From: Eutreptiella sp. 'Long Island Sound 2002' | Lineage: Eukaryota > Protista > Euglenida | Reading direction: 5' to 3' | Assembly: GCA_964036045.1 (NCBI GenBank) | Contig: OZ038378.1 | Coordinates: 199,206,001-199,270,000 of the forward strand | Length of the DNA stretch: 64,000 bases | Part shown: one piece after another, positions 1 to 64,000 of the stretch | Position numbering within the stretch: position 1 is the first letter of the stretch | Layout of the letters: each line of letters opens with the position of its first letter | Notes under the pieces: generated by a model | Told to the model about the DNA's origin: nothing | The model's input: the letters and a program-made list of their open reading frames with translations, nothing else | The model's database searches: none | Made by a program: the position numbers and the translations under genes

Positions 1-977
1 GGGACCCTAGTGGACCCACCGTTGGCCCCCACCGTGCGCGGGCCGGGCTGCCCTCCGGCTCCACCAAGTGACCACTAGTACAGGGGTCTAGGCGTCCCGT
101 TGGGCGATTCCGAGGGTTGGAAACCACAAAAAGTGGGGGGTTGCGCGTGGACTAGGTGCCTTCGGAATTCGGTTTTGAGCCACGTAGCCCAAGACACGGT
201 CTGTTATTGGTTTTGGGGCTGTTTGACACTGCAGCGCACATTCGGCCCTTTTTAGCCATTTTTGGGCCGTTTCTCGGACATATCGTGGAGTTAGAGGGCA
301 AGAAAGAGCTCTTTGTCATGGGGCAATCAAGGCGCACGTGGAGTGTAGCAACCGTTTCCCTTCGTTTGGTCGTTTTTACTAGGTTTCGGGACTGTTTTGG
401 GCCAAAAAAGGCTGTTTTGCGTCACAAAATGCGCAATTTTGGGAGGGCACCTCCCGACTTGGCGCCCCCGCTCCGGGGCGCCACCGGTGAGTTTTTGGCT
501 CAAAAACTTGGATTCCGCAAGGCCACCACCTAGGGGATGGCTAGATTAGGGAAGGATCCGAGACGGTGGAACGGAGTAACAACCAAAACGGAGGCGTGGC
601 GTGCTTGCTTGTTGTTAGCTAGATTTAAGAGGAGAGGGGTGTAATAATAAATACTAGTGTTTTCGCGGGGGGGGGGGGGGAGGGGGGGCTATTCCGTCCA
701 CTATTGGGGGTTTCAACTTTTTGGCCGTGTACCTCCGAGTGACCACATATTTGATATGGCATGTGATACCTTTTCGGAAAGTGCGTGGAAAGGGCTTTCT
801 AAAGCTTTTTTCGGTTTGGTCTAACTCACCGATATGTTGAAATGCCAGGCCGAACGAAAAAACTTTTTGGGTCTGGACGCCCCTTTTTGCTGCTCAGCCA
901 GCAGACTGCACACCTGCACTGGTTAGGCTGTCCGCTGCATTCTCCCAATTTTTAACACAAACTCATCCTTTCCAAGT

Positions 978-1030
978 AAGAGACATGCAATGGGGCTACA
1001 AATCAAGAGACATGCAATGGGGCTACAAAT
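978..1030 (+). repeat. Tandem duplication, 27-bp period (AAGAGACATGCAATGGGGCTACAAAT x2)
   Basis: Exact 26-mer at 978-1003 and 1005-1030. Confidence 0.9.
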
Positions 1031-1051
1031 AACCTTTTTGCAATGGGAGTG

Positions 1052-1802
1052 TTATTGCAAGGTCACCGTGCCCGTCTCCCATTGGCCACAAAAGCCGACA
1101 TTGGGGCAAGAGTAACTGGTGCCGTGCAAGCATAACTTGCACCAACAAGGGTACCTCCGCCGCTCCAAATGACCTGCCCTACCCGTGGACCGCCAATGAT
1201 AGTGCTTCTTGGTCCCTGGGATGGTCTTGGCGGGCTTCACTTCAGGCAAATCCTGTTTCATGTGTACGAAGCGATATTGTGTAAACTTACTATAGGTGCC
1301 CCGAACGGGCCGGTTTTTTCGTGACCTTGGACAGTTCTGCCATTTCCATGGCGGCCTTGATGTTTTCCACGATGGTGTCCTGCACCTGCCCACCTGAATT
1401 TTTGGGGAAAACGGTGGTCATCGCCCTCTCCAAACCTTCTGGAGCCAAAAGCCCCTCCCCATTGGCCGCATTGATGACAACGGAGACCACAGCACGTGTT
1501 GCCCTCCAATTCGCTTGCTCATCAAGGTCTCCTTGTTGCCCATGCGGCAAAGTTGATTGGAGGCCGGAAATAGCGGCCTCCTTCTCCTCTTTCCCGTATG
1601 CAAATGCAATTTCTTGCACATTGATCCGCCTTTTTTTGGCGGGGGACGCTTGGGGGGTACCCCTTCCTTGGACTTGGGGAAAACGGGGCGCTGTGCTGCC
1701 GTTGGTCGAAAACATGGCCAAAAACACAAAAAATTGAGAATTCTGCAAAGAGGGCGTGAGGACAAGCTCCGAAACCTTGAAAAATGGATTCCCCACCCTC
1801 AA
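1052..1802 (-). pseudogene. Transposase relic: N-terminal helical fragment (1290-1802) fused out of frame to a C-terminal Cys-rich fragment (1052-1310); DDD core missing
   Basis: The C-terminal fragment KTIPGTKKHYHW...LERRRYPCWCKLC...CPNVGFCGQW matches the IPGT.K.H...R..SC.C..C...C.N...W tail I associate with Sola-type transposases. Confidence 0.55.
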
Positions 1803-2142
1803 AATGGGGGGGGTCCCCTCACCTCACAACACCCCAATCTCCGGACTGCACACCGCTAGTGGACGGTTTTGGGAGCCCCCCCCCCCCCCCGCAAAAACAC
1901 CCATATATACCGATACCCCCCCCCCCCCTGAAAAGATTGGGCCAAATTTTCTTCCGGGCCTTCGGCCAATGAAAAAATTTCTCTGGCGCCAATTAGTTTA
2001 GACCCAAGAAATTTCTTCGGCGCCTCTAAGAACTCAGCACCACCGGGGGGGGGGGGGGTGCAGCCACCCCCCTCTTAAAGGAGCCCTGGGGCACGCCAGC
2101 ACGCCTGGGCATGCCCACACGCATTGTCGCGTCTTGTTGCAG

Positions 2143-2493
2143 CACACCACCGCACACCTGGAGTCTGAAGACCTGGTGAGCTCACCTCCTTTGGAGAATG
2201 CGTCGGCCCCCACTCTCACCCCTGGCCTGCCCGCGTATCCCAACGGCACGCCTTGGGTCGAGCCCAACCGGTCCCAAGTGGCCGACAAGCTGGACTACTA
2301 CGACATGGATGACTATGCGGACCCGGAGGTGGAGGGGGCGGCGTTCATGAGTTATCCGGGTGGCACCCCCCCAGGCTACCCCGCTGCCGCTGTCTCCCAA
2401 GCCGCCTACCCCAGTGGCGCTTCCTCACCCGCCCCCGGCCAGTACCCCCCGCAGGGTCCGACCGTCCCCCCCCAACATGGGGGGGTGTACTAA
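2143..2493 (+). CDS. Candidate exon encoding a Pro/Tyr/Gly-rich low-complexity peptide; possibly the terminal exon of an upstream gene or an upstream exon of the giant gene
   Basis: Acceptor GTCTTGTTGCAG ends at 2142. The frame is open to TAA at 2491-2493 and reads ...DKLDYYDMDDYADPEVEGAAFMSYPGGTPPGYP...PQHGGVY. No domain recognised. Confidence 0.35.
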   Translation, partial: HTTAHLESEDLVSSPPLENASAPTLTPGLPAYPNGTPWVEPNRSQVADKLDYYDMDDYADPEVEGAAFMSYPGGTPPGYPAAAVSQAAYPSGASSPAPGQYPPQGPTVPPQHGGVY

Positions 2494-5400
2494 GTGTCTG
2501 CCGGCGTGGGGCGCCAGTGCAAGCCGCACAAGCGCCTTCGCGTGCGCCCCCTGTCATGCACTGCACCCACAAAAAATGGTTTGGACAGCGAGAGCCCAGC
2601 ACCAAAATGAGTGCGAGTGGTCCAAGTCTCAGGGGGAGCACCTGACGCGGCGCGGAGATTTTGCCACCTTGCATGACCAAGCCGTGCTTGCCACCAGAGG
2701 GTTTGCTTTTTGGTAGGGGCCATTTCGGGAGCCCGGGCTGCTCCAGGTGAACATAAAAGTAGCGTGCGGCGCGCACGCGGCGCGCAAGCGGCGCGGATAC
2801 TCCCCTTCAGAAGTGCCCTTTTCACCCCCAGCCCCTTTTCAAACCGGTCCAGGCAGTTTACTGATGGCAAATTGGCAGGCAACGGACAGCGGTTGGCAGG
2901 CATCCGACACCAGGTGCTGTTTGATCGACGCTTTCTTGAGGTGGGTTTCGTAGGGTTCCCCCGCGAAGGAGCCCGTTGGTCTTGTGAAGGCTTTTGAAGA
3001 AATAAGCGGGTCATAGCTCTGGGGGATCACTGCCCGTGATATGGCACAGTGGGTGCCTGGGAGAGAGGCCGGGCATTGGCGTTTGTGGGCACGAGACTTC
3101 GGATTGGTATGTGGTGCAGAGGATGCAGGAATTTCCGCAGAAGCCTGCCCCCACCGAGAATCCTTTTGCAAACCTGGACATGCGCCTCTCGGCCTGGGAA
3201 TGTGCCCCACCCGTCAACATTGTCAAGCGTTTTCTCGGCTTGTGCCCCTTTCACGGATGTCTGGTGTGCGCAGAGCTTTGAGTAGGCCACACACGGGGGC
3301 GGGCAAATTCAACCAGTGGCATGCACACGCAGGTGCATCCCGCTGATGTTTGTGTAATTCTCAGTGCGGAAAGTGAGCAGGTCTGAACCACAAGTGGCCG
3401 CTCATGAGCGCCAAGAAAATGCCTGCAGTTGATGAGGTTGGGAAGCAGGAGGGCTCTTCCCACTTCAGGCTTCAAAGCGCGGCTCACGCCCTCTGCTCCT
3501 TAAAAAGATGTCTGCACAAATTTCACGCTGTATTTCTTGCGAAGAATTCCTGTGCACGAGGATCGTGTGGCTGGTGCCTCAACCTGTTTCGTCATGTGCT
3601 TGGCCCACAAGTGGTGCTGCTTGTTTCAGCATCCCTCTGCTGTTATCGAAACCGAGTATTAGCTGTTTTCCTGGATTTGAGATGGGGCAATGGTTGTAAG
3701 TGGTGCTGGTAGCTGTCTGACTGTCAGAGTTTTTGGTTGGTTTTAGTTGATGCTGTTTTGAGGTTTCAGATAAGGCAATGCCCGTTGCTTTGCAGCCTGC
3801 TGCAATCGTAGTAAGCAATAAAGGGGAGCACATGCCAATGCATCTTATTGCACTCTTCCAGGTTTGGGCTAGGGCGGGCGGGAATGTGCAACGGCCAAAA
3901 GTAGGGAGTGGACGAAGGTCAAGGTGAACGTCACGGTTGTGCTAACCTGCTGCAGAGCGTAACCCACACGAAGAAGTTCAATGTACTTCTTCAGGCACCC
4001 ATCCAGGCAAACTTTGTGGTATCCAATCCACGGGCTCTGTCAGGCTGCCCGACCTCTCCAGGCCCACTCTGCTTCCTGGCAATGCAGACCGCCACCCTAT
4101 GTTTCTAGAGCCTTTGAAACAAATGCAATGTGCCAATCAGGCCTGGAGACCCACTAACCTCATCCTTCTGTTTTCTTTTTTAACACTTGTTGCAGATTTT
4201 ATCCCTAGTGTAGGTCTGCAATTCCACAGTGTCTCAGACCAATTCCGGATCGAAACTCAAATCATGTAAACTGAATTATGGCAATTGGTTAGGAATGTTT
4301 TGCTGCAGTGGAGGGTCACATCACAGTGGGTTTCGGGAGCACCCCAGCAATGGTGCAGGGAAGCGCAACAATGAGGACAGCAGTGCGAAATGTTGGGCTG
4401 GGGTGGCCCTGTGATATGTGGCAAAGGGAAGGCTGCGGGTGCCAGGTACCAGGGTGGCGTGAATGATGTAGGAATCATATAAGTCCTGCAGTCTGGAAGT
4501 GAGACAGATTTCACAGGGAGGGTTCAGGAAAGCGGTGAACAGGAGGTAAGCCCAGGAGTCACAACAAGTATTTCTTTGTGTTCTCATGGGCTCCATTTGT
4601 CTTTGACTGCACCGGGCCATGTTAACCCCCCCCGCCTCTCCCCCTCCCAACCCCCCTATCCACGAGTGGAGGATTCCCCCCTCAAACGGCGAGAACGTAC
4701 GTACACCTGGAAGCACCAACTGGCAGACTCATTCAGCCTTGATGGCCACCCCCCCTTGCCTTCACCTGCAAGGAACAGTGGACGTGGTTTGTTGTGGCAT
4801 GCCCTTGGGAGATTGTTAGGTTGCAAGAGTTTCATAGGCTTCATCATACTACTGCTTCTGGCTGGTCAAGTGGAGCTGGCAGCATCCTAAATAGTCTGTC
4901 ACCACACTCCATGCACATCTGTCACACATGGTTGCCCCCCATGCTGTGCAGGTGCTGTGTACTACAGGAGCAAGTGGTTGGATGTGCGACCTACTAAAGT
5001 CAACAATCAACCCTGTTTAGTGCACACATCCTGGGCCAATATCTGGCCAATTCCATGAATTTACACACCAATTGTGCTCTTCACAGAGTGTATCCCTTTT
5101 CCTTGAAGCACTGGTTATTGTCCGCAGAACCAAATGTTCGTATCCCTGCCCACCAAAGCACATCCCCTTATAACTGCTTGAAATGCTTCTTCCCTCGTAC
5201 AGAATTCCTGTATTTTTTGATGAAAACTCTCACGTATATTGGTCTTTGAGTGACTGCACTCTTTTGTGACATTGCCAGCGATGGTTCAGCTGTTGGGCAT
5301 TTTTTTTGCCCAGCTGTTACTCCCTCCTCACCACATCCCAGTGCTGGGTTGGCAATGTTTGAAGCTGCAGCAGTTTTGTCATGGGCCCTTTCAGAATGTA

Positions 5401-6960
5401 AATTTGGCTGAATTTTCTATTTCTCACCTCTTTGCTTGCAGGTGAGTCCACCACTTTCCCACACCTCTCCCCCATTTGCTGATTTTTCCTCACCAGAGGA
5501 CCCCATCATATCGTATTGTCAGAGGGCTTGTGCAGGTGCCTTCTTTTCACACCATTATTGCAACAACAGTCTGGCTTTGGTTGAACGCGTGAGTCTTCGG
5601 TTGGAGTTTTCAGTAATACGTTGATGTTTAGATTTTGTTCATTTGCTGGGTTGATTTTCTGTGGAAATTTTGTTTGGTGTGGAAATTTCTCCCAAGGTCA
5701 CTGCTTGTTGTATTTCATTTAGTCAAGCTACTATGCCAGGTTTTAGCAGCTGGACCAGGGGTTTCTGATTTTTTTTTTAAATAGAATGCCTTCAATTTTA
5801 CCTTCTGCAACATTCCTTGTCCTTTTTAACAGGCAGAGACAATAAATATTTTTGAGCACATATTTCAATGGCTTTGGGAGCTGTGTTGTATTTGCACTGA
5901 TGCCAACTTAAGGAATGTGACTGAATACATTGTCTTCACTTGCGCCTGTGTTGTCTTCGGCATTATGCGAGGATTGTTTTTCTGTTGTAGCATCTACCTG
6001 ACAAACTACAAAACGCGCTGAGAAATTCAGCACTAGCACCCAGTTAAGGTAGCCCTCATGTGGTGATGGGGGACTCCATTGTGTGGTGGTGCGCACCAGC
6101 GCGCTGTCCATGTGGTGCAGGCAGGGCAACAAATCCTGCCCACACCACGGAACAAGTCCTGCACAGCGAACACTGCTGGTTTTTTTGAATGAAAATGGAT
6201 TTGCAGGAGCAGCTGCAACTGCCCCTCAAGCTGTCAGACCTCCCAGAGTTTTCAATGCTATGTTGCTGTGGGTAGACTTATTTAGCAATTATAAATGTTT
6301 CATTTGTGCGCCTTGTCATTCAAATGAAGGGCTTTCCAAAGAGTGACAGATTGTGGAAAATACAAACAACAGCTAAAAAACAGCACATTCTGGAGATGTA
6401 CATTCATTCCAACACCAGAAATTAGCAGTTAAAACATCTTTTTTCCAAAATGTAAAGATTCTGCACCCCCAATCCCCCAATATGGCAGAGGAGTATACCA
6501 TACTTTTCTGCTCAGCGTTGGTGATTTCATGTCAGCAGTGCCACCATTTTGATTTTGACAGCTCCGCTTGGTGCTATCTTCAGTCATTGATGTTCACACG
6601 TGGTGCTATGTTGCCTTTTTTCGTTGTGCTATGTTGTGTGGTTTTGCTGGTGTGCTCTTTGCTGCATGTTCTAGGGTGCACCCTACTTATGTGCTTTGTC
6701 CGTTGGTAGACAGGTTGCTATTTGGAGTTATTCACCAAGGTTGCTTGCAGATTGGGTTTTTTCGTGCTCTCTGTGGATTGTGCGCAAATTTGGATGTCAC
6801 ATGGCCATTGTTTAGTGTTTGCTGTCATTTGGGAGTTTGTGTTTGTGTCTCTTTGCTTTGAGGTCCATTTTTAAGGCCATATGGGCTGCTAAACTTTAGC
6901 TTTTTCAATTCCGTTTTATGTGGAGTGCAGCAATTCAATTGCTTTGGTGATTGCTTCATA

Positions 6961-7772
6961 TTGGGGGTGTTGCCTGAACCGTGCGCGCACCGTGCACGCA
7001 CCGTGCGCGCACCGTGCGTCCTTTTGCGTATTCTGTGTCCACCAGATCCACAATGCCTGAATCTGAGCTGCCCTAGCTTGTCGCCGGACTGCCTGTGTAC
7101 TACCACCGCTCCAACGGGGATAGGGTGTCGGCCACTGTCGTTGACCCTTCTCCAAGAGGTGGGAGTCGCGTCTCTATTCGGTACGAATTGGGTGGTGAAG
7201 AGGTCTTGTATGAGCATGCACCCGAGGAGCGGTTGGAGTTTGCAATTGTGACTGCTGAGAGCCCCGATTCCCCCCAACCTGTGCACCATGAGGCGCCGAT
7301 GGACGCTTTGCTGGAGCCCCAATTACCTGAAGTGGAAGCTGAAGCCCCTAGAATTGATGATCATGAGCCAGAATGCTGTGGCGGATGAAATTGAAATTCC
7401 CGTAACCCAACCAGTGTTGTCGCTTGTGTTGTCGCCTGTGCATGGTTTGTTACGGAGGTGCGTGCAAGGTGCAGAAATTGGGAGCCTGGAACCTGTGACA
7501 AGCATCAGATTTAAAAAAAAAAAATTCCCGGTACGCCAATAGGGGCTGCAGGGTGCAGAAAATAGGACCCTGGAACCTGTGACAAGCATCAGACTAAAAA
7601 TTGAAGAATCCTGGTATGCCAGTATGGACTGCAAGGTGCAGAAATCAGGACCCTGGGTGTGTTTCTATGGGGGCCATTCAACGGGGTACAAGTTGGGCAA
7701 CCATCCCAAAAACATTGAACCGTGCGCGCACCGTGCACGCACCGTGCGCGCACCGTGCGACAACGCCCCCAA
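6961..7772 (+). mobile_element. Small TIR-bounded cassette, copy 1 (MITE-like, carries an ORF)
   Basis: Ends TTGGGGGTGTTG ... CAACGCCCCCAA form an 11/12 inverted match. Both ends have arrays of the 11-bp unit ACCGTGCGCGC, which contains the palindrome GTGCGCGCAC. Near-identical to 32356-33093, but with an extra ~84-bp internal unit at 7470-7553. Confidence 0.8.
7053..7388 (+). pseudogene. Cassette ORF, copy 1, with a TGG>TAG nonsense change at codon 8
   Basis: ATG at 7053 and TAG at 7074-7076, where copy 2 has TGG. The rest is collinear with the intact copy at 32448-32783. Confidence 0.65.
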
Positions 7773-8400
7773 AGCATGTTTTAGGCCGTATTTACATGTT
7801 TTTCACCTTATTTGGGTATTGGGCGCAGGGCGGGGCGGGGGGGGGGGGGTCTCCCAAGGGATTGGTACACAACGTGCTCATGCAGTTTTTCACCGTGGAC
7901 AGCTCAAAAATTGAAGTTTTTGAAACTTTTTTTTTATACCATGATCACCTAAAATCACCATCCAAGGTATGTAAAGCATGTTTGAGGCCGTATTTATGTG
8001 TTCTTCACTTCATTTGGGTATTGGGCGGGGGGGGGGGGGGGCTCCTAGGGGGTTTGGAACACAACCTGCTTAGGCAGTTTTTCACCTTGGTTAGCTCAAA
8101 AATCGAAGTTTTCGAAACATATTTTTAATCACCTAAAATGACCATCCAATATACGTAAAGCATGTTTTACGCCGTATTTATGTGTTTCTCACCATATTTG
8201 GGTATTGGGTGCGGGGGGGGGGGGGGGTCCAAACGGGATTGGTACACAACCTGCTTATGCAGTTTTTCACCCTGGATACCTCAAAAATCCGAAACTTATT
8301 TTTTTGATATTGTGATCACCTAAAATTACCATCCAAGATATGTAAAGCATGTTTTAGCCCGTATTTATGTAGTGTTTACCCTATTTTGGGTGTGTGTTCT
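7771..8400 (+). repeat. Tandem satellite, ~185-200-bp unit, about 3.3 copies
   Basis: Units begin AAAGCATGTTT at 7771, ~7973, ~8158 and ~8344. Each has CCGTATTTA..., a poly-G run and GCAGTTTTTCACC...CTCAAAAAT...CACCTAAAAT.ACCATCCAA. Confidence 0.88.
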
Positions 8401-9329
8401 TGGGGTAGGTTCTCTGCGAGGTGGATTTGCCGAAGGCAACAGAATTTGCGGGGCCTTTGCAGTCCACATTTCTTGGTACTACCCAATTGGAGGCTCATAC
8501 ACATGCCATGGATGCTTCAAGAAAAAGGACATGGCAATCGCACATCCTGCGAGGCAAGCAATGCTGCACTGGTTGTCCACAGTCCATGGTGGTGTTGGAG
8601 CAAGGAGTTGTCAGCAATGCTGCTGCAAGGATGCACCAGTGGGTCTAGACAGGGGGCTCCAGGGTAGTCAGCTAGTGGGCCCCCTTTTTTAGTACCCTCC
8701 CAGTGCTAACAGGTGTTCCAAGCATTGGGCATGCTTCAATGGATACTATGATTCCCTAGACATCTGTGGACAGATGCCATACCTTCCTGAAGGCCTCCAC
8801 ATGGATGCTGATTCTTCAAAGGCTTCATGTGTCACAGGGTGCACCGGGGCATATGTGTACGGCTGCATCCATAAGCCCTGATGTGTATGTGGCACTGCAA
8901 GTCACCACGACGCTCCGTTTCAGGACCTGGGCCTATGTTCTGCAGCATGGCACACAACCCAAGATACTTGAAGCAGGCAGTGTGCGTAGTGCGTGCGGTG
9001 TGCAGGCAGCACCCTCATAGTCCCATCCCTGCGCAAGGATGAATCAAAGCATCACGTTTCGCAGTTGAACATTTGAAGTGTTACTCTCTTTGGTCAAAAT
9101 ATGGCTTCTTCATGATAGTGACAAGCATTTCTTGCGAGGGGTAAAGCTTGAAGATCTCTCATGGTGAGATAAAGTTGCTGGAGCAAGGAGATGGGTGAGG
9201 AATAACACCCACCGCCCAACCAATTGTTGAGCTCGCAGGATGGGAATGTTGTATGTAAGATCCCATAGGAGGGTCTGCGTCCTCGTTCACTATCCTCAGG
9301 CCAATGGTCAACGCCAATTCGCCTTGTAG

Positions 9330-9805
9330 GCACTCAATTCCTTGGAGAGGAGTGCCTTCAACACATGACGTGTGATGCAACTGTTGTTTGCAAATGGCTG
9401 CAGAGCATTGGCCTCCCGGAGTACACACTCCGATTCGATCAATACGACGTAGCCGGCTTTCATTTGATTGCGTTATCCGACGACGAGTTAAACTTGGCCA
9501 GTGTTAATGTCACTCATTTGACCTTGTTGTTGCGAGAGGCACTAGCACTGCAATTATTCCCGGAATCACTCCTTGAAGTCTCAACCGTGGAGCACCGCGA
9601 TAGGATCGCTGATGGCATCGAGGAACCTGTCAAAACGAAAGCCGATTTCAACGACGACCCGGCACACAAATATCCTTTTTATGGTGCAGATTATCAGCCT
9701 CCATGCACGGTCATGGATTTCCTCCGAGATCTTCCTGTTGAACAATTTCCCAAGGATCTCATTGATCAGATCATGATAGATTTTAAAAAGGACATGGCTA
9801 TTCAA
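9330..9805 (+). CDS. Exon of the giant gene encoding a SAM (sterile alpha motif) domain plus the helical lead-in to the ART domain
   Basis: Translation VVCKWLQSIGLPEYTLRFDQYDVAGFHLIALSDDELNLASVNVTHLTLLLREA fits the SAM consensus V..WL..IGL..Y...F....I.G..LL.L....L. Acceptor GCCTTGTAG ends at 9329 (alternative AGs at 9268 and 9299). The donor is CAA|GTATGC at 9805/9806. Confidence 0.8.
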
Positions 9806-10840
9806 GTATGCATTCCGTTTTGGATCCTTGTGCACTAAGATCAGCAAATTTTTCTTTCAAGGAAATCCTGCGACTGGACTAGCCCTCCAGAGCTGTCACG
9901 AGCCCATATGACCGAAACTCGCGATTCCAACAGCCCAGCAGCAGACGTTTCATCGAGTAATGTTTCCCGTGCGGGTGCAAACCAACGTGAGAATCTGCGA
10001 CACTGGGGTGGTGCCACTTCTTGACTTCTTGACAAATTGTGCGTCGGTATCCAGCCCACACATGTCTGCAGTAACCTCGCCGAACCCCCCAGAACGACCT
10101 CAAGCCCCCCATGATACCAAGCCCCGAATACCCTGCCCCGTATCGTGACCTCAACCCCAATATGCCCAGTGTCTGCGGGGGCTGTGTCAGGTTGGATCCG
10201 CTTGTCAGTAGCGTGGTGGGGAGGGGAAACTGACTTGAATCCAATGGGTTGGGTTCACACATCGCTGGCCTTGGGGTCCAACTTGTGGTTTGCATCATTT
10301 TTGGTCATTTTTGGGGGACTGGCCCGCAAGAGCTTCGGGTGACCGGCCTGCGACATCATGCAGTGCACATTGCGCTGTTACCATGTGGCATTGTAGGGGT
10401 CGGGGGACGGAGGAAGTGCACGTGAAGGGAACAGAGGCAAGACGCATGGCTATTGCCGGGCAGGGCACAGACGAGGCAGCGCGGGTTCCGCTGGCAGGGG
10501 TGGGGGATGTGGGGGGGGTGGAAGCAGTGGGATAAACCTCGCAGAAAGGCAAAGTTCTCCCAAGGGTGCAGTTGCCAAGCCAGAAACATTGTTATGTCGG
10601 GTGTCCAGTGGCCCAGAATGGAATTAGGCCATAACGACCACAATCAGGCTCTCGGGCGGCCCGTAGCGAAATTCCGGGGTGGTGCACAAACTGTGGGTGT
10701 TTTTTTCCGGTTGGCCCGCCATTTTTCTGGAGTCGGCGCAAGCTGAGGTTGCGTATCTGCAGCGCTGGAAGGGAGTAGAGATCGGGGGTGCTACTGCGCC
10801 GGCTTCCTTGCACTTTCCTCTCTTACACGCGTTGTTGTAG
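9806..10840 (+). other. Canonical GT-AG intron (1035 nt, phase 0) joining the SAM exon to the ART/ARM exon
   Basis: Donor GTATGC; pyrimidine tract and acceptor CTTTCCTCTCTTACACGCGTTGTTGTAG. The acceptor TAG is the in-frame stop just upstream of the big ORF. The spliced read is ...KKDMAIQ|IEVLEERQGELKEEDLLAIYTY... Confidence 0.8.
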
Positions 10841-13800
10841 ATCGAGGTGTTGGAGGAACGCCAAGGGGAGCTGAAGGAAGAGGATCTGTTGGCCATCTAT
10901 ACCTACTCCTACGAACTGAAGTCCAGGCAGGATCCCGCACAGTCTTGGGTGCATCAGATTTATCGAGACATGAATGCGTCCATGCGAAAGCGAGATGAGA
11001 CCGCACTCAACTTGTGGCGGCCGTTCATATTTCACCTGGACAAAGCCCTCGCCAAACTGAGTTGCTTCACGCAGACGCTGTGGCGGGGGGTGGGGGTCAC
11101 GTTTGATGACAGAGTGTACGCGCACGGCGAAATTGTGTCCTGGCCGGCATTCTCCTCCTCGTCGCTGGACATACGCGTCGCGCAGGACTTCTTCATGGGG
11201 AAGGAGCAGGAAGTCCGCGAGGGAGGCACGCTTTTCCTGCTCAAGACCAAGTACGGCCGCCGAGTCTACACCTACTCCAAATTCCCAGAGGAGCGGGAGG
11301 TCCTCTTCCCGTCCAACTCGACGTTCCGTGTCACGCGGCGGCTGACGAAGGAGGAGAAGTCGCAGTACAACACCACCATCGATATTGTGGAACTGGAGCA
11401 GGTCGACGAGCGAGAGTTCGCCCTGGATCCCGCCAGCATCGGGCGCATCGTCAGCTACATGCAAAAGAACCTGAACAGTGCCAGTCACCAGGAGCAGGGG
11501 TGCCGGGACCTCTGGCCGTTTGCTGAATCTCCCGAGCATCGTGTGCAATTCCTGGGCGATGGAGCTTTGACAGTGGTCGTGGAGGCCATGGGGCGCCACC
11601 CCTCCCACGTTGGGGTGCAGGAGCACGGCTGTGGCATCCTCTGCTTCCTCTGCGCCAACCTCACGGACCTCCCCCGTTTCATCAGTGCCGGGGCTGTGGA
11701 AGCGCTACAAAGCGCGGCGTTCCTGCACCAAGCGCACGCGGGCGTGGCGCAACAGGCGTGTACGGCGATGCGCCACTTGACAGCAGCCGGCGGATTCGGG
11801 TCGCTCGGGATCTCCGGCGACGTGGCTGCCATGGTCGTGGAGCTGATGCTCCGTCACGGTCAACAGTTGGGGGTCCAGACCGGGGGCTGCGGTGCCTTGC
11901 ACAACATAACGGGGCATGAATTGTCCGTTGGTGCAGATGGACTGCGGAAAGCTTGCCACGTGGTGGTCCAGGCCATGAAGCTGCACCCCGAAGACGCTGT
12001 CATCCAAGAGCATGGCTGTGGGGTGCTCTCACGCCTCGCTGCGGTGCCAGAGCCGTGGACCGACGGGGGCCAAGTGGAGGCAACGGGTCGTGTCCTGGAC
12101 GCGATGCTCAGTTTTGCAGATCGGGCGGTGCTGCAAGTGAGCGGCTGCGTAGCTGTCCACAGGCTGACTGCTGCGAGTGAGGCTCAACCGGCCGATGCCG
12201 AAAGGGGCATCGAGGCACTCAAGCGTGCCATGGAGACGTATCGCCAGGATGCCGCAGTCGCAGAATCCGCTTGCGGGTCCGTGACCTACTTCGCGCGCGC
12301 CGCAGCTCTGCAGGGGCTGATGTTGCACTCCGAACTGTTCCAGTGCATTGTGAAGGCCATGGGGGAGCACTTGGCAGTGCAAGGGGTGCAAGATCTGGGC
12401 TGTGGGGCATTGAATGAGCTGATGGCCTCAGGGGCTGAGGCGTCAGCCGCCGACATGGGCGCGGCGCTGGAAGTGGTCGTCAAAGCCATGCGGCAGCACC
12501 GCAGACACGCTGGTGTGCAACGGGAAGGCTGCACGTTTTTTGGGCGGTTTCTGGGCGGCGGCGGCGGTCTCGACGAGAGCCGTGGAGGGGAGATCCTTGA
12601 GCGCACGGTGGAGGCCATGCAGCACCACGGCACCAACGTCCGCATTCAGGAGTGCGGCTGTCACGTGCTGGCCAGGCTGGCGGCGGGGGACGCGAGGCAG
12701 GTCGTCAGCACTCGCAAGGCTGTCGCCGTTGGAGTGGTCCTCGCTGCCATGAGCCGGCACCCCTCCCAGGCGCTACTGCAGCAGCATTGCTGCGTCTTTT
12801 TCTCGATGGTCCCGGTGGACGCCTCCCATGGGCTCATGCAAGCCCTCAAGTCTCTCATCGAGGCTCTGCGCCTGCATCGCCATGTGGAAGGCGTGCAGCT
12901 TGCAGGTTGCAGTGCCCTGTGCAGTTGTGCCGCCGAGGCCTCTGCGAGCGTTGCAATGGTGGAAATGGGGGTGCTGGGGGTGATTGCGGGGGGCATGCAG
13001 GCGAACCGCGCGCATGCGGCCGTTCAGCTGCACAACTGCAAGGCACTCGCGATGCTTGGGCCCCACGTCACCGACCAGTCCGACATGACGTTCGTGGGCG
13101 CCGTCTCCATGATTTTGGACGCCATGGGCCGCTTTGAGGACGACGCTGGGCTTCAACGGAGTGCCTGTGAGGCTTTGCTTTCATTTCTGGGCGACCCCGC
13201 TCGATTACGCGATATGTTTTCGCAAAGCGTGCAGTCCACGTTGCATGCCATGAAGCTGCACCCCGAAGACGCTGTTATCCAAGAGCATGGCTGTGGGGTA
13301 CTCTCACGCCTCGCTGCGGTGCCAGAGCCGTGGACCGACGGGGGCCAAGTGGAGGCAACGGGTCGTGTCCTGGACGCAATGCTCAGTTTTGCAGATCGGG
13401 CGGTGCTGCAAGTGAGCGGCTGCGTAGCTGTCCACAGGCTGACTGCTGCGAGTGAGGCTCAACCGGCCGATGCCGAAAGGGGCATCGAGGCACTCAAGCG
13501 TGCCATGGAGACGTATCGCCAGGATGCCGCAGTCGCAGAATCCGCTTGCGGGTCCGTGACCTACTTCGCGCGCGCCGCAGCTCTGCAGGGGCTGATATTG
13601 CACTCCGAACTGTTCCAGTGCATTGTGAAGGCCATGGGGGAGCACTTGGCAGTGCAAGGGGTGCAAGATCTGGGCTGTGGGGCATTGAATGAGCTGATGG
13701 CCTCAGGGGCTGAGGTGTCAGCCGCCGACATGGGCGCGGCGCTGGAAGTGGTCGTCAAAGCCATGCGGCAGCACCGCAGACACGCTGGTGTGCAACGGGA

Positions 13801-16800
13801 AGGCTGCACGTTTTTCGGGCGGTTTCTGGGCGGCGGCGGCGGTCTCGACGAGAGCCGTGGAGGGGAGATCCTTGAGCGCACGGTGGAGGCCATGCAGCAC
13901 CACGGCACCAACGTCCGCATTCAGGAGTGCGGCTGTCACGTGCTGGCCAGGCTGGCGGCGGGGGACGCTGCACTGCCAGCGCTGCTGGCCCCCGACTCCA
14001 TGCAGGTGCTGCTCGACGCCATGGCGGCCCAATCCCAAAACGTGCCCCTGCTGCTGGACGGCTGCGGTGTCCTGGAGGCCCTCGCAAGCCATGCCCCGTC
14101 GCAACACCACATCGTCGCCAGCGGCGGCCCGGCCGCGATGGTGGCGGCGCTGCGCCAGCACCCGCTGGAGGAGGCCCTGCAGGAGTTGGGCTGCACGGCC
14201 CTGTGCCGTATCGCTGCGGCAGAAGGCGGTCCGGGGGCGCTGGCGGAGGCGGACGCCGCGCAGGCGCTGGTGGCGAGCATGGGGCAGTACCCAGGCCACG
14301 GGGCCATGCAGGCGCACGGCTGCCAGGCACTGCGGCTGCTCGCCCACTACGTCCAGCAGCGCAGCCCCACTACCCCTGCACCCGCGGCTGGCCATGCTCA
14401 CGTCTCGGTGGAGGCGGCCTCCCGGGAACAGGTCACGGGTGCTCACGAAGCCGCTCCTCCGGCCGAAGCCCCAGAGCCCATCCAGCCACCGCTGCCCAAC
14501 ATGTCAGGCGCCGTCCGTGTGCTCCTGGCTGCTCTGCAGCAGCACCCCGAGCAGCCGAGCCTTGCCGAGGACGTGTGCCGCGCGCTCGGGCACCTCCTTG
14601 TTGATCCTCGCACGGCCCCCGCGTTGGTGGAGGCCGGGGCTGTGGACCACCTGCTGGGCCTCATGCGCAGCTCCCTCGCAGCCAGGCCCCTGCTGGAGGC
14701 CGCCACGGCGGTCCTGTGCGTGGTGCTCGAGGACGTGCCGGCCGTGGCGGGCCCACTCGCTGCTTCAGGGGCCGTATCGCTCACTGTGAGCACGCTCCAG
14801 CGGCACAAGGACAGTGGGGACCTGCAGCAGCACGGCTGTCGGATGCTGCGGGTGCTGCTGGACCCTGCCCTGACTGGGGCTGGAGCTTTTGCGGAACAGG
14901 CAGTGGAGACCGTCCTGCAGGCGATGTGGCGCCACCCGGACCGCTCCCAGCTGCAGGCGGCGGCCTGTGGCATCCTCCGCGCGGTGTCCTCGGCGGGCAA
15001 TGGTGTTGAGCTCTTGGCCACAGCGGGGGCGATCCGCCCCGTGACGGGGGCTATGCAGCGCCACCCGCAGGAAAGCGACATCCAGGAGCCCGGGTGTGCG
15101 CTTCTTGGCCAATTTGTGGCCGTCGACCGGTTAATCGCACGCGTCCTGGAGGCCGGAGGTGTACAGGCGATCCTCCAGGCGATGCAGCAGCAGCCGCACG
15201 CGACCGGCGTGCAGGCGACGGGCTGCGCGGCGCTGCAGCGGCTGGCGGGGCACGTCGCACTGTGGTCGGGCGCCGAAGGCCTGGACGCGGGAGTGGCGCT
15301 GCTGGAGGTACTCCGCGTGCACGTGACCGATGCCGCCATTCCGGGGGCCGCGTGCGCCGTCCTCTGCCGGCTGGCCGCCGCAGCTCCGGACCTGCAACCG
15401 CGCCTGGCCGCCCCAGAGGCCCTGCAGTCGGTCCTCGGGGCCCTTCAGACGCCGGCCCCGAGCCCCGAGCTGCTGGCGGACGGCTGCGCGCTGCTGTGCC
15501 TGGTCCTGGGCGGCCGGGAGGGCGACTCCCCGGCCCCGGCGCTGCCGCCGCGGCTGCTGGGGGACCTGTGCGCTGTGGGGCTGGCGGCGCTGCAGTGCAG
15601 CCCCGCGCCGGAGGGCCCACAGGCGGCGGCCTGCACCCTGCTGGCGATCCTCAGCGGCACCGGGGCCGGCCGGCAGACGATCTGCCGCCTGGGCGCGGCG
15701 GGGCCTGTGCTGCAGGCCATGGCGCAGGGCGGCGCCGCTCTGGGGCTGCAGCGGGCCGCCTGCCGGCTGCTGTACCACCTCCGTGACTGCCTCTGGCCCG
15801 GCCCCCCGCCGCCCGCCCTCGAGCCCGTGGTCGCGCCCCCCGAGCCCCGCGGCACGTCCCCGCCCTCATCCCCCCGCCCGCCCCTGTCTCCGCGCCCCGG
15901 TGCGTGCCCCCCCGCTCCCCCCGTGGGCAGCGCCCTGGTGCTGGTGGTGCAGGCGCTGCACCGCCACCCCGACTGCGAGCGGCTGCAGATGTACGGGACC
16001 GGGGTCCTGCTTGGCCTGCGCGCCCACGCGGAGGCCTGGCGGCTGCTGCCGGAGGCGGTGCCGGCGCTCGTGGACGGGATGCGGCGGCACGGGCCCAGTG
16101 CGGTGGTGCAGGCGCACGCGTGCAGCCTCCTGGCGCTGCTGGCGGCGGAGCCCGCGCTCTGCGGCCGCATTGCGGTCGCCGGGGGCGTCGCCGCCGTCTG
16201 CGGGGCCATGGGGCAGCACGCGGCCGACCCGGCGCTGCAGGAGTCGGGCTGCGCGGCCCTGCAGCACTTGGCCAGCCCCGGCGGCGCGGACGGCGACGAG
16301 GCGGCCGCGCGCGCGGTCCTGCAGGCGATGCGGGGCCACCGCGGGCACGCCCTGTGCCAAGAGCAGGCGTGCACGGCCCTGTGGGCCTGGGCGGAGGACG
16401 GCGAGCGCCGGGCGGCGCTGCGGCGGGAGGGCGCCCTCGAGGCCGTGCAGGAGACCCTCGCGCACAACACTGAGCCGGAGCGGCTGCAGAGCCTCGCGCT
16501 GCGGGCCCTGGCGCGCCTCACGCTCGCCGGGGCCGACGGCCTGAAAGCCGCCGCGCGTGCTGACCTCGTCCTGCAGGCGATGCGGGCCTACGGGGGCAGC
16601 GCCGCCGTGCAGGCGCACGCGGCCGGCGTCCTGTGGCACGCGGCGCTCGCGGAGGGCGGGGCCGGGCCCGTGGTTGCGGCGGGGGCCGTGGAGGTGCTCG
16701 TGGTGGCGCTGCGGGCGCACGCCGAGCCACCGAAGCTGCACGTGCATGCCTGCGGGGCCCTGGGGTGCGTTGCCGCCCACGGCCATGCGGCAGGTGTGGC

Positions 16801-19800
16801 TGCGGCGGGGGGTCTGTTGGCGGTGCTGAGCTCACTGGACCGGCACCAGGGGGATGCACTGGTGGTCGAGGAGGGCTTGGGGCTGCTGCGGGCGCTGGTG
16901 GAGCTGCGGGCACAGGAGCTGGTGGCGGCGGATGGGGTCCGGGTGGTGGTGCGGGCGATGCGGAGGCACGGCGCGGAGGGGGCCCTGCAGGCCCAGGGCT
17001 GTGCGGTGCTCGGGCAGCTCATGCTGCTGGGGGTCGAGGCCGGGCTGCTGGCGGAGGCGGGGGCCATGGGGGCCGTTGCAGAGGCGCTTGCCGCTCACGC
17101 GGACCGGGCGGAGCTCCCGAGCGTCGGGCTGGAGGTGCTCCGGGCCCTCACCGCCGCCCCGCAGCACTGCTCCGCGGCAGACACGCCGGTCGTGTGCAAG
17201 GCCGTGCTGCGCGGGATGCGGGCCTCCCCCGGGGACGCCGCTCTGCAGGCCAAGGGCTGCACCGCCGCACACCACCTGAGCCGCGCGCCCGGCAGAGCGC
17301 CTGCAGTGGCCGAGACCGGTCTGATCTCGGCGATGCTCGGGGCAATGGGGCAGCACGCGGCTGACGCCTGCGTCCAGGAGCAGGCGTGCGGCGCCATATG
17401 GCACCTCAGCCTGGACGCCGGCAGCCAGGGGCGGGTGGCCGGGGCCGGGGCACACGCGGGGGTGCTGCGCGCCATGCAGGGGCACCGGGGGCGTCCGGGG
17501 GTGCAGCAGGCGGGCTGCGGGGTGCTGCAGGGCCTGGCGGCGGCGCCGGACTCCCTGTCCCTGCTGCTGGCAGCGGGGGCCGTGCGCGCCGTCGCGGAGG
17601 CCCTCCAGGCGCATGCGGCGCACCTCGGCGTGCAGGTGCAGGGCATGGCGGCCCTGCACGCCCTGGCGCTCACGCCCGAGGGGGCCCAGGCAGTGGGAAG
17701 GGCCCAGGGCGCCGAGCTGGCGCTGCAGGCCATGCTCGGGCACCGCGCCGAGCTGCCGGCGCAGGAGACGGGGTGTCGGCTGCTGCAGGCCCTGGCGGGC
17801 GAGGGGGCGTGGCACGAGACCCCGCGGGACTGCGGGCTCGAGGCGGTGCTCGCCGCCGCGCAGCGGTTCCCGGACGCCCCCGCGCTGCTGCGGGCGGTGT
17901 GTGGGGTGCTGGGCTGGCTGCCAGCCCGGGGCGACGCGGCCGCACCGGCGCCTGAGCTGGAGGCCGTGCTGGGGATGCTGCGGCGCCACCCGGCGGACCG
18001 GGCCCTGCAGGAGGCGGGGCTGCACGCGCTGCACGGCCTCGTCCCGGGCCCGTGCGCGCCCGCGGGCGTGCCTTCGGAGGCGATCGGCCACGCGGTGGTG
18101 GCGAGCATGCGCCTCGGCCCCGACTGTCCGGGCGTCCAAGAGCGGGGCTGCCGTGTGCTGCGCCGCCTCCTGGGGGCCCCACAGGGGCAGGAGGCGGTGC
18201 TGCAGACCGGCGCGCTGGCGCTGGTGTGGGCCGCGCTGCGGCGGCACCCCGCGCATGCGGCGCTGCAGGAGGCGGGGTGCGACGTGCTGGCGGCCCTGGA
18301 CCTGACGCACGTGGCACGCCCCGCGTCCCAGACCGACGACACCGTCGCGGGCCTCGTCAGCGCCATGCGGCACCACATTGCGGACGCGCGGTTCCTCGAG
18401 CGCGCGTGCGACGCCGTGCGGGCCCTGGCGCGCGAGGACGCGTGGCAGCAGCAGTTGCTCGGGGCCGGGGCCCTGGACGTCGTCACAGAGGGGCTGCAGA
18501 TGCATCTGGGGTCCCCGGAGCTGCAGGAGCACGCGACGGCCGCGCTTGTGTGCCTGTCCCGCCCGCCGGGGCTGGCGGCGCCGGGGGTGGCGTTCGTTGA
18601 GGCCGTGATCGCCGCGATGGACCGCAACTGCACGCACGCTGCCGTGCAGGCGAACGGCTGCGCGGTCCTCGCGCACGCGGCGGCCGCCGTGGGGGCCTCT
18701 GAGGAGCTCTGCACCGCCGCGGCCGCGTGCGCTGTGGCGGCGCTGGCTCATCACGCCGCAGCGGTGGATGTGGTGTGTCAGGCCATGACCGCCCTCAGTT
18801 GTGCCGCGGGCCCGGCCCTCGCCTCGTGGCCTGTCGGGGAGGTTGAGGCTGCGGCGTTGGTTGCAGCCTTTGCGCGGCATGCGGCGCACCCCGGCGTCCA
18901 CCTCCACGGGTGCCGCGCCCTCCGCTGCCTCGCGCAGAGCCCAGGCGCGCGGGCGGCGCTGACGGCCAAGGGCGCCGGTGGTGCGGTCCTGCAGGCAATG
19001 GCACGGCACCTCCCGCAGGTCGACCTGCAGGAGGCGGCCTGCAGGGCGCTGCAGGCGCTTCTGGAGGACCCGGCCCTGCTGGGGTGGGTCGCAGGCGCGG
19101 ACGCGCTCCAGGGGGTCCTCCAGGCGCTGCACCGGCATCCCGCCCAGGCCGGGCTGCAGCACCAGGGCCTTGCGGTGCTGTGCCGCATGGCGGCGGCCCC
19201 GGCCGCGGTCCCCCGCCTGAGGGCGGCGGGGGCGTGCCTTGTGGCCCGGCGCAGTGTGGAGCAGGCCCCTGACCACGAGTTGGTGCGGCAGGAGGGCGAA
19301 CGCCTGCTGTGGGCGCTACGGGAGGCGGGGGCCGGGGTCGGGGCCAGGACAGGGCTCCAGGCAGACTTCCAGCTGATCGTGGCGACGATGCAGCAGCATC
19401 CGTCCGTGCAGCTGATCCAGGCCGACGCGGTCCAGGCCCTGCTCATGTTCTCGGGCGACAGCGAGTGCTGCCGTGCCATGGCCACCCGGGCCATAGCGGA
19501 GGCGATGTCGAAGGCAATGGCCCGGGGGGGCAAGCACCGCCACGTGCAGGCGGGCGGCTGCCGCCTGCTCAACCGCCTGCTGGACCAGGGGCTGCAGGAC
19601 CTGGACCTCGGCCTTGCCCTGACCGGGGGCCTCAAGATGATGCAGGGGCACCCCCTTGACGCGGAGGTCCAGGCGGAGGGCTCCCAGTTGCTGTGCCGTC
19701 TGAGCCACGCCGCTGGGGAGCTGGCCGAGCCGTCGCGGGTTCGCAGCGTCACGGCGGTGATGAAGGCCCTGCAGGGGCACCCGCTCAGCGGGCCCGTGCA

Positions 19801-22800
19801 GATGTGGGGCAGCCAGGTGCTGTCGCATGTGGCGGAGGCCCCGGAGCTGTGCCCGGGCCTGCGGGAGGCGGGGGCGGGGCTGGCGCTCCTGGACGCGCTA
19901 GCGCGGCATGCGGCCGCGGCGGAGGTCGTGCGCGCGGCCGCCGCGGCCCTGGGCCTCCTCATCGCGGCCGAGCCCGCGGCGTACCCCGGCGCGTGGGAGG
20001 CGCTGGCGGCGGCGCTGCAGCGCCACGCCGGCGACGCGGGGGTCGTGCAGCACTGCTGCGCCGCCCTCTGCCCCCTCACCGGCGGGGGCTTGGGGTTGGC
20101 GGCCGCCGTCGTGGCGGAGCTGGTGCCTCCGGTCCTGGACGGACTGCACCAGCAGCCCCACGACCCCGACGTGCAGGCCCAGGGCTGCCGCCTCCTGTGC
20201 AGCCTGGGGCCTGCTGCCGTGGGGGGCCACGCCGTCGCCCACCCCGAGCGGTGGGTCGCCCTGCTCGACACCCTCCGCGCCTCCTGCGCGGAGGCCGCGC
20301 AGGAGGAGGTGTGCAGCCTCGTGCATACCTTGGCCCTGACCCCGGCCGGTGCCCCGTGCCTGGCAGAGGCCGCAGTGCAGACCGCCGTCGAGGGGATGCG
20401 CAGGCACACGCCCGCCGTCGGCGTGCAGGAAAAGGGCTGCGAGGCACTCCTCGCCTGGGCAGAGCGAGCCCTGGACGCGGCGGCGGCGGGGGGGGGCGTC
20501 GGGGCGGTGGTGGCAGCCATGCAGCAGCACCCGGCGCAGGCCTCGCTGCAGGAGCTGGGCTGCCGCGCCTTGCGGGCGCTCCTACCGGTGGCCGATGCCC
20601 CGCTGGAGGTGCACGGCAATGGGGCCTTCACCCTCGGGAGTGCCGCCGGGGGCCTGGCCCTCAGGCCGGCGGCGGAGACGCCCGACGTGAAGGTGCTGGC
20701 GGCGGTGGTGCAGGCGATGCAGCTGCAGCCCACGCACAGGGACCTGCAGGCCTTGGGCTGCGGGCTGCTGCGGGACCTGCTGGGGTCCGCCGAGTGCCGG
20801 GTCTGGTGCGGTGTGGAGGGGCCCGGGGCGGCGGTCTTGGCCTCGGTGCTGCAGCGGTACCCGCAGTGCCCGGCCACGCAGGGCCCCGGCAGCCAGGCGC
20901 TGTGCCTCCTGGCGGCCGAGCGTGCGGCGCACGCGGCGCTCTGGGCGGCGCAGGGGGTGGAGGCTGTGCGCACCGTCCTGCGGTGCGGGGACGCACGCAC
21001 GCAGTGCAATGGCTGTGGCGCAGTCGCGAATCTTGCGGCCGGGCCTGAGGCCGCCCTCCGCCTCGTCGCTGCCGGGGTTCGGGGCGACGTCGCTGGCGCC
21101 ATGTCGCGCGCGCTGCGGCAGCCGGAGGTGCAGCTGCTGGGCTGTATCGCCCTCTGGAAGCTTGGCGCAGCCACCAACACCCCGATGGCGCCAGCCCCCG
21201 AGACCGCGGTATTGGCGGCCGTGGTCGCGGCCATGCAGGCGCATCCTACCGACTGCAGCCTCCAGGGCCACGCCTGCCACGCTCTGCTGTCCTTCTTGGG
21301 AGCCAGTCGTGATGTCCTGGATCAGACACCAGCAGTCGTCACGCTGGTGCTCGCCGCCATGCGGGCGCACCCTGCAGACCCCCGCGTGCAGGAGAAGGGC
21401 TGCCAGGTGCTGCTCGAGGTTCGTGGACAAGGGCCGGGCCCCGGGGCGGCGGCGGCAGTCGATGGTGGGGCTCTGGAGGTTGTGGTTGCGGGGATGTACG
21501 AGCACGCGGCGCACGCGGCCATCCAGGAGGCGGCCTGCGGGGTCCTGCTTTGGCTGGTGGGCCTGCCGGCGCTGGAGGAGTGGTCGTTGACGGCCACCGT
21601 CACACTGCCGGTGCAGCGGGCGCTGGCGCGGCACCCTGGGTCGCGCGCGCTGCAGGACGTCGGCACGACGCTGCTGGCGCGCTTTGGGTTGCCGCCGCCG
21701 AACCCAGCGACACCAGTGACTTATGGTCTCACGACCGTGATCCAGGAAATGGAGCAGCCGCAGGCGAGCGCGGGCACTCTGGCGCTGGCCTGCCGCATTG
21801 TGCAGCACCTTGCGGACACCGATGCCCTCTGTCCCCAGGAAGTTGGCCGGGCCATGCGGCTCGTCGCCGAGGCGATGCAGCGGCATCCGCGTGATGCAGC
21901 GCTGGCGGAGCACGCCTGCCGGGCCCTGGGGGCTCTCGCCAGCCACGCGGACGCTGCGGACCGGACGCCGGCGGTGGAAACCGTTGTGGGGGTGATGCAG
22001 CTGCACATGGACCGGCCGGGCGTGCAGGAGGAGGGCTGCCGGGCCCTGCACCGGCTCCTGTCGCCGCCGCACCCGCAGCCGGGGGTGCCGCGCGCGGTCG
22101 AGGCGGTGCTGGGCGCCATGCGGCGCTTCGAGGACTGCGCGCGAGTGCAGGAGCACGGTGCTGCTGCAATGCTCGGACTGGTGGCCCTGGGGGCCGATGC
22201 TGGGCCCGGGGCCGAGCCCCTCATCGAGGCGGGGGCGCTGCGGGTGCTGGCGCAGGCCATGACGCAGCACGCGGAGGACGCCGGCGTGCAGCAGCAGTGC
22301 TGCCGCGCCCTGCGCACCCTGGGGGCGCAGCGCGGCCCCAACCTCAGGGCCGCGGTGATGCAGGCGCTGCAGCGCCACACAGACCACTGGCTGCTGCAGG
22401 CAGACGGCTGTGCGGTCCTGCGGGCGCTCGCCGGGGGCTGGGCCGCGGCGCCGGGGGCGGCCGCGTGCGCGCTGGGGCTGGCGGTTGCGGCCGTGACGCG
22501 ACACGGGGCGCGGCGCAGCGTTGTGGTGGAGGCCTGCTGGCTGGCCGTGCGGATTGCGGGGAAGGAGGGCGTGCCCGTGGAGGCGGAGGAGGCGCGCGGT
22601 CTGGCAGAGGGGGTCCTGCGGGCGCTGCGGGCCCACCCCCACGACGAAGCCCTGCAGGAGGCGGGCTTTGCAGCGCTGGAGGCGGTGCCGGTCCTGGGGG
22701 CGGGCGCCGCGACGCGCATCGCCGCTGCCCTAGCGGAGGCCCTGCAGCAGTATGCCTCCAACACTGCCCTCCTGTCCTACGGTCTGGGGGCCCTCTTGGG

Positions 22801-25800
22801 CCTCGTGCGCGCGACCCCACAGCCGGCAGAGCTGCAGGCGGTGGCCGCGGCGGCCCTGCCGGCGGTGGTCCACGCCATGGGGCAGCCGCCGCCCAAAGGG
22901 CTGCAGGCCCAGGGCCGGAGCTGTGCGCTGCTGCGGCACTGCGGTATGCCGTGCCCTGCGGATCTGGCCCCGGAGCGGCTGGTCACCGCCGTCCTCGATG
23001 CCATCCGGCAGCACCGGGATCCCCCTGCCCCTGCCCCTGCCCCTGCTCCTGCCCGAGAGCCTCAGACAGCGCAAGTGGTGGAGCTGCAGGAGGACGCCTG
23101 CCATGTCCTCTCCGCCGTCATGGCCAGTGCCACTGCCCTGCCCGCCCCCCTCATGGCCGAGGCCTGGGTGGAGGTGGCCGCCTCCCTGCAGTGCCACATG
23201 GCGTCCCCTGCCATCCGGGGCCCGGCCCTGGCCCTCCTCGCCGCACTGCTCCGCGCACCTTGGACCCCGGCTGCACCGCACGCGACCGCGGCGGCGGACG
23301 CCATCCTGCAGGCCCTGCAGCACGCGGACTGCGACGCCGGGGCGCGGCAGCACTGCTGCGCCATCCTTCACGGCATCGGCGCCGTGCTGCCGCCGGAGCA
23401 GGCCACCCGCGCTGCAGCCGTCCTCGTGACCACCCTGCAGCATCACCGGGAGCACGCCGCCCTGCAGGCGCTCGCGTGCGCCGCTCTGCAGACCTTGGCC
23501 GAGGCCCCCGAGGCGCGGGCTCTGATGCTGCAGGCAGACGCCGTGCACGTGGTGGTGGCGGTGATGCAGCGGCACCTCCAATCCGAGGCGGTACAGCAGC
23601 ACGGCTGCCGGCTGCTCCAGGCGCTGGTGATGGAGGCTGGAGAGGACCTTGCGGGCCCTCTGGAGGTAGTCACGCGGAGCCTCGGGGCGTTCCCCGAGCA
23701 CGCGCAGCTCCAGGAGGACGGCTGCCGGGCGCTGCTGCTGATCGTCAGTGCGCAGCCCTCGTACCGGTCGCTCGTGGCCCAAGGGGGCGGGTTCGACGAG
23801 GTGGTCAGCGCCATGGCCCGCCACGTTGACAGCCCGGCCCTGCAGGAGCATGCCGCCCGCCTCGTCGGGGCGCTGGCACAGGCCTGCGCGCGGGCCGGCC
23901 CGCCGCCGCGCTGGGCGCGCGCGTGCGACGCGCTGCTGGCGGCCATGCGGCGGCACCCCGCAAGCCTCCCCGTCCAGGACGCCGCGTGCGGGGCCGTGCG
24001 GACCCTGATCCGCGAGATGGCGGAGTGGCCGGGCGCCGCGGGGCAGGAGGCGCTGGTCGACGCGCTGGTGGAGACGATGCGGTGCCATAGCGCGCAGGCG
24101 GCCTTGCAGCGGGAGGCGTGCGAGATTCTCTGCCACCTGGCCGCCGCCCCGGTGCTGCAGGAGCCACGGCTGGGGCATGTGGTTGGGGCGCTGGTGGCGA
24201 TGCTGGAGGCGCACCAGGCGAACGAGGCGGTGCAGGAGGCGGGCTGCCGCTGCCTGGGCCGCGTCGCCGCGCACGGGCCCGCGTCGCGGGCGCGGCTCGC
24301 CGACGACTGGGCCATGGTGCGGCTGCTGGAGGCGCTGTGGCTGCACCCGGACAGCGCGGCGCTGCAGGGCGAGGCCTGCGGCGTGCTGCGCCACCTCGCG
24401 GCCGACCCAGCGCTGCGCCCGCGGCTGTGCGACATGGGCGCGCCGGGGCGGGTCGTGGCCGCGATGCTGCGGTTCCCGCGGTCCGCGGCCCTGCAGCGCG
24501 ATGGGTGCGCGGCGCTGTGGGGCCTGAGCAGCCTCTGCAACGCCGCCGGCCTCCCGGCGGTGCTGGCCGCCCTGCAGCACCACCCGCAGGACCGCGCGGT
24601 GCTGCTGCCGGGCGTCGGCGCGCTCGCGGCGTGGGCGGGCCGCGCCGACACGCGCCCCGGCGCGGCGCGGCCCGACACCGTGGCCGCGGTCCTGCAGGCG
24701 ATGCAGCAGGAGCCGGGGCACGCCGCGCTGCAGGAGGCCTGCTGCGCCTTCGCGGCGGCGCTGGCGGCCGACCCTTCGGCGCGCCTGCACGTGACCTCGG
24801 CGCCCCTGCCCGACGCCCCGCCGGAACTCGCCCTCCCCCCGGTCCCGGCGACCGCCGCCGTCCCCGGGGTCGCGTGGCGGGTGCTGGGGGCCCTGCAGCG
24901 GCACCCGTGGCACGCGGGGGTGCAGGCCGCCGCGCCCCACGCCCTCACGCAGCTGCTGCAGACCCGCGAGGCCTGGCGCTGGCTGCAGGACGAGGGGGGC
25001 CTCGCGGGGCTGGTGGCCGGCGCCATGCGGCAGCACCCGGACAGCGCCGCGGTGCAGGGGCCGTGCTGCCGCGCCCTGTGCGCCCTCCTCGACGGCGCGT
25101 GCCCGCCCTCCGAGTACCCGGGCCTCGCGCCGCTCCTGTGGCACGCCCTCGCGCGGCACGAGGGGCTGCTGGACGTCCAGGCCCCCGCGGCGGCCGCGCT
25201 GTGGGCGCTGCTGCCGCGGGCGGGCCACCCGCCGTGCCCCCCGCACGCCGTCGCGGCGGCGATCGCCGCGATGCGGGCTCACCCCCTGCACGCGGGCCTG
25301 CAGGCCGACGGCACGGGGCTGCTGGTGTGCGCCGTGCGGAGCCCCGCCGCCTTCCCCCCGGCGCTGCGGGCCGCCGCCCTGGAGGCGGTGTTCGCCGCGA
25401 TGGGCAGCCCCGAGGCCGCGGCGGCCACGCAGGAGCACGGGCTGCGGCTGCTGGCGGACACGTCGCTGCGCCCGGAGCGCGGGGAGTTCGGCCCCCGGGC
25501 GGTGGCGGCGGTGGTGCGGGCGATGGCGCAGCACCTGCCCGCCACGGCGCTCGTGGAGGCCGGGTGCCGGTTCCTGTGCCACGCCGCCGCCAGCCCCGCG
25601 CTGCGGGCGGAGCTGGCCACGTCCGGGGCACTGGGGTTGCTCTGCAACGCCATGCGCACGCACAGGCAGCACCCCGTCGTCCAGCTGCACAGCTGCGAGA
25701 CCCTGCGGGCCCTGGCCGCCGATGACGCGGTGCGCGCGGCGGTGCTGCGCGCGGGCGGCGGCCTCCTGGCGGTGGAGGTGCTGCGGCAGCACGCCCAGAG

Positions 25801-28800
25801 CGGTGACGTGTGGGAGGTCGCAATGGCCACCCTCCGGGCCCTCGTGCCGGGCACGGCGGTGGCCGGCTTCGCGGCAGTGATGGCGGCCATGCAGGAGCAT
25901 CTCGCAGCGTTGGGGCAGTTGTCCTCGCGCGCCCCGATGGCGCGGGCCTCCCTGTGCGCCGCCGTGCTGCTGACCCTGGAGCTCCACCCGGGGGCCAAAC
26001 TGCGGCGCTTCTCGGAAGAGCTCATCCTGCACTACGGCATTGAGAAGCCCCGGGGGCCGGTGCTGGGGCTGGGCCCGGTGCTGCAGCTGATGCTGCAGAG
26101 CCCCGCCGATGCCGGTGTCCAGAGGGACGGCTGCCGGTTCATGCGGTGCGTGTTGGCCGCCGCGGCCGCGCCCGCTCCGGCCTTTGCCGACGCGGGGGCC
26201 ATCCCGGCCGTCCTGCGGGCGCTGCAGAGGCACCGGGACAACCGGGACGTCGCGGACGGGGCCTGTGGGCTGCTGCAGGCGGCCGCGGACCTGCCGGCGC
26301 TTCGGTGGTCCGCGGTCAACGGCGGGGCAGTGGAGCAGGTGCTGAGGGCCATGGTGGCGCACCAGCAGGACCCGGGCCTCCAGGAGCGGGCGTGTGGGGC
26401 GCTGCAGGCACTCGCCGGGGGGGCTCAGCTTGCGGAGCTTGCGACGGCCGAGTGCCTGGCGGCGTTGCTGGGCGCCCTGCAGGCCCACCGGGCCCACACA
26501 GGCCTCCAGAGGGCGGTCTCCGAGCTGGGGCTCAGTCCAGTGGCGCAGCTGATGCTGCGCAGCGGCACGGGTCTCGCCGTCCACATGGACGGCTGCCGGT
26601 TCATGCAGTGTGCCCTGTCCGCTTTGGCCGCCCCGTCCCAGGCCTTTGCGGAGGCGGGGGCCATCAAGGCCATCGTGCAGGCGCTGCAGGCGCACGCCGC
26701 CGATGGGGCCCTGGCGCGACGCGCGTGCGAGCTGCTGCGGGCCGCCGCAGAGCTGCCGCAACTGCAGTGGGCTATGGTGACCGCTGGGGCAGTGTGGACG
26801 ATTCTCAAGGCCATGGTGACGCATCGTGAGGAGGTGGGCATTCAGGAGACAGCCTGCGGGCTGCTGCAGCTGCTGGCAGGGGAGGAGACCGCACTCGGGG
26901 AGCTGGCCCACACCGAATACGTGGACGCCCTGCTGGGCGCTCTGCGGGCACACCCCGACAGTCGCAGTATCAGGGGTACCGTTTGCGCGCTGATGTCACG
27001 GATCGTGGAGCACATACAGCGAGAAGACGCGGGGGAGGCCTGGGGGCTGGTGGTGGCGGCGATGCAGGAGCATACCGACCAATCGGAAGTCCAGGCCATG
27101 GGCTGCAAGACTATGGGCACCATTGCACACTGCCTCGCCGCGGACTGGGATTGGAGTATAGGCACCGAGGCTTTGCTGATGGCCATGAAGAGGTACCCTG
27201 ACGATGCGGCGCTGCAAGGCGTGGGCTGTTGGGCGATCAGCAAGCTGACGGAGATCGCCCCGTGTCGGCCTTGCCTGGTCAGCGCCGGTGCGAGGGCGCT
27301 GATGGTAGGGGTACGGCAGCGGCATGTGGGCCACCTGCGGGTGCAGGAGCACTGCAGTATCGCCCTGGCCAAGCTGCCGGAGAGATCGCCCGATAAGGGC
27401 GTTGGAGGAAAGGGGAGGGGGGCGCGGAGGAGCAGCCCCTGGCAGGGCAACCGGGAGAACGCGCAGCCGGACGGGCAGCACATGCACCTCCCCATGCCTC
27501 CGGCGCAGCAGTGCCGGGGGCAGGACCATCAGGAGGACGAGGAAGAGGACAGCGACAATGACGATGATGACGAGGAGGAGGAGGAGGAGCAGGAGGAGGA
27601 GGAGGAGGAGGACGTGGGGGGGGACTGGGGTGAGGAGCAACGGAGGGGGGCGGACTGGGAACGTCATGCTGCCGACCAGAAGAACAGGAGGTCAAAGAAG
27701 GACGAGAACGAGAGGCAGACGAGGGGGCGAAAGCAGAGGAGAAAGCGGGGCAAGAAAGGCCGAAGGCAGAGCCCCAGGGCGGTGTCCTCGGCCTCGCCCG
27801 TGGGCCAGAGGATAGGAGACCCGCGCAACTCCTCCGCCATCAGTCCCAGGCCGCCGGGAGAATCGCCCAGGACAAGGCAGCGGGCGAACAGCCCCGACGG
27901 GGCATGGCTCACTCAGCGGGCGTCACTGGAAGCGAGCTTGCAACTGAGGCGCGATGCGTCGATGCAGAGGTCGGGGATGGGCAAAGGCGGGCAGTGGCGT
28001 GAGGGCGCGGACGCGCTGCAGGGCGCGTCCACCCAGATCGACGCGCTGGAGCGGCGCCGTAGACGCATGCAGTACAACCCCAGTGTCGGTGTGCCGGTGC
28101 GCCCCAGTGCCCGGGCCCGTCCTGCGAGCGCGGACCCGCTGCTGGAGAAGAGGCAGATGCGACAGCGGATGCTGCAGTACACCCCGACGCGTGGCTCCTC
28201 GCCGCGCCGCACCAGACCCCCTGCAACCCCCGACCCGACGGCCCGGCGCCCGCGACCCCCGCCCAAGAGCCCGGAACCCCCGGGGGATCCCGGGCCCCAC
28301 CGCACGCCGCGCAAACCACCGTCGCCCGGTCCAACGGCCCACCCGCCCCCAGTCCCGGTCCCGACGGAGCCGGACCCGTTGTCGGGGATGATGGCAGCAG
28401 CCGCACAATGTGACGCCTTAGGCCCGGAGGACCCCGCAGATGGGGACCTCCTGGAGTACATTGTGAAGACCATGAGGTCGCACGCGCTCCGTGAGGGCGT
28501 CCAGGAGTACGGCTGCCGAGCCCTGCACGCGCTCGCGCGGCATCCCCAGGGCCGGGCTGGGACGGTGGGGGTGGTGGAGGCAGTGGTGCAGGCCATGAAG
28601 CTGTTCGACGCGCACGAGACCATCCAGCGCCTCGGTGTCGAGCTGCTGCAGCAGCTTCTCCCCGCCCTGGCGCCGCGGATGCCCCTCGGCACGCTCCGGG
28701 GGGTTTCTCTGGTGGTGGTACTGGCCATGCGGACGCACGGATACCAGCCCCTCCTGCAGCAGAGCGCGTGCGGCCTACTGGCGGTCCTGGCGGCGCGGGA

Positions 28801-31354
28801 GGGGCCCCTGCAGGAGGAGAGCGCGTCGTGGGTGGACGCCGTGGTGGCGGCCATGCAAGCGCATGCGGCGAACCCGGAGGTGCAGCTGTGGGGCTGCCGC
28901 GCCCTCGTGCCGCTGCTGAGGCTGCACGGCCCGGCGGCGGGCGCGGGCGCGGGCGCGGAGGTTGTGGCGGAGGCTCTCAGGCAGCACCAGCCCGACACCC
29001 GCGTGCTCGAGGCGGCGTGCGAGGCCTTGCAGGCCCTGTATGCGGGGGGCTGCCCGGCGGAGCGGCGGACCGTGGCGCTGCTGACGCGGGCCATGGGCCA
29101 GCACCTGCAAAGCGCGGCCCTGCAGGCACATGGCTGCGGGGCACTCCACGCCCTGGCCCGCGCAGAGGGAGGGCACGCGGCGGTGCAGGAGGCGGTGGGC
29201 GCCGTGACCGCGGCGCTCCAGGCACACCCGTCCTGCCCCACAGTGCAGGCGCAGGGGCTGGGGATGCTGCAGTGGGCGCTGGAGCCGTGCCACGGGCCCC
29301 CGGAGGCTGGAGCGGCGTTGGTGGCGGTGGTGGTGAAGGCGTTGGGCCGGTACGAGGGGGACGCCGGAGTGCAGGCGCCGGGGGTGCAGGTGCTGCGGCA
29401 CCTGGCGGCGCAACCGGACAACCATCTGGTGCTCGGGGACGAGGGGGCGGTGCAGGTGCTGGTGGCGGCGGCACGGCAGGCCCTGCGGCAGGCGGCCCCT
29501 GCGGATGCAGCGCCTTTGCAGGCGACCTCTGGCCATGCGGCCTGTGCGCATGCGACTGCTGCGAGCGTCGTGGAGGTAAGCTGCGCTGCACTGGCGGACA
29601 TCGCAGATGGAGCCCAGGGCGCAGCACGTGTCGGGGCGGGCGGGGCTGCCGAGGTGGTGTTGGAGGCCATGGGGCGCCACGCAGGCCGTGCCGTGCTGCA
29701 GGAGCAGGGCTGTCGGTTACTGGCGGCGTTGCTTGCGTGGCCGCAGTGGCAGGGGCTGCAGCAGGCACTGGAGGCAGCGCTGGCGGCGATGGCAGGGCAC
29801 AGCGCGGCGGCTGCCGTGCAGGCGTCAGCCTGCAGAGTCTTGCTCGGGCTGGTGGCCGCCGGGGCTCCGCCCCCGGCGCCCCCCGCGGCCGCAGTCTGTG
29901 CTGCGGCCGGCGCGGCGCTGGAGGCGCACCCCGGCGACGCCGGGCTGGTCGCGGACTGCTGCCGGCTCCTGGCGCACTTTACGTGTGATGCCGGGCCGCC
30001 GGCCGCCGCAGCCGCGACCTGGTGCCTCGTGCCCCTCGCAATGGGGGCCCATCCCACCGACCTCCTGGTCCAGGGGCACGGCGCGCGGTGCCTGGCGGGC
30101 CTCGTGCGGCAGGGGCTGGGCGACGGGCAGTGGGTGGTGGTGCTGATGCGGGCGCTGCAGGAGCACCCCCGGGCGGAGGGCGTGCTGCGGCACAGCCTCG
30201 CGGCGCTGCACGGCCTCGCCAGCGCTGCGGGGGCGCCCGGCCGCTGCTGCATGGCCAAGGGGAGCGCCAGCGTGGCCCAGGCCATGCGCGACCACCCCCG
30301 GCACCGCGACATCCAGCGGCACGGCTGTGCGCTGCTGTGCGCGATCGCACAGGAGACCGCCGCGGCCCGCGAGATGGTGGCGTCGGGGGCCCTAAGCCCC
30401 GCGACCGCCGCCGTGCTCGACGCGATGCGCGGCGACTCCGAAGGGGGCGACGTCCGCGACGGCGCGCGGGCCGCGCTCCGGGGCCTGGCGCTCGGAGTCT
30501 ACAACCGCGCGTTGCCGGCGGAGGGGCAGGCAGCGGCGGCCGCAGCGGCCGCGGCCCGGCTCATGCGGCAGTGGGCCACGAACCGCGCGATCCAGGCGCA
30601 CGGCTGCGCGGCGCTGCAGGAGCTCGCGTGCGTGTGCCCCACCGCGACCTCCGGCGCCGAGGCAGTGGCGGTGCCGGCGGTGCTGTCCGCAATGCAGGAG
30701 CATCCGGACCACCAGGACATCCACGATGCCGGCGGTGCGCTGCTGCGGGGGTGGGCCCAGCAGCCTCCGACCCGCTGCCTGATCGATCAGCACCGCGGCG
30801 TAGCCATCCTCCTGCGGAGTCTGAGGGCGCAGGCGGATTCCGCCCCCGCGCAGGAACACGGGTGCGCGGTACTCGCCGCCCTGGCCGCCCATTTGGGCCG
30901 TGCGAAGGCGATCCTGGAGGACGGGGGCCTGGACGTCGCGCTGGCGGCACTGAGGCGGCACACGGGGGCCGCGGCCGTGCAGGAGCAGGGGTGTGAGCTT
31001 GTGGGCCAGCTGGTCACGCAGGGGGGCCGAAGGGAGGAGGCACACGCGGCAGGGGCCGTGGAGGCGGTCCAGGCGGCGGCCGCGCAGCATCCCTCGCACT
31101 CGGGCGTGCAGGCGAGTGCCGCCCGCGCCCTGCGGTGCCTCGCGTCCCGCGCCAACAGCTGCGACGACGCGTTCCAGCGGACGGTGGCCCTCCTGACATC
31201 CGCGACCCCTGAGGCCAAGTCCTCCGGGCCCGGGGCGCCTCTGAAGGCTAAGCCCACACCCAAGTCCCTGCCAACGCCCAAGCCCAAGCCCAAGCCCAAG
31301 CCCAAACCAAAAGTACCCGCTCTGATGCCGGGGAAGCCCAGCGCTCTGCCCTGA
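10841..31354 (+). CDS. Giant exon (6,837 codons plus stop): ADP-ribosyltransferase domain, very long armadillo-like repeat array, disordered linker, second ARM block and PK-rich tail
   Basis: A 20.5-kb stop-free frame with strong GC3 bias and a coherent repeated unit (..V..AM..H....VQ..GC..L..L..). The GTG start at 10847 in the ORF track is an artefact; the exon starts at 10841. Confidence 0.93.
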   Translation: MEVLEERQGELKEEDLLAIYTYSYELKSRQDPAQSWVHQIYRDMNASMRKRDETALNLWRPFIFHLDKALAKLSCFTQTLWRGVGVTFDDRVYAHGEIVSWPAFSSSSLDIRVAQDFFMGKEQEVREGGTLFLLKTKYGRRVYTYSKFPEEREVLFPSNSTFRVTRRLTKEEKSQYNTTIDIVELEQVDEREFALDPASIGRIVSYMQKNLNSASHQEQGCRDLWPFAESPEHRVQFLGDGALTVVVEAMGRHPSHVGVQEHGCGILCFLCANLTDLPRFISAGAVEALQSAAFLHQAHAGVAQQACTAMRHLTAAGGFGSLGISGDVAAMVVELMLRHGQQLGVQTGGCGALHNITGHELSVGADGLRKACHVVVQAMKLHPEDAVIQEHGCGVLSRLAAVPEPWTDGGQVEATGRVLDAMLSFADRAVLQVSGCVAVHRLTAASEAQPADAERGIEALKRAMETYRQDAAVAESACGSVTYFARAAALQGLMLHSELFQCIVKAMGEHLAVQGVQDLGCGALNELMASGAEASAADMGAALEVVVKAMRQHRRHAGVQREGCTFFGRFLGGGGGLDESRGGEILERTVEAMQHHGTNVRIQECGCHVLARLAAGDARQVVSTRKAVAVGVVLAAMSRHPSQALLQQHCCVFFSMVPVDASHGLMQALKSLIEALRLHRHVEGVQLAGCSALCSCAAEASASVAMVEMGVLGVIAGGMQANRAHAAVQLHNCKALAMLGPHVTDQSDMTFVGAVSMILDAMGRFEDDAGLQRSACEALLSFLGDPARLRDMFSQSVQSTLHAMKLHPEDAVIQEHGCGVLSRLAAVPEPWTDGGQVEATGRVLDAMLSFADRAVLQVSGCVAVHRLTAASEAQPADAERGIEALKRAMETYRQDAAVAESACGSVTYFARAAALQGLILHSELFQCIVKAMGEHLAVQGVQDLGCGALNELMASGAEVSAADMGAALEVVVKAMRQHRRHAGVQREGCTFFGRFLGGGGGLDESRGGEILERTVEAMQHHGTNVRIQECGCHVLARLAAGDAALPALLAPDSMQVLLDAMAAQSQNVPLLLDGCGVLEALASHAPSQHHIVASGGPAAMVAALRQHPLEEALQELGCTALCRIAAAEGGPGALAEADAAQALVASMGQYPGHGAMQAHGCQALRLLAHYVQQRSPTTPAPAAGHAHVSVEAASREQVTGAHEAAPPAEAPEPIQPPLPNMSGAVRVLLAALQQHPEQPSLAEDVCRALGHLLVDPRTAPALVEAGAVDHLLGLMRSSLAARPLLEAATAVLCVVLEDVPAVAGPLAASGAVSLTVSTLQRHKDSGDLQQHGCRMLRVLLDPALTGAGAFAEQAVETVLQAMWRHPDRSQLQAAACGILRAVSSAGNGVELLATAGAIRPVTGAMQRHPQESDIQEPGCALLGQFVAVDRLIARVLEAGGVQAILQAMQQQPHATGVQATGCAALQRLAGHVALWSGAEGLDAGVALLEVLRVHVTDAAIPGAACAVLCRLAAAAPDLQPRLAAPEALQSVLGALQTPAPSPELLADGCALLCLVLGGREGDSPAPALPPRLLGDLCAVGLAALQCSPAPEGPQAAACTLLAILSGTGAGRQTICRLGAAGPVLQAMAQGGAALGLQRAACRLLYHLRDCLWPGPPPPALEPVVAPPEPRGTSPPSSPRPPLSPRPGACPPAPPVGSALVLVVQALHRHPDCERLQMYGTGVLLGLRAHAEAWRLLPEAVPALVDGMRRHGPSAVVQAHACSLLALLAAEPALCGRIAVAGGVAAVCGAMGQHAADPALQESGCAALQHLASPGGADGDEAAARAVLQAMRGHRGHALCQEQACTALWAWAEDGERRAALRREGALEAVQETLAHNTEPERLQSLALRALARLTLAGADGLKAAARADLVLQAMRAYGGSAAVQAHAAGVLWHAALAEGGAGPVVAAGAVEVLVVALRAHAEPPKLHVHACGALGCVAAHGHAAGVAAAGGLLAVLSSLDRHQGDALVVEEGLGLLRALVELRAQELVAADGVRVVVRAMRRHGAEGALQAQGCAVLGQLMLLGVEAGLLAEAGAMGAVAEALAAHADRAELPSVGLEVLRALTAAPQHCSAADTPVVCKAVLRGMRASPGDAALQAKGCTAAHHLSRAPGRAPAVAETGLISAMLGAMGQHAADACVQEQACGAIWHLSLDAGSQGRVAGAGAHAGVLRAMQGHRGRPGVQQAGCGVLQGLAAAPDSLSLLLAAGAVRAVAEALQAHAAHLGVQVQGMAALHALALTPEGAQAVGRAQGAELALQAMLGHRAELPAQETGCRLLQALAGEGAWHETPRDCGLEAVLAAAQRFPDAPALLRAVCGVLGWLPARGDAAAPAPELEAVLGMLRRHPADRALQEAGLHALHGLVPGPCAPAGVPSEAIGHAVVASMRLGPDCPGVQERGCRVLRRLLGAPQGQEAVLQTGALALVWAALRRHPAHAALQEAGCDVLAALDLTHVARPASQTDDTVAGLVSAMRHHIADARFLERACDAVRALAREDAWQQQLLGAGALDVVTEGLQMHLGSPELQEHATAALVCLSRPPGLAAPGVAFVEAVIAAMDRNCTHAAVQANGCAVLAHAAAAVGASEELCTAAAACAVAALAHHAAAVDVVCQAMTALSCAAGPALASWPVGEVEAAALVAAFARHAAHPGVHLHGCRALRCLAQSPGARAALTAKGAGGAVLQAMARHLPQVDLQEAACRALQALLEDPALLGWVAGADALQGVLQALHRHPAQAGLQHQGLAVLCRMAAAPAAVPRLRAAGACLVARRSVEQAPDHELVRQEGERLLWALREAGAGVGARTGLQADFQLIVATMQQHPSVQLIQADAVQALLMFSGDSECCRAMATRAIAEAMSKAMARGGKHRHVQAGGCRLLNRLLDQGLQDLDLGLALTGGLKMMQGHPLDAEVQAEGSQLLCRLSHAAGELAEPSRVRSVTAVMKALQGHPLSGPVQMWGSQVLSHVAEAPELCPGLREAGAGLALLDALARHAAAAEVVRAAAAALGLLIAAEPAAYPGAWEALAAALQRHAGDAGVVQHCCAALCPLTGGGLGLAAAVVAELVPPVLDGLHQQPHDPDVQAQGCRLLCSLGPAAVGGHAVAHPERWVALLDTLRASCAEAAQEEVCSLVHTLALTPAGAPCLAEAAVQTAVEGMRRHTPAVGVQEKGCEALLAWAERALDAAAAGGGVGAVVAAMQQHPAQASLQELGCRALRALLPVADAPLEVHGNGAFTLGSAAGGLALRPAAETPDVKVLAAVVQAMQLQPTHRDLQALGCGLLRDLLGSAECRVWCGVEGPGAAVLASVLQRYPQCPATQGPGSQALCLLAAERAAHAALWAAQGVEAVRTVLRCGDARTQCNGCGAVANLAAGPEAALRLVAAGVRGDVAGAMSRALRQPEVQLLGCIALWKLGAATNTPMAPAPETAVLAAVVAAMQAHPTDCSLQGHACHALLSFLGASRDVLDQTPAVVTLVLAAMRAHPADPRVQEKGCQVLLEVRGQGPGPGAAAAVDGGALEVVVAGMYEHAAHAAIQEAACGVLLWLVGLPALEEWSLTATVTLPVQRALARHPGSRALQDVGTTLLARFGLPPPNPATPVTYGLTTVIQEMEQPQASAGTLALACRIVQHLADTDALCPQEVGRAMRLVAEAMQRHPRDAALAEHACRALGALASHADAADRTPAVETVVGVMQLHMDRPGVQEEGCRALHRLLSPPHPQPGVPRAVEAVLGAMRRFEDCARVQEHGAAAMLGLVALGADAGPGAEPLIEAGALRVLAQAMTQHAEDAGVQQQCCRALRTLGAQRGPNLRAAVMQALQRHTDHWLLQADGCAVLRALAGGWAAAPGAAACALGLAVAAVTRHGARRSVVVEACWLAVRIAGKEGVPVEAEEARGLAEGVLRALRAHPHDEALQEAGFAALEAVPVLGAGAATRIAAALAEALQQYASNTALLSYGLGALLGLVRATPQPAELQAVAAAALPAVVHAMGQPPPKGLQAQGRSCALLRHCGMPCPADLAPERLVTAVLDAIRQHRDPPAPAPAPAPAREPQTAQVVELQEDACHVLSAVMASATALPAPLMAEAWVEVAASLQCHMASPAIRGPALALLAALLRAPWTPAAPHATAAADAILQALQHADCDAGARQHCCAILHGIGAVLPPEQATRAAAVLVTTLQHHREHAALQALACAALQTLAEAPEARALMLQADAVHVVVAVMQRHLQSEAVQQHGCRLLQALVMEAGEDLAGPLEVVTRSLGAFPEHAQLQEDGCRALLLIVSAQPSYRSLVAQGGGFDEVVSAMARHVDSPALQEHAARLVGALAQACARAGPPPRWARACDALLAAMRRHPASLPVQDAACGAVRTLIREMAEWPGAAGQEALVDALVETMRCHSAQAALQREACEILCHLAAAPVLQEPRLGHVVGALVAMLEAHQANEAVQEAGCRCLGRVAAHGPASRARLADDWAMVRLLEALWLHPDSAALQGEACGVLRHLAADPALRPRLCDMGAPGRVVAAMLRFPRSAALQRDGCAALWGLSSLCNAAGLPAVLAALQHHPQDRAVLLPGVGALAAWAGRADTRPGAARPDTVAAVLQAMQQEPGHAALQEACCAFAAALAADPSARLHVTSAPLPDAPPELALPPVPATAAVPGVAWRVLGALQRHPWHAGVQAAAPHALTQLLQTREAWRWLQDEGGLAGLVAGAMRQHPDSAAVQGPCCRALCALLDGACPPSEYPGLAPLLWHALARHEGLLDVQAPAAAALWALLPRAGHPPCPPHAVAAAIAAMRAHPLHAGLQADGTGLLVCAVRSPAAFPPALRAAALEAVFAAMGSPEAAAATQEHGLRLLADTSLRPERGEFGPRAVAAVVRAMAQHLPATALVEAGCRFLCHAAASPALRAELATSGALGLLCNAMRTHRQHPVVQLHSCETLRALAADDAVRAAVLRAGGGLLAVEVLRQHAQSGDVWEVAMATLRALVPGTAVAGFAAVMAAMQEHLAALGQLSSRAPMARASLCAAVLLTLELHPGAKLRRFSEELILHYGIEKPRGPVLGLGPVLQLMLQSPADAGVQRDGCRFMRCVLAAAAAPAPAFADAGAIPAVLRALQRHRDNRDVADGACGLLQAAADLPALRWSAVNGGAVEQVLRAMVAHQQDPGLQERACGALQALAGGAQLAELATAECLAALLGALQAHRAHTGLQRAVSELGLSPVAQLMLRSGTGLAVHMDGCRFMQCALSALAAPSQAFAEAGAIKAIVQALQAHAADGALARRACELLRAAAELPQLQWAMVTAGAVWTILKAMVTHREEVGIQETACGLLQLLAGEETALGELAHTEYVDALLGALRAHPDSRSIRGTVCALMSRIVEHIQREDAGEAWGLVVAAMQEHTDQSEVQAMGCKTMGTIAHCLAADWDWSIGTEALLMAMKRYPDDAALQGVGCWAISKLTEIAPCRPCLVSAGARALMVGVRQRHVGHLRVQEHCSIALAKLPERSPDKGVGGKGRGARRSSPWQGNRENAQPDGQHMHLPMPPAQQCRGQDHQEDEEEDSDNDDDDEEEEEEQEEEEEEDVGGDWGEEQRRGADWERHAADQKNRRSKKDENERQTRGRKQRRKRGKKGRRQSPRAVSSASPVGQRIGDPRNSSAISPRPPGESPRTRQRANSPDGAWLTQRASLEASLQLRRDASMQRSGMGKGGQWREGADALQGASTQIDALERRRRRMQYNPSVGVPVRPSARARPASADPLLEKRQMRQRMLQYTPTRGSSPRRTRPPATPDPTARRPRPPPKSPEPPGDPGPHRTPRKPPSPGPTAHPPPVPVPTEPDPLSGMMAAAAQCDALGPEDPADGDLLEYIVKTMRSHALREGVQEYGCRALHALARHPQGRAGTVGVVEAVVQAMKLFDAHETIQRLGVELLQQLLPALAPRMPLGTLRGVSLVVVLAMRTHGYQPLLQQSACGLLAVLAAREGPLQEESASWVDAVVAAMQAHAANPEVQLWGCRALVPLLRLHGPAAGAGAGAEVVAEALRQHQPDTRVLEAACEALQALYAGGCPAERRTVALLTRAMGQHLQSAALQAHGCGALHALARAEGGHAAVQEAVGAVTAALQAHPSCPTVQAQGLGMLQWALEPCHGPPEAGAALVAVVVKALGRYEGDAGVQAPGVQVLRHLAAQPDNHLVLGDEGAVQVLVAAARQALRQAAPADAAPLQATSGHAACAHATAASVVEVSCAALADIADGAQGAARVGAGGAAEVVLEAMGRHAGRAVLQEQGCRLLAALLAWPQWQGLQQALEAALAAMAGHSAAAAVQASACRVLLGLVAAGAPPPAPPAAAVCAAAGAALEAHPGDAGLVADCCRLLAHFTCDAGPPAAAAATWCLVPLAMGAHPTDLLVQGHGARCLAGLVRQGLGDGQWVVVLMRALQEHPRAEGVLRHSLAALHGLASAAGAPGRCCMAKGSASVAQAMRDHPRHRDIQRHGCALLCAIAQETAAAREMVASGALSPATAAVLDAMRGDSEGGDVRDGARAALRGLALGVYNRALPAEGQAAAAAAAAARLMRQWATNRAIQAHGCAALQELACVCPTATSGAEAVAVPAVLSAMQEHPDHQDIHDAGGALLRGWAQQPPTRCLIDQHRGVAILLRSLRAQADSAPAQEHGCAVLAALAAHLGRAKAILEDGGLDVALAALRRHTGAAAVQEQGCELVGQLVTQGGRREEAHAAGAVEAVQAAAAQHPSHSGVQASAARALRCLASRANSCDDAFQRTVALLTSATPEAKSSGPGAPLKAKPTPKSLPTPKPKPKPKPKPKVPALMPGKPSALP
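10880..11405 (+). other. NAD:arginine-type (ARTC, R-S-E clade) ADP-ribosyltransferase domain
   Basis: Motifs AIYTY...IY..MN.SMR; LWRG (Arg codon 11084-11086); WPAFSSSS (STS-like, ~11153); KFPEEREVLFP with ExE at 11291 and 11297; C-terminal strand IDIVELEQ. Confidence 0.9.
11972..12693 (+). repeat. Recent intragenic duplication, copy A (722 bp)
   Basis: Matches 13247-13968 at an offset of 1275 nt (425 codons), with only 6 differences found by eye. Confidence 0.95.
13247..13968 (+). repeat. Recent intragenic duplication, copy B (722 bp)
   Basis: See copy A; the reading frame is preserved. Confidence 0.95.
26063..26990 (+). repeat. Older tandem duplication of a 154-codon ARM block
   Basis: LGLGPVLQLMLQS...DGCRFMRC...AFADAGAIPAV...GAVEQVLRAMVAHQ aligns with LGLSPVAQLMLRS...DGCRFMQC...AFAEAGAIKAI...GAVWTILKAMVTHR. 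Offset 462 nt (26063 vs 26525). Confidence 0.85.
27371..28430 (+). other. Intrinsically disordered linker with an acidic tract, a basic NLS-like cluster and a Pro-rich segment
   Basis: 27533-27613 encodes EDEEEDSDNDDDDEEEEEEQEEEEEED; 27728-27766 encodes RKQRRKRGKKGRR; 28190-28380 is Pro/Arg-rich. Confidence 0.8.
28440..31150 (+). other. Armadillo-like repeat solenoid, block 2 (~900 aa), followed by a PK-repeat tail at ~31241-31320
   Basis: The same repeat consensus resumes at LLEYIVKTMRSHALREGVQEYGCRAL. The tail reads KPTPKSLPTPKPKPKPKPKPK. Confidence 0.85.
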
Positions 31355-32355
31355 GCCAAGGTGCCCGGGTTGTTGCAACCGAGATGCAGTGCAACCGACG
31401 CCGACTACATCGTGCAGCACAGCCCAACCCCATGCGCTGCGCGGCTCCGTAGGACCCGCCCCGATCCACTCATGGGACCCACCCACATTCGATGTGTGAT
31501 GCCGTTGGACCGGCCCGCCTTTGTGAGGCCGTGGGGCCTGCCCACGCACGATGTGACCCGACGACCCCAATGCCCTAATGCACTGCTCTGTGCCCCAGCC
31601 CTCTGTGGAATCCGGTTTTGCCCGCCCCCCCACAGCCCCCCTCCCGGCTCACTTGTCCGCGAAGGGCGGATTCCTGTACTTGTGTATGTATGTAGAAGCA
31701 TTCAATCTTGCGTGCTACTCCTAAAGACTCAGCCCTACCTCACCATCTAGCTATTTCCCCAGCCATTCATCTGCGTCATCCTCCGTGTCATCTACCCGGT
31801 GTACTGAGGCGAGCGGCACATCTCCGAGGTACAATGACAGACCGCCCTCGACACGGCACTGACCCTTCTATTGACCCTTCTATTCGTTGCTGCTGTTGTA
31901 TGTCCTGCATGTCGTCCCCGATCGCTTGCCGCTTGCTGCCGGACGCAAGACAGCCGCTTGCCAGATCCCAACAACCCGTCGGCGCATGCCGAGCCCCTCT
32001 CGCATGAACAATGCTATGGGATTTCCTTTTGACACAGACCTGATTTCGGGTGCCAAATGGCTTGCTTCAGGCCACCTCCCCTCAACTGACCCGACTGGAC
32101 AACACTGACCAAAGGGGCCAACAAAGGCCACAGCCCTAAAACAGAACACCGCCATCATCCAAAGAGGCGCCGCTGCACCCACATGCGGCGGCGGTTGAGG
32201 TTATTGCAGGCGTGCCCAGGGCTGCATTAGGACGGAAATTTATTGACGAGGAGATACCCTCACTGCCCCCCCCCCCCCCCCAGCAGTGACAAAATGTTGT
32301 CAGAGCAACGCGTTTCTGTACAGTGCTGTTTTCCCTTTTGCCAGCCCTATGGATC

Positions 32356-33093
32356 TTGGGGGTGTTGCCTGAACCGTGCGCGCACCGTGCGCGCACCGTG
32401 CGCGCACCGTGCGTCCTTTTGCGTATTCTGTGTCCACCAGATCCACAATGCCTGATTCTGAGCTGCCCTGGCTTGTCGCCGGACTGCCTGTGTACTACCA
32501 CCGCTCCAACGGGGATAGGGTGTCGGCCACTGTCGTTGACCCTTCTCCAAGAGGTGGGCGTCGCGTCTCTATTCGGTACGCATTGGGTGGTGAAGAGGTC
32601 TTGTACGAGCATGCACCCCAGGAGCGGTTGGAGTTTGCAATTGTGACTGCTGAGAGCCCCGATTCCCCCCAACCTGTGCACCATGAGGCGCCGATGGACG
32701 CTTTGCTGGAGCCCCAATTACCTGAAGTGGAAGTTGAAGCCCCTAGAATTGATGATCATGAGCCAGAATGCTGTGGCGGATGAAATTGAAATTCCTGTAA
32801 CCCAACCAGTGTTGTCGCTTGTGTCGTCGCCTGTGCATGGTTTGTTACGGAGGTGCGTGCAAGGTGCAGAAAATAGGACCCTGGAACCTGTGACAAGCAT
32901 CAGACTAAAAATTGAAGAATCCTGGTATGCCAGTATGGACTGCAAGGTGCAGAAATCAGGACCCTGGGTGTGTTTCTATGGGGGCCATTCAACGGGGTAC
33001 AAGTTGGGCCACCATCCCAAAAACATTGAACCGTGCGCGCACCGTGCACGCACCGTGCGCGCACCGTGCGCGCACCGTGCGACAACGCCCCCA
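32356..33093 (+). mobile_element. Small TIR-bounded cassette, copy 2 (intact ORF)
   Basis: Same ends (TTGGGGGTGTTG ... CAACGCCCCCA) and 11-bp ACCGTGCGCGC arrays as 6961-7772. The flanks are unrelated to those of copy 1 and no TSD is visible. Confidence 0.8.
32448..32783 (+). CDS. 111-aa cassette protein: putative SH3/Tudor-like beta-barrel plus an acidic, Pro-rich tail
   Basis: MPDSELPWLVAGLPVYYHRSNGDRVSATVVDPSPRGGRRVSIRYALGGEEVLYEHAPQERLEF shows an alternating beta-strand/turn pattern typical of SH3-like barrels (inference). It is preceded by a pyrimidine tract and AG at 32439-32440, 7 nt before the ATG. Confidence 0.55.
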   Translation: MPDSELPWLVAGLPVYYHRSNGDRVSATVVDPSPRGGRRVSIRYALGGEEVLYEHAPQERLEFAIVTAESPDSPQPVHHEAPMDALLEPQLPEVEVEAPRIDDHEPECCGG

Positions 33094-34083
33094 TTGTATA
33101 ATTGTATTATTTCAATTCATATTTTCATGGGGTACTGCTGGCGGTATTAGTCACACGTCTCCAACTGGCTCCGTGGTGTATTTTACTTATCTATAAGCAA
33201 AAATTTTTGTACCGTTGTTTCGTTTTCTAGGATTCAGTTAATTTACAAGCAACAAGCAATATTAGGGTCAGGATAACAAATATTGCCATTTCATTGAATG
33301 AAAGAAGGAGTGCATAAGAGGATGATGCTGTTCATTACTTCTTTTATTCTTTTTCCAACAAGCCACATATTTTTGAACGGTACACCGCGGTTTGTTTCCA
33401 AAATTACAGGCTGCTTGTGGTAGGTGAAATCTAACACGACCGTTGATTCATAGTGGATATCAACAAGTTGTTTTACATTTAGTCTGATTAAGTATCATGC
33501 GTGCTTTTGGACCAAAATTCAGTTCGTTAAATGTTGCAAATCGACGGAGTTTTTACGAAGGTCTAGAACCTGATAGTTGTAAAAATAATCGGGCCTCAAT
33601 GAACATTTTTACAACAGCAACTAGCTTTTTCGATTGATGGTTTTCAAAATAAACGATTTTTCTGATTGATAACCGATCGCTTTCGCATCTTTGGTGATGC
33701 AACATACAAGGAGCCGTACGAGATAAGAGTCAAGGGTGAAAGATGTTATAAAGGTGTGCTTCACAATCCACCATCGTTTGTTGCTACCAAAGCTTTTGTC
33801 TAGTGCAAAAATCACACACAACATTGCACAGTACACCTCCAAAAGTTTGCAGCCACTGCGATTAGTTACTTGGACGTAGCTATCCAGGCAATTGAACGCG
33901 CTAATTGTTTTGAAAAAACCTCCGATTAGTGCCGACAACCGGCAATTGCGAAAACTTGGTAAAACCAGTTCAGAGCCCTAGCCTGAAGATATAGTGAAGT
34001 TATTGTTTCTATTTCGGGATACAAACTAGCATGTATAGGCTATCTTTTGATTCGAAAGCTCCGGTGGTAGTATGCATACAACA

Positions 34084-34869
34084 TCACAGCCTGGGCGTTG
34101 GGGATTCCTCCACGAGTGCGGGGTGATCCCTCATTCCCGACATAGGTTCGGGAGGTGCAGGCGATGAGGCCACAAAGATGGGGGAATGGCGAAGTTCGCA
34201 ACGCTCCAGCACTCCGGTCTCCTCCTTCTCATTGTGGCTCCTAGCTTGCAGCGACGGGGGGGACCACCGGTCGCACTCATCCTCCTCGATGACCATGGGA
34301 TGGCCACATGTACCCTCGAGGGGTACGGTGGACTCGAGAACCAGTGTCGGATTAAACCGAGATCCGCTAGGGGGTGCAGGAGAATCCTCCACCAGGGAGG
34401 GGAACATCCTCGATCTGCTCATAGGAGTAGGCGAAGAGTGCACTATAGTGAGATTTTGCCTAGTCCCCAATAGGGATTGCTGGATGAAGGCCACAGCTGC
34501 TCGAGCAAGCCCCAAATGGTTGTGCGGGTCGGGGGTAGACGGACCTACTCGACGATTTGCAGCGTCAAGTTGGTCAACAATTGGGCTGATCGGCCCTGCC
34601 GCAAACAGGTTTTGCCTGACCTGGGGCTCTGGCAACCTTCCCAACGACGGGGGGGTGTCGGAGTCGACCACGATGGGGCCAATTGGCGACGCCATCGTGC
34701 CCGGGTCGGCAGAGCGCGAGGGTGCAGCGTGTGTCACCTCGATCCGTCGGATAACTAGTTCGTCTACTGCCCAATTCTTGGCGCTAGTAGCGGTTCCCTT
34801 GCGCTTGGAGGACGATGAATGCCCACTTAGCTCCTTCTGAGGGTAACGATCTACTTCCCCCCCGACCAC
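34084..34869 (-). CDS. Ser/Pro-rich 261-aa ORF without a recognisable domain, probably TE-associated or decayed
   Basis: Long stop-free frame in moderate-GC DNA with repeated VEDSP/VEESP motifs. GTG start only, and the upstream frame is broken. Confidence 0.3.
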   Translation of the reverse strand: MVGGEVDRYPQKELSGHSSSSKRKGTATSAKNWAVDELVIRRIEVTHAAPSRSADPGTMASPIGPIVVDSDTPPSLGRLPEPQVRQNLFAAGPISPIVDQLDAANRRVGPSTPDPHNHLGLARAAVAFIQQSLLGTRQNLTIVHSSPTPMSRSRMFPSLVEDSPAPPSGSRFNPTLVLESTVPLEGTCGHPMVIEEDECDRWSPPSLQARSHNEKEETGVLERCELRHSPIFVASSPAPPEPMSGMRDHPALVEESPTPRL

Positions 34870-36110
34870 TAGCCGGATTTTGGAAGACGACGGGCCCCGA
34901 TGGGAACATTCGGGGATTTCAGATACCCTGGATTTGTTTCAAGTTGTGGTTTGGCCCGTTTTTGCGGCCCTTGTCCGGTTGATGGAGTAAGGGCCGAGGA
35001 TGTGCTGAGGGCAGGGACCTGGGCACCCTCAGATATCCTTCCCGGAGAAGAGATCTTATTTTGGATTTAGTCCATCATGTCGAGGACTGATCGCTTGCTG
35101 CGATGCCAAGCGCCCAACAGAGACAAAAAATTTTGGCCTCTACCGCTACCATGAAACCGGACCAGGGAGTCAAAAGCACAGGTCGCAGTGGTAGGGGCAG
35201 CAACATGGCTCAACAAAGCAGACATAGCAATGATAGATTGCTGATAGTATCGTGGAAACAGATAAGGTGCAAATAGCCCTAGCAATACCTAATATGCACA
35301 TGTAGAATATCCAACCTCGCATCCAATAATTCTAATAAAGACAAAAGATCCAAGATTGCCTTATCTTTATCACATCCTATGTTCCTAACAAACAAATGAA
35401 ATGCAATATACAATAGTCCTATATATAGGGTCATATAATGGTCACTTAGGGACAATGTGCTAGGGTAGGGTTGTGACCTGCTTCAAGGGTCGCCAGGGCA
35501 CGCCTTGCATGGTTTCTCCGAATTCCGGTCGGAGGCTGTGATCCTCGTGTGAACTTTGCACAGACGGTCTCAGGCGCCGTGGCTGTTGCAAAGGCGGCTG
35601 ATGCAATCGTGTCAGACTTGTATGCGTGCTACCAATCCAAAATGACCCCCCATGGCCTGTATGCCACGCGGTTTTCTCGTGGACATTCCATGGTGTTGCC
35701 CACGATATCGGACGGCCGAACGGGTGCAGCATCAGACACTCTCATGTAGTCACGCAGTGCTTCGCCCGATTGCAGCATCCAATTTGCCACCCTTTCTTCT
35801 GCAAAAAAGTGCTCTACCGCTGCCATGTTTAGGTCCGGTACAGCGTTGCGCTTAGCGATTGTCAAACCCTCCAAGCGTGCCTACAGATGTCCAATAGCTT
35901 CCTGTTGAGGCTACCAGAGAGCTCGCAGCTCATCCGCAGGCTGGTGTCGGGCACTGCTGTGCCGCTCCTAACGCCCGATGGGTCCTATTTTGGGCCCTGA
36001 CATGATGAGCTTTTGAATGGGCATTTAAAAACTTGCATGCTGCATCAACAACAAAACAATAAAAAGTGATTTGAACAAATGTGTACACAACAGTTGATGT
36101 GATGCCCCGT

Positions 36111-37039
36111 TCAACAAAGACAAATAGGCAAGTAAAACAGGGGGCTAGCCGATGGGCCCTGTGGTCGTTGAGGTCCTGGACTTCGCGCCTGCATCGGGCC
36201 CTTCGGTGGATGCGGTTGATTTGGGAATGATTGTGTGGCACAATCTTGAGCCCAATGACCGTGCATGCCGCACGCAACGCATGCACCCGGAACTCCGGTA
36301 CCCTCTTCAGGTCTTTGGTCGGAGGACTGTTGCGGCAACAGCGAAGGATGCAATGGACGGACTTTGCTCGTATACTGGATTACGCACTGTCAACGGAATG
36401 GTACACTACATCCCAAATGTCTTGAGCCAACACTCCACCTACTTTCGCTGCATCAGCAGGATCGCTTTTGACATAGTGCAAAATAGCTTGTGCAATGTCT
36501 CGTTACCAAACCCAGGGTGGCGATCCTGGAGTCAAACCCAATACATTGTCCACGGAGAGGGGCGGAGAACGGGGACCTCGCAATTGCTGAAATCATCGCT
36601 CAATGACATCCATTTCCTTTTCAACGTCTTCCGGTGATTCAAAGATAGGTCAGTGAGCATGATCTTGGAGCTAGCCGACAGGATCACTATGCTACCATTC
36701 ACCAATCTCCACATTCAACTACTGGCCATACGTGTTCTGAAACAGAGCCAGCTTCAACAAAATCTCATTGTGTTCCAACGTTGGCGCCGCCCAGTGCAAC
36801 AATTCGTCCACCTCAGACCTTGGGAGACCTCGAAAAAGTAGTTGGGCATGAAGCTGGGCTGCTATCATCCCACGCTCCACAGCAGACATGAACGCGATAA
36901 ATATATCCCTAGTTCCATGACGCCCACCGTAAATATGCGTTGGTGTCTCGAAGCGGCATATCAACATCCGTCGCAAAGGCCACTTTGCGCTGCTTAGCTG
37001 TTTGCAAATAAGAAAACATGCAAAATGACTGTCTGGCAC
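36111..37039 (-). pseudogene. Decayed Gag-like ORF ending in a CCHC zinc knuckle
   Basis: One frame runs from 37039 to about 36370 with protein-like text punctuated by TAG/TGA/TAA stops compatible with C>T changes. It then frameshifts into GACVACGMHGHWAQDC (C-x2-C-x4-H-x4-C, ~36290-36245). Confidence 0.55.
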
Positions 37040-37484
37040 CCAAAAATTTCAACTAAAATACACGGAAGCAGTCCTGACCGTGTTATCCGTGGCCAAATTC
37101 TTGCATTGCGTGCAGCACTGCGTGCATACTGCGCACGCAGAGGCCGGGATACTCACCCAAGAATACCTGTCACCTGTCTGGTAGCAAATAGGATGAAAAT
37201 AAAGGCAGTGGTGATTCTGAGCGTGGACACGACACACTTGTTGATGGCAAGCGAGGACAGTGATGTGGTGGGGATGGAGGCCGTACCACAAACTGCTCAA
37301 GGTCCGCGGAGATACATGTGTATTCTACGAGCAGGGTGCAAAATACAGTAGCGCCAGCAGACGCGCTGAAGTTGTATGACCACATACCAGGCTCAGGGTG
37401 CCCGTTTGACATTTGGCAACAAACATGGGAGAGGCATGAACGCAAAGCAAGGGGCTGAATTACAACCGTAGCGCCGACTGTATA

Positions 37485-37551
37485 TATACACATACACAAC
37501 ACAAAATGCCAAACACAAACACAGATACACACACAACACACACTGACACAA

Positions 37552-37584
<33 letters not shown>

Positions 37585-37620
37585 ACACACACACACACAC
37601 ACAGAAACACAAACACAAAT
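37485..37620 (+). repeat. (CA)n / CAAA-interrupted microsatellite
   Basis: Direct reading. Confidence 0.95.
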
Positions 37621-37988
37621 GAAAGATTGGCACAGTTTCATCAATAACACCGAAGAGTTGAAGGCCCACAATAACGCTCCATCAAAAATGCCCGGCGCGC
37701 ACCCCGTGCGCTAACGCCCATGCAGGGGAGGAAATAGGGGCAAAGAGTTGAAAATGGGCAAAAATGGTTGGCAATTGAAATATGCCACATCCTAAATGCT
37801 TAAGAAGGCAAAAAAAACCCTGGTACGGAACCAAAAACTTGTGAACAGGCGCTGAAACTAGGGCTCGGGTATTTGCCGACATCCAAAACTTCGCACTGAG
37901 TGCATGGCATTCCCGATGCAGTCACACGAATGCATTCCCTGTCATCCCCCTCCAGGTGGCAAAACAAAATTTATTTGCATAAATTTAC

Positions 37989-39921
37989 TTCCACACTGAC
38001 ACCACAAACGAGTGTGGTAGAGGGTCTGACGCATCGTGACGATGAGCTGAGTTTGAAACCAGATTATGCAGTGCAAAGCCTCCACACCCGTAGGCTTCCC
38101 AGTGTGCATGAGGCACAGCGGACTTTAGGCTGAAACTGACCCAACATGCACCCGGCAACAGGGCACAGAGGGCCATGGAGGTGTTGAAGGGATGTGAGGC
38201 CACTCCTCAACCCTCCTCAGCCCTCTAGAGCTCTCACCACACCGCCCACCTCCTCATCTGTGGCACATGGCAAGGGGCATTTCGGTGCAGGCACAAAAAC
38301 ATACAATGAAACAAATAACGTAGTGCACATATGCATACAAGAGACCAGGCACAAAAACATACAATGAAACAAATAACGTAGTGCACATATGCATACAAGA
38401 GACGAAACGACTCGGAGGTGTGCCATTGCACGCTGCGGATTTAGGGAGGGGGAGGGCAGTGGTCATATATCGATATAGATTCGAACGGCATGGCTATCAG
38501 ATGATGTGCCCAAACAAGAATAATACACAAGCACCGCTGGAGGAATGGGATGTCTTGCACTGGTGTTCCATTGGTTTTGGTACACCAGATGACTCCTCGG
38601 AAGCAAGTTTCAGAGCTGTCCAGTTCTACCAGATCTAGGTAGCAGGTCTGACATGTAGTGAGGACAAGTTTCCCCCCTCCCCCCCCCCTTGTCCAAGCAA
38701 CGGTAAATGACCAGAAATTGATGGAACCAGTGCCTATTGCTGCTTGGACATAGGCGTTGCTTGGACAAGGGGGGGCGGGGTTAGTTTGATCCCAGATTAT
38801 GCAGTGGAAAATTGCCTTCCCAGTATCCCGTTCTTGGTGGCATCCCAGCATCATACAGCACTGCATAGAGGGTGGGCGTGCTGGAAGGCACCGAGGTACC
38901 CGGAAGCAATACAAAGACCGTGAAGGTGAGTTGCGAACGCCCCCAAGGGCGTGAAGGTGATTAAAACCTTGCGTGTGCAATGCAAACACCCCATCCCCTC
39001 AACAGTCATCACGGCACCCTTTCTGTAAACTCCTTGCACAGAAATTCTGATGACAAAGATGGCATTAATACAATTCCACTCATTGTTGAGCTAAGAAACT
39101 GGATACCTGGTGCACTAGGCCTTGTGGAATAATAGTGTTTGTTTGGTTGCTGAAATACAACAACATAATGCACAAATATCCCCAAAATTAGAGCTATGTG
39201 GGTTCAAGTGGGCAAACCCTCACAACAAATGTGTCCATGACCCTATGTAACTGGCAAATTTGTAGCCAAACCAATGTCTTATGTGGCCGCACTACATTTG
39301 TATCGAATCAAATTAGGTACCAAATTTATACGGTCCCTACGCCTGCTGCAGCTTGGGCCAGGGCGCAGCTATTACAAGGGGGGGGGGGGGGAGAACCCTC
39401 CAAACTGTGTTCCCAGGAGCCTCCCCCCTGCCAAAACCTGGCACTGCTGTGCACTGCCAGCAGTGCCAGGTTCCTCACCGGCAATAACTACGGGCATCTT
39501 GCACCACCGCACAATTGCTTTTGAAACTGGGCACCAGGGACTTCCTGTTCATCTGCCTGGACCTGTATTTTTATACATCAGGCCTGTGCTGAGTAGCAGT
39601 AAGGCGCTTGGGCTGACTGCCCGGTCTACACCAGGGCACAGTGCAGTCACACGATGAATTCGATGAATCGTGTGCCCCGTGGGGAGAACTTGGACCTGTG
39701 CCTGCAGCTTACTCTGGTGCATGGTAGTGCAGTGGGTACTGCCACGCCGAAGCAACCCAACATCAATCTGTTGCATATACCGTCGAAAAAGCTAGATGTC
39801 ACACTGGAGATGTTGCCTGAGCTTGCACAGGGATGCATCAGAGGTCAGTGACCCTGCTGCTCATTACAAAGAGCACGCTAATCCCAGTAAAGCCCTCTGC
39901 CCACCTAAAGATTCTCCCCAT
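37989..39921 (+). repeat. 1.93-kb direct repeat, copy 1; includes a 58-bp tandem duplication at 38288-38402
   Basis: Collinear with 41848-43771 (offset 3859 to 3850), with scattered SNPs and homopolymer-length differences. Confidence 0.95.
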
Positions 39922-40964
39922 GTTAAAAGATCCCCAATTAACCCAGTGGGGCAATGCACAGGGCTGGCTATTGCCCCAACGTGGGTTACACCAGTTGCTT
40001 GCCCGGGTTCTTGCCCTTGGTAATGGAGATGTTGCGTCACATCTAGCATAAAACTATTCGCAGAGTCAGGCAGTGTGGCTAACCGGCATGTCTCCTACAG
40101 AGGTGCGGCGCGCATGCGTGTGTGCAGTGTGTGTCGCTTGCGTGTACAGTCGGAGGGCGTTGCTGAAGGCACCCTCGTGGTGTTTGTGGCATCGCCGTAT
40201 GTAGCTGCTTCCTCACAGAGCGGTGCTGCAGTACCCTCTTCCTGGAATACAAGTGCTGTCTGGATCAAGACCAAGATGAGCTGGCATCGCATGCTCACTG
40301 CAATGGTACTCAAGACAACTTTTCGGAATCAAAGTTCAGAGCTTTCCAGTTCCACGATGACCTCACGACTGACTGTGGTACCCCCAACGGTGGGCCAACA
40401 CAGCGGCTTGGTGCATCTTCGTGATCCAGGGAGATTGCAAGGGGTGGGCGATTTCAGGGGTGGGGGGGCAGAAGGTACACAAACTTTTTTTTTGCCCTCA
40501 GATACCCTTTCCCCATGGGATAGGCTGGCCAACAAGCACATCCACCACCACCACAGCTGATGTGGGATATGTAACTGCCGCTGCCGATCACGATCAAAAT
40601 GACGGTGGTGGTGGTGCGAGTGGAGTGAGTCACTTGTCAACCGTGCAAAAATCGTCGAACGCGGATACCAACACAGTACATGGCAGCAGCTGCGGTGTTA
40701 CATGGCACGCACTCCGCCACAGCTAGAGTGAAACTCGCTAACACCCCATCCGCTTCCAGACCAAAAGGAGCAGGTGAACACAACAATGGCTGCAAACCGT
40801 GGCAACCACTGTGGACAGCAGCAACACGTGGTTGGGGAAACGAGGGAAATGGGAAGACAGAAAATGGATGTGGGGTTGGCTCCGTGGGCCTTCGGGCAAT
40901 TGCACAAATTGCCGCCCATTTGACAACTGTTTTCATTGTGATGTGACACAGTTGGAACTGACTG

Positions 40965-41212
40965 CAGGGTACCCCCCCCCCCCCCCAAAGGGGGGATAAA
41001 ACCACCCCAGGGGTCAAAAATGGCCAAAAAGGGGGTTGGGGGTGGTTTTATCCCCCATTTGGGGGTGGTTTTATACCCACGACCACTTGCCCTTCACCAT
41101 GGAAAAATGTGGCGCAAATTTTCCCAGAACTTTTAATGATTGTGGCGGAATTTTTCCCGTACTTCATTTTTCCGGACAAAAAAATTCCCGTACTAAAGAC
41201 ACCCCCCCCCTG
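40965..41212. mobile_element. MITE-like insert with a perfect 18-bp inverted repeat
   Basis: GGGGGATAAAACCACCCC (40991-41008) and its reverse complement (41039-41056). The ends are CAGGG...CCCTG; no TSD was found. Confidence 0.5.
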
Positions 41213-41248
41213 TAGTTGCACTGCATGCACACTGCGCTCAAGGCGCCC

Positions 41249-41376
41249 CGTTTACCCAGACATTTGGTTGTGCATCCCTGACTTTACCCAGACATTCGGT
41301 CACGCATCCCTCACTTTAACCACACATTCGGTTGTGCGTCCCTAACTTTCCACACACATTCGGTGAGGCGTCCCTC
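41249..41376 (+). repeat. 32-bp minisatellite x4
   Basis: ACTTTACCCAGACATTCGGTCACGCATCCCTC-like units start at 41249, 41281, 41313 and 41345. Confidence 0.9.
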
Positions 41377-41847
41377 ACAGTGTGCGAACAAATGTGGGAT
41401 AAATGTGTCTTTGGGTTTGCAACCAATTCTGTTGACGCACTCCATACACACACCGCCATAGAAATGTGACCTCCTGCAGTTGTGTCCCATTGGTTTTGGT
41501 ACACCAGATGAATGCCGGAATGCCGGAATCAAGGTTCAGAGCTGTCCAGTGGCCCCACAACTGACTGTGGTAGCACATCTGACATGTAGTGAGGACAAGC
41601 TTAGTTTGATACTGGATTATGCAGTGGAAAACTGCCTTCCCGGTATCCCGTTCTTGGTGGCATATGGGCATCCCAGGATCATGCAGCACCGCACAGAGGG
41701 TGGGCGTGCTTTCTCACAGAGTGGTGCTGCAGTTCCCTCTACAAGAAGAACTACTGTCTGGAGTAAGAGCAAGATGAGCTGGCGTCGCCTGCTCACTCTA
41801 ATGGTAATCAAGATGGGTTCTCGGAATCAAGGTTCAGAGCTTTCCAG

Positions 41848-43771
41848 TTCCACACTGACACCACAAACGAGTGTGGTAGAGGGTCTGACGCATCGTGACG
41901 ATGAGCTGAGTTTGAAACCAGATTATGCAGTGCAAAGCCTCCACATCCGTAGGCTTCCCAGTGTGCATGAGGCACAGCGGACTTTAGGCTGAAACTGACC
42001 CAACATGCACCCGGCAACAGGGCATAGAGGGCCATGGAGGTGTTGAAGGGATGTGAGGCCACTCCTCAACCCTCCTCAGCCCTCTAGAGCTCTCACCACA
42101 CCGCCCACCTCCTCATCTGTGGCACATGGCAAGGGGCATTTCGGTGCAGGCACAAAAACATACAATGAAACAAATAACGTAGTGCACATATGCATACAAG
42201 AGACCAGGCAGAAAAACATACAATGAAACAAATAACGTAGTGCACATATGCATACAAGAGACGAAACGACTCGGAGGTGTGCCATTGCACGCTGCGGATT
42301 TAGGGAGGGGGAGGGCAGTGGTCATATATCGATATAGATTCGAACGGCATGGCTATCAGATGATGTGCCCAAACAAGAATAATACACAAGCACCGCTGGA
42401 GGAATGGGATGTCTTGCACTGGTGTTCCATTGGTTTTGGTACACCAGATGACTCCTCGGAAGCAAGTTTCAGAGCTGTCCAGTTCTACCAGATCTAGGTA
42501 GCAGGTCTGACATGTAGTGAGGACAAGTTTCCCCCCTCCCCCCCCCCTTGTCCAAGCAACGGTAAATGACCAGAAATTGATGGAACCAGTGCCTATTGCT
42601 GCTTGGACATAGGCGTTGCTTGGACAACGGGGGGGGGGTTAGTTTGATCCCAGATTATGCAGTGGAAAACTGCCTTCCCAGTATCCCGTTCTTGGTGGCA
42701 TCCCAGCATCATACAGCACTGCACAGAGGGTGGGCGTGCTGGAAGGCACCGAGGTACCCGGAAGCAATACAAAGACCGTGAAGGTGAGTTGCGAACGCCC
42801 CCAAGGGCGTGAAGGTGATTAAAACCTTGCGTGTGCAATGCAAACACCCCATCCCCTCAACAGTCATCACGGCACCCTTTCTGTAAACTCCTTGCACAGA
42901 AATTCTGATGACAAAGATGGCATTAATACAATTCCACTCATTGTTGAGCTAAGAAACTGGATACCTGGTGCACTAGGCCTTGTGGAATAATAGTGTTTGT
43001 TTGGTTGCTGAAATACAACAACATAATGCACAAATATCCCCAAAATTAGAGCTATGTGGGTTCAAGTGGGCAAACCCTCACAACAAATGTGTCCATGACC
43101 CTATGTAACTGGCAAATTTGTAGCCAAACCAATGTCTTATGTGGCCGCACTACATTTGTATCGAATCAAATTAGGTACCAAATTTATACGGTCCCTACGC
43201 CTGCTGCAGCTTGGACAAGGGTGTAGCTATTACAAGGGGGGGGGGGGAAGAACCCTCCAAACTGTGTTCCCAGGAGCCTCCCCCCTGCCAAAACCTGGCA
43301 CTGCTGTGCACCGCCAGCAGTGCCACGTTCCTCACCGGCAATAACTACGGGCATCTTGCACCACCACACAATTGCTTTTGAAATTGGGCACCAGGGACTT
43401 CCTGTTCATCTGCCTGGACCTGTGTTTTTATACATCAGGCCTGTGCTGAGTAGCAGTAAGGCGCTTGGGCTGACTGCCCGGTCTACACCAGGGCACAGTG
43501 CAGTCACACGATGAATTCGATGAATCGTGTGCCCCGTGGGGAGAACTTGGACCTGTGCCTGCAGCTTACTCTGGTGCATGGTAGTGCAGTGGGTACTGCC
43601 ACGCCGAAGCAACCCAACATCAATCTGCTGCATATACCGTCGAAAAAGCTAGATGTCACACTGGAGATGTTGCCTGAGCTTGCACAGGGATGCATCAGTG
43701 ACCCTGCTGCTCATTACAAAGAGCACGCTAATCCCAGTAAAGCCCTCTGCCGACCTAAAGATTCTCCACAT
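41848..43771 (+). repeat. 1.93-kb direct repeat, copy 2
   Basis: See copy 1. Lacks the 7-nt GAGGTCA present at 39841-39847. Confidence 0.95.
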
Positions 43772-44910
43772 AGGGGGGATCGCCTCACTTCCACACATCA
43801 AAGCGAGACATACAAAATTTCCCAAAAAGTGCCAAAACCCTCCGTGTTAGATTAAACTGAATGTCCCCGAGAGATATATTGTTTATATTTTAGTGGTGCA
43901 GTGTCCAATGTGCCCATGACACTGACATGGTTTGCTGTGTTTGCTGCTGGGGGTGAGGGTCCAATTACAACAAGAACTGGGCGGAATAGGACCCCAGAGA
44001 TGTACGGCATCTCACTCGAAAATGCCTATCGGTATCACTGTTTCTTGATACCCCCCAAGAGGGCGGTAGAGGGCGGTAGTCTCCTCTGGGCCTTCAAATA
44101 TTCATTGAGGTCAGCATTGTACATCTCCACAATCACCTTTGAGGAAGGGTAGGGCCGGCAGGGGCAGGGGCAGGGGTAGGGGCATGAGGCAGGGGGGGGG
44201 GCATTGGCAGAAGCGAAGGCCGGGGGCAGGTCATAGAGCGCTCCCCATACAACGTCCCGGTATGTGTATGCAGCAATGTTTGGCAGTTCAACTGATTCCA
44301 CGGTAATCCACGTCCTTTGCGTTCCATACCTCAATGATGTGCCCATCACTAATGTAGCCTAAATGAGTCAGTTCCTGTCTGGACTGCTCTGGTGTGTGCT
44401 CACTCTAGTTCTTCCCTGCGGCTGTATTTTGTTGACACTTCATGTTTGAATGTTACAGTACAGTTGAAGGCTCTTAGCATTCCATTCTGGCCAGTCATAT
44501 CTTGCCGAGGCTGATCCCATTCGATCAACAGCAAGTGGCCTTTGTGCCACACTAAGAGGAGGTGACGGGTGTAGGGTTTAGCGCATTAGAAAGAATCAGA
44601 AGAATCAGAAGCAAGGGTGGCGGCTGGGGGGGGGGGAAGGGCATGGGCAGGGGCATGAGCAAGGGCACGGGCAGGGAGAAGAAGAGCGCCCTGGCAATCC
44701 CCAGACGCCAGTGTAATATACCTTGTTTGCACACACCCACACACCGGAGCGATAGATAGTATGCACGAAGTCGCCCCCCCCTACCTCCCCCCCCTACCTA
44801 CCCCCCCCCCCCTTGCCCCCCCTACCCCCCCCCCCCCCCTACCTTCGGCTCGCTTCGCTCGACAGACGGCTCACTTCGCTCGACACGGGGGCCAGCCCCC
44901 GCACCCCCCT

Positions 44911-45385
44911 TAAATAACATGACTCCTGCGGTGGCCACAGACCGCCTTTTGTGTGTTCCGCCTTGTGTGTGCACCGCCTTCTGTGTGTACCGCCTTGCCC
45001 GTGGCCCCTTAAATAAAATGACTCCCGCGGTGGCCACAGATTGCCTTTTGTGTGTTCCGCCTTGTGTGTGCACCGCCTTGCCTGTGGCCCCTTCAATAAC
45101 ATGACTCCTGCGGTGGCCATAGGCCGCCTTTTGTGTGTTGCGCCTTGTGTGTGCAACGCCTTCTGTGTGTACCGCCTTGCCTGTGGCCCCTTCAATAACA
45201 TGACTCCTGCGTTGGCCACAGGCCGCCTTTTGTTTGTTCTGCCTTGTGTGTGCACCGCCTTCTGTGTGTACCACCTTGCCTGTGGCCCCTGAAATAACAT
45301 GACTCCTGCGGTGGCCACAGACCGCCTTGTGTGTGCACCGCTTTGTGTATGCACCGCCTTCTGTGTGCACCGCCTTCTGTGTGTA
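44911..45385 (+). repeat. Hierarchical minisatellite: 99/83-bp units built from ~16-bp subunits, about 5 copies
   Basis: Units start at 44911, 45010, 45093, 45192 and 45291 (AATAACATGACTCCTGCGGTGGCCACAG...), with subunit GTGTGCACCGCCTTCT. The array is flanked by C-rich tracts at 44775-44842 and 45393-45540. Confidence 0.9.
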
Positions 45386-45605
45386 TGATCCTACGCCCCC
45401 CCCCTCCCCCCCAACCCACCCCGTCCCCCCCCTACCCCCCCCCTCCCCCCCAACCCACCCCATCCCCCCCCTACCCCCCCCTACCTTCTCGACCCCCCCC
45501 CTACCCCCCCCTACCTCCCCCCCCCTACCCCCCCCCCCCCCAGGATGGCGGGCCCGGCCCGGCGCGGCCAGACGTAGGGCCCACGGGCACGGCCACCCCG
45601 GAGGG

Positions 45606-46740
45606 ATGTTCGGGCAAGGCGCGACCGCAGTCGTGGACCCGGACGTGCCTGCACGGTACCCCCCCCCCCCCCCAACAGGTCGGTACAACGTCGCCCCTCC
45701 CGCTCTGCACATCGCAGAAAGCACGCAGAATGCCCCGGCGCAACGCCACGTACCCCCCGTACCGCGCCTCCCGCCGCCGTCCCCGCACCGGATGGGCCGG
45801 CGCGGGATGCAGCCGCTTTCCCGCGGCCGCCGGCAGGCCTGGGTGCAGCAGATGCGCCGCTGGGTGGCGCGGGGTGACCCGGCATTGGCCCTCCGCCTCT
45901 GGCTCGCCCATGTGAGCCGCGCGCTGCCCCCTCGCCGCCAGCGCTCGGAAGGGTCCCTCGCGGCCGTCGCCTACGCTCTCCACGCCCTCGAGGGGCCGGC
46001 CCCCGCCTTCTTGGCCTGGAGGACATCCTCATGGGATGCTTCCTCCACTGGACGGACACGGGCGCGAACCCCAGGTGGGGGTTGTCGACCCTGCAGGCGT
46101 CCCCCAGGGCCTGGCGGTGTCGGGCCCCGCGCTCCACGAGGCCCTCGGCTGGCGGTATGGCCGGGCGGCCGCGCTCTGGCGGCCCCCCCGCCTCCATTGG
46201 AGGGAGGGCGTGCAGCTCTCCCACGTCGCCCCCCTGCTGGCGCTCCTCTGTGACCAGGGTCCCCTCCATGTCCGCCGCGCCGGAGCAGCCGCCCCGCGGC
46301 CCTGGACCAACGCGCCCCAGCGCCGGGTGCTCCTGGTCGAGGGGTGGGACCACGAGGCAGAGGGCTCCGGGGGCCATTGGGTGGGTATCACCCACGTCGG
46401 CACCATCCGGTGCCTCTCCGGGGCGACAGGCCCCTCGCCCCGCCCCGGGACCCGCACGCAGCCGCCGTCGCGGTGCTGGCCTCCATCTCGCGGGTGTTCG
46501 CCGTGTGGTATGCGGTGATGCCAGCCCCGAGGGCGCCCGAGCCAGCCCCGCAGCACCAGTACTCCCGCGCGGGGGGTGACACCCACGCTCGGGCGTGGCT
46601 CGCGGTCCGTGAGCTCGTGGCGGCGGCGCCGTGGGGGTGCAGGTCGTGTTCCACGCGCCCTGGCCCAGGTGTGCGGTCACTGGGCAGCCCTACCGTTGAG
46701 GCCGCCGTGGCCCTCCCCCCTCCCCTCCCTCCCCCCCCCC
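45606..46740 (+). pseudogene. GC-rich frameshifted coding relic; weak resemblance to a Ulp1/C48-type peptidase
   Basis: Across frames it reads EGVQLSHVAPLLALL...RRVLLVEGWDHEAEGSGGHWVGITHVGTIRCLSG.../..RDPHAAAVAVLASISRVFAVWY. The His-Trp motif is present; no catalytic Cys is seen. Confidence 0.25.
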
Positions 46741-47435
46741 CCCCCAACCCGGCGTGCAGTGGTGCACAGCGGACGCGGACACCGACCCTCCCCCCGGGGC
46801 GGCGGTTTCACAGCACCCCCATAGCCCCTTGATTGGTAACGGGGCGGGGGCAGGCCGCAGGGGCGCGGCGCCCGCCGCCGCCTCCGCCGGTGTTGAAGTG
46901 CGCAGAAGTAGCGGCCCATCCCCCCCAACTAGCGCGGGCATGCACGCGGGTGGCGGGCGACCCCCCACCCTGGGCTGCAGGCACCAGGTGGAGGCCCCGC
47001 CCCCCCCAGCCAGCAGCCGAGCGTGGGGCCCTGCCGAGGCCTCCGCACCCCCGCCCCCCCCAGCCAGCAGCCGAGCGTGGGGCCCTGCCGAGGCCTCCGC
47101 ACCCCCGCCCCCCCCCACCCCCTCCCCCCCCCCAGCCTGCCCCCCCCCCCCGGCGGGCGGCGCGCGACCTCCTCCCCCCGCCCCCTCCTCACTCAACCCG
47201 CGGCACGGCGACAAGCCTGCCCCCCCCCCTCCCCCCCGGCCCGCTGTTGCGGCTGGGTGTGCACCGCATGCATGGCCGGCCGATATCGTCGGGACAGCCA
47301 TCCAGCGCCCCAGGCGGTTTGTGAGCCTCAAGATCGGCCCTCAAATCAAATCAAATCAAATCAAATCCCCCTACCCCCCCCCCTACCTCCGGGGTAGGGG
47401 GGGGGGGCGACTTCGTGCGATATATGCCCCCAGAG

Positions 47436-47850
47436 GTGACCAGGAGCCCCATGTGCGCCTGCATGGCATTCTGAGGGTGCCCCACAGGTGACCAGGTGCC
47501 CCTTGTGCGCCTACATGGCTAAGGGTGCACTGCAGGTGACCAGGCGCCCCATGTGCACCTGCACGGCGCTGTGAGGGTGCACTGTAGGTGACCAAGAGCC
47601 CCATGTGTGCCTGCATGGCACCCATGGTGCACCGCGGGTGACCAAGTGTCCCACGTGCGCCTGCCTGGTGCCCTAAGGGCGCACTGCTAGCAGCCAGGAG
47701 CCCCGTGTGCGCGTGCATGGCACCCTGAGGGTGCACAGCAGATGACCAGATAACCTGTGTGGCACCTTAAGGCTACACGTCAGGGGACCGGCAGCACCAT
47801 GTGCGCTTGCATAGCACCTCCAGGGTGCACCACACGTGACCATGTGCCCC
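47436..47850 (+). repeat. ~51-bp minisatellite, about 7-8 copies, with two further units at ~48076-48170
   Basis: Units GTGACCAGG.GCCCC.TGTGCGCCTGCATGGC...AGGGTGCAC start at 47436, 47488, ~47537, 47588 and 47638. Confidence 0.85.
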
Positions 47851-48182
47851 CATCCCCCCCACACCCACCCTCTTGCCCGCCTGCCCACCCTCCCGCTCTA
47901 CGCCTTCTCCTCGGCAGCGGCACCCCCCCCCCCCTGGGTAGGGAGGGGGTCCACACCAGCGACAAAGGGAACCCACAGTGCCACCTGTGAACGCGCCACT
48001 ACCTCATAATTGTGCCTCCCCCCCGCCGCCCTTGCTCTCTTCCCTCCCCTCTCGACGCGCCTGATGGGTGCGCAGGTGACCGGGTGCCTTGTGTGCGCCT
48101 GCATGGTGCCCTTGGGGTGCAGCGCGAGTGGCCGGGTGCCCTGTGTGCGCCTGCATGGCTACATGAGGGGAGGGGAGGGAAG

Positions 48183-48620
48183 GGGACCTAGTCCCTTTGC
48201 ACCATGCTAAAGCGCACAGGGGTGGGGACCCAGACCCCCCTTCCTATGCTGATGCACACATGGGAGGGGAACCTGTCCCTCCGCACTATGTTGAAGCACA
48301 CAAGGGCGGGGAACATGTCCCTTCACCATGTGCTATTGTGCATAGGCGAGGAGAAGTCCCTCTGCTTTGTGCCGAAGCGCACAAGGGCGAGCAACCTGTC
48401 CCTCCGCCTTGTGCTGGAGTGCATCCCTCCGCCTTGTGTTGGTGTGCACAGGGGCGGGGAACCAGTCCCTCCGCCCTGTGCCTTATTCTTACCTTATTCC
48501 CCTCCGTTGGTGAGAAAGGCTTTTACCTTATTCCTCTCCATCGGTGAGGAACACTTTGACCTGATTCCCCTCCAACAGTGAGGAAGGCTCTTCCCTTATT
48601 CCTCTCTGACTGCGAGGACG
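48183..48620 (+). repeat. Adjacent 42-bp (48183-48484) and ~35-bp (48488-48620) minisatellites
   Basis: GGGAACCTGTCCCTCCGC.CT.TG.TGAAGC.CACA.GGGCG about x7, then ACCTTATTCCCCTCC...GGTGAGGAA...TTT about x4. Confidence 0.8.
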
Positions 48621-51600
48621 ACACTACCCCCTTCGTGCATTCGCAACCGAGCGGGGGTCGGCCGTAGTGAGCTGTAGCGCACATGCTGCGCGAAAACAAC
48701 AGTTGAAATGCTGCTGCATGACAATGGCAGCAGGACGGCTGCTGCAACCACAACAGCACGACAACCACAACTGCGGCAACTGTGGTAGGAAGGATGCTGG
48801 TGTAGCACCCCCATAGCCCCTCGATTGGCATCGGGGCAGGGGTTGGCCGCAGTGAGCTGCCGCCCACATGCTACAAAAGCAAAAGGGCCAATCCCCGTGT
48901 AGCGTGAAAGCGGTGGCTGAAATGGTGCTGCATGATAGCTACAGCTAGAAAGTAGCCGCAGCTACTACAGCACAATAGCTGCGGCTGCAACACGAAGGCT
49001 GCTAGTAGCGCCCCCATAGCTCTTGCATTGGTAATGGGGCGGGGGTTGGCCGCAGAGAGCTGCGGCCCACATGCAGCTGCAAAAGAGCAGCTGTTGTGCC
49101 TGCAGTGCGACAACAATACCTGAAATGCTGATGCATGACAACTACAGCAGGACGGCAGCTGCAACCAAAGCAGCACGACGACCCTGGTGGCGGTAGCCAC
49201 AGTAGAAGGGCTGCCAGTGCAGCACCCCCATAGCCCCTCGATTGATAACGGATGGGGGTTGGCTACGCTAAGCAGCTGCCTACGTGCTGCAGCCACTCAA
49301 GAACGTGGGCTTGGGGGAAAGATATTGCACCAAAGGGTGGCGGCCACGCATCCGGAGCGCCCCAACCAGGGCCCGGGGCGTAGCCTAGCTTGGCCACCCG
49401 GCCCGGGAATGCGGAGGGCGCAAGGGTAGGGTCCGGCGAGGGCCTTGGGAGTGCATCGTATGGCAAGGCCGGCTGATATGCAGTGTCATCGACCCCCCTT
49501 CCCCTACCCCCTTTCCCTTAAGCGGCTGTTGCGCCAGCAACGCGAAAACAACATTTGACATGCTGTTGCATTATAAGTGCCGCGGGGCACCTACTGCAAC
49601 CACTGTGGCACGATAGCTGCGGCAGCTGCGGTAGAAGGGCTACCAGTGCAGCACCCCAATAGCCCCTCGGTTGGGAACGGGGTGGGGGTTGGCTACAGTG
49701 AGTTGGGCCCGCTCCAATTTCATTTGGCAGCCCCCCCCCCCCCCCCCTAAGGGCACCCCCCTCCTTGTAACGGGGTGGGGTGGAATGGGGCCAAATCCTT
49801 GACTGCCAAAATTGAAAATGCAAGGTGCCAAAATTGAAAATGCAAGGTGATAGCATTTTTGGCCTAGCCAGATGGTGGTTGTTTCTTCTTGGTGGTATCC
49901 GGATATTCAAAACATTGATTGTTGCCATCTACAAAGCATAAGCACACCTGCCTTCGATGCACCCTTCCTTCCTTTTTAGGTGGAAGCAACTCCACAACAA
50001 AATGAAGCAGTACAAAATTCAACAGGCCTAGTACAATGATGCGCACTGCACTGCATACATCCCAACGATCAGTGCCTCACTGCCACAGGTCTAAAGGGAG
50101 ATTGTATTTGATGGGCAAACATGTGAAACATGAGCTAATTGTCGGCATCTAGATACTATAAAAATTACAACACCTGTTAACACAACTGCACCGGGCACCA
50201 GCGGGCAGCAAATCAGCCTTGCTGAATGAGCAATTCAGCCCGGGCGAATGCCACAGGTCTGAGGAGCATGCAAAAAAGGGGCAACTGGTGGCAGTGCTTC
50301 AGTGATGCACACATTTTTGCTCCAAATCAGCCACTAGAGATGCTGACATGGGTGGAGCTACTACTATGGCTACTGGTGTTATTGCCACTGGTGCTACTGG
50401 TGCTACTACCACTACTCTCATCATAACTACAACAACATCAAACATGGGTCATGGGGCTACAAAAAGAATGGGATGGCACAAGACACATATCAAAATACAC
50501 AGTGCTCAGGTATGCCACCCCCCCCCCAACCCCCCCCCCCGTAAAAGCACCCCCCCCCCCTTCTAAGCGGGGTGGGGTGGGAAGCCCCCCCCCCCTGCCA
50601 TATGAAATTGGCCCTGCCCCTGCTGCCCACATGCTTAAGCACAACAAGGGCTACTGTGCTTGTGGTGCAAAAGCAGCTGCGGTTGCAGCATGACTACTGC
50701 AAGGGGAAAGTTGCGCAGTTGCAGCGGGAAGGTTGCTAGTGTAGCGCCCCCATAGCCCTTCCATTGGCAACGGGGCGCAAGTTGCCTGCAGAGAGCTGCA
50801 GCCCACATGTTGCAACAGCCAAGCGGCTACCGCACTACAAAGCGACAATGGTGGCTAGAAATTTGCTGCACAACAGCCGAGGCCGTGGCGGCCGCAGTAG
50901 GAGGGCGGCCAATGCAGCACACCCATAGCCCCTCGATTGGTTACTGGGCGGGGGTTGGCTGTAGTGAGCTGTCGCCCACATGCTGCAGCCCACAAGAACG
51001 TGGGTAGGGGTGAGAGGCAGCGCACCGGCAGGTGGCGGCCACGCATCCGGAGCGCCCACACCAGGGCATGGGGTGCATCCCGGCTTAGCCACCCGCCCCG
51101 GGATTGTGGAGGGCACAACGGGAGGGTCTGTCAAGGGCCCTAGATGGCATGGCCGGCCGATATGCAGTGTTGTCGAGAGTGCCATCATATGTCACCCCAA
51201 GCGTCCTGTAAGCCTTAAGATCAGCCCCCAAATCCGAATCCAAATCCCCCTACCTACCCCCCCAACCCCCCCAACCACTCCCCCTACCTCCAAGGGGGGG
51301 GGGGACTTTGTGCAATACATGCCCCAGCAGGGTCCCTCCAGCTTGTGGAGTCATCCACACCCTCGAGTCAAGCATTACCGGTCATGTCCCACATGGGGTG
51401 CGAACTCAGGACCTCTTGCCCAAGAGTCATGCAGGGTTTTGTTAAGCCACGGGGGGGGGGGGGGGTTGATGTCATTGGAGACCCCCACCCATCCGGAATG
51501 GTGGATGACCCAAAACCCACAACTGAAAACCCCCAGGGCCGGGGGGCACCCATGCACTCACCCAAAGGCAAACAAAACGCAAAATAAAAATTGTATTGCC

Positions 51601-53137
51601 TTTGGCATGGCACCTCGAAGAGGCTGAGAGGCAGCCAATCAATCAGTCGCCAGGTAAGCAGAAACACACAGTTAAGCTTTTTTTAGTTGGGGGGGGGGAC
51701 AACTACAGCATAAGGGGAACCAAGTTGCCAGAGGAAAAGTCGGTGGTTGAATGGCAGAACATTCGAATCACAATCGACCAGCCGCCGGTTCGAAACCCAG
51801 CCACCCGATGCCCGCTCTGGACTGTTGGTCGCAGAATTTTTTTTCTCGACCTTGGTTCAAATCCTTCTAAGCACAAACTTTTGACCCCCCCTAAAAAATG
51901 TTCTGCAGTTTCAGGGGGATAGAGGGCTCAAAATCGAAAAATCCATTGTGGGATTGTTTTGTCGGGCAAAATAATGATTTTACAAGGGGTAGGATATCCA
52001 ATAACATGCCTTGGGGTATGCTATGCGAATGAACCCCCTAAAAGGGGGTTGTAGGGCGTCCGCGCCTGTGCTTGATCTAACAGCCTCTCTTCGAGGTGAT
52101 TTTCTTCCGGCCCAACCCACCAACCCCAAAACGCCTCACCCCCACCTGTGGTGGGGTGGGGAGGGGGGTTGAAAAGCCACCCACCCAGATCACCCACCCC
52201 CACCTTCTCCGCAGGGTACTAGGGAGCAAGTTGAACTGTTGGAAATAAATTCAGCAGCACTATTTGGGGACAGAGAAGCGGTGCAAAGATCAAGCAAAAC
52301 ATCAAAATAAGACCTGGCACAAACAACGACCTGTCGTCATCACCTGTGGTGGTCGTTAGCAGCAACAGCGGCTACACACCGCATGCAGAGCACTCCATAC
52401 TGTCTAACACTGTCACACTCCAAAGCTGCATGAAAGCCTAGACACGGGACTCCCAGCTCTGTCGGTCTACACCCCACTAGTCTGCACTGTACAAGGGCCC
52501 GGAGGGGGGTGGGGGGCTGCAGCCTAAGGGGGGACAAAACTCAGAGGTGGCTCCACAACCCCAGGGGACCCCACAAAATGGGCAACATACATTGGAGGCC
52601 AGCCATTGGCGGTATCCGCAGCCAAATTAGCCAACTAGCCGCAGAGGTGAAGGAAACTAGGGAAAATGGTGGCAAAATGGGGGGAAATGGGGGATTGTGG
52701 CCAACGTTCGCCGATTTTTTGGCCAGCGCCGATGGTTGAGGGGGCTACATAAGCCCCTGACATATCGGGGTGTGCACATTGTGGGGCAGATGTGCCTCTG
52801 AGGCCTCGGCCAAGTGGCACTCTCCTGGGCCCGGAAGGGGGATGGGGTGGACTTGGACATACAGAGCTGGGAGTCCTGTGCTATACACTGCATACGTAGA
52901 ACTCCATAACTGCCTGACACTGTCACACTCCAAAGCTCCATGAAGGCCTAGACAGATCTTACAGCGGGTAGGCCACGCACTGAGCAAAAGCCCCGCGTCA
53001 TGTCATGCGCTCGAACAGCTGAGCCATGCAACTTCGCTGGGCATGGGCAGGGGGAAAGGCAGGCAGATCCGGCATGAGGGCGGGCAAAAACAGGGGGGGC
53101 GGAGGACTGTGCCTTAAGACCAAGAAAAACACCGAGT

Positions 53138-53400
53138 GTTCCGTTACGCTCCTATTCTGGAGAAGGCTGCCAAGAGGAGATCACCTAAACCGCCGTCCCC
53201 ACCAAGCGTTGTTGGTCAACACCAACCGCCGTCGGTTACCCACCAACTGTCATCGAAGACCCACCAACCGCCATCAGTTACCCTCCAACCGACGTCGGTT
53301 ACCCACAACCATCGGTTACCAGCCACCAATGCGCTGTCCTGAAAACCGTCCTTAGTTAACAAAAAGGGGGGGGGTCCTAAAGGACACCCCTGGGTGGGGC
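53138..53400 (+). mobile_element. MITE-like repeat; a second copy lies at 63797-64000
   Basis: Both start TTCCG.TACGCC.TATTCTGGAGAAG and contain CAACCG.CGTCGGTTACCC subrepeats. Confidence 0.6.
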
Positions 53401-53507
53401 AATGAGTAGGCATCGGGGTGGAGGCAGATGCAGGGCGGGTGACAGGGTAACGCGGGGCAATGAGCAGACAGGGACAGAATCAGTGGTGGGACCAATGGCA
53501 GGGATAC

Positions 53508-54180
53508 CTTCAGGGTCTTCGTGCCTTCAAGGGACCTGTCACATTCGGAGACGAGGGCCTTCACATTCCCCCCCTTGCCCTTGTTTGCCAAGAGCGCCTT
53601 GAAAGCCTCGTTCACGGGGCCGTAGATGTTGTCCCGACGTTGCTGCTCCTGCTCGTACATCCACTCATCCTGCTCCCCGTCATCGTTGGCGCCCATGACA
53701 CCCACAAGGCCCACGGGCTTGGGGTGCAGCGAGGGGATTTCAACCACATCCACCCACTGCAGCGTGCAGTAGCTCTCCAACTCTTTGGCCTCGAGGCTCG
53801 TGACCAGGCATTCCACGCCGTACCAGGAACAGAGCTCCTCAAGATGACCGGCGTGGTGAGCGCCCGGACCAGCCACCAGCGGGTAGGAGTGCTTGTGGAC
53901 CTCGTAGGAGCCAGCGAGGCAGGGTCTGGAGATGATGCCCGCGTGGACCTTCCCGAGAGAGCGCATCATCTGCAGCTTGGCGACGAGGCCCCAGGCCCGC
54001 ACATGCTGCTGGTTGCAGTACTTTGCGGCATTGAATGTGACCAGGAAATGGTCGCCGGTGAAACTCTGCAAGTGGCCCTTCTGCTTGTCCACCCTGTGGC
54101 AGTTGGCAAGACATGGCCAGCCAGTACGGGGCAAGGGTGACATGTGGATCATATGCTGCGGGAGCTCGCTCAGGGACAGT
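53508..54180 (-). pseudogene. Class III adenylate/guanylate cyclase catalytic-domain exon, degenerate
   Basis: Motifs KGHLQSFTGDHFLVTFNA (GD at 54056-54051), VHAGIISRPCLAG and YPLVAGPGAHHAGHLEELCSWYGVECLVT. The canonical GDTVNxAxRLE has become GPGAHHAGHLE. Donor AAG|GTATCC at 53508/53507; the 5' part looks frameshifted. Confidence 0.7.
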
Positions 54181-54842
54181 CCTTGTGAGGTGAGCGAGTG
54201 AGTTTGTGAGTAAAAACTCCAAATAGGGATTGAATTCTGTCTCACAATTTGCTTGGGGAATGCGCAAGTGTTGCAGCGCAAGACGCTTGGGTAAAAAAGG
54301 CTCCCTTGCTGGCAACTGGGGCGGATGTTTGCCAACTAGAGTGGATGGTTGCCAGTGCAAGAAGAGGATCATGGGATGGGTAATCCACAGAAGCCGTTAA
54401 ATATCCCCGGTGCAACCACAAATACACTGTCCATGTTGGTTAGACATGTCTACTGGGGCAGACAGCTGTACGATTACCAAATGCGCCCCCAAACCAAGGG
54501 ACATTGCCAACAAATCAGTGAAAGTCTCTAGGCCGTGTCAAGATTGGTCTACACAGGGCTGCATAGGGCACTAGGACAGCTGCCACCAAAGGATGTCTCA
54601 CAGCAAGGTACTCAGGGCATTTCTACATCACAGACTAGGGCTTGGGCTTGAAGGATCATTCTTAGGCGTGCGCCTCATCTTCTGCATCCACACAGCAAGA
54701 AGGCACCTGGGGTCCATTTCTGCAATGAATGAGGAGACCATCTGGAGCCCACATGGTGGTGAGGGAGCCAGACTGCCACAACTGAACCTGTTGTGAGCCA
54801 TGAAAAAAGCCAGTTGCGCCAACACCACAACCAAGGTGGGTG

Positions 54843-56986
54843 CAAGCCGGTAATTTACGGGGGTTTGCGGGCTTTCCGGCCCCCGGCCCCCAGGTTGTGT
54901 AAATGGGTGTAAACTTTTCCCCAAAACGGCGTAAATTCCCAAGAAAAGTGGCATAAATTCCCAAGTAATGGCAAAAATTCACAGAACAGACGGTGTCGGC
55001 CAACAACTCAACCAACCTCAAAAACTGAAAACACAGGAACTCCGTGTTTTGAAGGTTGGTTGCTTCGGTCTTGTGACCCGAAGTGGAGTTTTCCCACCGC
55101 TTCAATGATTGGTTTGGTGTTTGGATTAGAAAAGAATGTGCGTGGATACATACTTGTATGTACCGACAGCCACGGTTTTTTTTTTGGCCGAACAAAAAGG
55201 AGTCCAAAAAAAAGTGAAGAAGACTTCAACGTCAACCAAGCGCCAAGTATCCATGCTCCTTTCCTAACCCTCACCCAATACCCTTTAGCCCCTTCCCTTT
55301 TTTGGAATGCACCAAAATATCAGTTGCCCAATTAGTAGTGTTTTTGAGGGACGGTACACACTTTTGACCAAGCACAGGTCCATGGTGCATTCCTCAAACC
55401 CCAGAACCCTCCCACCCCCCCGGCGGTCTTCTTTTTTTGCCTTGCGTTTTTTTTTCTTTTTCATTGCGTCAACCATTCGGTCCGGACATTTTTTTCTGAC
55501 CTTGTGCGGGTTTTTTTTTTGGAATCTGTTTGAAAACCAGTCCACCCCGGGCCCTCCCACCTCTCAGCCCTTTCCAGTACCTCTACGCACTTCTCCACAG
55601 ACAAATCGTCGAGGGCTACGCACTGTCTCTTTAACTGCATGATCTGCGACATATCCGCGCACGCCCCTACGACATCAAGCATGAAATGCAGTGACGCCAC
55701 AAATGTGTAACTGGTGATCAAACACAACACTTCCTGTTGCTTCACCTGGTCATCGGAGTCTCTAGGCTTCTTTGAATCAAGTGCACAAACCACCACCGGG
55801 TAACTCCTTCGCATGCTTCGCAGTGCACCGTACGCAAAGGCTGCCCAGCGACGATCTTGCAATCTATCAAACTTCAAAAATGCAACCCCCAAGTCTAAAG
55901 CGAACTCCCGCAAACCCTTCAAAAGCACAAGGGAAGAGTTGTAGTATGCTGCCAAATGTTGCAGGCCGTCGCTGAGCATGTCCAAAAATGCATGGGCCTC
56001 CTTCAATGCATCCTTCAATGCCAAATCTGCCCGATGGTAATTGTCATGCATGGCTACAAAGTAAGCATGCCCTGGTACCTCTTGCTATAGCGCACGAAGG
56101 AGGCCAACCAGGCCCGAAGTTGTTCCTACCATGACATTCGCCCCATCCGTGCAAAGCCAAACAAGCCGGCAGACCCAAACCTCCAACGGGATGGCGGCTT
56201 GCTCAAATGCCGCCTTGTAGGCTCTCAGAATTGACTTTGCGTCCCCCCCCTCCAATGCTTGAAGTGATAAACAGTGTGTCACTACATGAACGGGGAGGAA
56301 GTATCGGACATGCAGCATCTCTTCTTTTTTGGCCAACTAATCGGTGCAAGAGTCCGAAGTGAGAGCAAAATAGGGGGCTTGGGAGAGGGGTTTGGCCTCC
56401 TCCGTGCACACATCAACAGCAAAATGCTCCAAAATTGCAATCGCGGACGGATGGCAGCGATGTGTCTTGATGATGCTTGCACCATTCAATTCACCGGCCT
56501 CAGCAGCAATCTTCACTCGTCCTGCCGGATTCGGTATAGTTTTCTCTGGCATAGAAAACGGGCATCTACAAAGTTTGCATTCGACAATGGACACAAATCT
56601 TGTTCACAAATGTTTTTAAGTGCAAGGAACGGCACACAAAGCACATAGAAGCAAGGAAAGAAAGAATGCCCTTGAATGCCTCGAGGCAGGGATCTTCACT
56701 CGTGTTGCCGGATTCGGCGAATTGGCTACATAGCCCCTGCTAACTCCGACACAGGGAAGGGCATTTACACAATTTACATTCCAAAATTGACACAAATCTA
56801 GTTCACAAATATTTGTAAGTGCAGGCAATAGCAAGCAAATCATGTAAAATCCCTAATTTACACCAAATTTACAAAAAATCATGGGAATTTCCGCCTCTTT
56901 TCGAGGAATTTACAAAATTTTACGTAATTTACGGTGTAAATTGCTCCGGGCCCCTGCCCCCCCCCCCCCAATTTGTTACCGGCTTG
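54843..56986 (-). mobile_element. hAT DNA transposon (2144 bp), defective
   Basis: Perfect 11-bp TIRs CAAGCCGGTAA (54843-54853) and TTACCGGCTTG (56976-56986). The 8-bp TSD is GGTGGGTG (54835-54842) / GGTGGGCG (56987-56994). Subterminal GTAAATT/TTTAC repeats are present. Confidence 0.9.
55461..56594 (-). pseudogene. hAT transposase (ZNF862-like type), interrupted by stops and a frameshift
   Basis: Motifs YFALTSDSCTD (first Asp), LCTDGANVMVG (second Asp), HRADLALKDA (CxxH region), YYNSSLVLLKGL and QDRRWAAF (TRW-like). Confidence 0.85.
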
Positions 56987-57562
56987 GGTGGGCGTTTCAA
57001 AGGTACTCATTTGGATATTGCATCCATCATACATGCTTGCCCTCTAGTTGAAGTTAAGTTGTGAAAATTACCAGGTGACCCCTTACTCTTGCAACCGGCT
57101 TCACGCGAGGGAGTTGACGCCTTAGTTTTGGCCAACAATGAACGGTTCCCAAGGGAGCCACCCATGGCTAGGGTGTAGGGTCCCTGAAAGATTAAGAATA
57201 TTTACAACTGATGTGAAGGGATGGCCTACCCATTATTAGATGAAAACTGGGAGGCAAGTATCCCCCTCTACACCATCAAGAGTGTATCTTCTTAGGTGCA
57301 AAATTTCAGTGAAGTTCTATGCTGTCATGAGATACTGCTTCCTATTTGCTGGGTGGGATGGGGCATGGTTGCCACACACTTGTGCGGTAAAACGCCACAA
57401 CCCCCCCCCCCATTTGGGCCCATTTGCGTGCCCTACCCTAAGGGGTTGAATTGTTGAGTTAATCCTTTGTAAAATCATTATTTTGTCCACTAAACACATC
57501 CCCGAAGGAGTTTTTGGTTAGGACCCCTCTGGACCCACTGCACTCAACAAACACCCACTTTT

Positions 57563-57617
57563 TAGGGGAGGTTGGGGTTGGGGGTGTGGGGTCGGGTGGG
57601 TAGGGGGTAGGGGGGAG
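57563..57617 (+). other. Strong G-quadruplex-forming tract containing one telomere-like GGGTTAGGG
   Basis: GGGGGAGGTTGGGGTTGGGGGTGTGGGGTCGGGTGGGTTAGGGGGTAGGGGGAGG, with 8 runs of at least 3 G. Confidence 0.6.
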
Positions 57618-58367
57618 GAGATAAAATTATGACCCCCCATTTTTGGCCGAACCCCCATTTTAGGCCGCAAACTGCAAAAAGCGTTTTCGGGTCCCGACTC
57701 CATAGGGTTGGGCTAGGCAGAGCACTGCTATAGTGTTTAGCCATTTTCAGCCATTTTTGTTATGTTGGTGTTTTTGCCGGCTTTCGTGACGATGTGGTGT
57801 TGCCGTAGAGGGGTAAGATGCGGGATGTTGTGACATTATACCCATGGTAGGATGCAAAATGACTATTGTTTGTGTTGCTCTTGTTGTCACTTCCCATAGG
57901 CCTCTTTCTTGGAGGCTTTGACCTTAACGTGGATATGGTATACAATCGTTTGTTTCAATGTTCAACCCGTGTGTGGTGTGTGCGTGCCAAGATATCAATT
58001 CCAATCATGCTCGAATTGCGAGGTGCAACATTCCTACATCCTACCACTACTGCAAACCATCAGTTCTATGTTCAACCTTGTAGGGGGGGCAGCTCATAGA
58101 GGCTCTAGATCTCCATATGTACAGGGCGCCGCCAACACACCGCAGCTCCTAGCCTTGCGGCCTAGCGACGTTGCAACAAGACACACATTGCATGCCGTGT
58201 GCCCTACCTCTCCCCACAAACCATCCCCATGCATCCCTGTGAAAGACATTGGGGGGGGGGGGGTTGCAGAAAAACGCACCTCTACCCCCGGTTGGGAGCG
58301 GCAGGTGCTAGATGGCGAGAAGACATTCATTGACCATGTCACGAAGCCCACACACTGCGACCCTCTG

Positions 58368-58412
58368 GGGTTCGAACCCGGCCGGCGGGCGACGAGCATA
58401 GCCACTACACTA
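58368..58412 (-). ncRNA. tRNA-derived Pol III promoter relic (SINE head or tRNA pseudogene); not a functional tRNA
   Basis: A-box TAGTGTAGTGG (58412-58402) and B-box GGGTTCGAACCC (58379-58368). The spacing is only 33 nt and the acceptor stem does not pair. Confidence 0.4.
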
Positions 58413-58855
58413 TAATTTGACGAGGTTAGGTTACCTGCCGCGCAAGCGCAAAGGGTGGGGGGCGTTCTAGCCGCTCGGTGCATCCCAATATCCCCCGGGA
58501 TTTGACCCACCGCCCGTACCACACGAGACCCGCCGCTTACCACTCAACTATGGACGACGATACTGGGCTACACCTCAGTTCACACAGGTACCAATAACCT
58601 AATCCTCTAACGATGCGAGGGCGGGTATGAGCAAGCATTCAATTCTGCCCTGTTGGCCCTTCCGGTGCCGCCATCCAGCCAACCATGGAAAGGGAGAGCA
58701 GAAAAACATTCAAGTAATTCAACACAAAGAGAGTACGCAAAAAAATTGCAACAAAGTGTCTAGAGGCGAAGAGGTGTGAGAGGTGGGACATGCTACAACT
58801 GGATAACGACCGTGTTGAGCCCGTGGTGCGCCCGCTTCTCGAGCAGGAATTGAGC

Positions 58856-59300
58856 CTACCTAGGATGGCTCAAGACCCCCTGATTAGCGAGGGAATCGGC
58901 CCGTTCATTACCTAGTACCCCCACATGACTACAAATGTGCCTCCAGTGGGTGGTGGTGGTATGGGAGTCAAGAGCATCTACCAGGGGAGCCCAAAGATCG
59001 CAGTGTGGTATGTGGCGGCCCGCAAGGAGCCAACATTGCAGATGGGTAGTGGCCCCACCATACACATATTTACTGTCTGTCACTACACGCAGGGGCTGTG
59101 CCGTGGGCACCGCTCGCAGGGCCGCGATGCTCGCCGACAGTTCCGCTCTATCGTTTGTTTGTTCTAGGCCATGAAGGTAGAAAGACATATTTTTTTGGTC
59201 AAGTGGCCCAAACCACACGCCACAACCTACAATGTTGTGAGTGAGTGTGTGCATGCAAGATTGAGGGTGCTTGCATGAAGCCCGACACACGCGTCCTAGG
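58856..59300 (-). pseudogene. RNase H1-like domain of a decayed non-LTR retrotransposon
   Basis: GCGVWFGPLDQKNMSFYL.GLEQTNDRAEL...LRVVTDSKYVYGG...DLW...WRHICSHVGVLGNERADSLANQG. E, D and D are retained; the first Asp (YTDG) is degenerate. Confidence 0.85.
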
Positions 59301-61114
59301 GCTTGTTTTCCAAAGGGGTGCTGAAGGGATGGGCTTTTGGCATCCCCTCCCTGCATTGCTCGACCAACGTTGATGCCTAAATTGGGGCCCGCCTGTATGC
59401 TCAATGCAGGGTTGTTCTACCTCCTAACACTGCTAATAGGGGTTCTGGGCTAGAGTGCTCGGTTGTGCCAGTGTTTCATATCAATTCTATTTTTTGTGTC
59501 CAATTGGACGTAGGTGTCAATGTCTAGCGGGTACACCGCCGCATCTATCATTAGGGCCACGTGCATAGCCTTGCGTAAAGCCTTTGCCGGCTCATTCTCT
59601 GGTGTTGAAGGACTATGCTATTGGACGAGGCATATCGTTAGGCAACAACCCATGTTGGCCGTAGAGACCTGGCCGGTGTTGGGTACGGGACTACAATAAC
59701 ATGCCACATTTGAAAGGTCTTGGGCCTAACCTCTTGGCATCTACCACATCGGGGCACAACACGGAAATTGTGCGGGCTAGTCATTGAATCCATCGGCCCT
59801 ACCTCACGTATATATAGCACTTCAGTTGGGGGGTGTTGCCCCCTCAGCGCTGAAGTGCACGTGTGTGTCTTTGTTTGCCCTGCCCCGCCCACACAGTATC
59901 CCGCGGTGGCACCATGCTTATGCCATGTTGAAAATTCAAAACATGGTGTTCGGCCTACCTCCTCATCGGTGGGCCCGGAGGACACAAGGTAGTAAAAGAG
60001 TTTGCCCCCTACCTGCTTCTCACCTAATTTACTACTTACCCGCACTTGAACACATTGCATCTGTTCATCTTGAGACATCAAAGGGTGATAGAGACCTTGT
60101 GAGAGCTTTTTTGAATGACAAAGGGGGGGCCCTAACATACTGCGGGGGCCCTGGGTTCTATGTCCAGTGTTTTGGCATCTACCCGTTTACCTGCCCCTTA
60201 TGGGGCCTCACTTGTGAGGACTTTACTGTTTTCAAGCCAGCTTGGGTTGGCTAAACAAAACCCGAAAATCACCTCCCAGCCACACAGGCCCACATATATG
60301 GGTACACATGCAAGAAAAGGTTCCCAAGCGAATGGGTGTGGGATCATGCATAGTGGTCGCTATCCACCCCCACCCCCCTCCCCAAGAGGGGGACACCTTG
60401 CATGGGGCTGAAGAGGGCCAAAATGGAAAAATTCCTTTGATGATAATAGGACGCATGGAAAAAATCCGGGATTGGACGCCCTCAGGTAACGGAGTACTCA
60501 CGGCTGCGCTTGATCGCACAACTCCTCTTAGAGGGGGTTTGCGGAAAACGCAAACCTGGTAGAGCTAAATATGCACCCACAACTGGGCTACTGCAAAGTT
60601 CTTTCATACCATACCCCCTGCCTTTGCCCATCTTGTTCCACTCAATGCCTTTTGGCTCTTATGGATATTGGAGGGGCATCATCCACCATCCGGGCAGCCC
60701 ATGGGGATCAGAGCAGACTGAACGGGTCTATAGCCCAATATGCAAATTCGAGGTGATTTTGCACGATCTCTTGAGGCTATGGTTGCCACTCATCTACACA
60801 CAGCGCCTAAACTATCCAAGGTAACTTGGAAAACCTTGGGATTCGGTGTTTGTCCACTCCCTTGGACTAGGCTTGCATTTGCAGCCCACAATAATTTCTC
60901 CAGCATCTTTGCCTATTCAAGGTGGCCAGCACTCGCCGCTTTTGGGGGGCAGAGGGGCGGGTATTTTGACAGCCCTCACAACGTGGTAACCCCCCCCCCC
61001 CCCCCACACACACACTGACAGGGAACTAGTGAATTTGAATCGACCCTTTTTACTCTGGAGGGGGGGGTCCATAAGTGGGGGGCGGGCGGGGGGGGGGGGG
61101 GGTAAATCAAGAGT

Positions 61115-63498
61115 GCTGTTTTGCAAGCAATCGTCCCTCACCAAAATTGGCTGCCTCTTTGACAGGTGTGCTTCTATCTGCGGCTGTAGGTGTCTACCGG
61201 GAGGCATCCTCTTAGGTCATACATGTACCATGGCGATGCGTGGTCCGTGTGGTGAGCAATGCGCTTAGGACATTGCCGGCAGCCAGGAGTGCATTTGATG
61301 GCATCAGACGCCCACTGCCTGCGCACGTTTTGTCTGCTACTTTTAGGCCGTAGTTCCCCTTAAAAGCCCATGAACCAAGAAACAGGTGAAAAGCTGTGAA
61401 CATGGGCAAAAATGGGTGGAAAATGGGGCATGGCATTTTTTTTTGACTGACTCCAGACATTCAAAGAGTACTCAAGACTGTGCTTGGGAAAGTGGGCGAC
61501 TCCAGCATATGATAGAGTGGATCGCTGCAACGTGGGGCACATGGCAAAGACCCAGAGTTCACATGCGTATACCAGAGGGCTCTCTAATGCGGTAGGCAAA
61601 ACCGCCACGCCATATGGCAAGCCTATAACGCGTAGGAGTTAAGGGGGGAGAAAGGACATGGTGGATCACGTGTGTGCCATTCCCCACAAGTCCTCAAGGG
61701 TGACAAGCTTTTGTCGCTTTGCAGGGGCCATGTCCGGTGGCGGGCGTTGGCCTAGGATGCCGGGCCTTGTGCGGCACTGGCGTTTAGGGAGAGGCGACTC
61801 CACCCGGTGGGCGGCGCGCTCAGATGCCCACAACTGGCTCATCACCGAAAAGAGCTCAACCCTTCGGTTATGCCGCTGGTAGTGCCGGTCTGCGGAGGTG
61901 GTCCACACTCTAGCACGTCGCAGAAGGGAGTGCCAGTGCCGTAATTGCCGCACCAGATCATCTAGCACGTCGCAGTATGAGTTCAGCAGTGAGGCCCGAG
62001 AACGGCACGCTGATGCAGAAACCAAGGCTGGGCCACATACTGCATTGCCGAGGCTACCTGCTGTGCTCCTGGGTCTGCGGCAGTGGAACACAGGCACGGG
62101 TTGAGATATTGCACTACCCATGATGTGGTGTGGTACGACTGCGGCCGGTCCCATGTGTGCACCGCTTTGTGGTGAGATGCCTCTTGAGAGGCGTGGCCAT
62201 CGCACCGCGATGTTCTCTCTTGGGGCCCTGTATACCCTACTTGATTGCGGAGGACAGAGTCCGTAGGGTTAGGTCGTAGGCTCGTGGGCGTAGCTTCGTG
62301 TACCATGCCGGCACCGCTGTGGACGGCGTGGGCGGAACCTGTGGGTCGCGGGGGGGGGGGGGCAAAAGGGCGATACTTACTCGATTAATGCGTGTGAAAA
62401 TGGGGCATGACATTTCTTCGGTGCACAAGCAGCTCAAAAGCACCTGCTACCTACCATAAAGCATGGATTGCTAGTAGAACCAGTCAGCCAAATAGTTGCG
62501 GTGCGCACGTGCTGCGCTGAAGGCCCCCCCCCCCCCCGCCGCCATGGATGGCTTGAAGGGATGGTGGGCTTCATAGCAGCCAGTTTGAGGCCTTTTCATG
62601 TGTTTTGCAGCGATGGCTGACATCGTGGTTGTGGTGGTGTTGTGTGTTGCATGTGGGTGGGTGGTGTGTGGTGTGTCGGCTTGGTGTGCCGGCGCGGCCT
62701 TGCGCTTGTGCCCTCGGTGTGTTGTGCATGCTCGGGGTGGTGTGTTGTGTCCCGTGTTGCCGTGGTGTCTCTCCTAGCCCTCTCCCCTTCTCCTCGGTCC
62801 CTTGCACGAGCATTGCTGACAGTCATGACACATTCGTGGTGTTGTGCCCCGTCGTTGTCTCCGATGTGCGCTCTGCCGCGCAGGGCTGCACCCAGGCAAA
62901 GCTTGCGTGGCCGCGGGTGTATATGTAGCTTGGATTGGGTTGGGGGGGGGGGGGGGGGGGGGGCACGCCGGGCCCGTCCGTGGTAGTGGTTTGCTGGTGG
63001 TCCGGTGTACTTTTCTTTTGTGGCCGGCTCGCTTGGTGCGTGTGGTATTTCTGAAAAAGATTTTCAGAAGGAGATGGAAGGTTTCTTGGGCAGTTTGGGT
63101 TTTAAATCGGAAGGGGGGGGGGGGGGGGGGCTGATTTGGGCCCCTGCCAAGTGGGGCTATAATTTGGGGCATCAATAAGAGGAGGGGTATATGTGTGTCT
63201 GTGTGGGGGGGGGGGGGGAATTGCAGGTCACGCGCCGGCAGGGAGAAATCTGCACGTTTCACTGCAGGTGGTGGGCGTTTGATGCCATCAAATGCACTCC
63301 TGGCTGCCAGCAATGTCATGCAGCGCGTAGCTCAGCACATGGCCCACGCATTGCCATGGCACGTGTCTGACCTGAGAGGATGCCTCCCTGCAGATATCTA
63401 CAGCTGCAGATGGAAGCACACCAGCCAAAGTAGCAACCAATTTGCGCAGGTCCATAAATGCGCTAAGAAACACTGGGGGAGGGACCATTTGCTTGCAG
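61115..63498. repeat. Long imperfect inverted repeat: arms ~61115-61330 and ~63255-63498
   Basis: 61271-61315 matches the reverse complement of 63272-63316 at 43/45. Homology continues outward through GGGAGGCATCCTCT.AGGTCA and TGCAAGCAA, with one ~33-nt indel. Confidence 0.85.
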
Positions 63499-64000
63499 CC
63501 CAGTTCCCTTGCAGCGGGGGGTCATTTTTTCTACCGCCACCCACAGTCAGGGTTGAGGAGTGTGCGATGCCCGTTCCGGTATTGCATACTGACAACAAAA
63601 TCCTACAGCTCACGGTGCTTTCCCAAACGGCCATTTGTCGCTGCAGCCAAACGCTGCCAAATCCAGCACGGTACAGAGCAAGCATCCTGCATTGTTAACC
63701 CAGCATTCAGCCCCCCTGCCCCCCTGTCCTGCAAGCCAATTTCTAACGAATCGCTGACCGAGCCTGCGCCCTCCTTAACCATGGAAAAAAAAAGTGTTCC
63801 GGTACGCCCTTATTCTGGAGAAGCCCGCCTGCAAGAGTCCACCTCAACCACGTTCAGTCCAACCAACTCGGGTACCCTCCAACCGTCGTCGGTTACCCCC
63901 AGCCGTCATCGGTTGGCCTCACACCGTCATCGGTTTCCCCCGAACAGCCGTCGAATACCACCCACCACTGGGCCATCCACACAGACCGTCTTTCGCAGGA

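Follow-up and report, generated by a model that had tools for sequence, protein, structure and literature searches.

An expressed euglenid gene predicted to encode a 724-kDa SAM-ART-ARM protein, a putative scaffold-tethered mono-ADP-ribosyltransferase

The presence of one open frame of 20.5 kb in the genome of the marine euglenid alga Eutreptiella sp. 'Long Island Sound 2002' raised the question of whether it encodes a single giant protein and, if so, what such a protein would do. The locus lies in a window of 64,000 nucleotides (assembly GCA_964036045.1, contig OZ038378.1, positions 199,206,001 to 199,270,000 of the forward strand), to whose numbering all coordinates refer. A preliminary description, made from the letters of the window, had proposed that a SAM exon splices in frame to an ADP-ribosyltransferase (ART) domain of the R-S-ExE type, followed by roughly 130-145 ARM-like repeats in a product of at least ~7,000 aa, and it had compared this parts list with that of SARM1.

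Sequence and RNA data revealed an expressed euglenid nuclear gene of two exons on the plus strand (Table 1), whose 147 + 6,837 codons give a product of 6,984 aa and 723.8 kDa, close to the size put forward earlier. The 5' end of the mRNA was located by the cDNA contig X5 record 17, which starts at 9299 and carries ahead of it 22 loose letters, TTCTGAGTGTCTATTTCTTTTC, that match the Eut-SL of Eutreptiella sp. (PMC3621762); two further RNA contigs start near the leader site (X1 at 9305 and X2 at 9299). Because the euglenid spliced leader sits just ahead of 9300, the SAM-bearing exon is the first exon. The mRNA also carries a short out-of-frame upstream ORF that overlaps the start codon, an observation that counts against the best explanation proposed below. 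The SAM-bearing ORF extends from 9365 to 9838 in the genomic letters, and its coding part used ends at 9805, with a donor CAA/GTATGC at 9805/9806 and an acceptor TTGTAG/ATC at 10840/10841. The in-frame splice from SAM to ART was borne out by the metatranscriptome contig X1 record 5 (1,144 nt), in which 9453-9805 are joined in phase 0 to 10841-11631 with 0 mismatches. Within the intron the depth of the RNA runs was 0 over 9874-10828, and the DNA run X9 was unbroken over 8410-12001. The gene was detected in four field metatranscriptomes, and RNA contigs from exon 2 cover 10841-11860, 11972-12685 and the second copy of a duplication described below.

Table 1. Features of the SAM-ART-ARM gene in window coordinates
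Feature	Position	Strand	Evidence or remarks
trans-splice AG acceptor	9298..9299	+	mRNA body from 9300; cDNA contig X5 record 17
Upstream ORF, 23 codons	9304..9375	+	out of frame, overlaps main ATG; read from sequence
Exon 1 coding part, 147 aa	9365..9805	+	start codon, SAM, linker, ART N-terminal extension
SAM domain, aa 5-66	9377..9562	+	Pfam SAM_1, SAM_2; PDB profile matches
Family-specific N-terminal extension of ART module, aa 78-147	9596..9805	+	motif R-x-x-D-G-I ... F-Y-x-x-x-Y-x-x-P ... L-P
Intron, conventional GT..AG, 1,035 nt, phase 0	9806..10840	+	sequence, RNA junction
Exon 2, 6,837 codons + stop	10841..31354	+	one open frame, 20.5 kb; stop (TGA/TAA class) 31352-31354
ART catalytic core, R-S-ExE type	10841..11422	+	PF01129, alignment, AF2, Foldseek
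ART catalytic codons	R229 11084-11086; S253 11156-11158; E298 11291-11293; E300 11297-11299	+	
137 LRRK2-type ARM repeats, 42-43 aa each, aa 342-6924	11423..31171	+	PF23744, repeat HMM
In-frame 725-bp duplication, first copy, units 5-10	11969..12693	+	blastn
In-frame 725-bp duplication, second copy, units 15-20, transcribed	13244..13968	+	blastn, RNA
Non-repeat insert, 347 aa, aa 5666-6012	27395..28435	+	repeat HMM gap, composition
C-terminal Pro-Lys-rich tail, (PK)n run	31250..31351	+	translation

Taken together, the RNA contigs cover the gene from about 9300 to 13960, that is, its 5' ~4.6 kb, and the distal 17 kb of exon 2 rests on the open frame, the codon bias and the continuity of the repeats. 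Since the RNA reaches only about 13960, the distal part may contain euglenid non-conventional introns, or the product may be cleaved post-translationally. Throughout exon 2, the GC content at third codon positions was far above that at second positions in every 1.2-kb block (GC3 0.74-0.98 versus GC2 0.41-0.59), and the intron was flat (0.54-0.58), which indicates that the frame is not a chance ORF of GC-rich DNA.

The SAM assignment held in profile searches. The ORF of exon 1 exceeded the cut-offs of both Pfam models (SAM_1, PF00536, 30.7 bits, cut-off 23; SAM_2, PF07647, 30.6 bits, cut-off 20.5), and the single SAM query matched the liprin-beta1 SAM at 1.9e-7. A profile of four sequences, comprising the SAM of the giant gene and those of its paralogues (A3), retrieved from the PDB liprin-beta1 at 1e-21, SARM1 as second best at 4e-15, and then caskin, Shank3 and DGK-delta, and hence the nearest solved relatives include the oligomerising SAMs of SARM1, caskin, Shank3 and DGK-delta. 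The identity of the domain rests on profiles because the AF2 model of exon 1 was too poor for a fold search (mean pLDDT 53, with values of 44-54 in the SAM region; the input alignment had only 7 sequences); a three-copy complex prediction of aa 1-77 gave a score of 0.01, with an uncertain partner fold.

The ART module is divided between the two exons. In its N-terminal extension, R80, D83, G84, I85, F105, Y106, Y110, P113, L123 and P124 are invariant among the paralogues and the Euglena homologues, and extension and core are contiguous within single open frames of the paralogues L021, L023 and L024. The core scored 61.3 bits against PF01129 (cut-off 22.3) and 26.1 bits against PF03496 (cut-off 23.4), and in the alignment R229, S253 (in SSSS) and E298-R-E300 fall on the catalytic positions of both ART2.2 and Vis; the glutamate at 11297 had been correctly singled out in the preliminary description. 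The triad strings RGV/SSS/ERE are those given for human ART5 (PMC7955679). The R, the S and the ExE motif are kept in 82-85 of 85 homologues. When the AF2 model of the core (pLDDT 89.8) was submitted to Foldseek, 118 ART chains of the PDB matched it at E<=0.001, with Vis (7.5e-11), HopU1, Tre1, XopAI, C3 and ART2.2 at the top. The catalytic triad is intact, and the domain is most likely an arginine-type mono-ART, its activity and its specificity for arginine being predicted from motif and fold. Because R-S-E ARTs can also be NADases or modify non-protein targets, the target class and the arginine specificity are not deducible from the motif alone. As to location, a signal peptide has no space because the SAM begins at residue 5, the single Cys of the ART region means that the disulphides of ecto-ARTs are absent, and no 19-residue window exceeds a Kyte-Doolittle value of 1.85. 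The giant protein is therefore most likely cytosolic, as far as its sequence can tell. Pfam scans of the whole product gave SAM, ART and ARM_LRRK2 and nothing further, and neither a TIR nor an NTPase (NACHT/NB-ARC) was found in them, nor a membrane segment by hydropathy.

The ARM array begins directly after the ART domain, without a linker. A repeat HMM counted 137 units at i-E<0.01 and 145 when the threshold was relaxed to E<1, within the range that had been estimated from the length, and the spacing between units has its mode at 43 aa. Each of the five array blocks scanned matched PF23744 with 96-138 bits (cut-off 26.2), and the ARM domain of LRRK2 was the sole solved relative of the units in the PDB (5e-9). 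The units conserve core positions (A12, M/L13, H16, Q23, G26, C27, L30 and L33) and vary at the surface. Their mean pairwise identity of 26.6% indicates that the array is old and has been maintained. A recent tandem amplification of the array was rejected as an origin, since there is one DNA-level duplicate and no raised identity except at a unit offset of 10, which this single 725-bp duplicate explains. Its two copies are 99.0% identical at an offset of 1,275 nt (blastn), units 6-9 being equal to units 16-19, and the duplication, to judge from this identity, is recent; the RNA contig X1 record 7 has a loose end identical to 13217-13246, which supports transcription of the second copy. The array is interrupted by an insert of 347 aa with an acidic run, a basic R/K cluster and a Pro/Ser/Arg-rich stretch, a charged composition that makes it probably disordered. 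An in-frame intron at this place was discarded because the codon bias is retained (GC3 0.83 versus GC2 0.59), and the insert is thus coding. This array is one of the longest ARM arrays found in the analysis.

To place the gene among its relatives, its copies and paralogues were compared. An independent assembly holds a second copy or allele (P0001) that keeps the frame over 6,833 aa, with 22 substitutions and a tail that differs by one PK unit, and a further copy (C2), identical at 99.8% over the 3.65 kb compared, also keeps an intact frame. SAM-ART-ARM is shared by only one paralogue, L021, a single unbroken frame of 3,240 aa with at least 39 ARM units and no intron at the position 9805/10841, which brings the genes of this architecture in the genome to two. 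Another paralogue, L022, is SAM-ART-PAS-PAS, and in Euglena gracilis EG_transcript_3722 (P0002) is RCC1-SAM-ART, with the RCC1 propeller at the N terminus. SAM, N-terminal extension and ART core are common to all of these, with ART identities of 49-54%. The ART head itself has at least 151 matches in the genome, where its partner modules are PAS, RCC1, Kelch, WD40, ankyrin, WWE and kinase domains, in fusions such as Kelch-ART, ANK-ART-kinase, WWE-ART, ART-WD40, ART-ANK and ART-ANK-cNMP. Because the head recurs so often with many recognition and sensor modules, the ART appears to be an output domain in general use in this lineage and not one special to the giant gene. At least a dozen loci for ARH-type ADP-ribosylglycohydrolases, possible erasers of ADP-ribosylation, are also present. 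The giant gene is thus a member of a euglenid cassette family, whose SAM-ART subfamily has ARM or PAS after the ART. In the window, the neighbouring ORFs 7601-8125, 31361-31747, 32683-33147, 34084-34866, 44822-46677 and 53352-54332 had 0 Pfam matches, so that no immunity-like or partner gene was seen nearby.

Comparison with known systems showed that the parts are familiar and that their combination is not. With the R-S-E mono-ARTs of the ARTC class (rat ART2.2, 1GXY; human ART1 and ART5) the domain shares the Pfam model, the R / S-x-S / E-x-E residues and the fold. The vertebrate ecto-ARTs differ in having a signal peptide, a GPI signal and conserved disulphide cysteines, all of which the giant protein lacks, whereas here the ART would lie inside a giant cytosolic multidomain protein; its euglenid-specific extension, moreover, falls outside the PF01129 model. 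The best structural matches, Vis (4XZJ/4XZK), HopU1 (3U0J) and Tre1 (6DRE), with Foldseek E values of 7.5e-11 to 1e-8 and TM scores of 0.57-0.62, are arginine-specific toxins and effectors of bacteria that have the ExE ARTT motif in common with this ART, but identity to them is 20-22%, and the spliced eukaryotic gene shows no secretion or injection module and no adjacent immunity gene. The repeat units belong to PF23744, together with the LRRK2 ARM family and protist ARM/zf-MYND hypothetical proteins. Metagenomic relatives of 400-1,200 aa have the same Pfam set; none of the relatives has an ART, and none of 3,760-11,960 aa was found except the gene's own copy. Likewise, word-index searches with the ART or an ARM block among 5.8 billion proteins, which require shared 5-mers and cover lengths of 3,760-11,960 aa, returned no comparable giant apart from the gene's own copy; the search of the Euglena transcriptome proteins brought up no orthologous giant, and literature searches yielded nothing relevant on euglenid ARTs or on SAM+ARM+ART. 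The earlier impression that architecture and size had gone undescribed is upheld within this scope: the SAM-ART-ARM architecture is new, its component domains are known.

The comparison with SARM1 is fair for the list of parts; the domain order and the effector differ. An ARM-type solenoid, a SAM that matches the SARM1 SAM and a predicted NAD+-using catalytic domain are all present, but the order is SAM-enzyme-ARM instead of ARM-SAM-SAM-enzyme, there is one SAM instead of two, the enzyme has an ART fold and no C-terminal TIR, and 137 LRRK2-like repeats at the C terminus take the place of about 8 at the N terminus. Tankyrase is built of ankyrin repeat clusters, a SAM and a PARP catalytic domain, with a solenoid that recruits substrates and a SAM that polymerises. 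It resembles the giant protein in combining a repeat solenoid, a SAM and a domain of the ADP-ribosyltransferase fold in one chain. The differences are an R-S-E (ARTC) instead of an H-Y-E (ARTD/PARP) triad, ARM instead of ankyrin repeats, the reversed order and a size about 5 times larger, and neither PF00644 nor ankyrin was found in the product. By analogy, our best reading is that tankyrase is the closer functional parallel. The central NACHT/NB-ARC switch of NLR/STAND proteins was absent from Pfam scans of the whole protein.

We favor, with a probability of roughly 0.55, the explanation that this expressed gene encodes a cytosolic, scaffold-tethered mono-ADP-ribosyltransferase of the arginine type that belongs to the euglenid cassette family. 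After addition of the spliced leader at 9300 and removal of the 1,035-nt intron, exon 1 would be joined to the 20.5-kb exon 2 and translated into SAM, a short linker, the ART module, the 137 ARM repeats with their disordered insert and the Pro-Lys tail. The ART head would use NAD+ to modify proteins. The solenoid, of the order of 100 nm if extended, would recruit substrates or partners, or present them, and it may hold the adjoining catalytic domain in check, and the SAM, by self-association or SAM-SAM recruitment, would raise the local concentration.

A different function was considered for the same parts, in which the protein would be chiefly a structural giant scaffold, for instance of the pellicle, the flagellar apparatus or the nucleus, and the ART would contribute an accessory or regulatory activity locally. 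Its 724 kDa and 137 repeats, an old and diverged array with conserved structural positions, a frame intact in two copies, expression in environmental samples and the basic R/K cluster of the insert, which resembles a nuclear localisation signal, agree with such a role. The catalytic triad is perfectly kept, however, so that catalysis arguably matters, and the failure to find an orthologous giant in the Euglena transcriptome proteins or elsewhere searched is unusual for a core structural protein; we regard this role as unlikely. Far more improbable, and already largely refuted, is that there is no single functional protein at all, and that the frame is a by-product of GC-rich repeats, belongs to a gene model that is decaying or chimeric, or hides unrecognised introns. 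A GC content of 75-80% does favor long ORFs, antisense ones reaching 1,407 aa, and the RNA support is limited to the first ~4.6 kb, but a three-base periodicity that is strong in the sense frame along the full 20.5 kb, insert included, the match of 137 in-phase units to a curated Pfam family, the intact frame of identical length in the independent assembly and in C2, the exact spliced RNA contig and the like architecture of L021 all speak for a protein.

A sensor or immune role for the giant protein is possible. In its SARM1-like form, which goes back to the preliminary description, the ARM solenoid would detect a pathogen or metabolic cue, the SAM would assemble the protein, and the ART would kill or arrest the cell, either by modifying an essential target or by consuming NAD+. 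Bacterial toxins and effectors (Vis, HopU1 and Tre1) are the closest structures of the ART, the SAM profile matches that of SARM1 at 4e-15, the ART family is expanded to at least 151 copies, as conflict systems often are, and the sister paralogue L022 has PAS sensor domains where the giant has its ARM repeats. Nevertheless, a TIR, a NACHT/STAND NTPase and a death-fold domain were all missing from the Pfam scans of the protein, and because the SAM-ART-ARM genes number just two, the array is not a diversified repertoire; the copies differ at only 22 of 6,835 residues, and presence in four field metatranscriptomes fits constitutive expression, although this is not decisive. On balance we consider such a cell-death device quite unlikely. 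Convergence on the logic shared by SARM1 and tankyrase, with a toxin-type ART as the enzyme, seems to us no less speculative: the ARM repeats would restrain the ART until a cue arrives (a ligand, a pathogen protein or a metabolic signal), and SAM assembly would then switch the ART on, the output being arginine ADP-ribosylation or NAD+ consumption. The giant would thereby be one arm of a large, so far undescribed euglenid system for signalling or immunity with ART output, made up of the at least 151 ART fusions together with WWE readers and ARH erasers.

Eukaryotic ARTs of the R-S-E (ARTC) type are known chiefly as ecto-enzymes, either secreted or GPI-anchored, and their bacterial counterparts as toxins. 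In the present case an intact R-S-E site occurs within a 724-kDa, predictedly cytosolic protein, between a SAM and a very long ARM array. The gene is also a natural test case for the upkeep of very long solenoid arrays, with 137 units at 27% identity and one recent block duplication. Given a small head, clear catalytic residues and obvious mutant controls, SAM-ART-ARM and SAM-ART-PAS would be tractable entry points if the ARTs are active, and in that case euglenids would run a large intracellular system of arginine ADP-ribosylation on the toxin-type fold and not on PARPs.

The gene under study is transcribed and encodes a SAM domain, then an intact R-S-ExE ADP-ribosyltransferase (ART) and then a very long solenoid of armadillo-like (ARM) repeats. 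The window occupies G000:C1:199,206,001-199,270,000 in a 2.28-Gb genome. Exon 1 extends from an ATG at 9365 to the donor CAA/GTATGC at 9805, and exon 2 begins in phase 0 at 10841, after a polypyrimidine tract and the acceptor TTGTAG/ATC. Four estuary metatranscriptomes contain 35-52% of the words sampled from 9300-12300, and reads were placed on 7200-12900. The join of 9805 to 10841 predicted in the preliminary description was borne out by a spliced RNA contig (X1 record 5; 1,144 nt) that connects 9453-9805 to 10841-11631 with 0 mismatches. The intron stretch 9874-10828 showed zero depth in both RNA runs, and one contig of the DNA run X9 was unbroken across 8410-12001, intron included. The 5' ends of the RNA contigs fell at 9299-9305, and record 17 of the cDNA contig set X5 (a 2013 contig) begins at position 9299, with TTCTGAGTGTCTATTTCTTTTC ahead of this point, a sequence found in euglenid spliced-leader papers, including that on Eut-SL of Eutreptiella sp. 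(PMC3621762), from which it differs by a single T-to-C change in a T-run. The mRNA is therefore trans-spliced at the AG at 9298-9299, which makes exon 1 the first exon, and the host is a euglenid; the leader, the estuarine source of the RNA and the top outside match, in Euglena gracilis, are all consistent with Eutreptiella. Further RNA contigs cover 11624-11860 and 11972-12685, and an exact match to 13217-13246 at the loose end of X1 record 7 shows that the second copy of an internal duplicate is also transcribed; RNA support lies within the 5' 4.6 kb of the gene, up to about 13.96 kb.

An out-of-frame uORF of 23 codons (9304-9375) opens 5 nt inside the mRNA body and overlaps the ATG at 9365; it may regulate the translation of a very costly protein. 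Upstream of the leader acceptor, a low-depth RNA contig (X2 record 9) at 9014-9180 may derive from the outron or primary transcript, or from traces of DNA in the library. The segment 7200-8540, immediately upstream of the gene, is a high-copy repeat with an X9 word depth of 24,000-234,000, versus about 32 for the gene, and dozens of internal joints; RNA contigs were also placed on it. Its probable identity is a transposon or satellite-like element that is transcribed. A second GC-rich stretch (44000-48000; 63-73% GC, negative GC skew) carries minus-strand ORFs of 300-389 aa that gave no Pfam matches.

The spliced product comprises 147 + 6,837 = 6,984 aa (723.8 kDa, pI 6.3, 20% Ala), in agreement with the at least ~7,000 aa proposed in the preliminary description, and Pfam scans of the protein revealed no domain beyond SAM, ART and ARM, with TIR, NTPase and kinase all absent. 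The SAM domain (residues 5-66) scored above the cut-offs for both SAM_1 and SAM_2 and matched the liprin-beta1 SAM at 1.9e-7. When a profile built from this domain and three relatives (alignment A3) was compared with solved SAM structures, it matched liprin-beta1 (1e-21) and, over the full domain, the SARM1 SAM (4e-15), as well as caskin, Shank3 and DGK-delta; AF2 modelled exon 1 poorly (pLDDT 53). Residues 78-147 carry the motif R-x-x-D-G-I ... F-Y-x-x-x-Y-x-x-P ... L-P, which is invariant in paralogues and Euglena homologues. In the paralogous loci L021, L023 and L024 this motif immediately precedes the ART core in the same open frame, so residues 78-147 extend the ART module at its N-terminus; the intron therefore splits that module, which provides independent support for the 9805/10841 junction.

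The ART core matched PF01129 with 61.3 bits, and its R229, S253 and E298-x-E300 occupy the catalytic positions in alignments with rat ART2.2 and Vis; the RGV, SSS and ERE motif strings are identical to the human ART5 entries tabulated in PMC7955679. Among 85 homologues spanning the domain, R and S are present in all 85 and the two Glu in 82 and 83, respectively. An AF2 model of the ART from a 32-sequence alignment (A1) reached a pLDDT of 89.8, and its best solved Foldseek matches were Vis, HopU1, Tre1, XopAI, Certhrax, C3 and ART2.2. The ART region contains a single cysteine and the whole protein lacks both a signal peptide and a hydrophobic segment, which points to an intracellular enzyme, in contrast to the extracellular vertebrate ecto-ARTs.

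The ARM array begins at residue 342, with no linker after the ART. Its Q-x(2,3)-[GAC]-C cores are spaced with a mode of 43 aa and peaks near the multiples (about 85-86, 127 and 172), and an iterated repeat HMM, whose matches reach residue 6924, recovered 137 units with i-E<0.01 (145 with E<1), within the roughly 130-145 estimated beforehand. All blocks scanned matched PF23744, the LRRK2 ARM repeat (96-138 bits), and ARM blocks also matched the ZER1-like and ARMC5 ARM models; LRRK2 was the sole solved relative. The conserved unit positions are A12, M/L13, H16, Q23, G/A26, C27, L30 and L33, the others being variable. Nearly all units retain one His (position 16 in 95/137) and one Cys (position 27 in 100/137), for overall contents of about 3% (Cys) and 4% (His); these residues may be purely structural or may serve in metal binding or a redox response. 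Mean pairwise identity between units is 26.6%, and across the array identity was raised at an offset of 10 units only, owing to a single recent in-frame duplication (11969-12693 versus 13244-13968, 99% identity); units 107-109 and 111-113 show a weaker block similarity. On these grounds the array is old and diverged, and a fresh tandem amplification was rejected. An insert (see the table) retains the codon bias of exon 2, and the protein ends in a Pro-Lys tail.

Exon 2 carries an uninterrupted open frame at 10847-31354 (6,835 codons). Between 10 and 31.4 kb the DNA reaches 70-80% G+C, up from about 50%, and the longest antisense ORFs reach 1,407 aa; because long chance ORFs are common in GC-rich DNA, the codon-position GC of the frame was tested directly. 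In every 1.2-kb block of exon 2, GC3 was 0.74-0.98 versus 0.41-0.59 for GC2, the upstream intron being flat (0.54-0.58), and the translation is visibly periodic. At C2:175.1 Mb there is a 100% identical ART match with an open frame of 6,835 aa, and over the 3.65 kb compared this copy is 99.8% identical to that on C1, intron included. P0001, the copy from another public assembly, shows 22 substitutions and a difference of one PK unit across 6,833 aa, so that at least two copies keep the 20.5-kb frame intact. It is thus highly improbable that the locus is an artefact or a non-unitary gene. Within the gene (9365-31354), GC3 climbs steeply, from 0.50 in exon 1 to 0.77 where exon 2 begins and then to 0.90-0.98 in mid-array; the flanking DNA has about 48-53% GC.

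We favor, with a probability of about 0.55, a predicted cytosolic mono-ADP-ribosyltransferase of the arginine-type class, in which the ARM array would act as a targeting and/or regulatory platform and the putative role of the SAM domain would be self- or hetero-association. Since the array abuts the ART directly, autoinhibition or substrate presentation is plausible. Use of the product chiefly as a structural scaffold is rather unlikely; the R-S-ExE site claimed in the preliminary description is intact, aligned to ART2.2 and Vis and conserved among the homologues. The SARM1-like parts list proposed there stood insofar as the parts are shared, but domain order, effector fold and scale differ from SARM1, and an immune or death switch of that kind is quite doubtful. 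Tankyrase combines ankyrin repeats, a polymerising SAM and an ART-fold catalytic domain, and may be the nearest functional analogy for the predicted transferase.

All three domain types and the idea of ART-repeat fusions are already known; the architecture and the size are new. Among the 3,760-11,960-aa class of 5.8 billion proteins, scoring by the ART or by one ARM block returned only the gene's own copy, and none of the scanned subset of the 1,886 ART homologues in a 1.84-billion representative library paired ART with PF23744-type ARM. A literature search found no description of a SAM-ART-ARM architecture, in keeping with the novelty suspected at the outset.

Genome-wide, ART matches occur in at least 151 places, mostly within large open frames, and Pfam scans of paralogues and library homologues gave the architectures in the table.

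Insert in the ARM array, and architectures of paralogous loci (L) and library homologue proteins (P)
Feature	Position	Strand	Description
Insert	aa 5666-6012; 27395-28435	+	347 aa; acidic run, R/K cluster, Pro/Ser/Arg-rich stretch
L021			SAM-ART-ARM, single uninterrupted 3,240-aa frame; 39 units in portion examined
L022	G000:C1:162848480-162858370		SAM-ART-PAS-PAS
L023 / P0004			Kelch-ART
L024			ANK-ART-kinase
L025, L038, P0014, P0021			WWE-ART
P0010			RCC1-WWE-ART
P0056			ART-WD40
P0133			ART-ANK
P0100			ART-ANK-cNMP-binding

The top match outside the species was an RCC1-SAM-ART transcript protein of Euglena gracilis (EukProt EP00667 P003713; ART 54% identical), which shows that two or more euglenid genera share a SAM-ART core. 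The exon encoding SAM and the extension matched at four or five genome loci only, ARM relatives are few in the genome, and ARM units near the ART were absent from all 17 other paralogues examined. The paralogue L022 (1379-1993 and 3362-4825 of the locus) has a SAM of 57 bits in one exon together with the ART extension, the next exon carries the ART and then two PAS domains, and the intron sits in roughly the position seen in the giant gene; this compact SAM-ART-sensor protein would be easier to study. ART matches are often paired or tripled with identical scores across contigs (for example C12/C21, C2/C26 and C23/C26/C1094), and a tandem cluster lies at C20:1.13-1.29 Mb, suggesting that the assembly contains large duplications of recent date or haplotypes that were not merged. 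ARH-type ADP-ribosylglycohydrolases (PF03747) are encoded at 12 or more loci on the main chromosomes and could serve as erasers for the expanded family of ARTs; a small number of matches lie on small contigs and may be contaminants.

The position after the ART is occupied by ARM repeats or PAS sensor domains in the nearest paralogues, and in the lineage one ART head is joined to many alternative recognition or sensor modules. The wider finding is a large family of intracellular toxin-type ARTs in euglenids, which we consider more interesting than the single gene.
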